The notes beneath the pieces are model-generated. The model saw only the letters and a program-made list of their open reading frames with translations, made no database searches and was not told where the DNA came from. From the sequence record NC_048170.1: 64,000 nt of DNA. One strand, given 5' to 3'. Below are positions 1 through 64,000 of this stretch, in pieces; position 1 is the stretch's first letter, and each line of letters begins with the position of its first letter. A program made the position numbers and the translations under genes.

Positions 1-4
1 TGCG

Positions 5-940
5 TTGCTGCTCGCACAGCTCCCTATGAGATACGACATCTCAGTACAAACTTACTACGACATGATTCTCGATCTTACCCCAGAATTGGGTAATCGTGTC
101 AAGTTGACAACATCAAGATACGCGGGTAAGTTATTCGACGGTGCTTTCTATCCGGGACTGCACGAAGCTATTATCGCAACCGGTGAAAGTCGTCTTATTT
201 CACGTGATGTTCTTGACAACTGGCGTAATTGGTCACCAGTTAGAATCGTGACGCACCCATACGCAAATCTTCGTTACATTCCTCTTCACCAAAAGCAGGT
301 TGAAGAAGGACGAGGTTTTGCGGTCATTATGGTTGATGTGCCTTTGTTAGCGCTACAGTATCGAATGTGGTCTTTGGTCATGGGTCATAACGTCGACGGT
401 AAATGGGTGGTTAAAGAACCGGTTACAAGCTTCCTTGCGAGTTTTCCGTTGGTTAACGCATTATACTCACACAACGATGTTGTTATACGCAATCGTTGTT
501 TGTGGGTATCACCGGCTAAGAATCCACTCAAATCACCAATTTACGTTAACGACCTTGATAACGTATTCAGCCAAGTCGTTCTGTCCGTACAGCATCATTT
601 ATTACGAAGAAGACGAAGCTACACCGATATGCTTAAACAGATACCGAGTTTATACGGGGATCAGTACCAAGCAACCCGAATGGGTTACACCGTCGATCTT
701 CGACAAACACGATGGGCAAGGGATCTGGGTTGTCTGTCATTATGGCAACAACTCGTCACATTGCAAAACGTATCTGAAAGCGTCGGGTTCAGCAGTCAAA
801 TCGATAACGACCTGTACCGTGCTGCTGACCGTAGTCTAAAAGAAGGTAACTGGGAGTCCTCTCCGTTACCTGGCGATTTAAGACGTGAAGTTATCGCACA
901 GGTTGCCGACCTCTTAAAAATTCTTCCCGCCGGTGCATAA
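5..940 (+). CDS. Conserved jumbo-phage protein, probably 5'-truncated by the window edge; sits where phiKZ-like phages have the gene between DNA polymerase and chimallin
   Basis: 311-aa ORF starting at a TTG at the window edge, converging on the DNA polymerase gene at a shared hairpin. Function not recognisable from motifs; placement is by recalled synteny. Confidence 0.65.
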   Translation: MLLAQLPMRYDISVQTYYDMILDLTPELGNRVKLTTSRYAGKLFDGAFYPGLHEAIIATGESRLISRDVLDNWRNWSPVRIVTHPYANLRYIPLHQKQVEEGRGFAVIMVDVPLLALQYRMWSLVMGHNVDGKWVVKEPVTSFLASFPLVNALYSHNDVVIRNRCLWVSPAKNPLKSPIYVNDLDNVFSQVVLSVQHHLLRRRRSYTDMLKQIPSLYGDQYQATRMGYTVDLRQTRWARDLGCLSLWQQLVTLQNVSESVGFSSQIDNDLYRAADRSLKEGNWESSPLPGDLRREVIAQVADLLKILPAGA

Positions 941-1006
941 TCACCCCCCTCTTCCCTTGCATCCTCCCAACCCGTAAGGGAAGGGAGGATGGGGTGGTGG
1001 GTTATG
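936..1006. terminator. Bidirectional hairpin between convergent genes, with TATG on each side
   Basis: ATCCTCCC-AA-CCC-GTAA-GGG-AA-GGGAGGAT at 961-990. TATG at 1003-1006 (+) and 939-936 (-). Confidence 0.75.
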
Positions 1007-3160
1007 TTATTCTGCGGTTTCTTGCTTCGGTAAATAACTTGCTGCAATGTCTTGGGCTAACAATGTATTGTTTTTATTCGAGATGAAAATACCGTAACTT
1101 TCCATTAACGCGTAATACGAACGAACGAGCGTAGAGATCAATCGACGAATATCCATACCTTGAATAAAGATATCAGGAAGCCCGGAGGCTTCGATCACCG
1201 GTAATGGTATCGTTAAGTTGCTTATCGTTTTCTTATCGTTACGTACAATCCAATCACGGAAACGTTGTTGTAACCCTTTATCCTCCCAGGAATCAATCCA
1301 ATCGTTAAGAAGCGTTTTGTTCTTCGTCGCCAACGGCACACGAACCCCAACATAGGGCGGTTCCTGGCAATGGCCGTACGATTGAGCAAACACCTCTTCC
1401 CACATATCGTAAGACTGTTTCGTTACCGCAACATGTGGCTTCACTTTAACACGTGTTAAGAAATCGGGATCACCTCGTTTCATGGACTCAACGATTTCGT
1501 TTTCTAACGAGATAATATCATCAAGAACCAATCGAATGCTGATCTTCTCGTTACGTAACAGCTTATCCATGATACCACACATCATGCGTTCAACACGTTT
1601 GACGATCATTTTTGGTGCTGACGCGTCACGCATAACCGGACCTTTCAATTCCAGCTTCGGTGGGTTGATAGGAACCCCCTCACGCATGGTCATGTAACCG
1701 TAATAGTTTTTACCCATCGAGGTTAACGACAGAATCAAGAACATATATTCGTTCTTCATTTCCATCACGTACATATGCTCTTTCGCTACACCGATATTAC
1801 CAGAACACATCGCCATCAGATGAACCGTAATCTGCGTAACCAGATAGATAAGCGTATTTGCTAAGCGCGTCGAAACTGGATTGATCTCCATATTTCCAAA
1901 TCGCCACTGCACCCACTCCTGGCAGGTAAACACCGTCGAGTCGGTATCAGACAACACACCCACTTCACGGATTGCTGATGGGAAAGCATAAACGCCAGCC
2001 GGTTGGTTCTCGGTACGCCAGAATGCCATAATCAAATCTGCGTAGCTTTGAATACGCTGTAGCATTAATTTTGTCGTCGCCGCAGTAAGACGATAACCAA
2101 GTTCATTTCCTTTTTCTAGCGCTACGTAAATCGCTTCCCCGTTCAAGAACTCCGTGCATTGTGCTGTAATCCAAGCGACCGTGTTGTTATCCATGGAAGC
2201 AATAATGGCTTTAGCCTCTTCCATCGTTTCAACAGGTTCGGATGCCAGCTCACATAACGAGTCAAGAAAATCTCGAACAAATTCAGGATTAAGCTCACGT
2301 AACGAGTACAGGTTATTGCTGTACATGTAGCAGGCACGTTCCAACGGTGTTAAACCGGTAATTAACTCCCGGATAGTCAGTTCTTTCTCTGGGTCGAAAG
2401 TATATCGATGCAAGCATTTCGATACGTTAGCCCAAACCTCTTCCGGCGTAGGGTAATGTAGTTTGTATTTTACCATTACCTGCTCAATGGCTTTGCGATC
2501 GCTGTTACGAACAATACTTACGATGTTTTCAATTGCGATATCACAATCGTAATAATGGAAATTGCCCGCAAGGAAGCGTTCGTTGTTCGCATTGGCTGAA
2601 CCTGAAGCACAGCGACATGTTGTCGTTAAACTTGGATGCGCGATCGGATTATAAAAAGGGTTAAACTTGGACGCCTGGGTTCCTGACAAACTGTTGTTGT
2701 CTAACTTGGTGTTGGTTTGTCGTTTATCGTGTAACTCAGCTTCGTCTTTACGTCCGTGTGCTTGCGCTATCGACATTTGTTTCTTTTGTTTCTTACGCAA
2801 CTTACCGTTTTCAACCGCGAAGTCGCTTAGCACACTGGAACGTGTTTCACGTGGATAACAGTTAGCCCATACCGGCGTGATAATTAAATTATTTTCTTTA
2901 ATATCATTGAAGTATTGGCTGAACTTGATGACTTCTTTTTCACGATTTCCTTCGGTACGCTGTGTTAATACAAGACAGTCGGGATCAACCATCCCGTATT
3001 TTCCACCGGGACGAACCGTATCAAGGACAAACTGCAACGCTTCCTGCTGTGATATCCCACGCATGCGCATTAAGAACAGGGTATAATCCTGTACCGCTTC
3101 TTTGGTCATATCCAACGTACGACCATATCCGTTTTCATCGTAAAAGAACGGATTTTCCAT
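1007..3160 (-). CDS. Family-B DNA polymerase, polymerase-domain subunit (phiKZ gp50-like, split enzyme)
   Basis: 717 aa. Motif B-like KRQTNTKLDNNSLSG, motif C VLSDTDSTVF, and LELKG. No exonuclease motifs or motif A seen. Confidence 0.9.
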   Translation of the reverse strand: MENPFFYDENGYGRTLDMTKEAVQDYTLFLMRMRGISQQEALQFVLDTVRPGGKYGMVDPDCLVLTQRTEGNREKEVIKFSQYFNDIKENNLIITPVWANCYPRETRSSVLSDFAVENGKLRKKQKKQMSIAQAHGRKDEAELHDKRQTNTKLDNNSLSGTQASKFNPFYNPIAHPSLTTTCRCASGSANANNERFLAGNFHYYDCDIAIENIVSIVRNSDRKAIEQVMVKYKLHYPTPEEVWANVSKCLHRYTFDPEKELTIRELITGLTPLERACYMYSNNLYSLRELNPEFVRDFLDSLCELASEPVETMEEAKAIIASMDNNTVAWITAQCTEFLNGEAIYVALEKGNELGYRLTAATTKLMLQRIQSYADLIMAFWRTENQPAGVYAFPSAIREVGVLSDTDSTVFTCQEWVQWRFGNMEINPVSTRLANTLIYLVTQITVHLMAMCSGNIGVAKEHMYVMEMKNEYMFLILSLTSMGKNYYGYMTMREGVPINPPKLELKGPVMRDASAPKMIVKRVERMMCGIMDKLLRNEKISIRLVLDDIISLENEIVESMKRGDPDFLTRVKVKPHVAVTKQSYDMWEEVFAQSYGHCQEPPYVGVRVPLATKNKTLLNDWIDSWEDKGLQQRFRDWIVRNDKKTISNLTIPLPVIEASGLPDIFIQGMDIRRLISTLVRSYYALMESYGIFISNKNNTLLAQDIAASYLPKQETAE

Positions 3161-3220
3161 AAATCCTCCAAAAGTTATTTAGTCTGTCTACATCATCTCG
3201 TATATCTGTTAAAAAAGAAG

Positions 3221-3263
3221 GACGGCATAAAAAAGAACCGATCCAGCCGAAGCCAGATCGGTT
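3221..3263 (-). terminator. UUCG-capped hairpin plus U-tract plus ATGCCGTC
   Basis: Minus strand AACCGATC-TG-GC-TTCG-GC-TG-GATCGGTT (3263-3236), then CTTTTTTTATGCCGTC. Confidence 0.75.
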
Positions 3264-3458
3264 AAAAAGGATAATAACTGACAGAAAGATATCGATGATG
3301 TTCGTGAAACAAGATCTTCTCTCGTGTACAATGATGCTAGATCAGAGGGAGGTTGTAACACGAGAGGTGGTTCGCCAAAGAAGGAATAAAAACACGAACC
3401 TATCTTATTTCACTGATGGCACTAACCACTCAAAATATATAGTACTGTATGTAAAAGT

Positions 3459-3872
3459 TTACTGATTAATCAAGTCGTTAGCAACAATCTTGGTGTAACC
3501 TGCCTGATTAAGAATCTGATTAATTTTCGTTACGTCGGTCGCATCCTCAATAACGATGCTGGGTTTATAGATCAGCGTCTTGGTAACGACGATTGTACTC
3601 TCCTTAATCCAAGGAATCCCTAGAATCACATACTCGCCATCGGCTGTAATGACCTCGACGTAATTGTATTTCGTCGGATCGTTCGGTACACTAGACGGGA
3701 GCCGGGAATAAATCTGTTGGTGAATGGCGTCTACATCACGGCCGTTGCGCACAGCCGTACGATAGTTGTACACGGCGCTAATTTCTACTCCGTTGAAGTT
3801 AACCCCAAGTTCTGGGGCGTATACATCAAAACTCACAACAGAGCCAATCTTTTCTAAATCAGAAGCTGGCAT
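3459..3872 (-). CDS. Hypothetical protein
   Basis: 137-aa ORF with AGGA SD (aaaggatgctattATG); protein-like composition. Confidence 0.75.
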   Translation of the reverse strand: MPASDLEKIGSVVSFDVYAPELGVNFNGVEISAVYNYRTAVRNGRDVDAIHQQIYSRLPSSVPNDPTKYNYVEVITADGEYVILGIPWIKESTIVVTKTLIYKPSIVIEDATDVTKINQILNQAGYTKIVANDLINQ

Positions 3873-3883
3873 AATAGCATCCT

Positions 3884-4405
3884 TTATTTAAAAATGTATT
3901 CGTATCCGAAGGTCGTCGCCGACCAGACCCGGATAGATGATAGTGTTCCGCCACGATAAAACGTTTTTGTGAATTCCATATCCTGGGCAACACGATAATA
4001 AACACGTCCGATAATACGCACGATAAGGTTTCGTGATAACGATCTCTCCTCGCAGTATTCATCGATAAAGTCATCGTCGATATCCGATAAGACAACATCC
4101 GCAATTTCTTGCAGTAGGTTCCTCATCAGCATCTGCCTTCCTTCGGTACCCCACCCAGACAAACAGTAATCGTCTTCTGCCTGACTATAGATGTCGTTAA
4201 CCGCCTGTTCGAGCAGTTGCTCAAGATAGTAGTCATCGCGTTTTATAACGTGGCGACGGCGCTCAGTGGCGTATTTTTCCATCCTGTGTTTCTCTTGTTC
4301 GGCGTATGTATTAACGACGCCACAGTCTTTTCTGGATCGTCCCACAATGCACGACGAAAACTGGATACTACCATAACGGTAGGATAGATTTGTACAACCT
4401 CCCAT
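3884..4405 (-). CDS. Hypothetical acidic helical protein (true start possibly ATG 4282)
   Basis: ORF track 173 aa. The N-terminal 41 codons overlap the upstream gene. Confidence 0.6.
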   Translation of the reverse strand: MGGCTNLSYRYGSIQFSSCIVGRSRKDCGVVNTYAEQEKHRMEKYATERRRHVIKRDDYYLEQLLEQAVNDIYSQAEDDYCLSGWGTEGRQMLMRNLLQEIADVVLSDIDDDFIDEYCEERSLSRNLIVRIIGRVYYRVAQDMEFTKTFYRGGTLSSIRVWSATTFGYEYIFK

Positions 4406-4731
4406 CCGTAACGATGTGCGTTAGTCGTACGTCCGACATTGAACAGACATAGCTGATTTAAGAAACAGAGCTGCATCTTCGTAAACAACACCATGTCTTC
4501 ACGTTTAACGTATCCGAGGATATACGCATTCTCGAACGCCTCGCGTGACAAGACGGGACGATTAAGATACCGCAACGACAGTACCAACAACGTTGTTATG
4601 CGCAACGGATCTTCTGGGTCATTCATGGTGCTCAGCTCTGCTTGTAACCAGTCAGGGATAGTAACCGTCAGACGATAGGTATCTGTTCCACGATCAACCA
4701 CATTCAATGTTGAAAAAGGCAACATATCCAT
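4243..4731 (-). CDS. Hypothetical protein
   Basis: 162 aa; aaggaattcATG start; co-directional cluster. Confidence 0.7.
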   Translation of the reverse strand: MDMLPFSTLNVVDRGTDTYRLTVTIPDWLQAELSTMNDPEDPLRITTLLVLSLRYLNRPVLSREAFENAYILGYVKREDMVLFTKMQLCFLNQLCLFNVGRTTNAHRYGWEVVQIYPTVMVVSSFRRALWDDPEKTVASLIHTPNKRNTGWKNTPLSAVATL

Positions 4732-5188
4732 GAATTCCTTCTAGCTCGAGGTTGTTCTCGCCGGTCTTCGGTAATAACCCACTGGCCGTTAACATCTGCG
4801 TCATCGAGTAGTCAAAGCACGGAAATATCAGGTTAACGGTTTCCTGGATCGCGTCAACATAACTATAAATGGCTTCATAATACTCACCGTCATGATCTAC
4901 GCTAACCAGTTCCTGACACAGTTCTTCGCTTATCATTTCATATACCGGTGGATACCACGATTGAAATGGTCGCTGCATACGTAACGACCAATACTCGTAC
5001 GTCGTATACTGAAGCACGTCATAAGCCGATACGTTAATGCGGTCGAAGAAAGCATACTTGTCCATATGCTGATACAACATCGCCAGCACGGTTTCCAAGC
5101 ACACCGATATCCGCACGCCGTCATCTTTCCCGTTAAGAAAATTAGGTTTCTGCCGATAACGCACAAATGCCGACGGCTTTGATTGCAT
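4694..5188 (-). CDS. Hypothetical protein
   Basis: ATG at 5188 overlaps the upstream stop (TAATG), suggesting translational coupling. The ORF track extends to 5269. Confidence 0.65.
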   Translation of the reverse strand: MQSKPSAFVRYRQKPNFLNGKDDGVRISVCLETVLAMLYQHMDKYAFFDRINVSAYDVLQYTTYEYWSLRMQRPFQSWYPPVYEMISEELCQELVSVDHDGEYYEAIYSYVDAIQETVNLIFPCFDYSMTQMLTASGLLPKTGENNLELEGIHGYVAFFNIECG

Positions 5189-5739
5189 TATTCCACCACC
5201 AACCATAACGTCATACTCGTATCTAACGTAAAATTGAAATGCCACCAATCTTCTACACGTGGAATCCACGTACGAAGGATTTGGTTAACTTCGCTTCGCA
5301 TCACCGATAAACGACAACGAAAATCGAACTTCTCATCATGACCGTAGTCTTCATGCATGAAAACTTCATCCAAAACGAACTCAAGTTGCATGTCGACATC
5401 ACGGCCAGAGATATTCCGTTTGTACAAATACAACTCAATCGTGTCGTAAAGCAACGTATGAATATCATAATTTCCGTTCGGTGAGAAATAAGGTAATCGC
5501 TCATCGAGCATCGAAAACAGATATTCACTGTAGTTTAATAACGGGATGATGTACCGACGCCCTGTCTGTGGTGTGCGAATATGTATCGAAACCTGACTTG
5601 GGCGCGGAATAACCGACGGCTTAGAATCGTCTCTCTGAAATTGCTCTAAAGATCGCAACAAAGGTGGCCGCATTGTAACTCTCCAACGCCCAATTGTAAG
5701 GCCCTTCCAACATGTGTTCCCATACGTGAATAAACTCAC
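5188..5739 (-). CDS. Hypothetical protein (start uncertain)
   Basis: 183-aa ORF; Y/D/E-rich helical composition like its neighbours. Confidence 0.65.
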   Translation of the reverse strand: MSLFTYGNTCWKGLTIGRWRVTMRPPLLRSLEQFQRDDSKPSVIPRPSQVSIHIRTPQTGRRYIIPLLNYSEYLFSMLDERLPYFSPNGNYDIHTLLYDTIELYLYKRNISGRDVDMQLEFVLDEVFMHEDYGHDEKFDFRCRLSVMRSEVNQILRTWIPRVEDWWHFNFTLDTSMTLWLVVE

Positions 5740-6250
5740 TACCGAAGACAGGCTCTAGTGCCATAGTGAGATTCGTAAGTTCTGACGCGGCCGCATGGTA
5801 AGCATCAACATGTCTTTCCATTGACGGATCGTCTTCATTGAAAATACGTTCTGTATCGCCAGCGCGCTCAATAAGTTCGGTAATGAGATCTGTCCATGTC
5901 TCGTGACACGTCATCATTTCCTGTTCTCGACTTAGTATGCCGATGTCTGCGTGGACGCTGGACTCGAACCGGTCTAAAAGGACCCGAAGAACGTGCACCT
6001 TGTCGATGTATTTCACCGTTATCCAGGAAAGCGGTTGCCACCGACTCAGCATCCATCCGGTACTCGGGAACCCCAAACTCATATAGTACGGGTTGCACCG
6101 GACCGAAGACGGAGCGACGTTGTTTAAATCGCTCCTTAAGGGCAAGGCCTTGTTTAATATAAACGGGTTCATTGGCGAGCTGTTCCGCTTTTCGTTTTGC
6201 GTGAGCCAATCGAAGTTCTTCCAATTGCCCAAGCCATTCAAATTGTTCAT
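5621..6250 (-). CDS. Hypothetical protein (start ATG 6250 or GTG 6016)
   Basis: 209 aa; AGGAG SD 7 nt before ATG 6250; overlaps 5868..6845 in another frame. Confidence 0.6.
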   Translation of the reverse strand: MNNLNGLGNWKNFDWLTQNEKRNSSPMNPFILNKALPLRSDLNNVAPSSVRCNPYYMSLGFPSTGWMLSRWQPLSWITVKYIDKVHVLRVLLDRFESSVHADIGILSREQEMMTCHETWTDLITELIERAGDTERIFNEDDPSMERHVDAYHAAASELTNLTMALEPVFGSEFIHVWEHMLEGPYNWALESYNAATFVAIFRAISERRF

Positions 6251-6845
6251 CTGTTAGCTCCTGGGGACGTTCAACAATCGCGCCAGATGGGCAGACATTG
6301 ATCGTGATGTTAATTGACGGCATCGCCATCACTCGAGGATTACTATTACGTACGCGGACAACGTGTTCGGTTGCTGATTTACGATCGACGCAATACTCTG
6401 TTTCTTGGAACTCAAATGCTTTTAACGGTGTTGGTTTTGTTTGACGTTTAGGAACGCGGCCAAGATCGACAATATAGGCATAATCGCACACACGTTCTAT
6501 TCCGTAAATACGGTTATCCGACCAGTTCTTACCAAACAGCTTGTTGTGATGATAAGACAAATATTCGGTTACCATACCCTGGACAACATCGAAGTCTTCT
6601 CGAAATTCAGGTTGGTACCAAATCGGGCCGAGAATATCTGCGAACGATTCATGACGATATCGAGGATCATGTCGAGTCCAGGTCATTCTCTGATTAAGAT
6701 CGAAATCCACCAACAACTCGGTTAATTGCAATTTTTCCTTCGGAGAAAGCTGGCGTTGATGATGCAAACTCAGGCAATCGATAAGCGGTAATGAAACCCA
6801 CGATGCTAATGTGTACAAATCGATCCTGGCTAATCTCTTGGTCAT
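5868..6845 (-). CDS. Hypothetical protein
   Basis: 325 aa; aggaaaagagtATG start; basic low-complexity C-terminus in the overlap region. Confidence 0.65.
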   Translation of the reverse strand: MTKRLARIDLYTLASWVSLPLIDCLSLHHQRQLSPKEKLQLTELLVDFDLNQRMTWTRHDPRYRHESFADILGPIWYQPEFREDFDVVQGMVTEYLSYHHNKLFGKNWSDNRIYGIERVCDYAYIVDLGRVPKRQTKPTPLKAFEFQETEYCVDRKSATEHVVRVRNSNPRVMAMPSINITINVCPSGAIVERPQELTDEQFEWLGQLEELRLAHAKRKAEQLANEPVYIKQGLALKERFKQRRSVFGPVQPVLYEFGVPEYRMDAESVATAFLDNGEIHRQGARSSGPFRPVRVQRPRRHRHTKSRTGNDDVSRDMDRSHYRTY

Positions 6846-6936
6846 ACTCTTTTCCTAAGTCCCCATTGTTTATACACACGATATCTGGGAATAGTTAAAA
6901 TATACGGCGTAAAACGAAGCAGGAGAGTTTCTGACG

Positions 6937-7257
6937 TCATTTTCTCCCTCTTCGAATACCACCGATACCTCTTTCGTCTAAGACGTCCCAAGCACGCTTT
7001 ATTTCATCCTCCGTTGCTCTGGTATCTGGAGGGACAACCATAACACAGTCGTGGAATGGCCAATGTGTAGGTCTGGGGTTAGCGAACAAATCATCCCATT
7101 CAAATGTCCATTCTTTCTTTGAGCGATTGTAGTAGAGCGTAAGGTACGTGTTGGTATACGCCGGATAACCACGCATAACTTCAATATCCTTACGATCTTG
7201 CCGTTCCTGATTCCAATCGTTAAACCGCTTTCTTATTTTCTCCCACCACTTTCCCAT
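6937..7257 (-). CDS. Hypothetical protein
   Basis: 106 aa; strong SD gtAGGAGaaagcATG. Confidence 0.8.
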   Translation of the reverse strand: MGKWWEKIRKRFNDWNQERQDRKDIEVMRGYPAYTNTYLTLYYNRSKKEWTFEWDDLFANPRPTHWPFHDCVMVVPPDTRATEDEIKRAWDVLDERGIGGIRRGRK

Positions 7258-7269
7258 GCTTTCTCCTAC

Positions 7270-7301
7270 ACGGCATAAAAGCCTGCCCCGAAGGACAGGC
7301 T
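7270..7301 (-). terminator. UUCG hairpin plus TTTTATGCCGT
   Basis: Minus strand GCCTG-T-CC-TTCG-GG-G-CAGGC (7300-7281), then TTTTATGCCGT. Confidence 0.75.
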
Positions 7302-7310
7302 CGATAGAAC

Positions 7311-7511
7311 TTAATAACCATCCAATTTCAATGAAGGATGGTTGACGATATGTGCGTGTTTTGCTGGGTCATATAGCTGATATGGAAAATAGCCATGCCA
7401 TTGACGGCCTTGGCATTTCGTACACAGGAACTGACCAACACCTTGTCGATTCTCGTAAGCGAGTTCGGTACTATCAACATGTCCGCAACGTTCGCAGATA
7501 AACAGCGACAT
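7311..7511 (-). CDS. Small zinc-ribbon protein
   Basis: 66 aa with two CxxC pairs (CERC, CTKC) followed by WHGYF. Confidence 0.7.
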   Translation of the reverse strand: MSLFICERCGHVDSTELAYENRQGVGQFLCTKCQGRQWHGYFPYQLYDPAKHAHIVNHPSLKLDGY

Positions 7512-7548
7512 AGCGCATCCCCATTCACTTGAACCTTTTGGTTCGGCA

Positions 7549-8529
7549 TTAGAAAAGCAAGAAACCGCTATTCTTCGCTTCCGCTACAGTTTCGTCACCA
7601 ACTTTCGGTGCTTGTTGACGTGCGTTACGATGTTCGATGTAACGTTTCGCTTCGTCAGCGATTTGTTTGATAATACCCCCTAAACGATCGGTACTTAAAA
7701 CAAACGACGTCGCTTCACGAATCGGGCTGCTTTCAGGCACAAAACCATCACAGCTATAAATAGCGCTAACACCCATGACTTTTGTCGCGTCTTTCGGATA
7801 AAGCGTACAGAAAGCAATCGGGCTATCGTTCTCTTTCGTCCATTCGTATCCCATGAACGTATTCAGTTCGGTGATCGTCGGTTCCAAACCGGTAACACGT
7901 GGATGGTTTAAGAAGTTTTCCAGGTCGGCGCTGTCAAGACGACGGTTCTCGCCAGAAAACAGAACACAAAGCTGGCTAATAACAACCTGCACGTCCAGGT
8001 TGACATCCTGCTCCGATTTCCCATTTTCGCCATTCATGTGATAGCTAACAATCACTGGACGTTTCAACCCTTCTGCAGCCGCCATCAGTCCTTTGAAGGT
8101 GCGATCGGCGTTGATCGTCTGGCGCTCATCATCGAACGAGGCAACGATACAACACACCACACGTTCACCGCGTTCCAGCAGGTTAGCAACCAACGCAGGA
8201 CCGGCAACAGAACCTGAACCACCGCTCAAACTAAAGACCACGATATTAAATTTACCTGGCGTATGCTTATTGAGAATACCTGGGATTTGTGAACAGATCA
8301 GTTCAGCGTTCTCATCACGCTTCTTACCAGAACCGTCTAACTCACGACCAGCTGCATCTTTAAAGATGTAAATATGATCGTCGCCCAGTGTGCTATCGCG
8401 TAGGTTAGCGCGGCTGGTATCAACATACGTCATGCTGTGTAATCCTTTCGCGACTTCGCCTTCAAATGCTGAGCCGATTTCGCCACCACAACCACCGACA
8501 GCCCAAATATGTACTTGGTTCTCTTGCAT
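7549..8529 (-). CDS. phuZ: Phage tubulin PhuZ
   Basis: 326 aa. T1 loop AVGGCGGEIG, T3 GSGKKRDEN, tubulin signature SLSGGSGSVAGP, DSADL T7-like loop, hydrophobic C-terminal tail SGFLLF. Confidence 0.93.
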   Translation of the reverse strand: MQENQVHIWAVGGCGGEIGSAFEGEVAKGLHSMTYVDTSRANLRDSTLGDDHIYIFKDAAGRELDGSGKKRDENAELICSQIPGILNKHTPGKFNIVVFSLSGGSGSVAGPALVANLLERGERVVCCIVASFDDERQTINADRTFKGLMAAAEGLKRPVIVSYHMNGENGKSEQDVNLDVQVVISQLCVLFSGENRRLDSADLENFLNHPRVTGLEPTITELNTFMGYEWTKENDSPIAFCTLYPKDATKVMGVSAIYSCDGFVPESSPIREATSFVLSTDRLGGIIKQIADEAKRYIEHRNARQQAPKVGDETVAEAKNSGFLLF

Positions 8530-8593
8530 GTGAACTCCTAATTTAATATGTATTTAACGCACAATGAATCTTTCTTTGCTAAAGGGGTGACCC

Positions 8594-9436
8594 ATGGGTG
8601 CTATTGACTACAGTGTAGATCGTATCTGTCGTACAATACCGGCAGACATCCTACAGTATTGCTATATCGATCGCTACGACTGGCGTAATCGCTATCCTCG
8701 TTCCGTAGAAGACATCATTACCGATTGGGTAATCCGTAAACGGGTTATCGGCGACATCGATATCTACGGGGGACTACAAACCGTTATTCCCCTTGATGAT
8801 GCCGGTGTCACTATCGAAGAAGTCACCATCAACTGTTATGTTTTCCACATTCCGTTGGAAGCCACGCAGGGACGTTATATCACGTCTGCATTATCCATTA
8901 TCTCAGGGAGCGTGAACAACTACGGAATAAACTATAACGGGCAATGGGGCGCTTTCAACCAAACCCAATTTCAACGTCAGCTTTGTGGGTGGAACCCCGC
9001 AAGCAACACGTTACAGCAAGGGATGAACGCGTTCGGTCCCATGAACGTTCTTAGTACAGCCAACGTTGATATCATCGCACCTAACACCATCATGGTGAAC
9101 AACGTCACGCCGGTACAATTTCCCCTGAGCCTACGCTGTTTCCTTGCCCACGATCCGGAACTTACCAACCTCAGCATGGAGGTTTGGAACGACTTCTACA
9201 AACTCTGTTTATACGCCACACAAAGTGACATCTACAACAGAACCGTTATCCGTCTCGATAGAGGTGTTACAGCACAAGGACAAGAAGTCGGTGCATTCAA
9301 GGAATACATCGATCGCTTTGCCGATGCTGAAAACACATATCAGGAATTCCTGAACGAAACGTGGGCTGGCGTTGCTGCCTGGAACGATCCACAAACTAAA
9401 CGTCGCGCCATTCGACTACAAACCGGTTACTTCTGA
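8594..9436 (+). CDS. Conserved jumbo-phage protein, possibly virion neck/adaptor-like
   Basis: 280 aa, divergent from phuZ, aaaggggtgaccATG. Function only weakly suggested (see findings). Confidence 0.65.
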   Translation: MGAIDYSVDRICRTIPADILQYCYIDRYDWRNRYPRSVEDIITDWVIRKRVIGDIDIYGGLQTVIPLDDAGVTIEEVTINCYVFHIPLEATQGRYITSALSIISGSVNNYGINYNGQWGAFNQTQFQRQLCGWNPASNTLQQGMNAFGPMNVLSTANVDIIAPNTIMVNNVTPVQFPLSLRCFLAHDPELTNLSMEVWNDFYKLCLYATQSDIYNRTVIRLDRGVTAQGQEVGAFKEYIDRFADAENTYQEFLNETWAGVAAWNDPQTKRRAIRLQTGYF

Positions 9437-9963
9437 TTAACGACAGCTTCCTCCCTCGGCGTTTTCGAGGGAGGTATTTGCCGTTTGAACACTTTCAGCA
9501 TGTTCGCAAAATCAGCAGCAATAATACAGGCCGAGCTTGATAGCTTATTGCTGAAAATGAGATCGTCCGGTAAACAATCGAACTGAATACCGTATTGCGT
9601 CTTTGTCTCATCAACGATCAATGATGGTGTCGATCTTGTCTTCGCGATGTCGGTGATATACAAACGTAAAAATAATTCACCGTCTTCGCTATCCATAAAA
9701 CGATAAGCGTTACCAGAAAACGCAGCATGCGGCGTAACGATAAATTGAACACGATCGTCGGTCGGATGGATATTTAACCAACGTTCGATATCATTACTAC
9801 TCACATTTCGCATATTTACTACGGTAAAAGCAAATAGCGTATCGTGATGTTTGGAATAATGCAGCACATACGCCGCATCTTTCTTTCCGTGAATCCCTTC
9901 AATGTATTCTATTGTCGTATAGCCGGATTTATATAGCTTTACTTGCGGTTTATCACTCATCAT
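9427..9963 (-). CDS. Hypothetical protein
   Basis: ATGA overlap with the upstream stop at 9963-9960. The ORF track extends to 10044. Confidence 0.65.
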   Translation of the reverse strand: MMSDKPQVKLYKSGYTTIEYIEGIHGKKDAAYVLHYSKHHDTLFAFTVVNMRNVSSNDIERWLNIHPTDDRVQFIVTPHAAFSGNAYRFMDSEDGELFLRLYITDIAKTRSTPSLIVDETKTQYGIQFDCLPDDLIFSNKLSSSACIIAADFANMLKVFKRQIPPSKTPREEAVVNQK

Positions 9964-10259
9964 AACAACCCTTCCCGTTTCATCGCGGCACGCATACTTG
10001 CGTAAAGCGCATTCTTCATTGCACCCGGACGCAACGGATAACAAATCTCATATCGACGTCCTTGTTTTACAGCAATTTTCCTTCCGTTCAGAAACAACGT
10101 GCCGTTATCCAGCAACAACTCACCTTGTAGTACCATGAGTCCTGCTTTAACATGACGTCCTTCTTCTTTAGTTAAGACCTTATAGCCGTGTTTATCCAAT
10201 AACCACAATTCGTAGATACCGTGCGCAGCCTTCGGCATTACTTTCTTCTTCGTCGTCAT
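9960..10259 (-). CDS. Hypothetical basic protein
   Basis: 99 aa; aaGGAGGatcttccATG. Confidence 0.75.
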   Translation of the reverse strand: MTTKKKVMPKAAHGIYELWLLDKHGYKVLTKEEGRHVKAGLMVLQGELLLDNGTLFLNGRKIAVKQGRRYEICYPLRPGAMKNALYASMRAAMKREGLL

Positions 10260-10271
10260 GGAAGATCCTCC

Positions 10272-10646
10272 TTAAACTCCTTGTCGGATCATCACCAACC
10301 GGAGCATGTTGTATTCCAATGTAGCGCTTTCTAATTCGAATTCATATCGATACCAGAAATTCGGCTCTAATTGACCTACAACACATTTACGAACATCTGT
10401 CTGCACCTTCCTCGACAACACCTGTAACAGTTGTGTTATCTCCGGCTTGAAGTAATACGCCAAACCTAACTGATCAGAATAAAACAGGCCACAATCAAAG
10501 ATGGCCTGTAAAATAACATATTCAACCATCAGGTGACGCGCATCGGGGTCAGGGAATGGCGAACGTAAAGCGAGGTCTAACACATCGACAATTGGGCCGA
10601 CATAAATGGCGGCACGGTACTCACGAATAACACTGATGTTATCCAT
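10272..10646 (-). CDS. Hypothetical protein
   Basis: 124-aa ORF in a tight co-directional operon. Confidence 0.7.
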   Translation of the reverse strand: MDNISVIREYRAAIYVGPIVDVLDLALRSPFPDPDARHLMVEYVILQAIFDCGLFYSDQLGLAYYFKPEITQLLQVLSRKVQTDVRKCVVGQLEPNFWYRYEFELESATLEYNMLRLVMIRQGV

Positions 10647-10659
10647 GATAACCTATTCG

Positions 10660-11484
10660 TTAACTGTCGCTTTCTGATGTATCGACGTAGTTGAAAATAC
10701 GATCCCGTAAACACTCGTAACGAGGCAACGCACTAAGAATGATCATCTTCAGCTGCATCGCGATCGATACACGTTCTTCATCCGACGCATCGTCTCCCCA
10801 TTTACCCGGCTTAACCTGAATGGGTTCGTGCGGATCCTGCGGGAATATAAAACTTAACAACAGATAATCCGTACGGAACTCCCATACTTCTCGACCGTCG
10901 TTATCGGTTTCTTTACGCAACGTGAAGAGTTGGCGTTCGGTGGTTGGATCCAGCATCAGCGGTCGGCCACGAACAATCTCCAGTTTACGTGGGCTGACGA
11001 ACGTCGTACGTTCAGGAAGGTATTTTTCAACATCATCCGTATCCAACAAGAACAAAATGATATCGTCGAAATACTTCGGTGCGTACGTGTGTATCGGTTC
11101 GCCGTCGCTATACGAAGAGATCTCTTGAAGTATTGGTGTCTTACACGAAAAGTTCTGGCACGAACCACGGGTTATCGGTAAGGTGGTCCATTGATGTTCT
11201 GTAGACAATTCAACAGGCACCAACGGATAATCATCGATGAAGACCACGCACGTTGTACTAATGGGTATTCTTCCATCATTACCTGGTTCAAAAACCAAAC
11301 GTATCTTACCGGTAATCAGCGCCATCTCATCTGGCATTAAATGGCTTGCTGAACGAGCAAGTCTGAAACCGCTCGCCTGTTTATAAGGTTCGGGTTTATA
11401 GCCACGGACAATAAGAGAGACATCCGCAAGTTCAACGCTCACGAATACATCTTTGGTGTCTTCATTGTTCGTCGTTAACGTCAT
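10660..11484 (-). CDS. Hypothetical protein
   Basis: 274 aa; GGAG SD; overlaps the upstream gene by 23 nt. Confidence 0.7.
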   Translation of the reverse strand: MTLTTNNEDTKDVFVSVELADVSLIVRGYKPEPYKQASGFRLARSASHLMPDEMALITGKIRLVFEPGNDGRIPISTTCVVFIDDYPLVPVELSTEHQWTTLPITRGSCQNFSCKTPILQEISSYSDGEPIHTYAPKYFDDIILFLLDTDDVEKYLPERTTFVSPRKLEIVRGRPLMLDPTTERQLFTLRKETDNDGREVWEFRTDYLLLSFIFPQDPHEPIQVKPGKWGDDASDEERVSIAMQLKMIILSALPRYECLRDRIFNYVDTSESDS

Positions 11485-12499
11485 TGTTCATTTTCTCCAT
11501 TGCAACAAATCGTTCAAGCTCGCGTAATAAACGCTCTTTTAACGCAGTATCAACTTCCGGAGCATGTTTATCACGATACCACTCTGTCCCGTTGTATTGC
11601 AGGCTAACGTGCCATGTTCCTAACGGGCTTTCCTCTGCAGCAGCAATGAAATTCTTAACGCCGGTTTTGGTAGGATACTCCATGATAGGAACAGCCTGCT
11701 TCAGATCCATTACGGTAAGATCCTGGAAGTTATAATCCAGAAGCGTTAATGCACGTTTGTCGCGTAACAGTAACCCGCAATCTAAGATAGTGAAATCGAT
11801 ACCCCAAAATTGTAGCTTACCACCCGTACTGATAGGAATATGACCGCGATAGACCGCGAGATAGATCTCCCCTTTATCGGTTTCTTTATTGTATCCTGCG
11901 ATGAATGCTGCGGTAATTAACGGCTGATCGCCTTTCGCAAAGAAAACAGGATGCGTACGATAAAGCCAATCATTACGAATTAAATCTGATACTTGACCTA
12001 AACGTGCCGTAGGCACCATTGTCGATCCTAAGTCACCATTACTAACTTCGAATTGGTAATATTCAAACAGAACACCGTCGACTTCTTCTTTGGCGTATGG
12101 CTCACGAGCCGGGTTAGCGAGTAGGTAACGCAACTTGCTATCGATTTCGGTTACGCGTTCCTCATGGGTATCCATACGACTAGCGACGACGAAAGCGGCC
12201 AGATTACGTACGCTAAGGAACACGTCGTCTTTCTCTTGGTCAGTTAGCCCTTCTTCATCTGCTATCGTTGTCCAATGCAGTGGTCCCTCCACCATCTTTA
12301 ACCATTTGTCTTCACGTTCTGGGTAAACAAAGGGTTTATGTACAGGAACATTGGTATGCTGAACGCGCAATAGTAACGAACAAGGGGATTGCATTATCGA
12401 CTCCCATGGCACTATACCACTCGTGACAGCGATGACGTGACGATTAAGAACAAGAGAAGCTGAATAGGTGATGTTATCTAATCCTGGTAATTGATCCAT
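11462..12499 (-). CDS. Hypothetical protein
   Basis: 345 aa; aaggattcctatcATG. Confidence 0.75.
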   Translation of the reverse strand: MDQLPGLDNITYSASLVLNRHVIAVTSGIVPWESIMQSPCSLLLRVQHTNVPVHKPFVYPEREDKWLKMVEGPLHWTTIADEEGLTDQEKDDVFLSVRNLAAFVVASRMDTHEERVTEIDSKLRYLLANPAREPYAKEEVDGVLFEYYQFEVSNGDLGSTMVPTARLGQVSDLIRNDWLYRTHPVFFAKGDQPLITAAFIAGYNKETDKGEIYLAVYRGHIPISTGGKLQFWGIDFTILDCGLLLRDKRALTLLDYNFQDLTVMDLKQAVPIMEYPTKTGVKNFIAAAEESPLGTWHVSLQYNGTEWYRDKHAPEVDTALKERLLRELERFVAMEKMNNDVNDEQ

Positions 12500-12754
12500 G
12501 ATAGGAATCCTTAGTATGTTTGATATGTTGTTTAATTGACATATTAAGTTTAAAAGAGGTTATGTTTTACGTAATGTTAATAACGTATTCTTATCTCTAT
12601 TAAGTTATGTTCTATCTAAAGATAGTAAACAGATATAATGCTCCCCACCTCCCCATTCTCCCAAGTAATACTGGCCTACCGGCCCTCTCCTTTTTAAGGG
12701 AGAGAGTAAGCATTCAGTATTGCTCAAATGAATAAGCAAAACAGTATAAACTTA

Positions 12755-12778
12755 CCGTCTCGAGACAACTCGAGACGG
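12755..12778 (-). terminator. Perfect 10-bp hairpin downstream of 12808..13146
   Basis: CCGTCTCGAG-ACAA-CTCGAGACGG; followed on the minus strand by TAAGTTTATAC. Confidence 0.55.
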
Positions 12779-12807
12779 CGTAGTAGTATCTGTTTATCTC
12801 TTTTATG

Positions 12808-13146
12808 CTAACAGCCTATTTCTGCATGAACCTTTAACGATTCGAATACATCTTCCTTCTTTGTCATCGTCTTGTATAAACGCGATTGAGCGATGATCTT
12901 TATCCATTGTTGGGGATCGTGTAAATTCACATTTTCAAAACGGGGTGGGGTATTATCTCCGTCGAGTCGGATATACCCTAAGAGCAATCCTTCATGGTCT
13001 CCTCGACGGATTTCGATATGTGGTTTGAGGAAGACACGATTGTCTGGTGGATACCAGCTTACGGTGTAGTAATGGTTTCCTGAAACAACGAATTCGTGAA
13101 CGATTTTTGTCTCATCGTCAATGACCGCATTTACGCTGGGAATCAT
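12808..13146 (-). CDS. Hypothetical protein
   Basis: TAATG overlap at 13146 with the upstream gene. The ORF track starts at 13161. Confidence 0.65.
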   Translation of the reverse strand: MIPSVNAVIDDETKIVHEFVVSGNHYYTVSWYPPDNRVFLKPHIEIRRGDHEGLLLGYIRLDGDNTPPRFENVNLHDPQQWIKIIAQSRLYKTMTKKEDVFESLKVHAEIGC

Positions 13147-13745
13147 TAATTTTTGAAGCATGGGACATAAACCTCCATCAACATCGCATAAAGCGCACCA
13201 AGCCCATGCAGGACTTGGTTAGGTGCAAAGGTCGGAGTGTAACATACTTGTTCGGTTGGTGCTTGTTGACGTAAGTCTAACGGATCTCCGTTGATAAGCA
13301 TCTGCAGGAGATCAGCATCATCTTGCAATGTGTCTTCATCGATATACGCATCAACACAAAGCAGTCGGTGTAACTGTTCGGGTTTAATTGAAATACCTAC
13401 AACCATGCAGTTGTTGTAGGTGGCGTTGTCCAGAAAGAAGTGGATGACGCCTGCTTGAGGATCGCCACCGTAGTGAAGCCAACGCGTAAAACCAGCCGAC
13501 ATCATCCATAGCGGGTTGTGTTGTAACGCACTGACGACACGGGTCTCGAAATCCAAACCAAACTTCTGGAAGATTGCACCCATCTGGAAACGATCTTCAT
13601 CGAGACGGTAGCGGAATATACAGGCATCCGATCCCGTTGAGTTATCGTACACCGAAAGATACCCACGATGGATTTCCACGGTAACATTGTTATCGTCAAG
13701 CGTAGCGCTCGCAACGCCGTTAGAAAAGGTTGGAACAAAGCTCAT
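13146..13745 (-). CDS. Hypothetical protein
   Basis: 199 aa; ATGA overlap with 13742..14293. Confidence 0.7.
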   Translation of the reverse strand: MSFVPTFSNGVASATLDDNNVTVEIHRGYLSVYDNSTGSDACIFRYRLDEDRFQMGAIFQKFGLDFETRVVSALQHNPLWMMSAGFTRWLHYGGDPQAGVIHFFLDNATYNNCMVVGISIKPEQLHRLLCVDAYIDEDTLQDDADLLQMLINGDPLDLRQQAPTEQVCYTPTFAPNQVLHGLGALYAMLMEVYVPCFKN

Positions 13746-14293
13746 CTTGTAATCCTTAATTTACCTGAATGAATTATCGTTGATGGGTCCACGACGCGAC
13801 CATATTTCGCGTTACGTAATACACGATGCCCAAAGAAGTCAGCGGTTTCCAAAACAACCGTATAACAACCCAGCTGATGTTGATGTCCCCAAAACCGTTC
13901 AATGGGAATCCAGCAGGGCGACATGCCTTTGTGTCGCCAATCCGTAACACAGCCGAATTCAGCAAACTGTTCAGTAAACCACTCGTCAATGTCGGTATCC
14001 GTAAAGAGAAACACGTGGTTTTTAACCAGATAAGCGAACCCAGGATAAAAAAGCTGAGGGTCATCTGGGTCACGGAGATAAACACGAAGTTTGTCTAGCG
14101 TACCCTCGACAACGATCGTATCGGGTAATCCCGGCGGCGTGAACCGAAGTTGGAAGTTATCCTCGTTTGCCGAGGCGTTAACCAAATACCCCAATTGAAG
14201 GGGCCGATGCAATTCGAAAAGGTTAAACGTTAATGCATATTCGATATACTCTAATCCTATATTCATGTCTGACCTATGTGGTATGGACGGCAT
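13742..14293 (-). CDS. Hypothetical protein
   Basis: 183 aa; first gene downstream of a candidate early promoter. Confidence 0.7.
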   Translation of the reverse strand: MPSIPHRSDMNIGLEYIEYALTFNLFELHRPLQLGYLVNASANEDNFQLRFTPPGLPDTIVVEGTLDKLRVYLRDPDDPQLFYPGFAYLVKNHVFLFTDTDIDEWFTEQFAEFGCVTDWRHKGMSPCWIPIERFWGHQHQLGCYTVVLETADFFGHRVLRNAKYGRVVDPSTIIHSGKLRITR

Positions 14294-14324
14294 TGCATTG
14301 CCTTCCGCGAGTGTAATCAGGAAG

Positions 14325-14345
14325 GTAATGTAGGTTTATTTTAAT
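14325..14345 (-). promoter_or_regulatory. Candidate early (virion-RNAP) promoter, TACATTAC variant
   Basis: Minus strand aaaataaacc-TACATTAC (14332-14325); one mismatch to the phiKZ early consensus TATATTAC, with an A-rich upstream element. Confidence 0.45.
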
Positions 14346-14398
14346 CTCCATTTCGCGATGATATGACAGTCTTTATTACGTTTACCATCTGAGGGAGC

Positions 14399-15643
14399 AT
14401 GCTCATGTCTTCTATTTTACAGGTGTTTAATGCGCATGCGGAAGGCATTGACATCGACGAGTATTTTGTTAATCAGGTTATCCGTTACGCGACACGCTTC
14501 CGTACGCAAGACCAAGAACACATGCGTTTTTTCGGTGGGGTTCTGTTAGGTGTACAGAAAATCCGATTCACAACAAGACATAACGATACATGGTTTTCAG
14601 ACGTCTTGATGATGGATGAAGAAAGCTTACGACGCGATTTGAGTAAACTACCCTTCTACAATACGCAGACCAACCGTGTTGCCTCAAACGCCTTTAACCT
14701 AAGTTGCTGTTGGTTGCTTTATGCGATCTTCCACAGCAAACAAATCAAAAAAGAAAAGGTTCGTGAAGCCGGGATGCTTGCAGCAATGCAAGTCCTCCAT
14801 TATAAATTCATTTGCGGTCTGGTAGCACGACGTTATCCTTATAACGCTGATCCGGCTATCGCTATTAAAGCGTACGATGAGTTAACCCTCAAATCAGGCA
14901 TCAAGCGCATGAATAGCTGGAATGAGTACATCGACGAACGCTGTAATGCCATCATTGCGCGTAATAGTACACATTTCAGTCGTTGGTCAACCCTGGAACC
15001 TGATAGCGTCGCCGAACGTTTTGTGCGTGATGTGAATACCGGAATCCGTAAGGTTATCAACCGTATCACCGATACGTACTACGCGATGTACGAAGAAGGT
15101 AAGAAGATAGGCACGTCTTCTCAAACTGTAGAGTTAGACGATGGTCTCGCTGTCCGCGATATTAAACGCAACGAAACCACTTATCGTCAATATCTGTTCG
15201 AAATCGCTTATGACCGAACGAGTTTCGTTAAACGCGAACTCATGGTCGTCATCCTTGACGTACACCATACTACCAATCTTTTATCCCTTGAGCGAGCGTT
15301 AAGCTATATCAGCGCTAACGTAGAACGACCGACAAGAGACGGAAAACAGGTCTCTCAGATGTTGCGGCTTGTAATGGAGCATGCTATCGAGTATATCATC
15401 TTGAATAAGGTCGATATGCGCGATCTTACGTTCTTATTCTACATGCGTAACGTGTACACGTCTAACCGCACTAGCAACCCGAAACTGTTAGAACTGCGTA
15501 AAATTGGCTCTGAAGTCATTAAGAAAGCAACCAATGCGAGAAATGACGCTGAGGCTGCGGCGACACGCACCGGTGTCTTTCTGTATATCCTGCTTCGTGT
15601 GTTTAGCCGTAACTATTACGTTCGACGTGCGATGTCACGTTAA
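14399..15643 (+). CDS. Conserved all-helical jumbo-phage protein near the terminase
   Basis: 414 aa; gaGGGAGcATG; no catalytic motif recognised. Confidence 0.75.
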   Translation: MLMSSILQVFNAHAEGIDIDEYFVNQVIRYATRFRTQDQEHMRFFGGVLLGVQKIRFTTRHNDTWFSDVLMMDEESLRRDLSKLPFYNTQTNRVASNAFNLSCCWLLYAIFHSKQIKKEKVREAGMLAAMQVLHYKFICGLVARRYPYNADPAIAIKAYDELTLKSGIKRMNSWNEYIDERCNAIIARNSTHFSRWSTLEPDSVAERFVRDVNTGIRKVINRITDTYYAMYEEGKKIGTSSQTVELDDGLAVRDIKRNETTYRQYLFEIAYDRTSFVKRELMVVILDVHHTTNLLSLERALSYISANVERPTRDGKQVSQMLRLVMEHAIEYIILNKVDMRDLTFLFYMRNVYTSNRTSNPKLLELRKIGSEVIKKATNARNDAEAAATRTGVFLYILLRVFSRNYYVRRAMSR

Positions 15644-15836
15644 CAATGTAACGGTAAAACTTTACTGACGTTGGTTATTATTTGAAGCATAGGGCTTCAC
15701 CCAGGAGTACCATCCCTTTAAGTCGTTTGTCCTCTCCTGGTTAACTGTCGTTCTCTCACAGTGCTCGACAGACCAAAAATGCTCAGGCCTCATAGCCTCC
15801 TCTGGGAATGGAACCCAGAGGAGGACTATGTTTGCC

Positions 15837-16145
15837 TTAAAATTCAATGCGACCTTTTGTCGTAAACAATACACCTCTTTGCCAACAGAAAAGATCCTCC
15901 GATTGAGCGCAAACACGAATACCCGCATCGAATAGATGTTTTGTTCTAGCGCTTAAACAATCAGGATCTTCTACATACAACAGAAGACGTTGGCATTTAT
16001 TTTGAATGCGTTCGACAAGGATGTTCTTATCGCTTAAAATAAAATGCGCGTTATCTGTTAAGTTATCGTCGGTTTCCAGCTGCTTGACAAGTTTGATTAA
16101 AATACGTAATTGCTCAAGTGTGTCATGATCAAGTGAATCACCCAT
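15837..16145 (-). CDS. Hypothetical protein
   Basis: GAGGtacgccATG at 16145. The ORF track starts at 16157. Confidence 0.65.
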   Translation of the reverse strand: MGDSLDHDTLEQLRILIKLVKQLETDDNLTDNAHFILSDKNILVERIQNKCQRLLLYVEDPDCLSARTKHLFDAGIRVCAQSEDLFCWQRGVLFTTKGRIEF

Positions 16146-16192
16146 GGCGTACCTCAACGTTATACGTCGTTTGTATTATAATACGCTATCGT

Positions 16193-16216
16193 CTCCCCGC
16201 CTGTATTAACGGGGAG
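16193..16216 (-). terminator. Hairpin downstream of the terminase gene
   Basis: CTCCCCG-10 nt-CGGGGAG; no U-tract or TATG after it. Confidence 0.4.
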
Positions 16217-16230
16217 TCTGCAAACTACTC

Positions 16231-18462
16231 TTAGAAAAAACCGCCCGGACGGTATTGACCCATCGTCATCCACGCATTACGAGAAATATTCCGTTCATTC
16301 GAAGAGCGGCTTATTTGACGATAAGTATTCGCTCGTTCCTCCCTTGCTTTCGTGATCATCGCATCAATAGAAACAGCCGCTGAATCTTCCCCACGTATTT
16401 TTCCTTTATACGTAAGAAGCTCTGCCTCCAATCGATCCAAGATAAGGCCGTTGGTTTCGGTCTTAAGCAACTCATAGATTTCAGCAACGCGTTGACGAAG
16501 CTTCGCCTGCTGTTGGTTAAGATAAGCTTCATACGGATCGATTTCACCCGTCACAGATGCCGGTAAACGACTCATGACTTTAAGCGGATCGATACCATAA
16601 TGAATCTGTTTCTTAGCGCGCTTGATGAACCACATCGCTAACATCCAGGCGAACGTCATGTCGTCGTGCATTCCATCCTGGTGATCGACACGCCCATCTT
16701 TGATAACCAATCCAAGGATCTCGGAACACAACATCTTATCACGTAATTGCCCGCGGGTTTCTACAATACCTTCCATCAAGATGTCGGAATACAACTCCAT
16801 ACGTTTGCGTGCATCCGTTGTGAAGCCCAAATGCCGTTTACGTTGAGCATACCAACTTTCATCACGCATGCTCAATGGTAATTTCAGGTCTTCGAACATC
16901 GCTGGGTTATCAGCATGTCTGTCCACAATTGTGTTGTATACGCGTTTGAATACGTCGATGCCCGCTTGTCTCAGGAACTCTTCAATTGCGTCTAACAACA
17001 TGATTGCGCTGCTTTTACGTTCAGGAATCAACGTAACGTTCTTAAAACGCATCATGAAGTTGGCCATCCAACGAGCAAAAGAAAGCAAGCTCAGTTTATT
17101 AAAACGTCCTGTCGCAACAACTTCTGCTGTTTCTACATCCACCATCACCAAACCGATAGCGTCACGACCTATTGCATCGCTGGTGTCTAAACCAGCAACC
17201 ACCTTATTGTTCTGCATGTATGTCTCGATTTGACCTCGAGGTATATACCAGTTAATGCAGTAGCCTTCAGGTGAGATCTCGATGTGGTCGATTTCACGTT
17301 GTCCTGCCATGATCATCTCAACCATCTCAGCGGTTAACGGGCTTTCTGCTGAACCGTTGGTCCAGATGTTCATGTAGTCGCGGTCTTTCTGAAGTTTATC
17401 ACCTTCCGTTTCGTTCATGGTTTTTGCTAACCATTCATCACTGAATCCCAACTGAGCATGGTTCCATTGTGCCCCGATCCTGACGGTCGCTTTGCTGAGC
17501 TCGCACGGTACGTTGTTCAATACCGTCTGATGCAGATGCTTTTCGTTACGGCAGTCAAAGAAACTTTCAGAGAACGGCGCGGAACGCATGAAAACTTCAT
17601 AAGCCCATTTGCCTTCGCGTTTATCCAATTCACCTGCTGTTGTCGTATAGATGATACTTGTCAGGTCGCCGTTGCTTAATGCTTCATCGCGTGCCGCACC
17701 CATCGCACCGATACCAGCAGGAACAATAATTTCGATGTATTTCGTAAACGCGGTTTCGTCGCTATGGAATAGCGGGGTTGTTAGACCACGGCCGATGTTT
17801 GTTGCTTGTTTCTTATCCGAACGTGGAATCTTTACCGATAACTTGTTCTTGAAACGTGTGTAGGTTACGTTCTCTTTGTTCGATGAATCCCGACTATCCA
17901 GCGTCCAGAGATACGCAGGTAACAGATCGCGTATACTACGCACGTCTTCTACCGTTTTCGTACGGGCGTCACCGTCTTTTGTTAATTGAATAACCTCGGT
18001 GTTTCGACTACGAACATAGGTTAGATAACAGAACAGTCCTAACATGGTCATGGATTTACCGGTCTGACGTATCTGTATCTGATACCAGTTCGTTCGGGTA
18101 AATATCCCCCAGAGCATCGGAATGTTACCGCGGTTAGCACGGAATGAAATTTTGTTATCACCCGCTTTAGCCGGAACACGCATCACTTCACGGAAGAAGT
18201 ACCATGGATTAAGATAGCATTCCGCACTGATCATCTGAATCTGTTCTGACGTCAAATTCGGTGCGTGGGGATCAACACCAATCAATCTTGGGTTTAATAA
18301 CGCCATGAAAAACGCAGAGTTCCGGACACCGAATTCACGACGATACAAGATCGCTAAATCACGCCAACTTGTGTTTGTTGTTTCCCAGTGTGGAACAGCC
18401 TGAGGAAAATAATCCCAATCTTCCTCAAACAGGATGATTTTCTTCGGATCGACAATCGACAT
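16231..18462 (-). CDS. terL: Terminase large subunit (phiKZ gp25-like)
   Basis: 743 aa. Walker A RQTGKS, Walker B LFHSDETAF, coupling motif YTTT, RNase H-fold nuclease GLDTS ... HDDMTFAW. Confidence 0.93.
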   Translation of the reverse strand: MSIVDPKKIILFEEDWDYFPQAVPHWETTNTSWRDLAILYRREFGVRNSAFFMALLNPRLIGVDPHAPNLTSEQIQMISAECYLNPWYFFREVMRVPAKAGDNKISFRANRGNIPMLWGIFTRTNWYQIQIRQTGKSMTMLGLFCYLTYVRSRNTEVIQLTKDGDARTKTVEDVRSIRDLLPAYLWTLDSRDSSNKENVTYTRFKNKLSVKIPRSDKKQATNIGRGLTTPLFHSDETAFTKYIEIIVPAGIGAMGAARDEALSNGDLTSIIYTTTAGELDKREGKWAYEVFMRSAPFSESFFDCRNEKHLHQTVLNNVPCELSKATVRIGAQWNHAQLGFSDEWLAKTMNETEGDKLQKDRDYMNIWTNGSAESPLTAEMVEMIMAGQREIDHIEISPEGYCINWYIPRGQIETYMQNNKVVAGLDTSDAIGRDAIGLVMVDVETAEVVATGRFNKLSLLSFARWMANFMMRFKNVTLIPERKSSAIMLLDAIEEFLRQAGIDVFKRVYNTIVDRHADNPAMFEDLKLPLSMRDESWYAQRKRHLGFTTDARKRMELYSDILMEGIVETRGQLRDKMLCSEILGLVIKDGRVDHQDGMHDDMTFAWMLAMWFIKRAKKQIHYGIDPLKVMSRLPASVTGEIDPYEAYLNQQQAKLRQRVAEIYELLKTETNGLILDRLEAELLTYKGKIRGEDSAAVSIDAMITKAREERANTYRQISRSSNERNISRNAWMTMGQYRPGGFF

Positions 18463-18512
18463 ATAAACTCCTCCGATGGAGGGTGCCGGGCACCCTCCAT
18501 CGTTGTATTACC

Positions 18513-20252
18513 TTATGCGACTTTACTAATAACGACTGCAGTGATACCAAGATGTAGGTCGACGCCATTCTGTACTTTAATCCAGCGGATATACAGGTTA
18601 GCGTTATCCTGTCCCGTACCACCTGGGACGTTATTGTTCCTATTCCATTGCGAGATTTCGAAACGTTTCTGCACGTTAGGACCAACCATGATTTCAAAGT
18701 GAGTCGGTTCTGGTGCTTTCGATTCCGTCTTCTCAAGATAGAGTGGATGTGTCGGGTAGTAAAGTTGGTTCAACCATTCACCCAGATCTGAGTGTTTGTT
18801 CGTCAAGTCAACATACGCGTTACCAGCAACATCGTAAGTAAACAACGCTTTCGTGTTACGACCGTACACATCCGTTGTCGTCGGTGTTGTTTGCGAGCTG
18901 AACGTTACTGTCCAGTAATCACCGGATGTCGCCGAACCTGCTTGCAGTAACGTCATTCGAATAGTCTGCGTATGACGTACGCGTTTGTAAACAGTAGGAT
19001 CGACTTCATCTAACCAGATGTTGTACGCAAATTCCTGAGGTTGTCCGTATTTCTTCGGATTAAACTCAGGGCTGTTCAGCGCCAATTGTACTTTATCGGT
19101 TACGTTGTAGTATCGTTCACGGTCAACGTTGTACAACCAGAACACCAGCTCGTATCCCACCGCATCAGATACCCATTGTGGATAGCAGAACAGTTTAACA
19201 CTGTATGCCCCTTTCGCTTCTTTAGAAACGACGGTATAAGGTACGCTGATGTGTTTCACTGCGCCAGGTAACGCGTAGGATGTGTCCTCATCATCGTCCA
19301 GGTAGTAGTGTAACGCCAGCGGGTGTTTGCTGTTGATAACCTGGGACGTGAAGACGTTAAGGCCATCCAACACAACCTTGTTGCCAGTAACCGGCCAATG
19401 TTTAATGGATCCGTCGCTGTAGGTGACTTCAGCTTGAAGGTCAACGGAATCCAGGTTGACGTTGATCGGCAACTCAAGCAGTTTGGTATCGCTGCTGTTC
19501 AGCCACGTTGATTTCAGTCGTACCCCGTCTTCCAGAATATATTTAATACCCTGGTCTGGTGTGCGTACATAGTCGGTGATACGAACGATCATACGTTTCA
19601 TGGATAGCGGCTGTGGACCATCGCCATAACCTACCACCATCACCTGCTCAAAATCTTCGACGGGCTTAATGCAGTAACCTTCGCGGGGTGCCCAGATAGC
19701 TTTATTCGTTCCGTCTTTGTAAGCGATAAGCTGACACGGAATAAAGTCACTGATCTTATTCCCACTGTTGTCATACATCGCACTGATGATTTCGCCTTTG
19801 GCGCTGATATCAGAACCACGGAACACGGCGATACGTCGAATATCCGAACCATGCAGATGGAAACGGCGATCGATATTCATCGTAGCAGGGATCGTGTTCG
19901 TATTAATCAATACGCGCCATGTATCGTACGACCATGTCGGATCAATACCCTCAAAGGTTGTCGTCCCATCGTCCTGACCATCGAACGGAGCAGAAAGCTG
20001 ACCGATAAGTTTAAGGGTACTTAGTTTAGTGCGATCGTCTACGGCGATAACACGATATACTGCGTTGGTATCCCAGTCTTCAACTTTATCGTCCACGTTG
20101 GGAACGTAAAGTTTCCAGTCTTCTTCAACGCCATTATAGATCTCTTTATACGCATAGGTGGTATAGCGTCTGTCGAGATCCTGAATAGCGAGTTTATCCG
20201 GATGCTGTTGTGCATAAAGCACCGGATTGGTAATCTCTCTTCCCATTATCAC
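18513..20252 (-). CDS. Virion structural protein (phiKZ gp26-like, tail/baseplate block)
   Basis: 579 aa, beta-rich; position between terL and sheath matches recalled phiKZ order and size. Confidence 0.7.
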   Translation of the reverse strand: MIMGREITNPVLYAQQHPDKLAIQDLDRRYTTYAYKEIYNGVEEDWKLYVPNVDDKVEDWDTNAVYRVIAVDDRTKLSTLKLIGQLSAPFDGQDDGTTTFEGIDPTWSYDTWRVLINTNTIPATMNIDRRFHLHGSDIRRIAVFRGSDISAKGEIISAMYDNSGNKISDFIPCQLIAYKDGTNKAIWAPREGYCIKPVEDFEQVMVVGYGDGPQPLSMKRMIVRITDYVRTPDQGIKYILEDGVRLKSTWLNSSDTKLLELPINVNLDSVDLQAEVTYSDGSIKHWPVTGNKVVLDGLNVFTSQVINSKHPLALHYYLDDDEDTSYALPGAVKHISVPYTVVSKEAKGAYSVKLFCYPQWVSDAVGYELVFWLYNVDRERYYNVTDKVQLALNSPEFNPKKYGQPQEFAYNIWLDEVDPTVYKRVRHTQTIRMTLLQAGSATSGDYWTVTFSSQTTPTTTDVYGRNTKALFTYDVAGNAYVDLTNKHSDLGEWLNQLYYPTHPLYLEKTESKAPEPTHFEIMVGPNVQKRFEISQWNRNNNVPGGTGQDNANLYIRWIKVQNGVDLHLGITAVVISKVA

Positions 20253-22843
20253 TCACCTTTGATTGTGTAAAACTTCGTGAAGTCCACGCGATCTTTCAAG
20301 AACTCACGACTGACACGTTCTAAGAACCGCAGTTGTTTAACCGTAACTTCGAGCGGCGTCCAACTGTCATGTGGATGAATAGAAACCATACGCCAATCGT
20401 AATTACATAACGCAGGATCGTAGTCATAGAACCATTTATACGGCTCCATGAAATCCATCAGTTTAACGTCCTGCATATCAGGATCGGGATCGATAACACC
20501 ATTGATAAGATCGTACGTTACGGCCATCAGCGTTGGACTGATAAGCTGGTATTTGTTTTCAATCGTTACCGGCGTATCGTACTTCACACGAGGGAAATAC
20601 AAGGACATATAGTCTTCAACGCGTTTATCGGTTTCAAGACTTTTGTCGCGTAGATAATACGTGTCTGTGTTCACGAGACCACGGATAGGGGCAATAACGT
20701 GGTAGATCGCATAAGGCACCCCATCGTTGACTTTGATGTCGGCAGGGTATTGCGTGTCCTCAGCTGTAACCACTTCGCTACGATCGTAAATACGTCCACC
20801 AACCACAATACGAACAACATGATCGTCACGAACATTAAACACATCGTCGTAAGAAAGCTGGTTATGCATCGTCCAACCGGTATCGTAAACGGTTTCACCG
20901 GTTAAGTCCGTACGTGGAAAACCAGTACATCTCACGGTAACCGTGTGCGTGTTCCCTTCACCGAAATACCGTTTCGCGTTGATCACGATCGTTGGCCATT
21001 TTACGATATAATCGATATCGCGTACCAAGCTGTAGCTTTTGGTTGCTTGCTCGTCACCTAACCATACTTCGATTTGACCGGGTTCGAAAGGCAGCGGATA
21101 TTCAACATCAATACCCGTCGTAACATCCAACCATACAGTGTGATTACGATGTTGTATCGTGGTCTTATACGCTAAGAAGTAGGTGTCGAACAATACTAAA
21201 CCGGTTTGCTTTCTTCCATCCAGCGACCATTTTATTACCCCGTTCTCTTCCGTTACCACAGAAGCATCGTCGGTAACATCCTTCCAGGTGTTCGCAACAG
21301 GTTGTCCGTTACGAAGGTTTACGCTATAACAGCGGTAACTCGCCCATTCACGGATTGGGACGTCGGCAACACCCATTACGTAATCAAGCGTTCTCCCACC
21401 AACACCCGATCGACCCTCAACATAGGACGTGGTTTCATATTGCGGATAAAAATGTCGGCCCGCCGGATGTTGCGTGATACCCAATAATAGACCGTCACTG
21501 TCGTACTCAAAGAACGTCGCATTTGCACGCAATCCCCATGGTACTTCAGCAGTAGGTGTACCCATATCGTCAGTAACGCGTTGTGGGCTATCTGCAACCA
21601 GTTTTGCCATCGCGTTATACCCGTAAGCGGAGGTCACCATGTCGATCGTGATATTGCTTTCCTTATTACGCATGATGCGCGTATAATCACTGGCTTCAAG
21701 GGTACGTGCAAAGAACTCAGGTATATTAGCGTTCTGTTCTAACATTGCACCGACGATGACGTCGTCTGGAAGTTTATACAATTCGTGGATGCGGTTATGT
21801 TCGAAGGTTAACTGCGTTTTCAGCCCACTATCGCGGACAACCACTTCCAGGGTTAAATCACGAAGCGATTCTGCTCCATCAACCCGTTCAACGAAGTAGC
21901 TGACATAATCAACAGGAATCCCGTAATCACGATGCGTGAGCATGCGGATACTATTTTCCTGGTTGGTGTGGTAATAACGCCCTTTTCCGTTAGGCCCTTT
22001 CACGTAGATATCAACGTCATCACGATACCGGATTTTAGTATCCGCTTCATCTTTCGGCGGATGAATAAGATACTTCACTTTTTTGTCCAGATCGCTGTTG
22101 TATGTTTTAAGATCTTCTACACGGAAACTATAACGATGAACAACTGTGCCATCATAGATGACCTGAATGCTATCGCCGATCTTAAAACTTGACGGTGGGA
22201 TGTCTTCAACCGCTTCACCATTGATGCTACAGTGCGTCCAACCGATCCCGGTTTCTTGGATCTTTTTACGCCAAGCGTATAGCTGACGCTGCCACTGTAG
22301 AACCTGCGTTGAACTGGTTACAATCCCGCCAAGGACATGCACCTCGCGTCCCGTCGGTTTCGTGTATGACGGATAGCCTTCCGCGAAGTCAGCATTGAGA
22401 TAGGTGCGCCAGTAATAATTGCCAACGCCAAGGTCAGCGATATTCGGTTGGTCGAGCACACAGACCAGCATCGTTTCGTTTTCCAGATTACCCGTCCACG
22501 TTAATGTCAACGGGAATTCTTTACCGTCCTCGGTATAGATATTGTAATACGATCCCTTCACTTCACAGAACTTGCTGAGTTCTCGCCACCATAACCGCCC
22601 AGCCCCGACATTAAAATCCTCCCCCATATGTCGTCCAATAACAAACACATGGAACGTATTCGTATCGTCAGGAAGATTGAATGTACGATGCCAAGCCGTA
22701 AAGTTTTTTACTGCGCCGGTCTTTCCGGTAATACGACGCATCTTGATACGATGCTGGTTGTCCATTAATGGACGGCAGTTCACATTCAGCGCAGCATGAT
22801 TTATCAAGTATTGCGCTGTAGGATTAGAAGCGTTCAACACCAC
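20249..22843 (-). CDS. Virion structural protein (phiKZ gp27-like)
   Basis: 864 aa; synteny and size. Confidence 0.7.
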   Translation of the reverse strand: MVLNASNPTAQYLINHAALNVNCRPLMDNQHRIKMRRITGKTGAVKNFTAWHRTFNLPDDTNTFHVFVIGRHMGEDFNVGAGRLWWRELSKFCEVKGSYYNIYTEDGKEFPLTLTWTGNLENETMLVCVLDQPNIADLGVGNYYWRTYLNADFAEGYPSYTKPTGREVHVLGGIVTSSTQVLQWQRQLYAWRKKIQETGIGWTHCSINGEAVEDIPPSSFKIGDSIQVIYDGTVVHRYSFRVEDLKTYNSDLDKKVKYLIHPPKDEADTKIRYRDDVDIYVKGPNGKGRYYHTNQENSIRMLTHRDYGIPVDYVSYFVERVDGAESLRDLTLEVVVRDSGLKTQLTFEHNRIHELYKLPDDVIVGAMLEQNANIPEFFARTLEASDYTRIMRNKESNITIDMVTSAYGYNAMAKLVADSPQRVTDDMGTPTAEVPWGLRANATFFEYDSDGLLLGITQHPAGRHFYPQYETTSYVEGRSGVGGRTLDYVMGVADVPIREWASYRCYSVNLRNGQPVANTWKDVTDDASVVTEENGVIKWSLDGRKQTGLVLFDTYFLAYKTTIQHRNHTVWLDVTTGIDVEYPLPFEPGQIEVWLGDEQATKSYSLVRDIDYIVKWPTIVINAKRYFGEGNTHTVTVRCTGFPRTDLTGETVYDTGWTMHNQLSYDDVFNVRDDHVVRIVVGGRIYDRSEVVTAEDTQYPADIKVNDGVPYAIYHVIAPIRGLVNTDTYYLRDKSLETDKRVEDYMSLYFPRVKYDTPVTIENKYQLISPTLMAVTYDLINGVIDPDPDMQDVKLMDFMEPYKWFYDYDPALCNYDWRMVSIHPHDSWTPLEVTVKQLRFLERVSREFLKDRVDFTKFYTIKGE

Positions 22844-23771
22844 GGCATGCCTCCAGGAGGTATTTCATGTTGGCTTGGAAATCATTGACATCACGCGCCA
22901 TACGACGCTGATCTGCCATGAGACGAGCCAACACGGTATCACGGTAACCACGATCGTGGTCAGCAGCAGAGCATAAAAGAATAAATGTTGGTGGGTGCTC
23001 TAAAGCAATCCCGGCAACTTCTTTACTATAACCCCCAACCCAACTGTAAGCGGTGATTTCAAACAACAACGCCTGGGTTAACGTGTTCAAACGGGGACTG
23101 ATATTACTTTCTTTTAACGCTGTTACAAAAGCTGCCATGTTAGGGATGTAACCCAGGTTTTCGGTTGCGATACCGATGCTCGCAAAATCGTAACGAAGCG
23201 TTGTCTGGATGGTGCGCACCATAGTTAGTCTTTCATTATTTGTAAGGCTATCTTTAAACAAGCAAAGATAATACCATGCTGTTATGATGGCAACATCACG
23301 ACGTTGTTGAAGGTCCAACCCTAAACGCTGTGTGATTTGTCCGCTAATCCAATCACAAAAGACACGCATCGGGATAGGGCCAAGACGTTCAAAAGGGCGT
23401 GTGCCCAAGGATTCCCATCCTACCTGAAGATACGCACGTGATTGAAGAAAGTTATATTCACGTTCGTTAACAACGGTAGTACGCGATCCTGGGCGTGAAG
23501 TGTCTGTTGGGGTGCGTGCGTAAGCGCGTTGGTCGATAACAACGCGCTGTCCGTCCATCACTGTTTTAATGACCAGCGGATGGCCGAAAGAAGGGATATC
23601 GTCCAACGTATTTTTGTTGCCGATGACTTCGAGAACGGGAGTGTTTACGCCACTTTCTTCACCGGGTGCACTTAACAATCCGCCGACGTAAGCAACTTCG
23701 ATAGCGGTTCGGATACGGTCAATGCCTTTTAGTTTTGTTCCAACAGTTGTGTCGTAAGGAGAGATGAACAT
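22824..23771 (-). CDS. Virion-associated protein (phiKZ gp28-like)
   Basis: 315 aa; MFISPYDTT start with aaGGAattacatATG; divergent from the sheath gene. Confidence 0.7.
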   Translation of the reverse strand: MFISPYDTTVGTKLKGIDRIRTAIEVAYVGGLLSAPGEESGVNTPVLEVIGNKNTLDDIPSFGHPLVIKTVMDGQRVVIDQRAYARTPTDTSRPGSRTTVVNEREYNFLQSRAYLQVGWESLGTRPFERLGPIPMRVFCDWISGQITQRLGLDLQQRRDVAIITAWYYLCLFKDSLTNNERLTMVRTIQTTLRYDFASIGIATENLGYIPNMAAFVTALKESNISPRLNTLTQALLFEITAYSWVGGYSKEVAGIALEHPPTFILLCSAADHDRGYRDTVLARLMADQRRMARDVNDFQANMKYLLEACRGVERF

Positions 23772-23914
23772 ATGTAATTCCTTTATTACGGCATATAAGA
23801 AAACGGGTTAAGCACACAGATTTACGCATAATTGTAATATTTTACGTTATGCCTATGACATTGTGTCACGTGTGCAATTATGTCATACAATTTCCTTAAA
23901 TTAAGGAGAGTTCC

Positions 23915-25987
23915 ATGAGGCTTAAGAATAGCACGCCTCGCGCGATTTTTACGGGCTTTAAAGAGGGTCTTACCACGGATCCGGTTACAGCCCCAGAGAT
24001 CACGCCCATTCACCTCCCGTATGTTTTCATTCAGGGTGGTCGTGGTAAAGAGGACACCTTGCTGTTAACAGGGGACGCCCTGTCTACAGTCTACGGTGAA
24101 GATATGCTGAACTACCGCAGTAAGTACGCTTCTCCAGCAACACTGATTGCTCGTCAGGCTGCTTCTACAGGTAGCGCGATCTTCACAAAACGTTTGGTTG
24201 CGCCGGATGCAACGGCAGCACGCATCCGTATCGGTGTTGAAGTGGTCGCCGATAAACTGGTCGTTTACCAGCGTAACGCTGACGGGTCCTTTGTGAAGGA
24301 CACGCTCGGCAACAAAATCCCTGACGGCGATAAAACCGTTGACGGGTTGAAAATGCGTTGGGTTGTTAACCACGACAAAGATGCCGAAACACCTAATGCT
24401 TTCGGTAAAGATGAAGTGGTTCTCGGACAACTGACTGCAACTGGTGGTGCCCAGAGCAACTACTATCCTATTCTGGATGGATTGGTGAGCTGGCGTGGTG
24501 CTGAAGGGGACAACATCGGCATACGTCTGGAAGCACCGACCGCGCTGAGCAGTAACCCTACCCGTACCGATATTATCGAACGTATCGGTGCTTTCCTGTA
24601 CCGCATTCAGTTCGTGGAACGCAAGTCTTCACGTACTGCGCCGACGGTCATTCGTACGATCAGCGGTATGGAACAAGAAACCTTCGCGTTGCAGGAAGGT
24701 GTTATCCAGCCTGATGACGAAACCGATCTGTCCTTCGGTAAAGTGGTCGTTGACGCCTACGAGTATAATGAGACGGGTAATACCCCGATCTTTGCTCCGA
24801 TGGATCAGATGCATCTTTATCAGAAGAACATCGATGACGTCGTCAAGATGCTGTACGAATCTGAACGCAAAGTTAACAACGATCTGTTAACCGACGTTGA
24901 ATTCGTCGAAGGCCAGATGAACATCTTCACCGGTGTTGATTACAACGGCATCCCGTATCAAACCATCGAAGTTCTCGATGCGGATCAGGGCGGTGCTATC
25001 TTCGACGGTACCAGCACCTTCTACGCGATCGATGGTAGTGACGGTGACGTAAACTGGGATACCTTCGATGCGTTAGCGAAGCAGCAGTTCGAATCGTTCG
25101 GCAACATGGGCGAAGATCTGGAAGACATGGCTTTCTATCCGTTCTCCATCGTGTATGACATTGGTTACAAAGTCGACACGAAGAAAGCGATGGCAAACGT
25201 CTTGTCTCTGCGTCCGGATGTCATGATCATTGCGTCAACCCATACCTGGAAGGGTGTGGAACTGAATGTCGATGAAGAAAGCTCCATGGGCGCAATGCTG
25301 CGTAACTACTACCGTCTGCATCCAGAAAGCGTGCTTTACAATACCCCAGCTTGCCGTGCTGCTGTATTCATGCAATACGGTGAAAGCATCGAAGCGCCAA
25401 GCCTGGGTAAAGTTCCGTTGACGCTGGAAGTTGCTAATAAACTCGCAACTTACATGGGTGCTTCGGATGGTGTTATCCGCGGTACTCGCATCGATAACAA
25501 CCCTGGTAACGTTGTCACAACGATGCGTAAAATCAACAAGACGTATCGTAACGCAACGGTCCGCGATCGTGATTGGGAAAACGGCTTGAACTATGTTCAG
25601 ACCTACAACCGTAATTCCAACTTCTTCCCGGCTTGGGGCACGATCTACAATAACGACCGTTCGGTATGGCGTTCGTTGATCAACGTGATCATCGGTTGCG
25701 ATCTGACGCGTGTCTGCTATCGTCTCTGGGCAGAAACCACCGGTACTACAGGAATGGATGAAACGCTGTTCCTGAAACTGATGGGTGAACGCTTCCTGGA
25801 ATACACCACGGGTCGTTACAACGACCACGTGACTGTTAAGGGACGTTTCTACCTGGATAAAGAAGACGGCTATAACGGCTTCAGCTATCACGGCGATATC
25901 AGCCTGATCGGCGATCCAGGCATGACCGTGGGTACGTTTACCATCACCGGGCTGCGTCGTAACACCGAAGCAGCAGAAGCGGCGTAA
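23915..25987 (+). CDS. Contractile tail sheath protein (phiKZ gp29-like)
   Basis: 690 aa; AGGAG SD; N-terminal PIHLPYVFIQG and sheath-like C-terminal domain; directly followed by a tube-sized gene. Confidence 0.85.
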   Translation: MRLKNSTPRAIFTGFKEGLTTDPVTAPEITPIHLPYVFIQGGRGKEDTLLLTGDALSTVYGEDMLNYRSKYASPATLIARQAASTGSAIFTKRLVAPDATAARIRIGVEVVADKLVVYQRNADGSFVKDTLGNKIPDGDKTVDGLKMRWVVNHDKDAETPNAFGKDEVVLGQLTATGGAQSNYYPILDGLVSWRGAEGDNIGIRLEAPTALSSNPTRTDIIERIGAFLYRIQFVERKSSRTAPTVIRTISGMEQETFALQEGVIQPDDETDLSFGKVVVDAYEYNETGNTPIFAPMDQMHLYQKNIDDVVKMLYESERKVNNDLLTDVEFVEGQMNIFTGVDYNGIPYQTIEVLDADQGGAIFDGTSTFYAIDGSDGDVNWDTFDALAKQQFESFGNMGEDLEDMAFYPFSIVYDIGYKVDTKKAMANVLSLRPDVMIIASTHTWKGVELNVDEESSMGAMLRNYYRLHPESVLYNTPACRAAVFMQYGESIEAPSLGKVPLTLEVANKLATYMGASDGVIRGTRIDNNPGNVVTTMRKINKTYRNATVRDRDWENGLNYVQTYNRNSNFFPAWGTIYNNDRSVWRSLINVIIGCDLTRVCYRLWAETTGTTGMDETLFLKLMGERFLEYTTGRYNDHVTVKGRFYLDKEDGYNGFSYHGDISLIGDPGMTVGTFTITGLRRNTEAAEAA

Positions 25988-26002
25988 TGAGAGGAGTCCA
26001 TA

Positions 26003-26893
26003 ATGCGTCCTGATAATACCCTACTCGGTGAACAGGGTGTTGGTGCTCTTAGCAACGCGGCTATGGTCGATATTCGTGCAGGTGCCCAAAACGGGTACAT
26101 CAGCAATATCGGTACGTACGTTGCTAACGCCAACTACATTCCGAACCAAATGTTCTGTCTCCTGCTGGAGGCACCACGTGGTTTCAACTATCTACCTAAC
26201 CCGGATGTACAGATTGGTTATCTGAAGGCGCTGGTAGAAGAGGTTGCGCATTCGATTACCGGTCTGCAACGCGGATTGGAAGTTGAATTCGTTAGCGTCC
26301 CGGTTTCTGGTTCCGGTGAAATCCAGGAAGAAGTTTCTGACGTTAAACGTCCTCGCTCTAACCCGACTTTCGGGATCTATGAGAAAGAAGGTCGTTCCGT
26401 TAGTTACTTCCTGGAACAATGGATCACGTATCTGTTGATGGATCCGGATGCCAAATATCCGATGTTGTCGTCTATCGTATCCACCGGTGGTCCAACCGAC
26501 CTGCTGGCGGATTATCGTAGCGCAACAATGCTGTTCGTTGAACCAGACCGTCAACACAAGAAAGTGGTTAACGCCTGGCTGTGCACGAACATGATGCCTC
26601 ACGGTACCGGTGACTGGACATCACGTCGTAACAAGAACGATGCGCCAAACGTGGTAGAATTGAGCATTCAGTTCACAGCGTTAACACAGACCAACTACGG
26701 TGTGCGTGCTTTTGCACAACGTCTGCTGGATAAGATGAACCTGCTCAAAGTGAACCCGGATTTCCGTCCGGCTTATCTGAGCGACATCGATCCTGCTGTG
26801 GCAGCGCAGAAGGTTGGCTATACCTTCGACTTTGATAACAACGATACCTTTGAGGTACCGAATACTTATCAAAACGTAACACCTCGCGTGTAA
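26003..26893 (+). CDS. Tail tube protein (phiKZ gp30-like)
   Basis: 296 aa; GAGGAG SD; AWLCTNMMP and VELSIQF tube-like strands; immediately after the sheath. Confidence 0.8.
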   Translation: MRPDNTLLGEQGVGALSNAAMVDIRAGAQNGYISNIGTYVANANYIPNQMFCLLLEAPRGFNYLPNPDVQIGYLKALVEEVAHSITGLQRGLEVEFVSVPVSGSGEIQEEVSDVKRPRSNPTFGIYEKEGRSVSYFLEQWITYLLMDPDAKYPMLSSIVSTGGPTDLLADYRSATMLFVEPDRQHKKVVNAWLCTNMMPHGTGDWTSRRNKNDAPNVVELSIQFTALTQTNYGVRAFAQRLLDKMNLLKVNPDFRPAYLSDIDPAVAAQKVGYTFDFDNNDTFEVPNTYQNVTPRV

Positions 26894-26896
26894 CGT

Positions 26897-26964
26897 AAAA
26901 AAAAAAAAGCATATTAACCTCCCTTCCTTCCCTAGCCGTCAAGGCCGGGGAAGGAAGGTTTATG
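26897..26964. terminator. Bidirectional hairpin with A12 tract and flanking TATG
   Basis: CCTTCCTTCCC-TA-GCC-GTCAA-GGC-CG-GGGAAGGAAGG at 26922-26958. TATG at 26961-64 (+) and 26913-10 (-). A12 at 26897-26908. Confidence 0.75.
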
Positions 26965-26970
26965 GTTTAT

Positions 26971-27510
26971 TTACTGTTTGTTCGTGGCTTCACGAATGAA
27001 AATGACATCAGGATATTCTTGAGATTCAATGAATTCAGGATTACGATAACGACGAATATGACGCATCGTTGTACAAGCAAGTTTGTAAAGATGTTCCTCC
27101 TCACGTTGTGTTAATAACATCAGTTGCGCGTCTGGAATCACGAATGGGAGTCTTTCATTCACATATTCTCGAAGGTCATCGAGATCATCGTGATGAATGC
27201 CCTCTGAGAGCTTATATAACGCTTCCAGCAATTCTAATCCGCCGAACTGGTAACTTCCTATTGTCGTCGTAAACAATGCGCCAGAACGCGTGGTGGATGC
27301 TCTATCGGCGACATCGTATTGTTCTAACATATATCCGTAGACCATGCTACGTCGATCCAGTGTATCCGTAACGAGATTACGCCACCGTTCCAGTCTTTCG
27401 AGCGCTTTGTCGATAGAGTAAACGATCATGCCATGTTCATCCAACTCTTCCGCAATACCCAATAGTTCGTTGTTGTTAGGTTTTGCTGCACCGATAAGAA
27501 AAACACTCAT
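26971..27510 (-). CDS. Hypothetical protein
   Basis: 179 aa; TAATG coupling to the upstream gene at 27510. Confidence 0.7.
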   Translation of the reverse strand: MSVFLIGAAKPNNNELLGIAEELDEHGMIVYSIDKALERLERWRNLVTDTLDRRSMVYGYMLEQYDVADRASTTRSGALFTTTIGSYQFGGLELLEALYKLSEGIHHDDLDDLREYVNERLPFVIPDAQLMLLTQREEEHLYKLACTTMRHIRRYRNPEFIESQEYPDVIFIREATNKQ

Positions 27511-27923
27511 TACTCAAACTCCTTATTCCAAAACTCGATTAATGAATCGAGCTGTTCCTTACTGGTTATCTCACCTCCCCTAACAAAATGAAATCGTTCT
27601 TGAATGGCGATCTTTTCAAGGATATCGGTAAGCAAATGACGGTGACAGAAATTTCCTGCAGGACAATAACACCCTAACACCACAACCGGATGGGAGAATA
27701 AAGCCAACCATTCCGGTGTATGATCAACAAAGCTTTTACGCATAAGCGTGTAGTAGCCTGCGGTATATTCATCCTCGGTTAACGTTTTTGATTTGATTCC
27801 TGTAACAAGTTCCCATGAAGGTGCGAAGAGCGGGTTACCTGTTTTCACCGTCGTGTCCAGTAGGAACGCTCGTGTGTCTGAAAGCCAACGATATTTGGCT
27901 AATTGAAGGGTGTATAAAAACAC
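27510..27923 (-). CDS. DUF488/YeaO-like protein with a Cys/His metal-binding motif
   Basis: FAPSWELV ... EY ... Y and LGCYCPAGNFCHRHLL resemble DUF488-family motifs (recall, no HMM run). Confidence 0.55.
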   Translation of the reverse strand: MFLYTLQLAKYRWLSDTRAFLLDTTVKTGNPLFAPSWELVTGIKSKTLTEDEYTAGYYTLMRKSFVDHTPEWLALFSHPVVVLGCYCPAGNFCHRHLLTDILEKIAIQERFHFVRGGEITSKEQLDSLIEFWNKEFE

Positions 27924-27958
27924 AGCGCTAACCCCAAAGGATAAAAATAAAACCTTGA

Positions 27959-27996
27959 CATAACCACCACCGTAGCCCTGTATGGGGCTACGGTGG
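27959..27996 (-). terminator. 12-bp hairpin plus GTTATGTC
   Basis: CCACCGTAGCCC/GGGCTACGGTGG at 27967-27996; minus-strand TATG at 27962-59. Confidence 0.7.
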
Positions 27997-28026
27997 GGTC
28001 ATACAGAGAGACGTGTTAAGTTACAA

Positions 28027-28506
28027 TCAGTCTTTCAGCAGCTCAGCCGCATACGCGCTGATGTTGTCGCGAATATGCTTAACCTGAGTTGTCGGGAAAG
28101 ATTTCTTATACGCGGTAGTCAGGCGTCCGTAAACCTGTTTCTTCTCGTTAGAGCCGAAACCAACTTCAGCGCTGCGTTGAACCGTTGCAGACACAACGTC
28201 TTTGCCCAGCGGCAGGGTTACAGAAACAACGTCAACCTGTTTGTTATCCGCCATGAACTGCGCGCCAACGCGACCTACCGCCAGACCATGAGCCAGACCG
28301 ATATCGGTGGTCAGTTTCTGTGCTTTTTCCAGGATTTCTTTTTCTTCCGGCGTTACCAGAGTACCCAGGAAATCACTACCTAACTTCTGGCTACCAGATT
28401 CGTCCAGTTTAATACCAGCGGCGATTTTATCAGAAAGAGCCTGAACTTCCGGACGTACGTTAGAAGTGGTTTCAGTCGCTACGGTGGTTTCTACAGCTTC
28501 AGACAT
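28027..28506 (-). CDS. Probable abundant small protein, possibly a head protein
   Basis: 159 aa; GGAG SD; own downstream hairpin; N-terminal VATE resembles an A-x-E protease site. Confidence 0.7.
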   Translation of the reverse strand: MSEAVETTVATETTSNVRPEVQALSDKIAAGIKLDESGSQKLGSDFLGTLVTPEEKEILEKAQKLTTDIGLAHGLAVGRVGAQFMADNKQVDVVSVTLPLGKDVVSATVQRSAEVGFGSNEKKQVYGRLTTAYKKSFPTTQVKHIRDNISAYAAELLKD

Positions 28507-28629
28507 GTTAATACTCCAATTAGTTTTTTCGATCGATCAAAAGGATAAAATCAGAAGATTCTTTCTTCATAGGGAAAACACAAGTCGGTTAAGGTTTACT
28601 TCTTAAACTCCTTGCGTTCTATCAGTTAG

Positions 28630-28652
28630 GTAATATAGACCTCAACTTTTTT
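28630..28652 (-). promoter_or_regulatory. Candidate early promoter TATATTAC
   Basis: Exact TATATTAC at 28637-28630 with an upstream A-run; matches the phiKZ early consensus. Confidence 0.55.
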
Positions 28653-29442
28653 CCAATAATGCCGCAACGTTCCGTGCGAAACGAATTACCTTGTAATTGC
28701 GGGTCTGTTTGATATCTTCTTCCCCATCACTGTCACCTTCAGACGGATCTTCCCACATGAAGTCTTGTTCGTCCGCTTTCTGTAAATAGCGGTATAACTG
28801 CACCATGCTGCGTGCGGTCGGAGAGATAGCGCGAAGCTCATCCAATTCTTCATCAGTCAACAGAACATGCGGTGAACGCAGTGGTTCCATTGTTGTATTA
28901 CACAACAGACGAATCAGCAGATCGACGCACGGAATAACCGAACCTGGTGAGGCGATTTCTGGGTGTAACGTATAACCCCAATATACGGTGTTAAAATACG
29001 TCAAAACAGCAGGTAGTGACGGATGTTCCATCGCACGGCCAATTTGTTGTCTTACGATAGATGCACGATCGTTCAATACATCGAAAGTAATCTGTTGCGG
29101 TTCCATAACCGCAAGTGAAATACCGTACGCGTCAGCCACACCCAGGATTTCATGAAGGGTCGAACGTTCTTCTTCGGTGGATATTGTCCCGATCGCCTTA
29201 CGCCCCGCAAGGTCAATCAGCATCGGTGAAACAGCTTCTTTAACCGCATTAAAAGAAGCCTGGTAAGCGTGTTTATGAATATACAGTGTCCACGCTAATG
29301 CGCGCTCAGCCGCATGAAGCAGATCGACATAAGACAGTTCTTGATGGCATGGGCCATACACACTCACAGCAAGCTTGGTGGCTTTCTCAGAGGCTTGCAT
29401 AATAACATCTGGTGATTTAGGCATATCGCGTTCTTCTTGCAT
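28642..29442 (-). CDS. Hypothetical protein
   Basis: 266 aa; helical, acidic patch near the C-terminus. Confidence 0.7.
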   Translation of the reverse strand: MQEERDMPKSPDVIMQASEKATKLAVSVYGPCHQELSYVDLLHAAERALAWTLYIHKHAYQASFNAVKEAVSPMLIDLAGRKAIGTISTEEERSTLHEILGVADAYGISLAVMEPQQITFDVLNDRASIVRQQIGRAMEHPSLPAVLTYFNTVYWGYTLHPEIASPGSVIPCVDLLIRLLCNTTMEPLRSPHVLLTDEELDELRAISPTARSMVQLYRYLQKADEQDFMWEDPSEGDSDGEEDIKQTRNYKVIRFARNVAALLEKS

Positions 29443-29530
29443 CTTTTTAAATTCCTACTTAACAATAAAGTTCATATACGGCGTATGTATCCGTAGAATA
29501 ATGGGTTCTGGTAAGATCTTACATCAAAAT

Positions 29531-29573
29531 GACGGCATAAAAAGTACCTCCTTACCCATGTGGGTAAGGAGGT
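29531..29573 (-). terminator. Perfect 12-bp hairpin plus TTTTTATGCCGTC
   Basis: ACCTCCTTACCC-ATGT-GGGTAAGGAGGT at 29546-29573, downstream of the protease/RNAP operon. Confidence 0.8.
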
Positions 29574-29725
29574 TCGTCCATCACGACGAAAGGACGTTAT
29601 GTGACGCGGTGTCCATAACGGCCCTGGTAGCAGGCATTAAAGATAACAAAAAGGATGTAAGTTGAGCTAAACCACCTAAATACGGTAACGATTACTTCCG
29701 TACACAATATAACGCAACATCTTTT

Positions 29726-30535
29726 TTACCAATGATTAAAGCTGCCCGCTTTAACGACGTCACAGCGCAGATGGTTACGTAACTGATCCAGGAAGACAAC
29801 CGGACTGTCACCAGACAACATAGCCAGCGCGTGTTGGCCACCGGAACGAACAACAAGCTCATCAACCATTGGTGCTGTAATCGGGAGATCATACGCATCC
29901 ATGATTGCCTTGGCTTCCTGTTCTACGTCTTTCTGGAACCCTTCCATCGTCGGAGAGTCATATTTGGTTGCAAACTCGATCCCAGGTAAGTTAACGTAAT
30001 CGTAAGTCATGACACGGGTCATAACACGACGGCGCTCACGTTGCCAGATCTGAGGATCGGTTAACGCGCGAACCGAAAAACATACGTTCACTAGCGGTGT
30101 TTCAAAATCTTTACGTAATGGATCACCGTACGGTCCGCAAGGAATAACATCCCCCATCACCATCACGACAGGACGACCACGACGATCACGTCCAGCTTCC
30201 TCTAACCAAATCTTAGAAAAGCAATGGCTTACCTTCGTTTCTTCGATTCGTAATGCCCGCTGCAAAAAGCTGGTTGCATCCTGACCGATCTCTGGTTTAG
30301 GGTGACCGTATTCACCTTTCAACGAACGATTGCGTGCGTTTGTTTGCAATAAACTGTTTTCCAGGAACAGCGGTTTCGAACGCTCAAGTTCGTAATATTC
30401 TTCGGTATTGTTAAAACAGTTAAACCCGCCTATAACACAGGTGTAGGCACCGTCAGCATTAGGACGGATAATACCTTTCTTATTCACACCAAGATAACTG
30501 GTGCAAACAAGATTACTAATTGGTGGTTGCATCAT
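29726..30535 (-). CDS. Prohead (head maturation) serine protease, phiKZ gp175 / T4 gp21-like
   Basis: 269 aa; LKGEYGHP (catalytic His), FSVRALT (catalytic Ser), TYDYVNLPG. Confidence 0.9.
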   Translation of the reverse strand: MMQPPISNLVCTSYLGVNKKGIIRPNADGAYTCVIGGFNCFNNTEEYYELERSKPLFLENSLLQTNARNRSLKGEYGHPKPEIGQDATSFLQRALRIEETKVSHCFSKIWLEEAGRDRRGRPVVMVMGDVIPCGPYGDPLRKDFETPLVNVCFSVRALTDPQIWQRERRRVMTRVMTYDYVNLPGIEFATKYDSPTMEGFQKDVEQEAKAIMDAYDLPITAPMVDELVVRSGGQHALAMLSGDSPVVFLDQLRNHLRCDVVKAGSFNHW

Positions 30536-30614
30536 AACCCCTTTATAAGCAACTGAATGAAAAAAGCGTTACATTCCCGCTTTTACGTCAAGAAGGTGAC
30601 GCGTAAGCGTTATA

Positions 30615-31346
30615 TCACCATTCATACGATCCGGCGCACTGATGCCCCAACAGTACCAACGCGTCGTCTTTGGCAGCTAGGTATTTCTCTAACGTTATCC
30701 GTGAAACAGACACATTAGAGAAATCCATCACACCTAAGCGATGATCGTAATGGTTAATTTGCATCCGGTAGTAACCTTTCTTTACCACCAGAAACTCGCC
30801 TTGACGCAACCATAGCGGAACGTTGTCAACCTCCGCATGGATATAAAACACTGGACATTCTGTCGTAACGGAGTTTTCCTTCCCATCGCTATCTGTAATC
30901 TTCCCTTTGGGAACAGCCGCGATAAAACATTCTCCGATACGCTCGGTTTGATACCCGTTTGGATAGCGCGGATCGTGAAATAACCAGTGCTCATCGCTAA
31001 TATCAACATCGGATAATAACGTACGATGTGGACGTAAGGCGATATCAAACGGAACACGATAAATAACGTACCCGCCTAACCAATGGGCTAAGTGACCGCC
31101 AGAAAAATACTGCTTGATTGCGGTACTGTAACCGTATATACAACCCATCAAACTGCTGGATACACAGATCCTTGGAAACGACCCGTCTTCCATACGCAAA
31201 GTACGTTGAGGGATACGTGGCATCATCGTTTTCAGTTCGGTATCGGTGCTGATGTGCAATAAACCGAAAGGAAGCGTTTTACTCGGCACCCACGCACAAC
31301 GTTCCATAATCGCTCTTGGGACAATAGTCTCGATAGACGATAACAT
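30615..31346 (-). CDS. Hypothetical protein with a HIS ... PRIP ... ED ... PRICVS motif
   Basis: 243 aa; the motif is visible in the sequence but function is not established. Confidence 0.7.
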   Translation of the reverse strand: MLSSIETIVPRAIMERCAWVPSKTLPFGLLHISTDTELKTMMPRIPQRTLRMEDGSFPRICVSSSLMGCIYGYSTAIKQYFSGGHLAHWLGGYVIYRVPFDIALRPHRTLLSDVDISDEHWLFHDPRYPNGYQTERIGECFIAAVPKGKITDSDGKENSVTTECPVFYIHAEVDNVPLWLRQGEFLVVKKGYYRMQINHYDHRLGVMDFSNVSVSRITLEKYLAAKDDALVLLGHQCAGSYEW

Positions 31347-31347
31347 A

Positions 31348-32058
31348 TCACCCCCTCAGAATCGCTTCTGTTTCGCTGATCGTATCCGCAGGATAAACCA
31401 AACTACTATCGATTGCGTTATTCACGTAACCACCCATTAAGTTGGTGATGGTGTTTGTGCCGCTATCGATAATGTTTCGTAATCCGATGTCGATGGCTTT
31501 TAAGGTGCTGCGTTCCTCATCCGAAAGCAAACGCCATGCTCGACGACGATCGTTGGGGTCACGTGTGGTGATAGAAGCCAGAACAGAATAGATGCTGCTA
31601 TCCGCATTCAGTTTAACGCCTGCCAATTTCGCTGACGTGTAGAGCAGCTGATATTTTTCTTTCTCAGTGTACCACCATGGCACCTTACCGAGCGTATAGA
31701 TCTCGTTATACATCAGCCATGGGAAAGAGTTTCGCATCACGACATCGGTCGACACCAACACCGTGTCGCCGGGAAGAAACACAAATTCATAAAACGGCTG
31801 GCCATCCATGGTAATTTCACGGATGTCAGAAGGGTCGATATGGAGCTGGGTCAATGCGTGGCTGACACCATACTGACCATCAGGAAGAATAATCGGGCAG
31901 CACGCACAAACCCGGTTCTCACTCCCGATGATAGATAAACCCAATCCCTCGTAACGGACGGGTGTCAGAATCGAACACCCGCCACGAGTAACAACAGATT
32001 TATCTTCTTGTATGTCCCAGTCCGCAAGCACCGCAGCACCGTTGCGGACAAGCGCCAT
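31348..32058 (-). CDS. Virion RNA polymerase beta' C-terminal subunit (SPN3US gp244-like)
   Basis: 236 aa; C-terminal IGLRNIIDSGTNTITNLMGGY resembles the beta' clamp-end segment; position next to the protease matches recalled synteny. Confidence 0.65.
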   Translation of the reverse strand: MALVRNGAAVLADWDIQEDKSVVTRGGCSILTPVRYEGLGLSIIGSENRVCACCPIILPDGQYGVSHALTQLHIDPSDIREITMDGQPFYEFVFLPGDTVLVSTDVVMRNSFPWLMYNEIYTLGKVPWWYTEKEKYQLLYTSAKLAGVKLNADSSIYSVLASITTRDPNDRRRAWRLLSDEERSTLKAIDIGLRNIIDSGTNTITNLMGGYVNNAIDSSLVYPADTISETEAILRG

Positions 32059-33582
32059 TTACACCTCGCTAATCTGGATAACGTAAAGCTGCTGGACCAC
32101 GTAATCGGTGGTCAGATGCATCGTTGCGATGGTTGCTGCTTCGAACACCGTGAGTTCAGGACGTTCACGCATAATCAAATCGATCTCATCGATAAGACGG
32201 TTAACGCCTTGAGCGTCTTCATGATGCATCGTTTTCACGTACAGCGTACGGAAATACTGCTGGAAATTAGCTACGTCGGTATCGGTAAGGGTAGCAACTT
32301 CACCACGCACAATTTCCATGACCTTCTTACGGGTATCTTCATCGAGGTCCACAGTAATCAGATCAGCAAATACACCCTGCAATGCCAGCGCATATGCACG
32401 TAAGCGGTTTGCGGCTTGCTGGCTGGCTTTCATGTTGATGTAGTTACGGTAATGCTGCATGAAGCCTGCGCCGTTAGCCAGCAGCTCATCTTTACTGATG
32501 AGTTCGCGCTCTAACAGGACAGCTGCGGTTAGTGCTTCCGGTGAACCGCCTTCTTGCAGATAACCCATGTAGACATCCGCGTTAACGAAAATCGTCATCG
32601 TTGACGCATCTTCAGCACGTTGAATCTGAGAAGCTGACGGTGCAGAAAGAATCAGTTCACCACGCTCCATACGCAGAATACGATCACGACCGACGCGTGC
32701 CATCCCGTTGATCGCCGCAGCACGAGCTTGTTGCATTTTAGCGCGGTAGTTTTCAAGCATCATGTCGTTGCCGTCCTGGATGTCTTCCAGCAGGTTAACG
32801 GCCCACATATAGCAGAGGAATGCAGGAGTTGCCGCAGCGCGGGAACCGTGGAATGCAACGTTATCGCTATCCGGATATGTAATCAGATAAGCGGTGTTGT
32901 TCGAAGAAGGAGCGGAACCACGGAAGAAATAGTTGTAGATGTCTTCCAGTGCCTGATCGCTCATCCCTTCCGTCGCTTGCTGTACAAAACGATCCAGGTT
33001 TTCATTACCGGTATACAGCAACGTACGCAGCTTGTCACCAGTGATAAACGCAAGCTTTTCGGTTGGGGTGAAATCGTTATTAATCGAAATCAAGCCATTG
33101 AGATCGTAATCGCTAACTAAGGCCTGGTACTCTTCGGAGTTATAAAACTCAGGATAGTAACTCAGACTTACCGTCGGGATCAGTTTCGGTGCCAGGATGA
33201 TCGAATCGATACGTTTTTCCAGTTCCGGGTACAGCGCACGGCATTTCGGCAGGATGGTATTACGCGCCAACTCTTTGGCATACACCACTTTTTCCACCAC
33301 GTCTTGAACTGCGGTCTGTAAAACTTCATCGTGGATATAAACCTCGCGTTCGCTGGCAGGTGCTACAACGCCATCTTCGGTTTCATCGAGTGTTTCAGCA
33401 ACAACCATACGTTCAGCACTAAGTTGCACCAACGCATCCGCGTCTTCCGGTGGCTGGTTCCAATGCATGGTTTCACAAACCGCGGCTAACGGGGTACCTG
33501 GAATCGCAGCGACGATTTGGTTACGTTTGATAAACCCTTCGACAATAGGCTCAACAGCATAAACGGTTTTATTGGTGATCAT
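32059..33582 (-). CDS. Virion head protein (phiKZ gp177 / SPN3US gp243-like)
   Basis: 507 aa, helical; synteny between the RNAP subunit genes. Confidence 0.65.
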   Translation of the reverse strand: MITNKTVYAVEPIVEGFIKRNQIVAAIPGTPLAAVCETMHWNQPPEDADALVQLSAERMVVAETLDETEDGVVAPASEREVYIHDEVLQTAVQDVVEKVVYAKELARNTILPKCRALYPELEKRIDSIILAPKLIPTVSLSYYPEFYNSEEYQALVSDYDLNGLISINNDFTPTEKLAFITGDKLRTLLYTGNENLDRFVQQATEGMSDQALEDIYNYFFRGSAPSSNNTAYLITYPDSDNVAFHGSRAAATPAFLCYMWAVNLLEDIQDGNDMMLENYRAKMQQARAAAINGMARVGRDRILRMERGELILSAPSASQIQRAEDASTMTIFVNADVYMGYLQEGGSPEALTAAVLLERELISKDELLANGAGFMQHYRNYINMKASQQAANRLRAYALALQGVFADLITVDLDEDTRKKVMEIVRGEVATLTDTDVANFQQYFRTLYVKTMHHEDAQGVNRLIDEIDLIMRERPELTVFEAATIATMHLTTDYVVQQLYVIQISEV

Positions 33583-33815
33583 TACTGCGCTCCCTCCAAC
33601 GCATTACTACCTACGGGTTCTTTGGTTTCCAGACGGCTGTTTAGGCGCGCAGCAACCGCATCTTCCAATCCCAACGGCATAACCTTTTTGTTCACGTCAG
33701 GATCGGCGGCATCATTACCAACGGTTTGACGTACGACCTCAGCAACCAACGTTACCGCGTTCGTCAGCGCAACAAAGCTCGCTGCCCGAGCCGTGTTAAG
33801 TTGTTCTTGGTTCAT
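33582..33815 (-). CDS. Small hypothetical protein
   Basis: 77 aa; aaGGAaaagtgaATG; TAATG coupling at 33582. Confidence 0.7.
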   Translation of the reverse strand: MNQEQLNTARAASFVALTNAVTLVAEVVRQTVGNDAADPDVNKKVMPLGLEDAVAARLNSRLETKEPVGSNALEGAQ

Positions 33816-33916
33816 TCACTTTTCCTTTTAATGTCAGAGCATCGCATTCTTGACATACGTCAAGAAGGTACTGCGTTCAGCGAAATAAACGAGCAGGGGC
33901 ATGAAGCCCCCTGCTC

Positions 33917-36900
33917 TTATTTGGCGTCGTTAAAATAAATATCAACAGCTCGTTCCGTTGCGTAGAGGAGACCAAGATTCACAGTCCCAACCACTTCCGG
34001 TGAACCGATGATACGGTTAGCGATACTGGTGCCACTGAAGATAGCATCAAGGGTGTGCCCGTCTTCGGTTTTGTTCACACCATGACCCACGGAAGAGACA
34101 ACGGATTTCGCTTGTGCTGCGAAGGTACCTTTATCACCCATCCCCGCACCAAGGTCGTAACGCATGAAAATACGGATGGCGATCTGGTTCTCGCCTAACG
34201 GATTACCGTCTATTCTTACGTTACTGTTGTTGATACGCCCCGTTGTTGCTTCGTTGAGTTTCAGTTCCTTAACGCGTTTAGCTCGTGCTTTATCCGCATC
34301 GCCGACGAGCGCTGCCATGGTTTCACTCATATCCTCAATCTGAGCGCGGTACAATACATCGATCTGTACAACTTCACCATGAACGTCAGCACGTGGGTTA
34401 TACTGACTCATACGCCGTAATGCTTCAACGGCTTCCTGACTCTCATCACTCAGATCGGTCGCAATCGGTTCTTCCAGTGTTGCAAGGATCGTTCGTGGTT
34501 CAACATGATCGCCGATTTTCACGAGACCACGAATGTTGAGATGGGCGTCAACGATGAGTGTACGACTCTTAATCGATGGTGTTACGAGACGATCGGCAAG
34601 ATTGTCGAAGATATACGAACTGTCCTCGTGCGTCTCTGGAATATCCAGAATACCGACAAGAGACAGAACACCTGCGCGCCAAACAACCTGACCTGGGTTC
34701 CACCAATCGCGTTTAAAATAAAGACGATGGAAAACCACCACATCCTGATCCTTAACGCGATCCCCGACTTTATAATCGGTAATGAGATCGTGAGGATAAT
34801 ACTTACCTGGTCCTTTCCCGATTATCGTGCCGAGTTGGAAAACCTCTTCTCCTAACTCTGGATCGTCGTATTGTATCGTAAGCGCAGTTTTGGTGACCTT
34901 CTTAACAACACCATCGCCTTGGGCAGCTGCTGCGAAGAGTTTACCAACACGATGCGCGATGACTGTCTCGCCACCCGTACGCCATGGTTGTACATCGTAA
35001 CCTTCAGCAGCAATCATGCGGTTGTGTTGGATTCCGACAAAAACCAGACGTTTTCCATCGTCACGGTCTACAGCCGGAACAGCTAACGCCGACGTACTCA
35101 TTACCGATGAGATACCATCTGTCTTTTCATCGAATGGTCGTGTTTCACCATACACCGACACGATATTAGCATTAGGTGCAAGGTAAGCAGAGATACCCAC
35201 ATCCCCACTATCTTTCGTACCCTCTGACACAATACCAACATCAGACTTGTCGTATTCACGATCGCGTGCGCGTCGAAGCGATGTCTTTGAACGACCTCCG
35301 ATACCGGTCATCGTTGCTTCTTCACCTTGCTTGATATCCAGCATTGGGTTGGTTTCATCAATGACGATAGAAGCACTGTCGTCAAGGATTTGGTTCCAAA
35401 CGCTCACCGGACTGATTGAGATCTTCTGTCGGTTGCCTTGGCTGCTGTTCTCATTCTGACGAATAGCGCCAACCAGGTCCTTATACACCAATTCAGCGAA
35501 CTTATCGTACGTTTTAAAACGTTGGTAGTTCACATCGTTCGTGTTAGGTGCCCAATCATCCAGAAGCAGTTCAACAGCACGCAGTAGCAACATGGCGAAA
35601 TCAGTAGGTTCTCCCATGTTCTGTAATAGCGTACGGCTTACCGGATCAACGAAAAGACGCTCCATGAGTTCAAGTTCGCGTAAATGGCGAACCTTAAGTC
35701 CAGCACCATCGACAACGTTAAAATAGATATCACGATTGTCAAAAGCGCCGCGAGCGTAACCGATGTAGTTACGGTACTCGTTAAACCCACCCAGCAACAA
35801 CGTCGTCATGCGATCGTCTTTACTGAAAATCAAACTTTCATCGTCAAAGCTCACCGCGAATTCATCTGCTGCTAACCCCATACGAGAACCACGAGGTACC
35901 GTACGATAGTTTGCTTTAAGATGTTCTAATAACGGGGTAAGTCCGCCCAGATAACTTAGAACAACGCCAACCGGAATACGTACACCCATGAATTCAAGAT
36001 CGGCGGCTTCGATCGGCATCTTAGCCGCATTGATACCGAAGAAATCAGGGAACGTCCCTACAGGTGTTGGTGTTTGTCCTGACTGACAGATATAGAGCTG
36101 ATTGCGTTCATCGATCGCTAGGAACTCACCCGATGTGTTACGTGCGAACGTCAGGAGTCCTTCGGCTAACTGTTCGTTGAACCGATCTTCCCCAATGAAC
36201 TCCGGCAATGTTTTTATATCGAGACGTATATCCCAATCAGCAAATTGGATTTGGGTATAGTTGCGTGCAAGCACAGCGAAGTAATACGGGACTTTGACAG
36301 CCGGATCAAAGACGTTACCACGTTTTAACGTTGTTAAGGGTGAGGACTTATCGTAATACATCGCCGTAAGTTGACGTGTTAGCCAACGACCGGCGTTATT
36401 AACGACGCGCTCTGAACGTTTAACAAACACCTTACCGTAGGCGGTACTTAATGCAACTTCGGATGATGATACCTTTCTAATAGGTTTATCAACACGTTGT
36501 TTACGCATCCGGTACTTGATGCCGTTAACAACATAAATGCCATCCTTACGAACCTTCGGCAACATCACCGGGAACGTGGTTGGGACACCGCCTACAGGGG
36601 CCAGTTTAATCGTGATGACTTGATAATCCCCCATCACGTCAACAACATCTTCGACTTTATATCCCGTAACAGGGTAACCTGCTTGCTGTACCGCAACAAC
36701 GGCAGCTGCGATGTCCTTTTGCATTACATGCTCAACGTAATGTTTATCCCACACCGCAAGCGTCGATTTACATAGGCTCTTATCGACGATAACATCCGCT
36801 TCCGGCATAACCTTTGCGGGAGCTAATTTTGCGGCTTTTGGTTTAACTTCAACATACTCGGCAAGCGTGAGTCCAGAACCGTCGGGCGCTTCGATTTCAT

Positions 36901-38263
36901 GAATAGCGTCGGCATTACGCATCGCTGCTTTATATTGGACGCCGCTTAACTGACCCGCATCCGCCAGATCGCTCGCGCGCACCAACACCGCATCCGATAA
37001 CGACTGAATATATTCACCGTGCGTTTTTGGTAACGTTGCCGCGTCAAAGACATCAACCTTTTCTTCTTCGGTATCGTCGGTAACGACTTCGAAGAGATCG
37101 TCGGTAATGTCCTGATCTTCATCGGGTTGGAAATCTGGTTGTACTTCTACCCCGGGTACTTCACGGACATCTTCGAACGCGCGTTCTACAATGGCGTTCC
37201 ACGCATCAGCGTCATCGTCTTCATCCGACCCACCGACCAACTCCGCTTCTAACTCGTCGGGGTCAAGAACAGTGGCCAGATCCTCCCCGTTAGGAAGCAT
37301 GACGTCACGATCATCGTACTCCGCATCCGGGCTGTCCGCAAGAATATCTCGCTCTTGACGAAGAACCTGTTCCTCTTCTTGTTTCTGTTCTTCTTCATTC
37401 GCACTCTGCGACCACAGACGTGTTACCGCCATCATCCAACGACGCTGGAAGGTTTCAAGTGTCGTTTTATCGAGTTCTTCCCCTTCCTTTACAAGTCCGG
37501 TACGCCATTCTTCCAGTAGACCAAGATTCAGCGTAAAGAAGTACACACCGTCTGTAAATACAACGTTAAGCTTATCCAGCGTGGCTCTGTCTAACGAAGC
37601 CATCGTGCTGTTCTCACGATCGACGCCCAGCCAGCGGAAGAAGTCAAAGAACGACAGCTCCTCCGGCGTGGCGAAATTCATGAGGTTGTTACGGGTCGGT
37701 GCCTGTTGCGTGGTACGCATCAACGAAATCTTCGGCAATGTTGACGGTATACGGAACAACAAAAAGTGTTGACGATCGCTTTGCTGTGCGATTTCGTTGG
37801 CTTTCGACCAAATTGTTTTACGCACGTTGAACCATTCATCATACCAACGGGTGAGCGTTGGACGATAGATGTACATGTGGTTAAGATGTGCGTAGTTAGC
37901 AACGATCTGAGCGTTGATGTTTTTCTCCACCGTACTTAGATCGGTAACCAAACGAAAACGACGATGCGATGCACGATAATCCAATTTCGCTCGTGGAAGT
38001 TGGAATCGTTGATCGCGTCGAGGTGCACCCTGTTTGGTTGCGAGATCATCAGCAAACGAAATCCATAGTTGAGCACTTTCTTTACTCAGCATGTATTCGT
38101 TTTCTGGAGGACCTATCAATGAAGGATCCGTTGCGGTGTAATGATAGACAGCATAACGCGGCAGCTGCAATAGCTGCACTAAACGTAATCTCGGTGACAA
38201 TAGCTCTTGGTAGCGTCTGACACCAAACTGTCGGTAGTAATCAAGGTATTTAAGTTTTGCCAT
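33917..38263 (-). CDS. Virion RNA polymerase beta subunit, N-terminal part (phiKZ gp178-like)
   Basis: 1448 aa. TGIGGRS, DSGDVGISAYL, RLVFVGIQHNR, and GMGDKGTFAAQAKSVV (beta GDK motif). Acidic linker around aa 290-410. Confidence 0.9.
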   Translation of the reverse strand: MAKLKYLDYYRQFGVRRYQELLSPRLRLVQLLQLPRYAVYHYTATDPSLIGPPENEYMLSKESAQLWISFADDLATKQGAPRRDQRFQLPRAKLDYRASHRRFRLVTDLSTVEKNINAQIVANYAHLNHMYIYRPTLTRWYDEWFNVRKTIWSKANEIAQQSDRQHFLLFRIPSTLPKISLMRTTQQAPTRNNLMNFATPEELSFFDFFRWLGVDRENSTMASLDRATLDKLNVVFTDGVYFFTLNLGLLEEWRTGLVKEGEELDKTTLETFQRRWMMAVTRLWSQSANEEEQKQEEEQVLRQERDILADSPDAEYDDRDVMLPNGEDLATVLDPDELEAELVGGSDEDDDADAWNAIVERAFEDVREVPGVEVQPDFQPDEDQDITDDLFEVVTDDTEEEKVDVFDAATLPKTHGEYIQSLSDAVLVRASDLADAGQLSGVQYKAAMRNADAIHEIEAPDGSGLTLAEYVEVKPKAAKLAPAKVMPEADVIVDKSLCKSTLAVWDKHYVEHVMQKDIAAAVVAVQQAGYPVTGYKVEDVVDVMGDYQVITIKLAPVGGVPTTFPVMLPKVRKDGIYVVNGIKYRMRKQRVDKPIRKVSSSEVALSTAYGKVFVKRSERVVNNAGRWLTRQLTAMYYDKSSPLTTLKRGNVFDPAVKVPYYFAVLARNYTQIQFADWDIRLDIKTLPEFIGEDRFNEQLAEGLLTFARNTSGEFLAIDERNQLYICQSGQTPTPVGTFPDFFGINAAKMPIEAADLEFMGVRIPVGVVLSYLGGLTPLLEHLKANYRTVPRGSRMGLAADEFAVSFDDESLIFSKDDRMTTLLLGGFNEYRNYIGYARGAFDNRDIYFNVVDGAGLKVRHLRELELMERLFVDPVSRTLLQNMGEPTDFAMLLLRAVELLLDDWAPNTNDVNYQRFKTYDKFAELVYKDLVGAIRQNENSSQGNRQKISISPVSVWNQILDDSASIVIDETNPMLDIKQGEEATMTGIGGRSKTSLRRARDREYDKSDVGIVSEGTKDSGDVGISAYLAPNANIVSVYGETRPFDEKTDGISSVMSTSALAVPAVDRDDGKRLVFVGIQHNRMIAAEGYDVQPWRTGGETVIAHRVGKLFAAAAQGDGVVKKVTKTALTIQYDDPELGEEVFQLGTIIGKGPGKYYPHDLITDYKVGDRVKDQDVVVFHRLYFKRDWWNPGQVVWRAGVLSLVGILDIPETHEDSSYIFDNLADRLVTPSIKSRTLIVDAHLNIRGLVKIGDHVEPRTILATLEEPIATDLSDESQEAVEALRRMSQYNPRADVHGEVVQIDVLYRAQIEDMSETMAALVGDADKARAKRVKELKLNEATTGRINNSNVRIDGNPLGENQIAIRIFMRYDLGAGMGDKGTFAAQAKSVVSSVGHGVNKTEDGHTLDAIFSGTSIANRIIGSPEVVGTVNLGLLYATERAVDIYFNDAK

Positions 38264-38266
38264 GGG

Positions 38267-38446
38267 TTAGGCTCCACGAGGTCCCGTTAAGTTGCGTAAT
38301 AGGAACGCAACCGTATCGTAACCAATATCAATGTTGAATTTATTTTTACCACTTACCCAGAAAGCTCGCTTCTTGTGCGAGTTGGTAATTTCGTCAATAG
38401 CTTCCATGGAATAAAGAACGTTAACCGAGACCGTATCACCGTCGAA
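38267..38446 (-). CDS. Exon 2 of the virion RNAP beta' N-terminal subunit (not in the ORF track)
   Basis: Reads FDGDTVSVNVLYSMEAIDEITNSHKKRAFWVSGKNKFNIDIGYDTVAFLLRNLTGPRGA*; stop 3 nt before the beta start. Confidence 0.92.
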   Translation of the reverse strand, partial: FDGDTVSVNVLYSMEAIDEITNSHKKRAFWVSGKNKFNIDIGYDTVAFLLRNLTGPRGA

Positions 38447-38930
38447 CCTTGTCTTCGCCTCAGGTCGCTACGCTGAGACCGCCTGCATGGATACGTACAT
38501 CACAGGCTGCTTGCACTTTCATGCAAGAGGAGACTATATCAAACCGTCAGCTTCACTTTCTCGATCATATCGAGAATGCGGCGCTGAAGTATTCTTCAGC
38601 AGCACCTGTTACGGTAACCTACACTTCGAAGACGCTTGTCCTCTACAGGGTGGTAAATCCCTTAGTCGTTGAACCTGCGTTGTTTCACATTCTTACAACC
38701 AAGAATGCCGTATTGCTACGCAATAACCAGGCTGCTGATTGCCCATTGTCTCGCACCTTAGCACCGCTTACGCGGCTTTTCTTTCAGCCTAAGCCTCTTA
38801 CGGAGGTAGTGCATCTCAACTGTTGTTTCTGCCTTTCGGCACCTCATGGGTCGTTGAGCTTTAGGGGTTCCCAGCAATTCGTAGGTTTTTCAAGCACTCC
38901 CTTTCAGGAATACCGGACCTTATAGAAAAG

Positions 38931-40403
38931 CTATTTATTCAAGTATCTGAAATCCCACTTATCCTTACGTCTATTATCGCACTTGATGTCAGGATGTCTA
39001 ACACGGTGTTGAATCGTAGTCGCTGGTAATTGACTCACATTCACAGCCGATTTCGCGCCAAGAACAATTGTTTTTGTGTTGTCCGGACGAGTAACTTCTA
39101 CCGCTCGATGATGTTTACGTAACACATCACGCCAATACTCACGCCGTTCCGGTTCCGCGTATTCGAGCATATAACCGTTGGTATCGACCAGACCGTAACT
39201 CTCGTTTAAACGAGAGGTGGCGGCTGGTCTACTAATACCAATCGCTTTAGCCGCGTCAACCACGGTTTTATACGGGGTCTCATTACCGTCTCTATCTACA
39301 ACCACAATAAAATCTGGACGCGAATCGAGCAGCTGCTGTCTTCGTTCAAGGGCTTGTTGATGAAGCACCTTATTAACATGTTCGAACCCGTAACCTTCTG
39401 GACCGTGCCACCCTGGATTGTTATTCGCTCGATAAAGTATCGTCGCAGATTTCACTCCCGTCTGACGTGACGCCTCGTTCGCACTATGGACAACCGTGGT
39501 AGTGCCATCAGGGTGATATATCCGTATCTGGTTCATTATACCAGAACCAACGAAATTACCATCAGCTGATTTAATGTCCGGCCAGGGTTGTGGATCATCT
39601 TTGAATTTAACCACCCAACGGTTGTTAAACAATTTGACTTTCCGAGCATGTTTACCTAATGTCGTGTCTGTAACACCGGCTACAGCAGAGGCTTGCGCGA
39701 TACTAGGATATTCCGTGACCACATCTTCTTCAGTATCCCAAAGGAGAACCGGTTTGTTATCATCACGTAGTCCGGTCTCAACCGCATGTAGAATATTTCT
39801 AAGGCGGGTTGCCCATTCTAGATTGTCTAACGCGTAATTCCACTTATCGCCATCAAGATGGTTAACGTCCATCCTATCGACATCAGCCGGATAATCTTTC
39901 CACGCTAAGAGCAGACAGCGATGAAGCGATCTTCTCTGGGATTTAAATCGGCAATCATGCTGCATACTAACGAAAACATAGCTATCGTCAACACACCAGT
40001 GAGGACACTGACGGCCAGTAATACGGTTGATGATTCTACCTTTCCGGTTGGCCAAATAACGAGTGTGTCCGGGAATGACACGATAACCTGGGTACTTAGC
40101 GATTTCGTAAGCAGGCTCGAACCGATAGGATAAATTATCAACATCCCAGTTAGATTCGTCACCATCAACAAACATCGCTTTGACGTATTTCTGTGTTTCA
40201 ATATCAACCAGGATGTTTTTGTGTGCGATACAAATCAATGCTGGGATATTGAATTCGCGACCGGCTATGATAACCGTGTCGCCATTTCTCGGTACCTCGA
40301 CGTGGGTATCGCGATACCGTAAGTTTCCATAGCCGTCTATTTCAATCCAGCTTAAAAACGGAATGGGTATAAACTCTTTTTCAGATACTCGCCATTTAAA
40401 CAT
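38931..40403 (-). CDS. Intron-encoded HNH homing endonuclease with NUMOD4-like and NUMOD1/HTH-like repeats
   Basis: 490 aa; DVNHLDGDKWNYALDNLEWATRLRNILH; four C-terminal S-x-x-E/D-A-type HTH-like repeats. Confidence 0.9.
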   Translation of the reverse strand: MFKWRVSEKEFIPIPFLSWIEIDGYGNLRYRDTHVEVPRNGDTVIIAGREFNIPALICIAHKNILVDIETQKYVKAMFVDGDESNWDVDNLSYRFEPAYEIAKYPGYRVIPGHTRYLANRKGRIINRITGRQCPHWCVDDSYVFVSMQHDCRFKSQRRSLHRCLLLAWKDYPADVDRMDVNHLDGDKWNYALDNLEWATRLRNILHAVETGLRDDNKPVLLWDTEEDVVTEYPSIAQASAVAGVTDTTLGKHARKVKLFNNRWVVKFKDDPQPWPDIKSADGNFVGSGIMNQIRIYHPDGTTTVVHSANEASRQTGVKSATILYRANNNPGWHGPEGYGFEHVNKVLHQQALERRQQLLDSRPDFIVVVDRDGNETPYKTVVDAAKAIGISRPAATSRLNESYGLVDTNGYMLEYAEPERREYWRDVLRKHHRAVEVTRPDNTKTIVLGAKSAVNVSQLPATTIQHRVRHPDIKCDNRRKDKWDFRYLNK

Positions 40404-40441
40404 TTCAATACCTATTAATTACCACTTTCATATTAATAGGT
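40404..40441 (-). promoter_or_regulatory. SD-sequestering hairpin with an internal TATG late-promoter motif upstream of the HNH gene
   Basis: ACCTATTAAT-ATGAAAGTGGTA-ATTAATAGGT-ATTGAA-ATG; TATG at 40432-40429. Confidence 0.6.
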
Positions 40442-40490
40442 TTAAAAGTTAAATTTGCCAGAAAACTGGCATTTTGTTAGCCTTTCCTTG

Positions 40491-41957
40491 ATCACCGCCA
40501 AGTCCGGCGAGGTATGGCGCAGGGACAATAGTAGTTTCTACGAACGAGGCATTAGGTAACCAGTCGGGGTATTCCCACGCAATAAATCGCTCATCCGTTA
40601 TTGGTTCCCAGTTACTATCAAGTTCAGTTTTCGGTTTTGCTGCAACGGTCGTACGCGCGTAACAGGTTAACGGAATGACGGATTGCATACCCGATACCGG
40701 ATAACGTGTTACCATTGCAGCCAGGTTATTCCAGTATTTATATCCTGCGATATACACTAATTCGGTATACGTGATAGGGTGAACATCTGCACCAGGTTTG
40801 TTAAGCATCTCCGGAGGTAATTCACTCATACCACGGAATAACCGAAACGAATCATTGTTCACATAGACAAGACAAAGATATCGTCCATTAACCATGATAG
40901 GTTCGTTACGCACACCCGGATCGCTTAAGGTGTTCAGTAAGCGTTCTATTCCGTCCCAGGTTGTAAAGTCATCGATGGTGTCTGGATCAAGCGTGACGCG
41001 TTCACGTTCCATCGTTTCGGTATCAATAAGTTCAACTTCTGTAACATCACGGACAAATATTTCCTGCAAAATCCCCGTACGTAATGCATGTTGCGTTACA
41101 GGGAGAGCAGCTTTACTCATCTGGTATAACCCTAACTGAACCGCGGTACAGGAAGGCTGGTTAGGCGACCCTAGTACCTCCGTTGTGGGGTTAATTGCTG
41201 AAATAACGTTACGGGTTGAGTTCCAAACGCGACGTGAACCAAACTTACCTTGGAAGATCCCTTTCTTACCTTGGAACATATCCAACAACAAAGCGTAGAT
41301 ATCGTTAAATGTTCTCTGTAAGCTCCAGCGCTGGCCGTCGTAAACGGGATCAGAATAATCTTTTAATCCATCGGGGACGGTGTTAGAAATTGCAAGGAAA
41401 CGACGATACAACTCTGTAATCTCTTGCTCGCTTTCATACCCGCCTTCTTTTACTTCTATTTCACGTAAGCCTGCAGGCAATACCAGTAAGTGACGGGTCA
41501 TCGCTTTGAACATGTTCTCTTCGACAACTTTAATTCGTAGCTCTCGTTGAGCTGAGCCCGTTGAAACGAACTTGATATCCGCGACGTGTTGTGCAAAGAA
41601 CCCGTATCCTGTTTGTCCTGTTAACGCATCAGACGCAACGAAGTCGCGTTGTTCAGGATCCCAACGAGCGTACGCCTTCCCCGACATGATATCACCATAG
41701 AGGTGTTTTAGTCGAATGAGGCGGTCGTAAATGACAGGGTGCAGGATTTCAACTTTACATTCAATCACCGCAAATCGACGGTCTCGATCTTCACTACCCG
41801 CACTACCAAAGATGGTGTAAGAATAGAAACCATCATCGTGGAAATTACCGGTGCTTGGGTCACGAATGCTCATGCTCGTGATCTTGGGGAGAAAACGTAA
41901 CTGCTGTTTATCGAGGTGTAAAATGCTAATGTTAAACGGCTCTCTGACTTTAGCCAT
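40491..41957 (-). CDS. Exon 1 of the virion RNAP beta' N-terminal subunit (phiKZ gp180-like); spliced product 548 aa
   Basis: GAGGAG SD before ATG 41957; LLVLPAGLRE, GKKGIFQGKFGSRRV, TRNVIS, VTRYPV; ends YLAGLGGD at the splice site. Confidence 0.92.
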
Positions 41958-42202
41958 GGAGACACTCCTCTTTACCACCACCGGCTGCGGCGGTATCATC
42001 TGAACACACGAGAGACGTAATGGGTGATGGCGTCACCCATCGCTTCCTTGCTTGAGGCGAGGAAGTTATTAGGTTACGTACCTGCGTGATAAAATCAAGC
42101 AGGCGATGTGTGAAGTTACGCTTCAACATTATCAATGCCGAAGGTAAACTTCGTGCATCACGTTCCAACGTAACATGGGAACGTATCGAACTGGAGGTAT
42201 AC

Positions 42203-45200
42203 ATGGTAGATAAAACCCGTGTTGAGGGTGATGATAATTGGGATAACTGGGATGAAGACTTCTCCCTGGATCTCGATTTTAACGAACCCAAAGACGATCG
42301 TAAACCGATAACACGCTTTGCGATAGGAGCGGTTAAAGGTGCTGCTGAGGATCTTACTTCCTACGAAAGAATGAAGGAGATCGCCAGAAACGCATTGCCT
42401 AAGGGCTACAGCGACGGTATGGATCTTATCGATTCCGCCGTCGGATCCACGAAGGAACTATACAATGAAGCCGTTCGTGACGTTCTTCCTAAGGTCCAAA
42501 GCTCAAAACGGTTAGCAGCACAACTGACCAAGAAATACCGTGCGAGCATGCCCGATTTCTCGAAGAAAATTCTTGAGCAATGGGAGCGAGAAGCCAAGGA
42601 AGAAGACGAACGTAAACAAGCTGAAGAAGCCCTTCGTCAACGCATGGCGAGCGCGGGGGACGATGAGATCGCCCGCAAGGTTGCCGAGGCATTAGGCGAA
42701 TCAGCAAACCAAAGCGCGGATCAGTTTGCTGAACAGCAAGCGAAAGAAAGTATCCGTGACGATATCGCTGACAAACGGTACGCTGTAACCAACAAACAAA
42801 TGAGTGCGATGCAAGAAGGCGTCGCCAAGATGGTTGGTTTCAACAATGAATTCGCTGCACGCTACATGCGTAAAAGCCTGGAACTGAAATATCGTTCCTT
42901 AGCGATTCAACGTGCAAGTTTCGATCAGCATAAAAAGTTAGCCGAAGTCTATATCGGTCTATTACAAAACATCCAGAAGAATACGGCTTTACCTGATGCA
43001 GCTAAAGCGAAGATGTCGGAAGAATTCCGTCGTAGTGCATACCAACGTTTCTTTGGTAATGCGTTAGATGCGATGGGTTCTTTCGAGAACCGTTTCTTTG
43101 CCGATGTTAAGAAGAACCTCGCCACCAACGCATTAGGTGCTTTAAAAGGCGTCGTGTCTGGCGCAAACGATGCGTTATACGGTTTAAACGAAGCACGTGA
43201 CTCGATGTCCATGATGGACGGGATGGGGTCAGAAGGCGATATTAAGGAAATGCAAGGAAGGATGTTGGGTCAGTTCATTGGCTCAACTGTCGCGCCGTGG
43301 ATGGCTAATAAAGGCAGGATGGCGTTACGCGATTTAGCAAAACGTCACCCCAATGCTAAATTCGCAGGTGCGTTAAAAGCCGTGGATCAAGGTGGTGAGG
43401 CTGCCGCTTACACGACGCGTAATCTCGGTAAACTGCTCCAGGAAGATATTCGTAAGAACGAATTCAATCTTAGCGATCCATTTTACAAGCAATTGTTACG
43501 CGGCGCAGGGCGTTGGGCGTTCAACATGGACAGCGGACGTAACTTCCGTGTGATGAACGACACCGCTGAAACACTGGCAGAGCAAACATCTTTCGACGGT
43601 TTAACCTACCGCAGCATCAACGAGGTTATTCCGGGCTTTCTTGCACGCATTCTGAAAAGCAGTGAGGGTATCCGCACCGGAAACAGCGATCCTGACTACG
43701 AGGTCTATGACGGCATCAGCGGGCAATTCGTGGCTCAGCGCACGCGCGAACAAAGCGTCAACGACACGCTGTTTAACAAACGTTCGTTTGGTTATTACGC
43801 AAGCCGTTTCAATGAGGTTATCTCGGTCATCGATCCCGATAAACAATTATCGGAAAAAGCCAGAAAGGCGCTGGCCAAGCAGTTGGCACGAGATAGCGAC
43901 GCAAACATTGCATTCGACCCAGCTCGTTTTACGGATGAAAGCAACTTCGATCGTAGTATCGACCGTGACGCTATTAAGGAACTTTCCACATACTTTCGAG
44001 ACCGTTACGGTATTCGTGATGATGTCAACGATAAGGGCGAACGTCATCAGGTCATTGGAAACCGCGGGCAATATTACACGGAACGTAACCGAGCTGACCT
44101 TCGCTACGGAAATCTGAAATCGTTACAACCGGATATTCAGCGTAACCTTAACCTACTGAAACGTACTGGTGACGTCCAATATCTGGAACGTATCGGTATC
44201 GTAACGAGAAATAGCGACGGAAGCTACTCAGTTAATCACGATCGGTATTTCTCTGAAATCGATCGATACATCGACCGACCGGAGTACGCTGACCGCGGCG
44301 ATGTTAATACGCGATTAACCGCTCAGGAAACAAGAGCGCTGGCGTTGGGTTATCGTGACGCAAAACCATCAACTGGTGACGTCCAAAATGCGGGTCTGCC
44401 GAACATCGATCGTAAGGCTGCTGGAACAGTAACCGTTGATGAAAACATCGGCTACGATAAATGGTGGAACGACGCTGGCGTTATCACTACATCGCTTGAA
44501 GAACAGAATCGAGCATGGCAAGAACTCTATCTCGAAGCGTTATCTGAAGCATCCGAACAACGTGTCGAAATGCTTGCGTTGCTGAAAGCCATTTCTGAGA
44601 AAGACTGGTCTAATAACGTTTCGCTGGATGGTGAAGACGTACCTGAAGGTGCAGCGCCCATTTCATTTATCGATCGCGCCAAACAAAAACTCGGCGGACG
44701 CAACCTCTTTAAAGGTGGCCGTAATCTCCTCTGGAAAGGAATTAAAAATACCGCACGATTGGGTGTTAAAGGCGCACGTTGGGGTGCAGAACGTACATTA
44801 GGTAGTTTGGTAAATTCCGGCCGACGTATTATCAATTTCAACCGTTTTGTGTTCGGCGCATTATCCAAGGTCGATCAGGTTCCGTTTGACATTTACGTTA
44901 AAGGGGAATCCCAACCACGCATACTGGCTGCCAAACTTCGTCAGGGGTTATACTTCGACGAGGCGACAGGAAAAGCCGTAAAACGGATGAAGGATATCAA
45001 AGGCCCACTCGTTGATGCGGATGGAAACGTCGTAATCAGCAACGAGGATATCGAGAAAGGGCTGGTCACTCGCGCTGGTCGTGCCTTTGAGAATTCAGGA
45101 CTTAAGGCGTGGGCGCATGAAGGTCTTAATGGAATAACGACGGTATTAAGTCTGCCACGGATGTTAAAACGCGGTGCGGTTGAGATCTACAAACAGCTTG

Positions 45201-48200
45201 ACAGAACACCCGACGTTTACGTCAAGGGAGAATCAACGCCTCGTCTATTATCCATGGTGTTAGCAGCGGGTGGGTATTTCCGTCGCTCTGATGGGCAAGT
45301 CATCAAAAATCTTGAAGACATCGATGGTGATGTTGTTGATGCACAAGGTAACGTCGTACTTACGCTTGCCGACATGCAGAAAGGACTTGTCGATAAATAC
45401 GGTAAAGCGATTCGTCGCTTAAAAGAAAAGCTCATCAACTTCGGTGTGAAAGCTTTCACGTTACCGTTAACCTTACTACGCAAGACAAAGGACATCCTTA
45501 AAGCCCTTCCAGGTAAAACCGTTAACGGTCTACGACGGATGGGATTAAATTTCCAATCACCTGACGCATTACTGGTGGGAACAACGTCGAGCATGGTAGA
45601 TCGGCTCGATGCGATTTACCAGCTTCTTGACCAGCGTATGCCGGGTGGTGATAAGGATTACCGCGATTGGGATGGCGATGGTGTTCGAGAAGGATCGTTG
45701 GAAGACCTGAAACGTAAACGTGCAGCCAAGGAAAACGGTGAGGATGACGCAGGCAAAGATTCCAATAAAGGGGAAGAAAAGGAGAAGAAACGAGGATTAC
45801 TCGGAAGCCTTTTCGATATGCTCGGCGATACCGCATTAGGTAAACGCCTCATGGCGAGTCCGCTTGGAAAAATTCTAGGTGGTCTTGGGGCGGTGTTAAG
45901 CGGCGGTGCATCGTTAACCGGGTTGTTGGGCAAAGGTCTCATTAGAGGAACCGGTGCACTGGTCAAGGGAGGACTAAGTGCGGCAGGATGGTTAGGACGT
46001 GGTGCGTTAATGGCGGGCGGGGCCGCATTGAACGCCGTTGGTGGGTTATCGGGATTAGGTGCATTCCTCATCTCACCTGTTGGGCTTGCTATCGCTGGCG
46101 GCGCATTGGCTGCTTATGCTGGATGGAAGATCTATCAGCATTTCGCCGAGAAGCCTGACCCGATGCAGAAGCTCCGTCTTATCGCATACGGTGTAAAAGG
46201 TGACGATAAAGACTTCAATAAGAAGCTGCTTGCGACAGAAACATACCTCACCGACCATGTGGTTATGACCGGGGATACCATCGGATTCGATCCGAAAGCC
46301 GATTCTGAAAAGATTCTCGAAATCTGGGAATTGTCCCTGGAAGATTCCGACCGAATGAACGAATGGAAACGTTGGTATCTACATCGTTTTATTCCTGTTT
46401 TCGCTCGTGCGTACAAACTCTGGAAAGAGCATATGCCGGACGAGAAGAAATACATGGAAATGGATAAATATCCAAACGGTGAGAACAAAGTGAAATGGTC
46501 GGAAGCGTTTATCTGGCCTTCCGATAGTCCTGATGGTCCGTATTACGTCGAAGCTAACCCGTTGGGTTCTTCTGGTGCGACGCGTTATATTGCTGGTCAA
46601 GACGTCAAAACCTTGATGCTGAAACAACTCGAAGCCATCAAGAAAGAGTACCAGAATCAGATTAAGCAATACTCTCATGATGAGGCTATTGCTGATTGGT
46701 CACGGATGTCTGACACACAACGTAAATCCGTTGCGCCTAACGCATTACGCGGTCAGAAAGCGTCGTTACGTTTTAACGATAAACGTTACAACAGTGCTGG
46801 CGCTAAAGGACGACAGAAACTGGATGCAACCGCGGTTATTGAAAGCGTAGACCGCCGCGGCAGGAAATGGGTTGCCGGTGGATACATCGATGAACTCACC
46901 AGTCTCCGTGTTCGCGCGTACGGTATCAAGGTTCCGTTGTTAAGCCAGATAAAAGTGCTGATGGAACTTGAAGACGCTGTAGAACCTGGCGTTGTCGCTG
47001 AAGGTAAAGGTGTTAAATACGGTGGCGATCTTGTCGCGCTCTACAAGAAATTCGCGACGAAGTTCGGAAGAGACGTTAACAGCAAGCATGATCAGGATAT
47101 CTGGTTTGCTTGGATGAATAACCGTTTCCTGCCCGTCTTTTTAACCTATTACCAACAAGTTAGCGAAATGGGCGGTCAAGGACTTCTGTCCGACGTGGTA
47201 CAGAACCTGAAAGACAGCCAGCGTTGGGAAATCGGTGAAGCACTTGTCGCAACGCAATACCGTGATGAGAAAGGTGCATTACAGCCTGTATGGTCGTGGA
47301 ACAGTTGTGGTTTCTCCGGTACTGAAGCTAACACCACCAGCAGTTCAACAAAGAGCCAACTCGATCTGTTAAAAGAATATGCGGATAAAGAGAAGGTTCG
47401 TGAGAAGAACGCGGAAGCATCGCAAGAGGATACCGATAAATTATCGAAGATCCAAGAGCTGATGATGAAGCAGGCTGGGTACGAGAAGAAAGACGGTGTC
47501 TGGCAGAAGAAATCTCGCATTACTGGTGGGATGAGTAACTCCGAAGCGAATTACAACCCCAATGGGAATAAGGTCGGTGCAAGCAGCTTTACTGCTTCGG
47601 CTACTTCCAATGCGGGATTGGGATCAACCGGCGATCTTACTGGATTGCCTAACATGGGCTTACAGAAACCGGCAACGGGACCGGGTCCTGAAGCTGGACG
47701 TCGTGCGCTTGTTAAATCCGCTGTAAAACGCGGTATTACCGATCCAATGGAAATGGCGATGTTCCTTGCGAACATCGAACATGAATCGGGGAACTACACT
47801 CACGTACGTGAGGGGAACTATAAGACACCTGAGCGTCTTAAACAGGTCTTCCCTTACAAATTCCGTGATGTGCAGGATGCCGCACAGACGATCAGCATGG
47901 GGCCGGAAGCGGTATTCGAACGTGTGTATGGTAATCGTAAAGACCTAGGAAACACACAGAAAGGAGACGGGGCGAAGTATTTAGGACGTGGATTCATTCA
48001 GGTTACCGGTAAAGCTAACTACGCTCGTCTGTCTAAGACCTTGAATAAGGATCTTGTCAGCGATCCGACATACCTGGAAACGCCGGAAGGTGCAGCGGAA
48101 GGTAGTGTTGCATGGTGGCTCAACCGAGGTAACGTATTACGCGATCCCGCAAAACGGGGTGACGTGCGCCAAGTTCGTTATCTGGTTAATGGTGGCTATA

Positions 48201-48868
48201 ACGGATTACGTGATGTTGAACAACGTTCTGCATATTGGATTCAGGCGGCTAAGAATGGCACCCTGAAGAAAATGATGGACGAGTTATCAGGGTCAACATC
48301 AGACGATCAAGCTGAAGGACCGACCACTGCCGAACAGGTGAAGAACGAAGCAGCACAAGAGGCAAACGGAACACCAGCTGTAAGCAACGATCCGCAAGCC
48401 CCAGTATCTTCTACTACCCCTGAAGCTAAACCGTCTGCAGCTGCCGGGACGGCCCCAGCACCTGGAGAAGCATCACCAACGCCTGGAAGTTTCGAAACAG
48501 CAAAAGCCGCGGCAGGACAACCGACATCAACTCCAGCACCTAGCGATTTGCCGTCAAACCCGGGCGCAAATCGAGGGATATCGGTTCCGAATACGCCTGC
48601 ACAGGTTGCACAGTCTGCGACACAAACGTCGGCTGCAAGTGAGAACTTCTACGGTAGCGCAGGTGAAATTCTCCGACAGCAGCTGACCACGCAGCAGAAC
48701 ATCGAGAAGAACACCGGTAGAACGAATGAACTTATTTCGGAATTAATCCAAGCCGTTAAGGGTTCTTCTATCGGTAAGGGTTCTGCAGGTCCTTCTCAAC
48801 AACAGACGATGTCGCTACCTAATCGTCCGCAAGGAATCTCTCCAACACGGACAAGGTACGCACAGTAG
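42203..48868 (+). CDS. Tape-measure-like / tail-associated lysin (phiKZ gp181-like) with a C-terminal GH19 lysozyme domain
   Basis: GGAGG SD before ATG 42203 (2221 aa). Helical body, Gly-rich hydrophobic segments, GH19 motifs FLANIEHESG, YLGRGFIQVTGKANY, VNGGYNG, then a Pro/Ala/Thr tail. Confidence 0.88.
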   Translation: MVDKTRVEGDDNWDNWDEDFSLDLDFNEPKDDRKPITRFAIGAVKGAAEDLTSYERMKEIARNALPKGYSDGMDLIDSAVGSTKELYNEAVRDVLPKVQSSKRLAAQLTKKYRASMPDFSKKILEQWEREAKEEDERKQAEEALRQRMASAGDDEIARKVAEALGESANQSADQFAEQQAKESIRDDIADKRYAVTNKQMSAMQEGVAKMVGFNNEFAARYMRKSLELKYRSLAIQRASFDQHKKLAEVYIGLLQNIQKNTALPDAAKAKMSEEFRRSAYQRFFGNALDAMGSFENRFFADVKKNLATNALGALKGVVSGANDALYGLNEARDSMSMMDGMGSEGDIKEMQGRMLGQFIGSTVAPWMANKGRMALRDLAKRHPNAKFAGALKAVDQGGEAAAYTTRNLGKLLQEDIRKNEFNLSDPFYKQLLRGAGRWAFNMDSGRNFRVMNDTAETLAEQTSFDGLTYRSINEVIPGFLARILKSSEGIRTGNSDPDYEVYDGISGQFVAQRTREQSVNDTLFNKRSFGYYASRFNEVISVIDPDKQLSEKARKALAKQLARDSDANIAFDPARFTDESNFDRSIDRDAIKELSTYFRDRYGIRDDVNDKGERHQVIGNRGQYYTERNRADLRYGNLKSLQPDIQRNLNLLKRTGDVQYLERIGIVTRNSDGSYSVNHDRYFSEIDRYIDRPEYADRGDVNTRLTAQETRALALGYRDAKPSTGDVQNAGLPNIDRKAAGTVTVDENIGYDKWWNDAGVITTSLEEQNRAWQELYLEALSEASEQRVEMLALLKAISEKDWSNNVSLDGEDVPEGAAPISFIDRAKQKLGGRNLFKGGRNLLWKGIKNTARLGVKGARWGAERTLGSLVNSGRRIINFNRFVFGALSKVDQVPFDIYVKGESQPRILAAKLRQGLYFDEATGKAVKRMKDIKGPLVDADGNVVISNEDIEKGLVTRAGRAFENSGLKAWAHEGLNGITTVLSLPRMLKRGAVEIYKQLDRTPDVYVKGESTPRLLSMVLAAGGYFRRSDGQVIKNLEDIDGDVVDAQGNVVLTLADMQKGLVDKYGKAIRRLKEKLINFGVKAFTLPLTLLRKTKDILKALPGKTVNGLRRMGLNFQSPDALLVGTTSSMVDRLDAIYQLLDQRMPGGDKDYRDWDGDGVREGSLEDLKRKRAAKENGEDDAGKDSNKGEEKEKKRGLLGSLFDMLGDTALGKRLMASPLGKILGGLGAVLSGGASLTGLLGKGLIRGTGALVKGGLSAAGWLGRGALMAGGAALNAVGGLSGLGAFLISPVGLAIAGGALAAYAGWKIYQHFAEKPDPMQKLRLIAYGVKGDDKDFNKKLLATETYLTDHVVMTGDTIGFDPKADSEKILEIWELSLEDSDRMNEWKRWYLHRFIPVFARAYKLWKEHMPDEKKYMEMDKYPNGENKVKWSEAFIWPSDSPDGPYYVEANPLGSSGATRYIAGQDVKTLMLKQLEAIKKEYQNQIKQYSHDEAIADWSRMSDTQRKSVAPNALRGQKASLRFNDKRYNSAGAKGRQKLDATAVIESVDRRGRKWVAGGYIDELTSLRVRAYGIKVPLLSQIKVLMELEDAVEPGVVAEGKGVKYGGDLVALYKKFATKFGRDVNSKHDQDIWFAWMNNRFLPVFLTYYQQVSEMGGQGLLSDVVQNLKDSQRWEIGEALVATQYRDEKGALQPVWSWNSCGFSGTEANTTSSSTKSQLDLLKEYADKEKVREKNAEASQEDTDKLSKIQELMMKQAGYEKKDGVWQKKSRITGGMSNSEANYNPNGNKVGASSFTASATSNAGLGSTGDLTGLPNMGLQKPATGPGPEAGRRALVKSAVKRGITDPMEMAMFLANIEHESGNYTHVREGNYKTPERLKQVFPYKFRDVQDAAQTISMGPEAVFERVYGNRKDLGNTQKGDGAKYLGRGFIQVTGKANYARLSKTLNKDLVSDPTYLETPEGAAEGSVAWWLNRGNVLRDPAKRGDVRQVRYLVNGGYNGLRDVEQRSAYWIQAAKNGTLKKMMDELSGSTSDDQAEGPTTAEQVKNEAAQEANGTPAVSNDPQAPVSSTTPEAKPSAAAGTAPAPGEASPTPGSFETAKAAAGQPTSTPAPSDLPSNPGANRGISVPNTPAQVAQSATQTSAASENFYGSAGEILRQQLTTQQNIEKNTGRTNELISELIQAVKGSSIGKGSAGPSQQQTMSLPNRPQGISPTRTRYAQ

Positions 48869-48878
48869 TCATTAGTTA

Positions 48879-48899
48879 AGGGCGGGAATCTCCCGCCCT
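48879..48899 (+). terminator. Hairpin between two co-directional tail genes (terminator, attenuator or stabiliser)
   Basis: AGGGCGGGA-ATC-TCCCGCCCT followed by CTTCTT. Confidence 0.5.
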
Positions 48900-48917
48900 C
48901 TTCTTGAGGAATGTTAC

Positions 48918-51059
48918 ATGGGTATTCTTGTTCAAAACGCCCTAATTACCAAACAAGCGTTTTTATTACCAGGCGATAGCAGCACGCTTAGTGCCGACAT
49001 GATTAAAGCGAGACATACACCGTATTCCTACGATAACGTCGATGATACCACCTTAGGTGGGAACTGGGTGCTTAACCCACCGCCGCAATATACCAAATTT
49101 GCCGACATCAAAGAACGCCGACGTGCGGTTATGCCGGGATCAACGGGCATGGGTCGAGGCTATAGTGAAAGCATTAACAGCTTTAAAGAGGTCGTTACGT
49201 TACGATTCGGTAAACCTCGCTTTACAGGCGCAAGTATCTTCTTTACTGATTTCTACGATGCGGATGTTGCCGTAACGGTTAAAACCGGTCGCGATCCCGG
49301 TATCCTTTATTACGCAGCCAAAGCGTATACCACCGTTCTTTCTTACCTCACACCTCTACCCTACTTGTATATGGTTGGACGTATTGGTCGATATTTCCTG
49401 GGTAAGCCTACCAGTCAATATTACTATCAAGTACCAACCATGCATGTGTATTGGGCGTCTTTCCAGACGCTGGTAAACCAAACAGCGATAAACATGGGTC
49501 TTATCGCCGGTGCCGGTAAAGATAAAGGCTACGTGGAAGAAGGAGGTACCGTACTCCATCAATATTCAATCGGTGGTCAGAACGTTGAAGAATTCATCAA
49601 CTACGCGTCTAAGACGCTACCTGGGATTTATAAGAAAGGTGGTGGGATCGATATCTACCAGATTGCAACACGTCGTCAGCGTATACAGAACGCATGGGTA
49701 CGTCGTATTCAATCCATGATGGAAAACGATTACTCGTCTTACGAAGAATTCTGGAACGATCTTGATAAACGACTTGATAGCGGAGCGTTTCCATCGGATG
49801 TAACCGGCCGTACGCTAACGCAGTATCTCGCCGACACACAGAAGTCTGCTGTTTACAGCGCGACAGCTGGTGATAATAAACAAACGATGGACGACCTTTT
49901 ATTCGGAAGGGCCTCGTACACCAATAAAGATGCTGACGCCAACTTCAATGTCTCAGCGGCTACCTCCGACGGAGGTACGTCAACACAGAGTCAGGGTACA
50001 ACAGCCAATGTCGGTAATTCAACGTCAGGGACAACACAGGCTTCAACAGCAGCATCAACAGCTGGAGGCGCGAACGTACAGAGCAAAGGAATCGGGCAAA
50101 CGAACGCAGCCGAAGAAGCTACGTTTCTTGATCTGATGGATGCTGAATTGGCCGACGGTGCTCAGTTCATCAGTTTTCGAGTCGATTCTGTCACCAGTGT
50201 AACCGAAACGTTTTCAAACAGCGCTTCAGAAAGTTCTATCGCGCAGACGATGAACAGTCGTGCGCAAGCGAACATCGAACGTCGTTTCACCCTCTCCGGT
50301 GGTAATACCGGTTGGGCTGTACTGGACGAAGCCATCAAAGCCGGTTCCGACCTCGTCAATGGTGCTATTTCCGGGATGGGTCTGGATGGTATTTTTGGTG
50401 CCTTCATGGGTTCCGGCTTCGCTGACATTCCGAAATTCTATTCTGGTTCATCGGTAAGTCTTCCGCGTGCAGATCTGACGATGGAATTACGTTCCTGGAG
50501 TGGGGATCGCTGGTCGATCTTTACGAACCTCATGGTACCTCTTTTAGCGATCCTTGCAGGCGGTTTGCCTCAGGCTACCGGTAAATCGTCCTACGGGATG
50601 CCGTTCATGTGTGAGTGTTATATTCCCGGTAAAGTCCAGATTAAAATGGGCCTTATCGACAACATCACTGTGACGCGTCATGTTGGAAACGTGCCGTCAA
50701 CACGTGAGCGGTTACCGTTAGGCATCGATGTCAGCTTCAGTGTTTATGATCTGTCGTCCATCGTCGCAATGCCGATCACAACGACAGCCGCATCGATCGC
50801 AAAATTAGATCCTCGTGGCTTCTTAAGTGATCTTCTTGCTGACGATACTCCACTCAACAACTATCTTGCTGTGTTATCGGCATTGACGCTTACGGAACAA
50901 GTTTACATGATTCCGGATTTAAGTCGTCGCATGCATAAAACCATGGCTGATATCGATAGTTTCTGGAGCAAAGGTAATTTTGCTAGCTGGTTGTCTGACA
51001 CCATGCCTGGCAGGATAGCATCAGGGCTGTTATGGAAACGTACAGAACGACCGTTCTGA
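48918..51059 (+). CDS. Tail/baseplate protein (phiKZ gp182-like)
   Basis: 713 aa after the tape-measure gene; S/T/G/A-rich linker at about aa 340-400; C-terminal IDNITVTRHVG ... LGIDVSFSV resembles tube-initiator-type strands. Confidence 0.7.
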   Translation: MGILVQNALITKQAFLLPGDSSTLSADMIKARHTPYSYDNVDDTTLGGNWVLNPPPQYTKFADIKERRRAVMPGSTGMGRGYSESINSFKEVVTLRFGKPRFTGASIFFTDFYDADVAVTVKTGRDPGILYYAAKAYTTVLSYLTPLPYLYMVGRIGRYFLGKPTSQYYYQVPTMHVYWASFQTLVNQTAINMGLIAGAGKDKGYVEEGGTVLHQYSIGGQNVEEFINYASKTLPGIYKKGGGIDIYQIATRRQRIQNAWVRRIQSMMENDYSSYEEFWNDLDKRLDSGAFPSDVTGRTLTQYLADTQKSAVYSATAGDNKQTMDDLLFGRASYTNKDADANFNVSAATSDGGTSTQSQGTTANVGNSTSGTTQASTAASTAGGANVQSKGIGQTNAAEEATFLDLMDAELADGAQFISFRVDSVTSVTETFSNSASESSIAQTMNSRAQANIERRFTLSGGNTGWAVLDEAIKAGSDLVNGAISGMGLDGIFGAFMGSGFADIPKFYSGSSVSLPRADLTMELRSWSGDRWSIFTNLMVPLLAILAGGLPQATGKSSYGMPFMCECYIPGKVQIKMGLIDNITVTRHVGNVPSTRERLPLGIDVSFSVYDLSSIVAMPITTTAASIAKLDPRGFLSDLLADDTPLNNYLAVLSALTLTEQVYMIPDLSRRMHKTMADIDSFWSKGNFASWLSDTMPGRIASGLLWKRTERPF

Positions 51060-51068
51060 TATTCACTG

Positions 51069-51114
51069 CATAAACCCCCTCTCCCAACCCGTGAGGGAAG
51101 GGAGAGGGAATATG
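51069..51114. terminator. Bidirectional hairpin with flanking TATG
   Basis: CCCTCTCCC-AA-CCC-GTGA-GGG-AA-GGGAGAGGG at 51077-51108; TATG at 51111-14 (+) and 51072-69 (-). Confidence 0.78.
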
Positions 51115-52182
51115 TTAACCTAACGTTACCGTCGGTAAATCAGGATAAAGTTTCTTCAAGCCTGCCATCGTGGTGGTAGTTGTATAATTCTTACCCATTA
51201 CGGCGAGAGATGCGTATTTCCTACTGCGGGAGAAAAGAGAATAGAACCCACTGGATGTTTCCATCCACATCGTGAGGAGTTCTGCATCGTTACCGTGATA
51301 GTTCGTTTTACCCCATCCAGGTTTAAACGCATCAGCAAAATCAATTAAACGCGAGGCTTCAGCGTCGTATTCTTTAAGGGTAATGTACGATGGAATGCGG
51401 TAGTTACGAAACAGTAACGTAATGAGTTCAGGGACAACGCTACGGGCACGTTCAGCCGTGATAAGTTCGGTGATCACAGCAGCTGTACGGAAATCGCCGT
51501 TAAGACCAACGCTGCTTAACGATTCCGCTAAAGTGGTCGCCATCGCCACTTTATCCTCCGCTGACCCAGAGTCATACAGACTACGCACATCGATGTAGTT
51601 GCCTGCTAATGCGGCTTGACGAATCAACGATGTGACAACTGTCCGGTTCGTCTTATAGTCGTTGTAGCTGAATTCGGTTCGCGTTTTCCCTTGATCGTCG
51701 AGATACCGATCGACAATCGTCGACAGTTTATAATACTCATCGCCCGACATCAGACTATCGAGAAGCTTAACGTTTCCATCTTTATCAATAAGCTTCCCTA
51801 ACGCGCCATTGGATTGCTGGTTAATGGTGCTGTAAATCTGGTCTTTTACTTGCGATAGGATGTTATCGGTTGACGATATATTCAGGCCAGTAACATCTTT
51901 GATCTTATTCATCAACGCATTTTCATTCAGGGAGATTTTGCCTCCGCTGATATCGATGAAAGAATTAAGATCGCTTATGGAAATCAGGTTTCCTGTTAAC
52001 GCCGATAATGTACTATTGATACTGTTCGTAATACTGCTGCGAAAACTGGTTAACGCATCCGCCGCTGAAACAGCGGTACCGCTAACCGCTTTAAGGAGCG
52101 TATCACGCCCTGTCGAAAAGTCACTGGTGATGGTTTTGATCTTGGACGTATCTATACTCGGCAGTTTGTCGTAAAGACTCAT
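51115..52182 (-). CDS. Probable virion structural protein
   Basis: AGGAGG SD before ATG 52182 (the ORF track starts at 52233); S/T-rich helical protein. Confidence 0.7.
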   Translation of the reverse strand: MSLYDKLPSIDTSKIKTITSDFSTGRDTLLKAVSGTAVSAADALTSFRSSITNSINSTLSALTGNLISISDLNSFIDISGGKISLNENALMNKIKDVTGLNISSTDNILSQVKDQIYSTINQQSNGALGKLIDKDGNVKLLDSLMSGDEYYKLSTIVDRYLDDQGKTRTEFSYNDYKTNRTVVTSLIRQAALAGNYIDVRSLYDSGSAEDKVAMATTLAESLSSVGLNGDFRTAAVITELITAERARSVVPELITLLFRNYRIPSYITLKEYDAEASRLIDFADAFKPGWGKTNYHGNDAELLTMWMETSSGFYSLFSRSRKYASLAVMGKNYTTTTTMAGLKKLYPDLPTVTLG

Positions 52183-52210
52183 CACGTCCTCCTGAAAAAG
52201 AAAAAAGAAA

Positions 52211-52248
52211 TACGGCATAAAGCCTACCCACACAATGGTGGGTAGGCT
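52211..52248 (-). terminator. Hairpin plus TTATGCCGTA
   Basis: AGCCTACCCA(C)/(G)TGGGTAGGCT at 52221-52248; minus-strand TATG at 52219-16. Confidence 0.75.
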
Positions 52249-52264
52249 AAGATCAACATCGATG

Positions 52265-52777
52265 TTAAACTTCTTCGTTTTCTGAACCTAACGATTCAGC
52301 ATCTGGATCGTCAACAGGAATTGTTGCATCAAAATACCGTTTCGTATGCGTGGTTGTATATCCTACGCTATCTGTGATGGAAATCGTAAACGTGACTTCC
52401 CTTGCACGGATTAAGCGTAGTTTATTCATGAAGTTACGGAACGGCATCGATCCCCGATTCAACTCCTTAATGACGTTTCCTCGAATACTGGAAATGTCTT
52501 TATTCGTTTTATCAGGATGTCGTTTCTTCACATCACGCATATGTCGGGTAATATACGAATTGAGCTGATTTGCGCCGATCCCTCTCTCCGTATAAATCTG
52601 CAACAGGAACTCCGTAAGGAAATCCTGTCTACCCGTAGGCGTCCAGAAATTGTTACCGTGATGGTAGTTAGTCGCTCGTCCTCGATTGCTTTGAGGATTT
52701 TCATCATCGCTTTCATCACGACGCTTAAGCGGATTAATGCGTGCGCGGAAAGAGACTTCATTATATTTATTTGTCAT
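52265..52777 (-). CDS. Hypothetical basic protein
   Basis: ATGA overlap at 52777-74. The ORF track extends to 52903. Confidence 0.7.
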   Translation of the reverse strand: MTNKYNEVSFRARINPLKRRDESDDENPQSNRGRATNYHHGNNFWTPTGRQDFLTEFLLQIYTERGIGANQLNSYITRHMRDVKKRHPDKTNKDISSIRGNVIKELNRGSMPFRNFMNKLRLIRAREVTFTISITDSVGYTTTHTKRYFDATIPVDDPDAESLGSENEEV

Positions 52778-53289
52778 AATACACCAGTGTACTGACTGAG
52801 TGCGAAGGTTAGGAGTTCGCAACAGTCTCTCGCTAGTTTCCTTGTTTTGCGTAATCCATAAGCCGCATCCAAATCGTCCCGTTCCGCCAGCGCGTCTAAC
52901 CACGTCGCAAGTATGCGTCCATACTCGATAACGTCGCGCATGAGAACGTCGAACTGGATAACACGACCATCGGCATCAGCAAGCCAACGATTGAATGTGA
53001 TTTGTGGTGCTAGTATTGCATATGTTCTCTCCTCTAATGCGATTATGTTTATGTTGCCTTCGTTATCGAACGCTTGATGCCAACGGCGAAGGTCAAGCAT
53101 CAACGACTCAGCGTCCATATACCACAACGGTAAATACGTTTTACGTGCAACGCGTATATCGTAGATGTTGTGAACCCAGGACGTTGTTTTGTAAAGCAAC
53201 AAGAGTTCGTTTAACCGTTGCCTATCATCTTGAAACGTCTTCCTTTTATAACGCTGGAACGCACGCCTCAAGAAAAAGCGATGTAACAT
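52774..53289 (-). CDS. Hypothetical protein
   Basis: 171 aa; AGGTG SD. Confidence 0.7.
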   Translation of the reverse strand: MLHRFFLRRAFQRYKRKTFQDDRQRLNELLLLYKTTSWVHNIYDIRVARKTYLPLWYMDAESLMLDLRRWHQAFDNEGNINIIALEERTYAILAPQITFNRWLADADGRVIQFDVLMRDVIEYGRILATWLDALAERDDLDAAYGLRKTRKLARDCCELLTFALSQYTGVL

Positions 53290-53380
53290 GGCATCACCTA
53301 TGTATCATTCTTGCAGGCATCAATGAAGCCATCACAAGAAGGTAACGTTATACGTCGCCTTCATGACAGTCATCATGAAG

Positions 53381-53405
53381 GTAATATAGTCCTGTTATTT
53401 TTTTC
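53381..53405 (-). promoter_or_regulatory. Candidate early promoter TATATTAC
   Basis: aaaaaaataacaggac-TATATTAC (53388-53381), about 90 nt upstream of 53289. Confidence 0.55.
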
Positions 53406-53422
53406 AATACGGAGAATGTAAA

Positions 53423-54052
53423 ATGAGCGAATATGGTGTTGCCCCCGTAGATGATGAACCGCAAGAAGCACCTGATAAATTCGAGGTCCGTCTTGACGAA
53501 ACCCGTAATATCCGCCAACGATTTATTCAACGCCTTGAAATGCTATTAGATAGCGAATTCAAAGATTTCGAGCGTAATCCTGGCGCTGATAACAAAGCCA
53601 TCGTCGACGTCGAAAACGTCGACCGAATAGGTAAGCTGTTGTTGAAATCGTTGGGCGATAACGACAAAGTCGACTTAACGTTGAAACGTATCAGTGCCGA
53701 CCAGGCCATGAACGACAGCGCGTTGAAAACAGCACAAGCCCTAACCGAAACCATGCTGCGCCGCTTAGGTCAGATGGATCAACATCCTCTCGCAGCAGGG
53801 GCTGTTTATGAAGGCGAAGTCGTGAAGCCAGTCACACCTGAAGAACGTGATCGTCGACTTGGTTTTGCGTCATTGGAAGAGTTCGATAGTAAGGAGTTTT
53901 CACCAGGCGTTCTCATCCAGGGACGTGTCGAAGAAACCAGTGATGCTTTCTACGCTAGAATGGCTCAACTGACGGCGTCGGTTCGTGAGGAGGTATCTCA
54001 GAAGATGGCTGCAGACCATCAGTCTTCGGAGGCGTCACACGAGGAGGAATAA
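53423..54052 (+). CDS. Hypothetical acidic protein
   Basis: 209 aa; GGAG SD. Confidence 0.75.
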   Translation: MSEYGVAPVDDEPQEAPDKFEVRLDETRNIRQRFIQRLEMLLDSEFKDFERNPGADNKAIVDVENVDRIGKLLLKSLGDNDKVDLTLKRISADQAMNDSALKTAQALTETMLRRLGQMDQHPLAAGAVYEGEVVKPVTPEERDRRLGFASLEEFDSKEFSPGVLIQGRVEETSDAFYARMAQLTASVREEVSQKMAADHQSSEASHEEE

Positions 54053-54743
54053 AATAACTGAACCATTTTATTCCAAAGAACCGCATGAACATCACAGGTG
54101 CGTTAGAAAGTTCGATTGCTTCGTAAAGTTTATCATAAGCCAGATCGGAATCAGGGATGGTTTCACTGATTCGTCTGGCTACAACCAATACGTTACAAAT
54201 CGGATTGTCTTCTAACAGCATCTGATTGGGGAGGTGCCAGCGTTTGAAATCGTAAAAGAACATCGCATTATACGTCTTACGGATTTCTGACGGATGCAGT
54301 GTGGCCGGATGACGGTAAATAATCTCAACGCTATCTTGCGCGCCGAGGTATTGCTGGATGCCTTCTTTTAACGCAATTGCAGCATCTCCCACAAATTCAA
54401 ACGGGTACGTATTCACATGAACCGAAAAATCCGGTGCAGCAATCCCTGTCAAGCGGTCTTTCATGTAGTCCGCTACCACGTAACATAATCGCCACATCAA
54501 CTCCGTCGGAATGCATTTATCGAGAATGGTTTCATCGATATTTGCCAACGCACCCTTAAACTCTTCGTAAGTGTAAGTAACACCCGCCTGCTTCTCCGGC
54601 TCCAGGTTATAGGGTCGGTAATGCCATTTCTTCCCCCACTTTCTGATAGCCTCCGGATCCAACGTTGTTGCTACCGCCATTTCGATATCAAGCAGCGCCT
54701 CGAGTTCTACGTACACCGTCACTAACGCCGCACTTCCAATCAT
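53955..54743 (-). CDS. Hypothetical protein, possibly a degenerate HAD-like fold
   Basis: 262 aa; VYVELEALLD resembles a HAD motif I strand without the DxD. Confidence 0.65.
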   Translation of the reverse strand: MIGSAALVTVYVELEALLDIEMAVATTLDPEAIRKWGKKWHYRPYNLEPEKQAGVTYTYEEFKGALANIDETILDKCIPTELMWRLCYVVADYMKDRLTGIAAPDFSVHVNTYPFEFVGDAAIALKEGIQQYLGAQDSVEIIYRHPATLHPSEIRKTYNAMFFYDFKRWHLPNQMLLEDNPICNVLVVARRISETIPDSDLAYDKLYEAIELSNAPVMFMRFFGIKWFSYFIPPRVTPPKTDGLQPSSEIPPHEPTPSVEPF

Positions 54744-55447
54744 CGTTGCTCTCCAGCTTCACCGGTTAACATCTGCATATCGGGAGACGTTTTAATTTTC
54801 TTCTCGTACTCTTTTGTTTGTTTGAATACCAACTCACCGATTTCTTCCAATTCTTCAACGGTGACGGTATGCAAATAAAGCAACGGAATAATCCAGGTAT
54901 TCGCACGAAGCATATCCCGAATATCATCAACGGTGGGTAATTCCGTAAAGAACTGTTCGTCTACCGCGAATAAATCCCGGGCGATACCATCCACCAGTTT
55001 ATGATTGCTTTCATGGATCCATGCAAAACTTCCAGCAAGATGATCGATAAGTATATCGATATCATCGACCGTTGAGAACACTGTACGGCGAACATGCGTT
55101 GTGAGGTCCATCGTAAAACCCATTAACGAAGGGGTTTCCTCAGAACGGAGTTCACGCCAAAGACGGATCATGTTTTCAGGGATAAACAAATCATGGATGA
55201 ACGTCACACTGAATTTCGTAACCCAGTCACGAATTGTTGCCCCTTTGGAATATTGTTGCGGCGGGGAATACAAATACACCCAGCGTTTTGTGTACGCGAT
55301 AACTTCCTTTCGCATCGCTGCATCTAAAACAAGCACGTAACGATCGGAAGCAAGCTCTTCTAATAAAAGCTCGAACGCGGTATCACTCTCTGGGGAGAAC
55401 GATCGTTTTATTTCTGCGATACGTCGTGATAACCGACCACGTAACAT
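54740..55447 (-). CDS. Hypothetical protein
   Basis: 235 aa; ATGA overlap with the next gene. Confidence 0.7.
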   Translation of the reverse strand: MLRGRLSRRIAEIKRSFSPESDTAFELLLEELASDRYVLVLDAAMRKEVIAYTKRWVYLYSPPQQYSKGATIRDWVTKFSVTFIHDLFIPENMIRLWRELRSEETPSLMGFTMDLTTHVRRTVFSTVDDIDILIDHLAGSFAWIHESNHKLVDGIARDLFAVDEQFFTELPTVDDIRDMLRANTWIIPLLYLHTVTVEELEEIGELVFKQTKEYEKKIKTSPDMQMLTGEAGEQR

Positions 55448-55449
55448 AA

Positions 55450-56124
55450 TTAGCCCTCATCAAGGTTATTCTGGAGATGCATCGCGGTGAGGATAACGCC
55501 AACCGCCGAAACCGATTTTGCCTTGCTGTCTTCAGGGAGCTGCTCCAAGCTTACGGTACCTGTTTCTAACAGCATGCGGTTCATCGCGTTGAACTTCTTA
55601 TCGTCACCACCACGAGCCTGCATCAGTTCTCGGTTCACGTTCGGCATCGAGCGTCCTAACGTTGCTTGCATTTCCGGCTGACTCCAAGTGGAACCTTTAC
55701 TATCACCCGTCGGCTGATTGGTGAGCTGGTCCTTGGTGTTGTTGTTTTTCGGAATCGATATTTTAGCACTCAACGTTTCGGCTTGTCGGCGGTTTGGAAT
55801 CAAGTACAATCTGGTTGGACGGTCACGAAGCACCAGTTGTCCTGTTTTCTGGTCGGTGAGGTAAATACGCTGGAAGAAAGGGAAACCGTATTTCTTACCG
55901 ACTTCCAACGCACGTTTTATCGTCACCTCGTTTTTGTTCATGTTGGGTACCCAGATGGGTAGAATCTCTTTCTTATCCCGACATAAACGCATATAGGCAT
56001 CAAACGTCTCATCATCGATTTCAGCAAAACGTTTTTTGTAAATAGCGTAAGTCGGGCTCGATTCACCCACCAGGTCTTTGATATACCCAAGAATGAATTT
56101 TTCTGCTGCAGCGCGGTTGGACAT
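55450..56124 (-). CDS. Virion RNA polymerase beta C-terminal subunit (SPN3US gp218 / phiKZ gp149-like)
   Basis: LTDQKTG ... DQLTNQPTGDSKGSTWSQPEMQAT ... RELMQARGGD parallels RpoB LYDGRTG ... SLVTQQPLGGK ... GEMEVWAL ... QEMLTVKSDD. Confidence 0.8.
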   Translation of the reverse strand: MSNRAAAEKFILGYIKDLVGESSPTYAIYKKRFAEIDDETFDAYMRLCRDKKEILPIWVPNMNKNEVTIKRALEVGKKYGFPFFQRIYLTDQKTGQLVLRDRPTRLYLIPNRRQAETLSAKISIPKNNNTKDQLTNQPTGDSKGSTWSQPEMQATLGRSMPNVNRELMQARGGDDKKFNAMNRMLLETGTVSLEQLPEDSKAKSVSAVGVILTAMHLQNNLDEG

Positions 56125-56133
56125 AAACGTCTC

Positions 56134-56532
56134 CTATTGTCGTGTCTGTTGCGGAAATACCCGAAACACCTGGACAATGATGTTCTTGTCCTCGCGGTTG
56201 GCGATGTCGATCATGTGTTTTGTTCCAGGACTTTTGAAATCCCAGAACGCAATTAAATGCGTAATGACATCGCCCATCCACTCATTGCGTCTGAATCCAG
56301 CACCTTTACGATAAGGGCCATCCCAATCGGCAGGAAACGTGGTGTATTTAAACCCGTAATCCTTCGCATAGCGGCGCACGTGCAAATCAGCACCTGAACG
56401 CGCACCGCCAGCAATGAGATGAACTTTGTCGTGAGGGAGGTTATGTAACATCTGGTTCATACGCTTTTCGAACAAGGGATAATCATCCCAGTAGCGTGAT
56501 CCTGATACCCCTACACGATAGGGTTCGCTTAT
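56134..56532 (-). CDS. SLOG-superfamily (DUF2493/YspA-like) protein with no canonical start before its first conserved strand
   Basis: In-frame upstream extension reads ISEPYRVGVSGSRYWDDY, then IAGGARSGAD, FPADWD, GAGFRRNEWM, LIAFWD, SPGTKHMI. Confidence 0.75.
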   Translation of the reverse strand: MSEPYRVGVSGSRYWDDYPLFEKRMNQMLHNLPHDKVHLIAGGARSGADLHVRRYAKDYGFKYTTFPADWDGPYRKGAGFRRNEWMGDVITHLIAFWDFKSPGTKHMIDIANREDKNIIVQVFRVFPQQTRQ

Positions 56533-56849
56533 CTTCCACCGCGCAATGACTTTACGTTGCGTGCGATAAAGGGTGCAACGTAATCACGGAAATTATGGAT
56601 CCATCCTTTAATGGGTTGGTTGTCTAGTAAGCACTCACGTACCGAAAACGTACTTACTTCTAATACGCCGAACTGTAGTCGCCAATAGCGATTGATTTCA
56701 GCTTGGGTATGTTCTAATGTCATGTACTCAGGAACACGAGCCAATAGGTCGTGTTTAAATTGCTCAGCAATCGCTGGTTGATGTGACGCAATTGTCTGCG
56801 TGATAACATCAATCAGTTCATGCGCATGCTTGATAGCAGGTGCGGTCAT
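56529..56849 (-). CDS. Hypothetical protein
   Basis: 106-aa ORF in the recA operon. Confidence 0.7.
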   Translation of the reverse strand: MTAPAIKHAHELIDVITQTIASHQPAIAEQFKHDLLARVPEYMTLEHTQAEINRYWRLQFGVLEVSTFSVRECLLDNQPIKGWIHNFRDYVAPFIARNVKSLRGGR

Positions 56850-56861
56850 TTATTTAGCCTT

Positions 56862-58352
56862 TTATTTTTTACTCGGACGATTCAATGCGGGTACCGGGTT
56901 CTTTGGTTGCTTTGTCTTTTCATCCATCCAGTACGGGAAGTACTCACCGGTACGCATACGCAATAAGTCCATTGTGGACAGGAACGGCAGTGGGTTAGGA
57001 TCGTCCAAATACGTCCAGTAACCACGCGTGTTTAACAATACATCCCAATCGAAACCTTTTGCTTTAAGATCGTCGTACAGTTCCTGTGGGGTGCAATACA
57101 GCTGTGGGTTTTCGTAAACCTCTTGACGCCAGAGATTATGCATCTGACACAGCTCCGACGTGATTTCCAGAGCACGCTGTAAATACTCATCCTCTTCGCA
57201 AAGAGAACGAATGGTCGTACGCTGCAACGCAACATCCGGATAAATATCCAAATATACCGTTGAAGCACCATCAGCTGATTTACCACCTGACGCATGCATA
57301 CCCCAACCACGCATCCAATCTTTATCGCGCAGGTAGTGGTATTCCGTTAATGATGGTTTAACCCCTTCGCTCTGACTAACCACAATCGGGAACGGTAAGC
57401 CGGTGGGTCCGTTTTTAGCACGCATGTTGAAGACTTGAATCAACTGCAGATCGGTATCCCCGATAAGGTTGTCACCAGGCCCACGCGGATAAAGGACGCG
57501 TTTATCGGCGTTCTGAAGAATCGTCAGTTTATCGATTTTCCAGAGGTTATTCGTATAAAACGTGAAGCGTTCCGGGACGTTCTTAAACTTCTCATCGCCC
57601 TTAAACCCTTTCAGTTTTCGTACCGGCTGCTGTCCAGGCATACCACCGACGTTTACACCATCACCAAGGTGGGCAGTCATGGTAATGTAGATACCCGCCG
57701 ACGCTGTGAGTACTGGCATCTGTGATAAAATCTGGCTTTTCGCTGCTGCGGAACGCATCGCTTCAGCATTCAGTTTTGCACCACCAGCGGTTTCTTTATC
57801 GAACAATGCATCAACAGCATCGATTGGTAACCCAGAGAAACTGTCGATGAGTACAACGGTCGGCAACCACCAGGTATAGTTCTCACCGTGTTTATTAATA
57901 AACGGAACGGCTTTGCGTTGAGATTTATCTTTGACCTTGTCGTCACGGAATTTCTTAATCGCATCAAACCAAATGTTACCGCTCATCTGAACAGCATCGG
58001 TGATAAACACACGTTCTTCTTCGAAAAGATCGACACCTGCGATATTAGACATGTTCATCGCAAGCGTTAAGATACGTGTTGTCGTTAACGACATTTCTGT
58101 GTCGTAAACGCTACTATTGCTGTTTGCGTAACGATCGATAACGCGTAACAAGCGAAACATTATGAACGTGGTTTTGTTCATGTTGCCGCGAGCGCCTGCG
58201 CCCTCAACAAGCATCATGCCGCCATTACAAATGCTTTCACCGTGTTTACCGACATAGTACCGACCACCAGATGTGGGAATATCCATTAAGCAACCAATGT
58301 TGAGATTAAAACGCATCTCTTCACCAGGAGAAAGGTACTTATTAAGATTCAT
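56862..58352 (-). CDS. uvsX: RecA/UvsX-like recombinase (phiKZ gp152-like)
   Basis: 496 aa; P-loop GARGNMNKTT, YDTEMS, Walker B VVLIDSFS, ITMTAHLG. Confidence 0.82.
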   Translation of the reverse strand: MNLNKYLSPGEEMRFNLNIGCLMDIPTSGGRYYVGKHGESICNGGMMLVEGAGARGNMNKTTFIMFRLLRVIDRYANSNSSVYDTEMSLTTTRILTLAMNMSNIAGVDLFEEERVFITDAVQMSGNIWFDAIKKFRDDKVKDKSQRKAVPFINKHGENYTWWLPTVVLIDSFSGLPIDAVDALFDKETAGGAKLNAEAMRSAAAKSQILSQMPVLTASAGIYITMTAHLGDGVNVGGMPGQQPVRKLKGFKGDEKFKNVPERFTFYTNNLWKIDKLTILQNADKRVLYPRGPGDNLIGDTDLQLIQVFNMRAKNGPTGLPFPIVVSQSEGVKPSLTEYHYLRDKDWMRGWGMHASGGKSADGASTVYLDIYPDVALQRTTIRSLCEEDEYLQRALEITSELCQMHNLWRQEVYENPQLYCTPQELYDDLKAKGFDWDVLLNTRGYWTYLDDPNPLPFLSTMDLLRMRTGEYFPYWMDEKTKQPKNPVPALNRPSKK

Positions 58353-58450
58353 TGGGTAAAGACTCCTTCGATTCTTCGACTAATTCTTAGTGTTCAGAGA
58401 ATAACTATTTTTAGTTAAGACTGACAACCGCTATTTCCACGAGGACAATC

Positions 58451-59293
58451 ATGCATAAATTTACCATTCCTGAAGACCCGATTACACTGCAGACCCTTTG
58501 GGATTCACATCGTGCTTTATCAATGGAAGGCTTTGCGCAAGACTTCGCTTCACTTACCGCAGTAACGAACCTTCGTAGTATGTTTACTAACGGTAAGAAG
58601 TTCGTTACCGATTGGCTTAAGAAACGTGATGTGACGGTTTATCCTAAAGTCTTCGATGACCTCGATACCATCTTTAGCAACAACGCTTACAGCGATCTCA
58701 TTGGGTATCGCGCTTTTATTCCGAATGGTTTAAATGCGCCGATGTCAGATTATGTTGTCGCTTTAACCCAGAGTCTGGATAGCGTAATTGGCACCATCCT
58801 ACCCGATTTGGATAAGTTGACCGTAACGTGCGCTAAAGCCGTCAACGACGTTAACTTCCGTCGTAGTAGTGGTATGGCTCAAACACTACCTAAAAACGAT
58901 CCAGAGAACGTTCTAGAGACGTTACGTGCGATGTTCAAACAAGGGACGGTAACACAGACCACTGTAGGCCGTGCATATAAGAACGAAGATGATATTCGTC
59001 AGATCGGAAAAGATCTGGATGCTTCCCGTATCCGTGCGCTTGACGTTAATCCTAAAGACGTGAAGAAGGCAATCGAACGTTTCATGGAGGTAGCTGACCG
59101 TTTAACCGAAATCCTGGTTCAAGACTACAACGAAGGTGCGGTGAGTAACGCAATGATTCGCGATATTAGCGACGCTATCTACCAAACAGCCAAACAGGCT
59201 GAGCTGTATGCGTTTCTCGTGAACGCTTTGGCTGAGGCGATCATCGCATATAACGACACTTGGGACGCTGTTAAAAAGAACGCGAAAAAATAA
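58451..59293 (+). CDS. Probable head protein with a short propeptide
   Basis: 280 aa; GAGGA SD; RALSME resembles the S/A/G-x-E sites cut by phiKZ-type prohead proteases. Confidence 0.65.
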   Translation: MHKFTIPEDPITLQTLWDSHRALSMEGFAQDFASLTAVTNLRSMFTNGKKFVTDWLKKRDVTVYPKVFDDLDTIFSNNAYSDLIGYRAFIPNGLNAPMSDYVVALTQSLDSVIGTILPDLDKLTVTCAKAVNDVNFRRSSGMAQTLPKNDPENVLETLRAMFKQGTVTQTTVGRAYKNEDDIRQIGKDLDASRIRALDVNPKDVKKAIERFMEVADRLTEILVQDYNEGAVSNAMIRDISDAIYQTAKQAELYAFLVNALAEAIIAYNDTWDAVKKNAKK

Positions 59294-59345
59294 CATAATA
59301 ACCCACCCTACTACCCCGTTAAGGGCGGTAGGGTGGGATAAGGTT
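59294..59345. terminator. Bidirectional hairpin
   Basis: CCCACCCTAC-TA-CCC-CGTTAA-GGG-CG-GTAGGGTGGG at 59302-59337; TATG on the minus side only (59297-94). Confidence 0.75.
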
Positions 59346-59776
59346 TATTTGCCGTATAGTTGTACCACTCGTTGTGTCGTAGGAACGCAGACTCTTACCA
59401 GAAGCTTCTTAATCTCCTGACGAATCGTTGCTTTATCATCATAATAAAGCCATGGCGGAACGCGTTGCATTATGCACTGCACGGCTTCATCGTAGTTCGT
59501 CGTCTCATTAAGTAACGTCTCACTATCCAGATCTTTCCATGCAGTAATACCAAGTCGCGCAGCAAACATCAACGCTGAAACCGACTCAGCTATCTCCAAT
59601 CGCTCATTCATATCCGCAAGACCTTTTAGCATGATGTAATTATCATCATGCTGATGTAAGGTGCCATACAAACTTCCGAAGAGAAGTATACGTTTAGCTT
59701 TTGCGGTTAAGAGGAACGACAGGAGAGCGTGTTTCAACGGTTGTTTCTCACGTTCTACCTGTTCGACCATCACCAT
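59345..59776 (-). CDS. Hypothetical protein
   Basis: 143-aa ORF directly downstream of RNase H. Confidence 0.7.
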   Translation of the reverse strand: MVMVEQVEREKQPLKHALLSFLLTAKAKRILLFGSLYGTLHQHDDNYIMLKGLADMNERLEIAESVSALMFAARLGITAWKDLDSETLLNETTNYDEAVQCIMQRVPPWLYYDDKATIRQEIKKLLVRVCVPTTQRVVQLYGK

Positions 59777-59779
59777 TGA

Positions 59780-61318
59780 TTACTCCAACACATAACGTGG
59801 GTTACTGTATATGTTAGCCCATATACCAACGTCGTCTCCTGATTCGATAATCACAGCGAAACGAAACGCAACATCAGATTCACGATAAGTTACCGCGTAC
59901 GCTTTCGTTTCTGGCGATGCTAAATAGCTCAAGTTCAGACGTTGAGGTAGGTCTAACCCCAAGGACATGGTACAAGACGTAACGCCCTGCTTATCGGGGG
60001 TCAGTCTGTAATTCACGTCCACCTTCAAGCTTTTCGTAACCTGCGTAATCGCACTATGCACTTTGGTAACCGTTTTGCCTTTCTTATCCTTTTCTGTTTC
60101 GAAAAGAACGTCGGTAATTTCGGTTACAACCAGGCGCGGTGTGGATTCGCGGTTAGCATCCAGCCATTCATCCAGCAACGTCTTTAAGAAGTTCAAGGAA
60201 TCAATCGCGCGCCAAGCAAGGTTAGGTGGATTGCACGCTTCCATTAGAATGGCTGTGTTGGATCCACCTAGCGGAAGATGCACGCTCTTACCGAGGCCCG
60301 TCGGACGCATCGTAAGATCGCACTCGCCCTCAAGAATATCGCGATGATACTGACGATGATGAAGGTTATCCGTGTATGCGATATACACTGACTCCGTTGT
60401 CCCATGCTCTAATACCCGAGATGCATGCGTACGCATAATCTCAACAGCATCATCCGGCTTGCTTAAATAGATAACACTGTACGCACTATCGCTAATCCTT
60501 TTCCCTAACTCAAGACGTCCCTTGTTGTCTTTATCAGTGTTACCACCGAAATAGATGTAGCGGCCATCTTTCGCACGCTCTTGCTGCTGGTTGGTGGTAA
60601 AGTAGCAGCGTGAGAACGTAAAGAACGGGCTTATTTCCGGTTCGGGGCTCCAATACCCCTTAGCCGGAAGTTCGCGGCGTATTTGGGTTCTTACAGCCCA
60701 GTCCTGGTTTTGTGACAGATATGTTCCACGCGTTGCCAGCATATCCGCACGTTCGTTACCAACATTGCCCTCATGTCCAGGAACGTAGCGCAGCGAAATA
60801 TCGATAGCGTCGCGCTTCGCATCCCTTATCGCGCTATCGAGTTTCCGCCACCGTTCCGCATTCATTAACGGTTTATTGTCGGATTTAACCCAGTTGTTCT
60901 CTCGCCAGTTAGCAAGATGGTTGGTGGCACCTACAACAACATATTGGCTGTCCGACAACAGCTGGATCCGTTTTGCCCCCTTTGCTTTTCCAAGTTCAAT
61001 CGCACGTATTGCAGCATCCAACTCAGCCTGATTGTTCGTTACGTTGAAACCCAAAGCCTCTAACTCATCCACGTATTCCTTGGGTTCGACCAGCACAGCG
61101 TCTTTAGGAAAGTCGAGTTTAGGGTCAACATAACCGTATTGCGTTGGTTTGGGCTTCCCACTTTTTGAGGGTTCCAAGGTGCCTTTTATTTCTTTCACCA
61201 TATCGTAGGTGTAGCCGTGCACGCCGTAGCCACCATACCCACTCGATGTTGGACGGGATCCTCCATCACAGTAGAAAACGGCACCGAGCTCAGTATTTCC
61301 TGCCATTGTAAACCTCAT
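59780..61318 (-). CDS. rnh: Ribonuclease HI with a long C-terminal extension (phiKZ gp155-like)
   Basis: FYCDGGS, TNNQAEL, LLSDSQYV, VPGHEGNVGNERADMLA give the full D-E-D-H-D set. Alternative start ATG 61306. Confidence 0.9.
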   Translation of the reverse strand: MRFTMAGNTELGAVFYCDGGSRPTSSGYGGYGVHGYTYDMVKEIKGTLEPSKSGKPKPTQYGYVDPKLDFPKDAVLVEPKEYVDELEALGFNVTNNQAELDAAIRAIELGKAKGAKRIQLLSDSQYVVVGATNHLANWRENNWVKSDNKPLMNAERWRKLDSAIRDAKRDAIDISLRYVPGHEGNVGNERADMLATRGTYLSQNQDWAVRTQIRRELPAKGYWSPEPEISPFFTFSRCYFTTNQQQERAKDGRYIYFGGNTDKDNKGRLELGKRISDSAYSVIYLSKPDDAVEIMRTHASRVLEHGTTESVYIAYTDNLHHRQYHRDILEGECDLTMRPTGLGKSVHLPLGGSNTAILMEACNPPNLAWRAIDSLNFLKTLLDEWLDANRESTPRLVVTEITDVLFETEKDKKGKTVTKVHSAITQVTKSLKVDVNYRLTPDKQGVTSCTMSLGLDLPQRLNLSYLASPETKAYAVTYRESDVAFRFAVIIESGDDVGIWANIYSNPRYVLE

Positions 61319-61356
61319 TAATCATTGTCCGTATGATAGCCCAAAGTTGTACGGTA

Positions 61357-61908
61357 TTACCGATTACCGTCGGTTGACGTTGGTTGATCGCGATCGACTT
61401 TCATTGACCGCAGTTTTCCGCCGTTAATTACACATTGATTGCGCTGTTTGGCGGAGGTCAGACTATTACAGACGTAATAGGTATCGATAAAACGTTCAAC
61501 GCGTTCTTGAAACTCCCTCTCGTCAACTTTCTCTTTTTCAAAAGTTCGTAACGCCCGATCAACCTCACCCTGGAGAATCCGGTTCTGTTCAACCATACTG
61601 TCGATTAAACGGCCTCGTACTTCGTTCGATGTGTAAAGTTGACGAATCAGTTCTCGGTTGGTGTCTCGCGCATAACGCAATGTTGCATTTTCCTGACGTA
61701 AACTACTCACGTCAGCCATCAAGGTAATGATTTTTTCGCCAGCGAATAACGTCACGATACCCAATACGATGAAAAAGCCCGTAATCAAGAATATCGAGGA
61801 CTGTCGAGCTCCATCTCGACGATAGCGTGTGGGCGGTCGCTTACTTCGCCGAAACAACTCGCGAAGAAAAGGGAAAAGCCAGGGCAACGCCTTGAGTGTA
61901 GTAAACAT
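61357..61908 (-). CDS. Membrane-anchored coiled-coil protein
   Basis: AAGGA SD before ATG 61908; one TM segment (IFLITGFFIVLGIVTLFA), heptad-rich region, two Cys near the C-terminus. Confidence 0.65.
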   Translation of the reverse strand: MFTTLKALPWLFPFLRELFRRSKRPPTRYRRDGARQSSIFLITGFFIVLGIVTLFAGEKIITLMADVSSLRQENATLRYARDTNRELIRQLYTSNEVRGRLIDSMVEQNRILQGEVDRALRTFEKEKVDEREFQERVERFIDTYYVCNSLTSAKQRNQCVINGGKLRSMKVDRDQPTSTDGNR

Positions 61909-61962
61909 GCGTGTGTCCTTGATAGTATGAAATTTCCAATACAACTTAACCGAGGACGTCGA

Positions 61963-63303
61963 ATGATTAGTATTTTTGGTTTTTATACGTACAAAGGGTA
62001 CGCTAATAACCACCCAAAAACCACGGCGAAATTCGGTGAGTTCAGTCAGCACAGTGCTACGTTCAGTCGCGAAATCGGCATCTATACCAACACGGCGTAC
62101 GCACGTACGACCTTATTAGTGTTGAATGCCGAAAACGAAGCTGGTGAAGCACAAACGCTGAATGACGACACCGCAGGCCGCATTCTTCAGGTTGGTCAAT
62201 GGTTGCTGGAAAAAGCCGCATCGGGCGAAATCCAGGAAGACCGAGACCAAGTTATCGATTACCTAAAAGACGACTTCACAACGTATCTGGATTCTATCGA
62301 CATCCCAACACCCACCACCGATGGCACAGTCTATCTACCAGCGTGGATCAGTTTCAAGATAACGGCCACCGGCGATGTTGTCAAGATTTGGTTGTCTGAT
62401 AGCGTATTCCAAAGTCAATATCCAAAATACGAATATGAAGTCGTTCCCCCTGTTCCTAAGGATCAGTTAGATACCTTCTTCGAAGATCTGGCAACATTGA
62501 AGAAACTGGTTGACAGTCGAAGCAGCGAGAAACTGACCGAAGAAATCAACGAGGTGCGCGACCAATTCCCAGACACACAATTGTGGACGAAAACCTATAA
62601 AGCGTACGATTACACCGACGATTCGAAATACATTAATACCGATTGGACGGTGATTATCTACGGTGCAGCAGGTAACAACATTGATAATATCAAGGAGTTC
62701 CTGCAAAACTGGATTCTTAGCAATAGCACGCACGGACGTCCAGACTGGGAAATCGTTCTGCCGGATCTTTTTATTCCGACGGAACACATCTTCATCCCGA
62801 TCTGGAACCGCCACAGTGCTCCAGAAATGACCAATCAGGCACGTATTTATAGTCCTATCTTCGATGATTCGTTGATGGATACCTACCTGAAAAACTTTGC
62901 TGATGGTTACGGCGAAACCGCCGAAGTCCGTAAGTCGCTTCAAGCGGTGCCGACGTTGTGGCGCTCGATCGGTTTCTTAAGTGTCGGTAACTCACGTAAC
63001 CGAGACGGTAAACTTAAGTTCTACGATCGTTGGCCACAATACGCGCTCATCAGCACAACCAGCATCGACATTAACCGTATCGACGATGCGACACGTGAAT
63101 TCATCACGTTCACTTACGAAATGCTGAAACTGGCAGAATCGCTCACCGAAGACGACCCGGTACCGTTGGGTTATAGTCGTGTTACGCGTGGTAGCAATAG
63201 CTTCTTAGCGAAAAGCCACAACGATGTTCAGTATCTCTTCTTAACAAAAGAAGCGTTCCTGAAGAAAATGCCGGATGAAGCCGACACGCCTGTTGGAGGT
63301 TGA
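61963..63303 (+). CDS. Probable virion structural protein
   Basis: GAGGA SD before ATG 61963; 446 aa. Confidence 0.7.
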   Translation: MISIFGFYTYKGYANNHPKTTAKFGEFSQHSATFSREIGIYTNTAYARTTLLVLNAENEAGEAQTLNDDTAGRILQVGQWLLEKAASGEIQEDRDQVIDYLKDDFTTYLDSIDIPTPTTDGTVYLPAWISFKITATGDVVKIWLSDSVFQSQYPKYEYEVVPPVPKDQLDTFFEDLATLKKLVDSRSSEKLTEEINEVRDQFPDTQLWTKTYKAYDYTDDSKYINTDWTVIIYGAAGNNIDNIKEFLQNWILSNSTHGRPDWEIVLPDLFIPTEHIFIPIWNRHSAPEMTNQARIYSPIFDDSLMDTYLKNFADGYGETAEVRKSLQAVPTLWRSIGFLSVGNSRNRDGKLKFYDRWPQYALISTTSIDINRIDDATREFITFTYEMLKLAESLTEDDPVPLGYSRVTRGSNSFLAKSHNDVQYLFLTKEAFLKKMPDEADTPVGG

Positions 63304-63305
63304 TT

Positions 63306-63932
63306 ATGGCTGTAACACGCATGACGCCAAGTCCCGGTGCGGTCGGGGTATTCACAGTATCAGCGCCGTTTTCCGTTGGTACGTCAACGCTATATACCGT
63401 TACAGCGTTACGCCGATTCAGCGAAGTCATCGGTAGTGGAATCGATCTATTTACGGAACTGTACGAACCGTTATCAATAGACAAATCCACTTTCGAAGCG
63501 CATCTCGAAGCGAATGCTTATCTCGTCACGTTGCAACCGGATTATGGTGCGCCCGTACTGGTACCCGATACGTATATCACGTCGTACCCAAAGAACGATT
63601 CCTTGCGGTATCGTCGCATTATTCTGGGTATCGATTTCGGGCCTCTTCCTCCCGGTCTTGACCTTTCGTATTTAACAACGATATTGAAAGGTAAGGCTAG
63701 TGATATTCTTGGTGTCGAACCTGAAGTTAAAACGATGGAAATCACTCTCGATGATACCGTTACTCAGGAACAACATCAGATAAACGAAGCCCGTCGTCAG
63801 GCTGCGATAAAAGAACGAGATACCATTTACGCACGCTGTGAAACGCAAGAGAAGCAGATAACGGCTTTACTTGCAACCCAAAAGCAACTTATCAAATTGC
63901 TTCAAGACGCCGGTATCAATCCGACACCTTAA
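63306..63932 (+). CDS. Probable virion structural protein
   Basis: GGAGG SD before ATG 63306; C-terminal coiled coil. Confidence 0.7.
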   Translation: MAVTRMTPSPGAVGVFTVSAPFSVGTSTLYTVTALRRFSEVIGSGIDLFTELYEPLSIDKSTFEAHLEANAYLVTLQPDYGAPVLVPDTYITSYPKNDSLRYRRIILGIDFGPLPPGLDLSYLTTILKGKASDILGVEPEVKTMEITLDDTVTQEQHQINEARRQAAIKERDTIYARCETQEKQITALLATQKQLIKLLQDAGINPTP

Positions 63933-63980
63933 CATATTCCCTCCTCCTTCCCTGATGGGTTGGAGGAGGGTTATGCCGTC
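63933..63980. terminator. Hairpin with flanking TATG
   Basis: CCCTCCTCC-TT-CCC-TGAT-GGG-TT-GGAGGAGGG at 63939-63970; TTATGCCGTC at 63971-80 (+); TATG at 63936-33 (-). Confidence 0.75.
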
Positions 63981-64000
63981 AAGCAAAAAAAAAAAAAAAA

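Follow-up and report, generated by a model that had tools for sequence, protein, structure and literature searches.

Do the GC-rich hairpins that carry the word TATG beside their stems mark where the transcripts of a jumbo phage stop, where they start, or both? The stretch of DNA that we analyzed (the window, 64,000 nucleotides) corresponds to bases 173308–237307 of Escherichia phage Goslar. The initial annotation of this DNA listed ten GC-rich intergenic hairpins flanked by 14 copies of TATG. All ten are present at its positions, and our recount returned the same 14 copies. As it had also noted, exactly five of the copies are extended to TTATGCCGT (starting at 3230, 7278, 29540, and 52220 on the minus strand and at 63971 on the plus strand), and the plus side of the 59302 hairpin lacks TATG, carrying the degenerate TTTATTTGCCGT instead. 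Two further sites had been overlooked, at 15791–15830 and at the hairpin 18475–18501, bringing the tally for the window to the 12 elements below (strand is given for one-way elements). Four hairpins in the window bear putative-terminator labels in RefSeq.

954–994: putative two-faced terminator hairpin (961 in the initial annotation), between gp245 (+) and the DNA polymerase gene gp244 (−); TATG at 1003–1006 (+) and 939–936 (−); one of at least 13 copies in its hairpin family.
3222–3261, minus strand: putative one-way terminator between gp243 and gp244 (both −); hairpin 3238–3261, then TTATGCCGT at 3230–3222, first base of TATG 3229; labeled a putative terminator in RefSeq.
7270–7300, minus strand: putative one-way terminator; hairpin 7281–7300, then TTATGCCGT at 7278–7270, first base of TATG 7277; ahead of the gp236 start codon (7257); annotated as a terminator in RefSeq.
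15791–15830: putative two-faced terminator at the convergent pair gp224 (+) and gp223 (−), with the arrangement CATAG-stem...stem-CTATG.
18460–18517: hairpin 18475–18501, between gp221 and the terminase gene gp222 (both −); TATG at 18463–18460 (−) and 18514–18517 (+).
26910–26964: putative two-faced terminator between gp217 (+) and gp216 (−); hairpin 26922–26958, found again at genome positions 11188 and 84367; TATG at 26961–26964 (+) and 26913–26910 (−).
27959–27999, minus strand: putative one-way terminator after gp214; hairpin 27963–27999, then TATG at 27962–27959.
29532–29573, minus strand: putative one-way terminator after the head protease gene gp212; hairpin 29546–29573, then TTATGCCGT at 29540–29532, first base of TATG 29539.
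51069–51114: putative two-faced terminator between gp203 (+) and gp202 (−); hairpin 51077–51108; TATG at 51111–51114 (+) and 51072–51069 (−).
52212–52248, minus strand: putative one-way terminator between gp201 and gp202 (both −); hairpin 52221–52248, then TTATGCCGT at 52220–52212, first base of TATG 52219.
59294–59337: hairpin 59302–59337 between gp192 (+) and gp191 (−); TATG on the minus strand only (59297–59294); annotated as a terminator in RefSeq.
63933–63979: hairpin 63939–63970 after gp187 (+); TTATGCCGT at 63971–63979 (+), first base of TATG 63972, and TATG at 63936–63933 (−); sits at the end of the record and is partly repeated at its start.

The window also has four strong hairpins between genes (12755, 16193, 33880, and 48879) that lack the box, which counts against the terminator reading. 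We measured the association over the whole genome at 68 intergenic hairpin loci with a core energy of −12 kcal/mol or below, which provide 134 flanks; gene models beyond the window were ORF calls made for this analysis. Hairpins were found by windowed folding, and the statistics from these loci are conservative because the core-stem rule drops the main hairpin family, whose members have G-U pairs and a 2×2 internal loop. TATG ranked first of the 256 tetramers in the 3′ flanks, where it occurred in 42 of 134 against 13.7 expected from non-coding composition. A count against a shuffled background had been the initial annotation's own proposed check, and 1000 dinucleotide-preserving shuffles placed TATG in 15.2 ± 3.4 flanks and never in more than 27. 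The reverse word, CATA, was found in 3 flanks (binomial p = 9e-10). A more permissive hairpin set gave the same contrasts, diluted by hairpins inside ORF starts.

Of 208 non-coding copies of TATG in the genome, 64, counted per strand, start 0–12 nt past a GC-closed hairpin, and these 64 sites share a common anatomy. The stems have 7 to 20 pairs (median 12), with a 5′ arm that is 85% pyrimidine and a 3′ arm that is 85% purine (55 of the 64 sites are at or above 70%). The gap between stem and TATG is 1–4 nt at 50 sites, with a mode of 2 nt, and the sequence logo reads T-TATG-C-Y-G-T. The CYGT tail follows 22 of the 64 hairpin-adjacent copies versus 5 of the 144 hairpin-free ones (3.1 expected). 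The 8 nt past the stem contain a mean of 3.6 T, and a run of the bacterial type (at least six T in 8 nt) was found in 1 of 31 box-bearing flanks, which bears out the earlier remark that many of these hairpins lack a U7 tract. No Rfam family matches these hairpins.

A conserved terminator motif of this design has already been published for two relatives, and the hairpin with TATG is thus not itself a new element. RNA 3′-end sequencing in phiKZ identified 61 terminators with the motif BCCYCCCCHWWDGGGRRGGBYTTATKYYGT (Putzeys et al. 2024, PMC10914365), and 3′-end sequencing in 201phi2-1 gave a motif A, with 59 sites, that resembles it (PMC11512511). Goslar shares with both a GC-rich stem-loop whose 5′ arm is rich in C/T and whose 3′ arm is rich in G/A, TTAT(G/T)YYGT about 2 nt on, a position after genes, a two-faced form at convergent pairs, and phiKZ-like virion and non-virion RNA polymerases. 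It differs in that its stems are longer and more varied, often with a 2×2 internal loop, its spacer ranges from 0 to 8 nt, and its box prefers G at the K and C at the first Y of the phiKZ motif (TATGC); the Goslar element is, in addition, known from DNA and contig depth. Non-coding DNA of Goslar contains 18 copies of the phiKZ tail TTATKYYGT, and a strong hairpin immediately precedes at least 14 of these. The literal 3′ half of the phiKZ motif (GGGRRGGBYTTATKYYGT, 18 nt), from which Goslar departs in its variable spacer, had 5 matches in the window with up to three mismatches versus 2.4 expected, not clearly above chance; four of these are real sites (7270, 51065, 52212, and 63962), and the one at 52212 has a single mismatch. 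We observed the same architecture between 100 and 150 kb of phiKZ DNA, where convergent pairs again have CATA...TATG, and the same hairpin-box pattern in DNA of Erwinia phage Ea35-70. Related jumbo phages do not all have the signal, since TATG was not in excess past hairpins in the initial 50 kb of Salmonella phage SPN3US (5 versus 6). We conclude, with a probability of about 0.82, that the hairpin-TATG signals of the window are intrinsic terminators of Goslar of the phiKZ (Chimalliviridae) type, two-faced at convergent junctions. Of the two readings offered initially, the first, in which the RNA polymerases of the phage stop at this signal, is supported.

The arrangement of the box relative to genes bears on the second of those readings, a reinitiation site or antisense promoter. 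In the 68-locus set, the box was present in 31 of 69 flanks at which transcription arrives and in 10 of 65 at which it does not (p = 3e-4), and in the wider hairpin set it was commonest at convergent pairs (22 of 36 flanks). At one-way hairpins the fold of the sense RNA was the more stable in 20 cases versus 4 (Wilcoxon p = 9e-4), and G-U pairs lie on the sense strand in 16 of 27. Counting against a terminator, 14 of the 64 hairpin-adjacent copies lie on a strand without an annotated arriving gene. A plain promoter, for its part, does not fit 37 of the 64: 23 point toward the end of a gene transcribed the other way, and the rest are the 14 without an arriving gene, 11 of them likewise pointing toward such a gene.

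A more accommodating version would make the element both terminator and promoter, the box serving also as a start for the non-virion RNA polymerase (nvRNAP), which would begin again a few bases past the hairpin and yield antisense RNA at convergent pairs. We consider this unlikely, although several observations are in its favor: TATG is necessary for initiation by the phiKZ nvRNAP (PMC4666361); 27 same-direction boxes lie 1–360 nt ahead of the next ORF call; the box at 7277 ends 13 nt short of the start codon of gp236, too close to fit another promoter between them; and the full TATGCYG is commoner at same-direction than at convergent sites (15 of 27 versus 4 of 23, p = 0.008). The weak tail at convergent sites is more simply explained by coding constraint, probably because the stop codon of the opposing gene lies 4–20 nt away. 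Moreover, the box tracks arriving transcription and not a downstream gene, being no commoner where a same-strand gene follows (21 of 51 flanks) than where none does (10 of 18), and the CYGT tail goes with the hairpin: gene-pointing TATG without a hairpin has flat flanks, in which TATGCYG is not enriched (5 versus 3.1 expected). The phiKZ late promoter is TATG with the G at +1 (PMC4666361, PMC12809450), and the validated example P119L has no hairpin. The promoter and the Goslar box use the same four letters, turned the same way with respect to transcription, but the promoter word requires no hairpin and lacks conserved flanks, whereas the hairpin-adjacent copies in Goslar have CYGT and many of them point toward the end of a gene transcribed the other way. 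Finally, Cappable-seq in phiKZ classed such elements as termination sites (PMC10914365). The antisense or restart-promoter reading of the boxes is not supported; a restart role may exist at same-direction junctions.

RNA data were examined as assembled-contig depth, which is unstranded and without end resolution, and in which some contig breaks at hairpins stem from repeated hairpin sequence. Across the 27967 hairpin in the minus direction, this unstranded depth fell from 68,352 to 288 in run X2 and from 77,475 to 597 in run X3, a drop of more than 100-fold in two of three runs and of about 16-fold in the third. At the 29546 hairpin it fell 16-fold in X3 (5,825 to 357, again unstranded). Past the box at 29536, depth stayed low for about 120 nt and was lowest down to about 29400, which speaks weakly against a strong start there, and the contig data showed no recovery past the 27967 box. 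Contig ends at 26908 and 26963 were rejected as transcript ends; they are assembly breaks because the same hairpin recurs at genome position 11188. The raw-read run X24 contained no phage reads.

Steps in RNA abundance at hairpins would look identical if transcripts were cut or trimmed back to a protective hairpin, with the box as the site of a nuclease or RNA-binding protein. Fragment ends do accumulate in X2 and X3 at 28014, which on minus-strand RNA lies 15 nt ahead of the 27967 hairpin, and nucleus-forming phages have to export mRNA and possess genes for RNA-binding proteins (published eCLIP data for ChmC come from PhiPA3 rather than Goslar). We nevertheless regard processing as a very improbable origin of the signal. 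The gap of about 2 nt places the box 3–10 nt past the stem, matching the geometry of an intrinsic terminator, and no processing factor is known for the motif. In addition, the 201phi2-1 work tested eight terminators, selected to span its motif classes, in a reporter terminator trap in uninfected cells, where several reportedly worked.

A further reading is chance or a by-product, with TATG as mere AT-rich filler, as stem extension by CATA/TATG pairing, or as start codons with a GGAGG-like 3′ arm. The counts refute it, single sites like 18463 aside. In its favor, CATA does pair with TATG, folding programs join them to the stem at two-faced sites, the TATG at 18463–18460 overlaps the terminase start codon, and the 3′ arms are Shine-Dalgarno-like, but no shuffle reached the observed count, TATG outnumbered CATA by 42 to 3, TATG stands on one side only at 27 same-direction sites and therefore is not stem extension there, and the ORFs opened by its ATG are no longer than those at hairpin-free TATG (median 16 versus 18 codons), on which ground mini-ORFs were rejected.

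How would such a terminator work? We propose that the nascent RNA forms a stable hairpin of 7–20 pairs and that the box, (T)TATGCYGT about 2 nt on, takes the place of a long U tract, so that transcription would end in the direction in which it arrives; by analogy with phiKZ, Goslar RNA 3′ ends would lie at the box. Between same-direction genes, the one-sided box would act with a hairpin that is more stable in the RNA of that strand. Between convergent genes, the near-perfect palindrome CATA-hairpin-TATG presents a box on both strands, and one hairpin would therefore stop both polymerases. The short U/A-rich UUAU may provide a weak RNA–DNA hybrid, and the conserved letters further on (TATG and CYGT) may signal pausing or release to the phage polymerase or to a factor. 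A bacterial intrinsic terminator likewise has a stable GC-rich RNA hairpin with a U/A-rich stretch directly after it, but Goslar has a conserved non-U word where the long U tract would be. The class II signal of T7 RNA polymerase and sigma70-dependent pausing at −10-like non-template words are sequence-specific pause or stop signals; each is a short conserved word, readable by the polymerase, that lies downstream of structure or replaces it, and we offer them as analogies only.

A more specific possibility concerns the polymerase itself. At phiKZ start sites, the TATG of the non-template strand sits clamped beneath the lobe of GP123, the beta-like subunit, and the sigma-like subunit is described as integral to the enzyme and is therefore assumed to stay on during elongation. 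Seven of the 14 GP123 pocket residues are identical in Goslar, and two more are aromatic swaps; the beta-like subunits of phiKZ, Ea35-70, and Goslar are only about 28% identical. We tentatively postulate, while thinking it somewhat doubtful, that the terminator box is read by the same pocket as promoters, with a promoter-like pause at TATG during which the hairpin pries the short U/A-rich hybrid apart. In a weaker form of this idea, release may be followed by immediate restart at same-direction junctions. The papers searched give no reason for the reuse of promoter-core letters by a stop signal.

The finding is largely ordinary, because these signals are the Goslar copies of a stop signal mapped in its relatives phiKZ and 201phi2-1. 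Goslar is now a main E. coli model for nucleus-forming phages, and the elements provide a usable map of its putative transcript ends that aids the reading of RNA-seq, the design of knock-downs, and the definition of operons. Since the box is common to phages of Pseudomonas (phiKZ), Erwinia (Ea35-70), and E. coli (Goslar) despite the divergence of their beta-like subunits, the signal is old and under selection. If the stop signal is indeed read by the promoter pocket, a single site on one protein would determine where jumbo-phage transcripts begin and where they end, and no U tract would be needed.

All ten GC-rich intergenic hairpins that the initial annotation had reported in the window (961, 3236, 7281, 26922, 27967, 29546, 51077, 52221, 59302, and 63939, named by their starts) were recovered with an identical count of 14 flanking TATG copies, and exactly five hairpin-adjacent copies extend, as claimed, to TTATGCCGT. 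Four of the window's hairpins are putative terminators in RefSeq, and TATG is missing at four strong intergenic window hairpins (12755, 16193, 33880, and 48879). Two sites had been overlooked:

15791-15830, CATAG...CTATG palindrome between convergent genes
18475-18501, hairpin

The window spans positions 173308-237307 in the 237,307-bp genome of Escherichia phage vB_EcoM_Goslar, a jumbo phage that forms a nucleus and whose RNA polymerases are phiKZ-like; counts refer to the whole Goslar genome except where stated otherwise. Hairpins were found by windowed folding of both strands, giving 68 intergenic loci, and genes were called with a codon-usage ORF model that reproduced the RefSeq annotation within the window. 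We defined TATG as hairpin-adjacent when it lies 0-12 nt past a GC-closed hairpin with a folding energy of -12 kcal/mol or below.

Among all 256 tetramers, TATG was the most enriched in the hairpin 3' flanks of the 68 loci. It occurred in 42 of 134 flanks, compared with 13.7 expected from non-coding composition and 15.2 ± 3.4 in dinucleotide-preserving shuffles (maximum 27 in 1000), so the proposed association held genome-wide, while the reverse word CATA was present in only 3 of the same flanks (p = 9e-10). Of 208 non-coding TATG copies, 64 are hairpin-adjacent; the gap from stem to TATG has a mode of 2 nt and is 1-4 nt in 50 of the 64, and the flank logo reads T-TATG-C-Y-G-T (the box). Pyrimidines make up 85% of the 5' arm and purines 85% of the 3' arm. 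A bacterial U7 tract is indeed rare, with at least 6 T in 8 nt in just 1 of 31 flanks. One hairpin family, CCCTCCTCC-AACCC-GTAA-GGG-AAGG-AGGAGGG and its variants, occupies at least 13 loci, suggesting that it spread through duplication or gene conversion, or else was under strong convergent selection. Its near-identical copies (e.g. 954-994, 51077-51108, and 63939-63970) share a 2x2 A.A (or U.U) internal loop and, on one strand, a GNRA-type tetraloop (GTAA or GTGA). Coding DNA genome-wide has 2.5 TATG per kb and strand, where base composition predicts about 4.4; TATA is similarly depleted, so the deficit resembles a general avoidance of TA more than a shunning of spurious promoter or terminator words.

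This architecture matches a mapped class of terminators. In phiKZ, long-read 3'-end sequencing by Putzeys et al. located 133 termination regions, and BCCYCCCCHWWDGGGRRGGBYTTATKYYGT, in their words "a distinct stem-loop followed by a TTAT region," is common to most predicted intrinsic terminators (61 sites), with bidirectional terminators between convergent genes (PMC10914365). The 201phi2-1 study describes a closely similar motif at 59 terminators and a reporter trap of eight terminators spanning motif classes, several of them functional according to its authors (PMC11512511). In logo, arm composition, and spacing, the Goslar motif agrees with that of phiKZ. Goslar non-coding DNA has 18 copies of the tail TTATKYYGT, of which at least 14 immediately follow a strong hairpin; the literal 18-nt half-consensus, a pattern too rigid for Goslar's variable spacer, gave 5 matches in the window with up to 3 mismatches versus 2.4 expected. 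Within 100-150 kb of phiKZ we found CATA-hairpin-TATG at convergent pairs and, behind the major head gene, a hairpin followed by TTATGTTGT. In Erwinia phage Ea35-70, TATGCYG follows hairpins, with 16 TATG versus 3 CATA in that position.

Because phiKZ late promoters also have TATG as their core, the G being +1 (PMC4666361), the alternative that hairpin-adjacent TATG also starts a new or antisense transcript needed testing. At same-direction junctions the box does lie 1-360 nt upstream of the next ORF, and the one at 7277 ends 13 nt short of a start codon. Box frequency is nevertheless tied to the arriving gene: it is present on 31 of 69 flanks with a gene arriving versus 10 of 65 without (p = 3e-4), and among arriving flanks it is not commoner when the next gene is on the same strand (21 of 51) than when that gene is opposed (10 of 18). 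Convergent pairs in a wider hairpin set carry it on 22 of 36 flanks. Full TATGCYG is commoner at same-direction sites (15 of 27 versus 4 of 23 convergent, p = 0.008), a point for restart, but there is a simpler cause: where genes converge, the tail is constrained by the stop codon of the opposing gene, which falls 4-20 nt past TATG. The CYGT tail is a property of hairpin-linked TATG: TATGCYG is found at 22 of 64 hairpin-adjacent copies and at 5 of 144 hairpin-free copies (3.1 expected). Gene-facing hairpin-free TATG in Goslar has flat flanks, like those reported for phiKZ late promoters, and no GC hairpin accompanies the TATG of the validated phiKZ promoter P119L, which lies in a divergent spacer. 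The reinitiation or antisense-promoter proposal is thus not supported, while the proposal of a stop signal for the phage polymerase is, by the match to mapped terminators and by the tracking of arriving transcription. At one-way hairpins (same-direction genes, box on one side), the sense RNA was more stable than the antisense in 20 versus 4 cases (p = 9e-4, with a mild selection bias because hairpins were picked on the sense strand), and 16 of 27 have sense-strand G-U pairs, which points to an RNA-level role along the direction of transcription. Hairpins of convergent pairs are stronger, averaging -25 kcal/mol, and their stability is the same in either direction.

Several two-faced terminators (TATG on both strands at a convergent pair) have A or T homopolymer runs of 11-17 nt located 10-15 nt outside, past TATG:

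26895-26908, window
63985-64000, window
100-116, genome
about 146590, genome

The first 40 bases of the record (genome 1-40) duplicate part of the last hairpin and TTATGCCGT (window 63925-64000), and IMG/VR classes the Goslar record as having direct terminal repeats; therefore, junction 63939 continues across the ends to a hairpin at genome 57-99 and a minus-strand gene.

Phage RNA was seen as the depth of assembled contigs from three libraries of one sample (X1, X2, and X3), which resolves neither strand nor transcript ends; repeats account for some of the contig breaks at hairpins. In the minus direction, depth at hairpin 27967 fell from 68,352 to 288 (X2), 77,475 to 597 (X3), and 8,601 to 540 (X1), with no recovery beyond. 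At hairpin 29546, X3 depth fell from 5,825 to 357, stayed minimal from the box (G at 29536) to about 29400, and increased within gp213. Relative to gp214, late structural genes were 100-200 times weaker in X2 than in X3, but depth at 27967 dropped equally in the two; therefore, the element seems to be active at both stages. The gp214 gene itself (28000-28600, minus strand, a 159-aa hypothetical protein) has 100-500 times the depth of its neighbours in all three runs, peaking at about 127,000; the stretch of high depth stops around 28014 on one side and in the 28500s on the other, and its transcript may begin at a hairpin-free TATG (G at 28568). Another hairpin-free TATG (G at 29422, minus strand), inside the annotated gp213 ORF (start 29442), coincides with a 20-60-fold depth jump (29392-29425), and a contig breaks at 29392, roughly one k-mer overlap from it; either the start codon or the promoter of gp213 may be misplaced. 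In addition, gp207 and gp206, two pieces of a virion RNA polymerase beta gene, are separated by a group I intron (38510-38938, minus strand; Rfam RF00028, 67.7 bits) that RefSeq already lists as an ncRNA.

From published mapping in relatives and the anatomy here, we take the element to be a hairpin-dependent intrinsic terminator in which UUAU would supply the weak hybrid; the conserved box letters may be a pause or release signal read by the polymerase. We found no paper testing pausing or termination by phiKZ-like phage polymerases. The Goslar homologue (genome 39828-41627, minus strand; E = 6e-43, 28% identity) of GP123, the phiKZ beta-like subunit whose pocket holds promoter TATG, retains 7 of 14 named pocket residues (S144, F151, K158, K190, H331, S334, and Q466), with aromatic swaps at two others (H185 to Y and Y406 to F).

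Salmonella phage SPN3US showed no TATG excess after hairpins in bases 1-50000 (5 TATG versus 6 CATA); therefore, the box is not universal in the wider jumbo-phage group. Terminators in that SPN3US region are of the U-tract type. As far as we found, Goslar's element had been described only through the four generic terminator annotations; it is the element already described in phiKZ and 201phi2-1.
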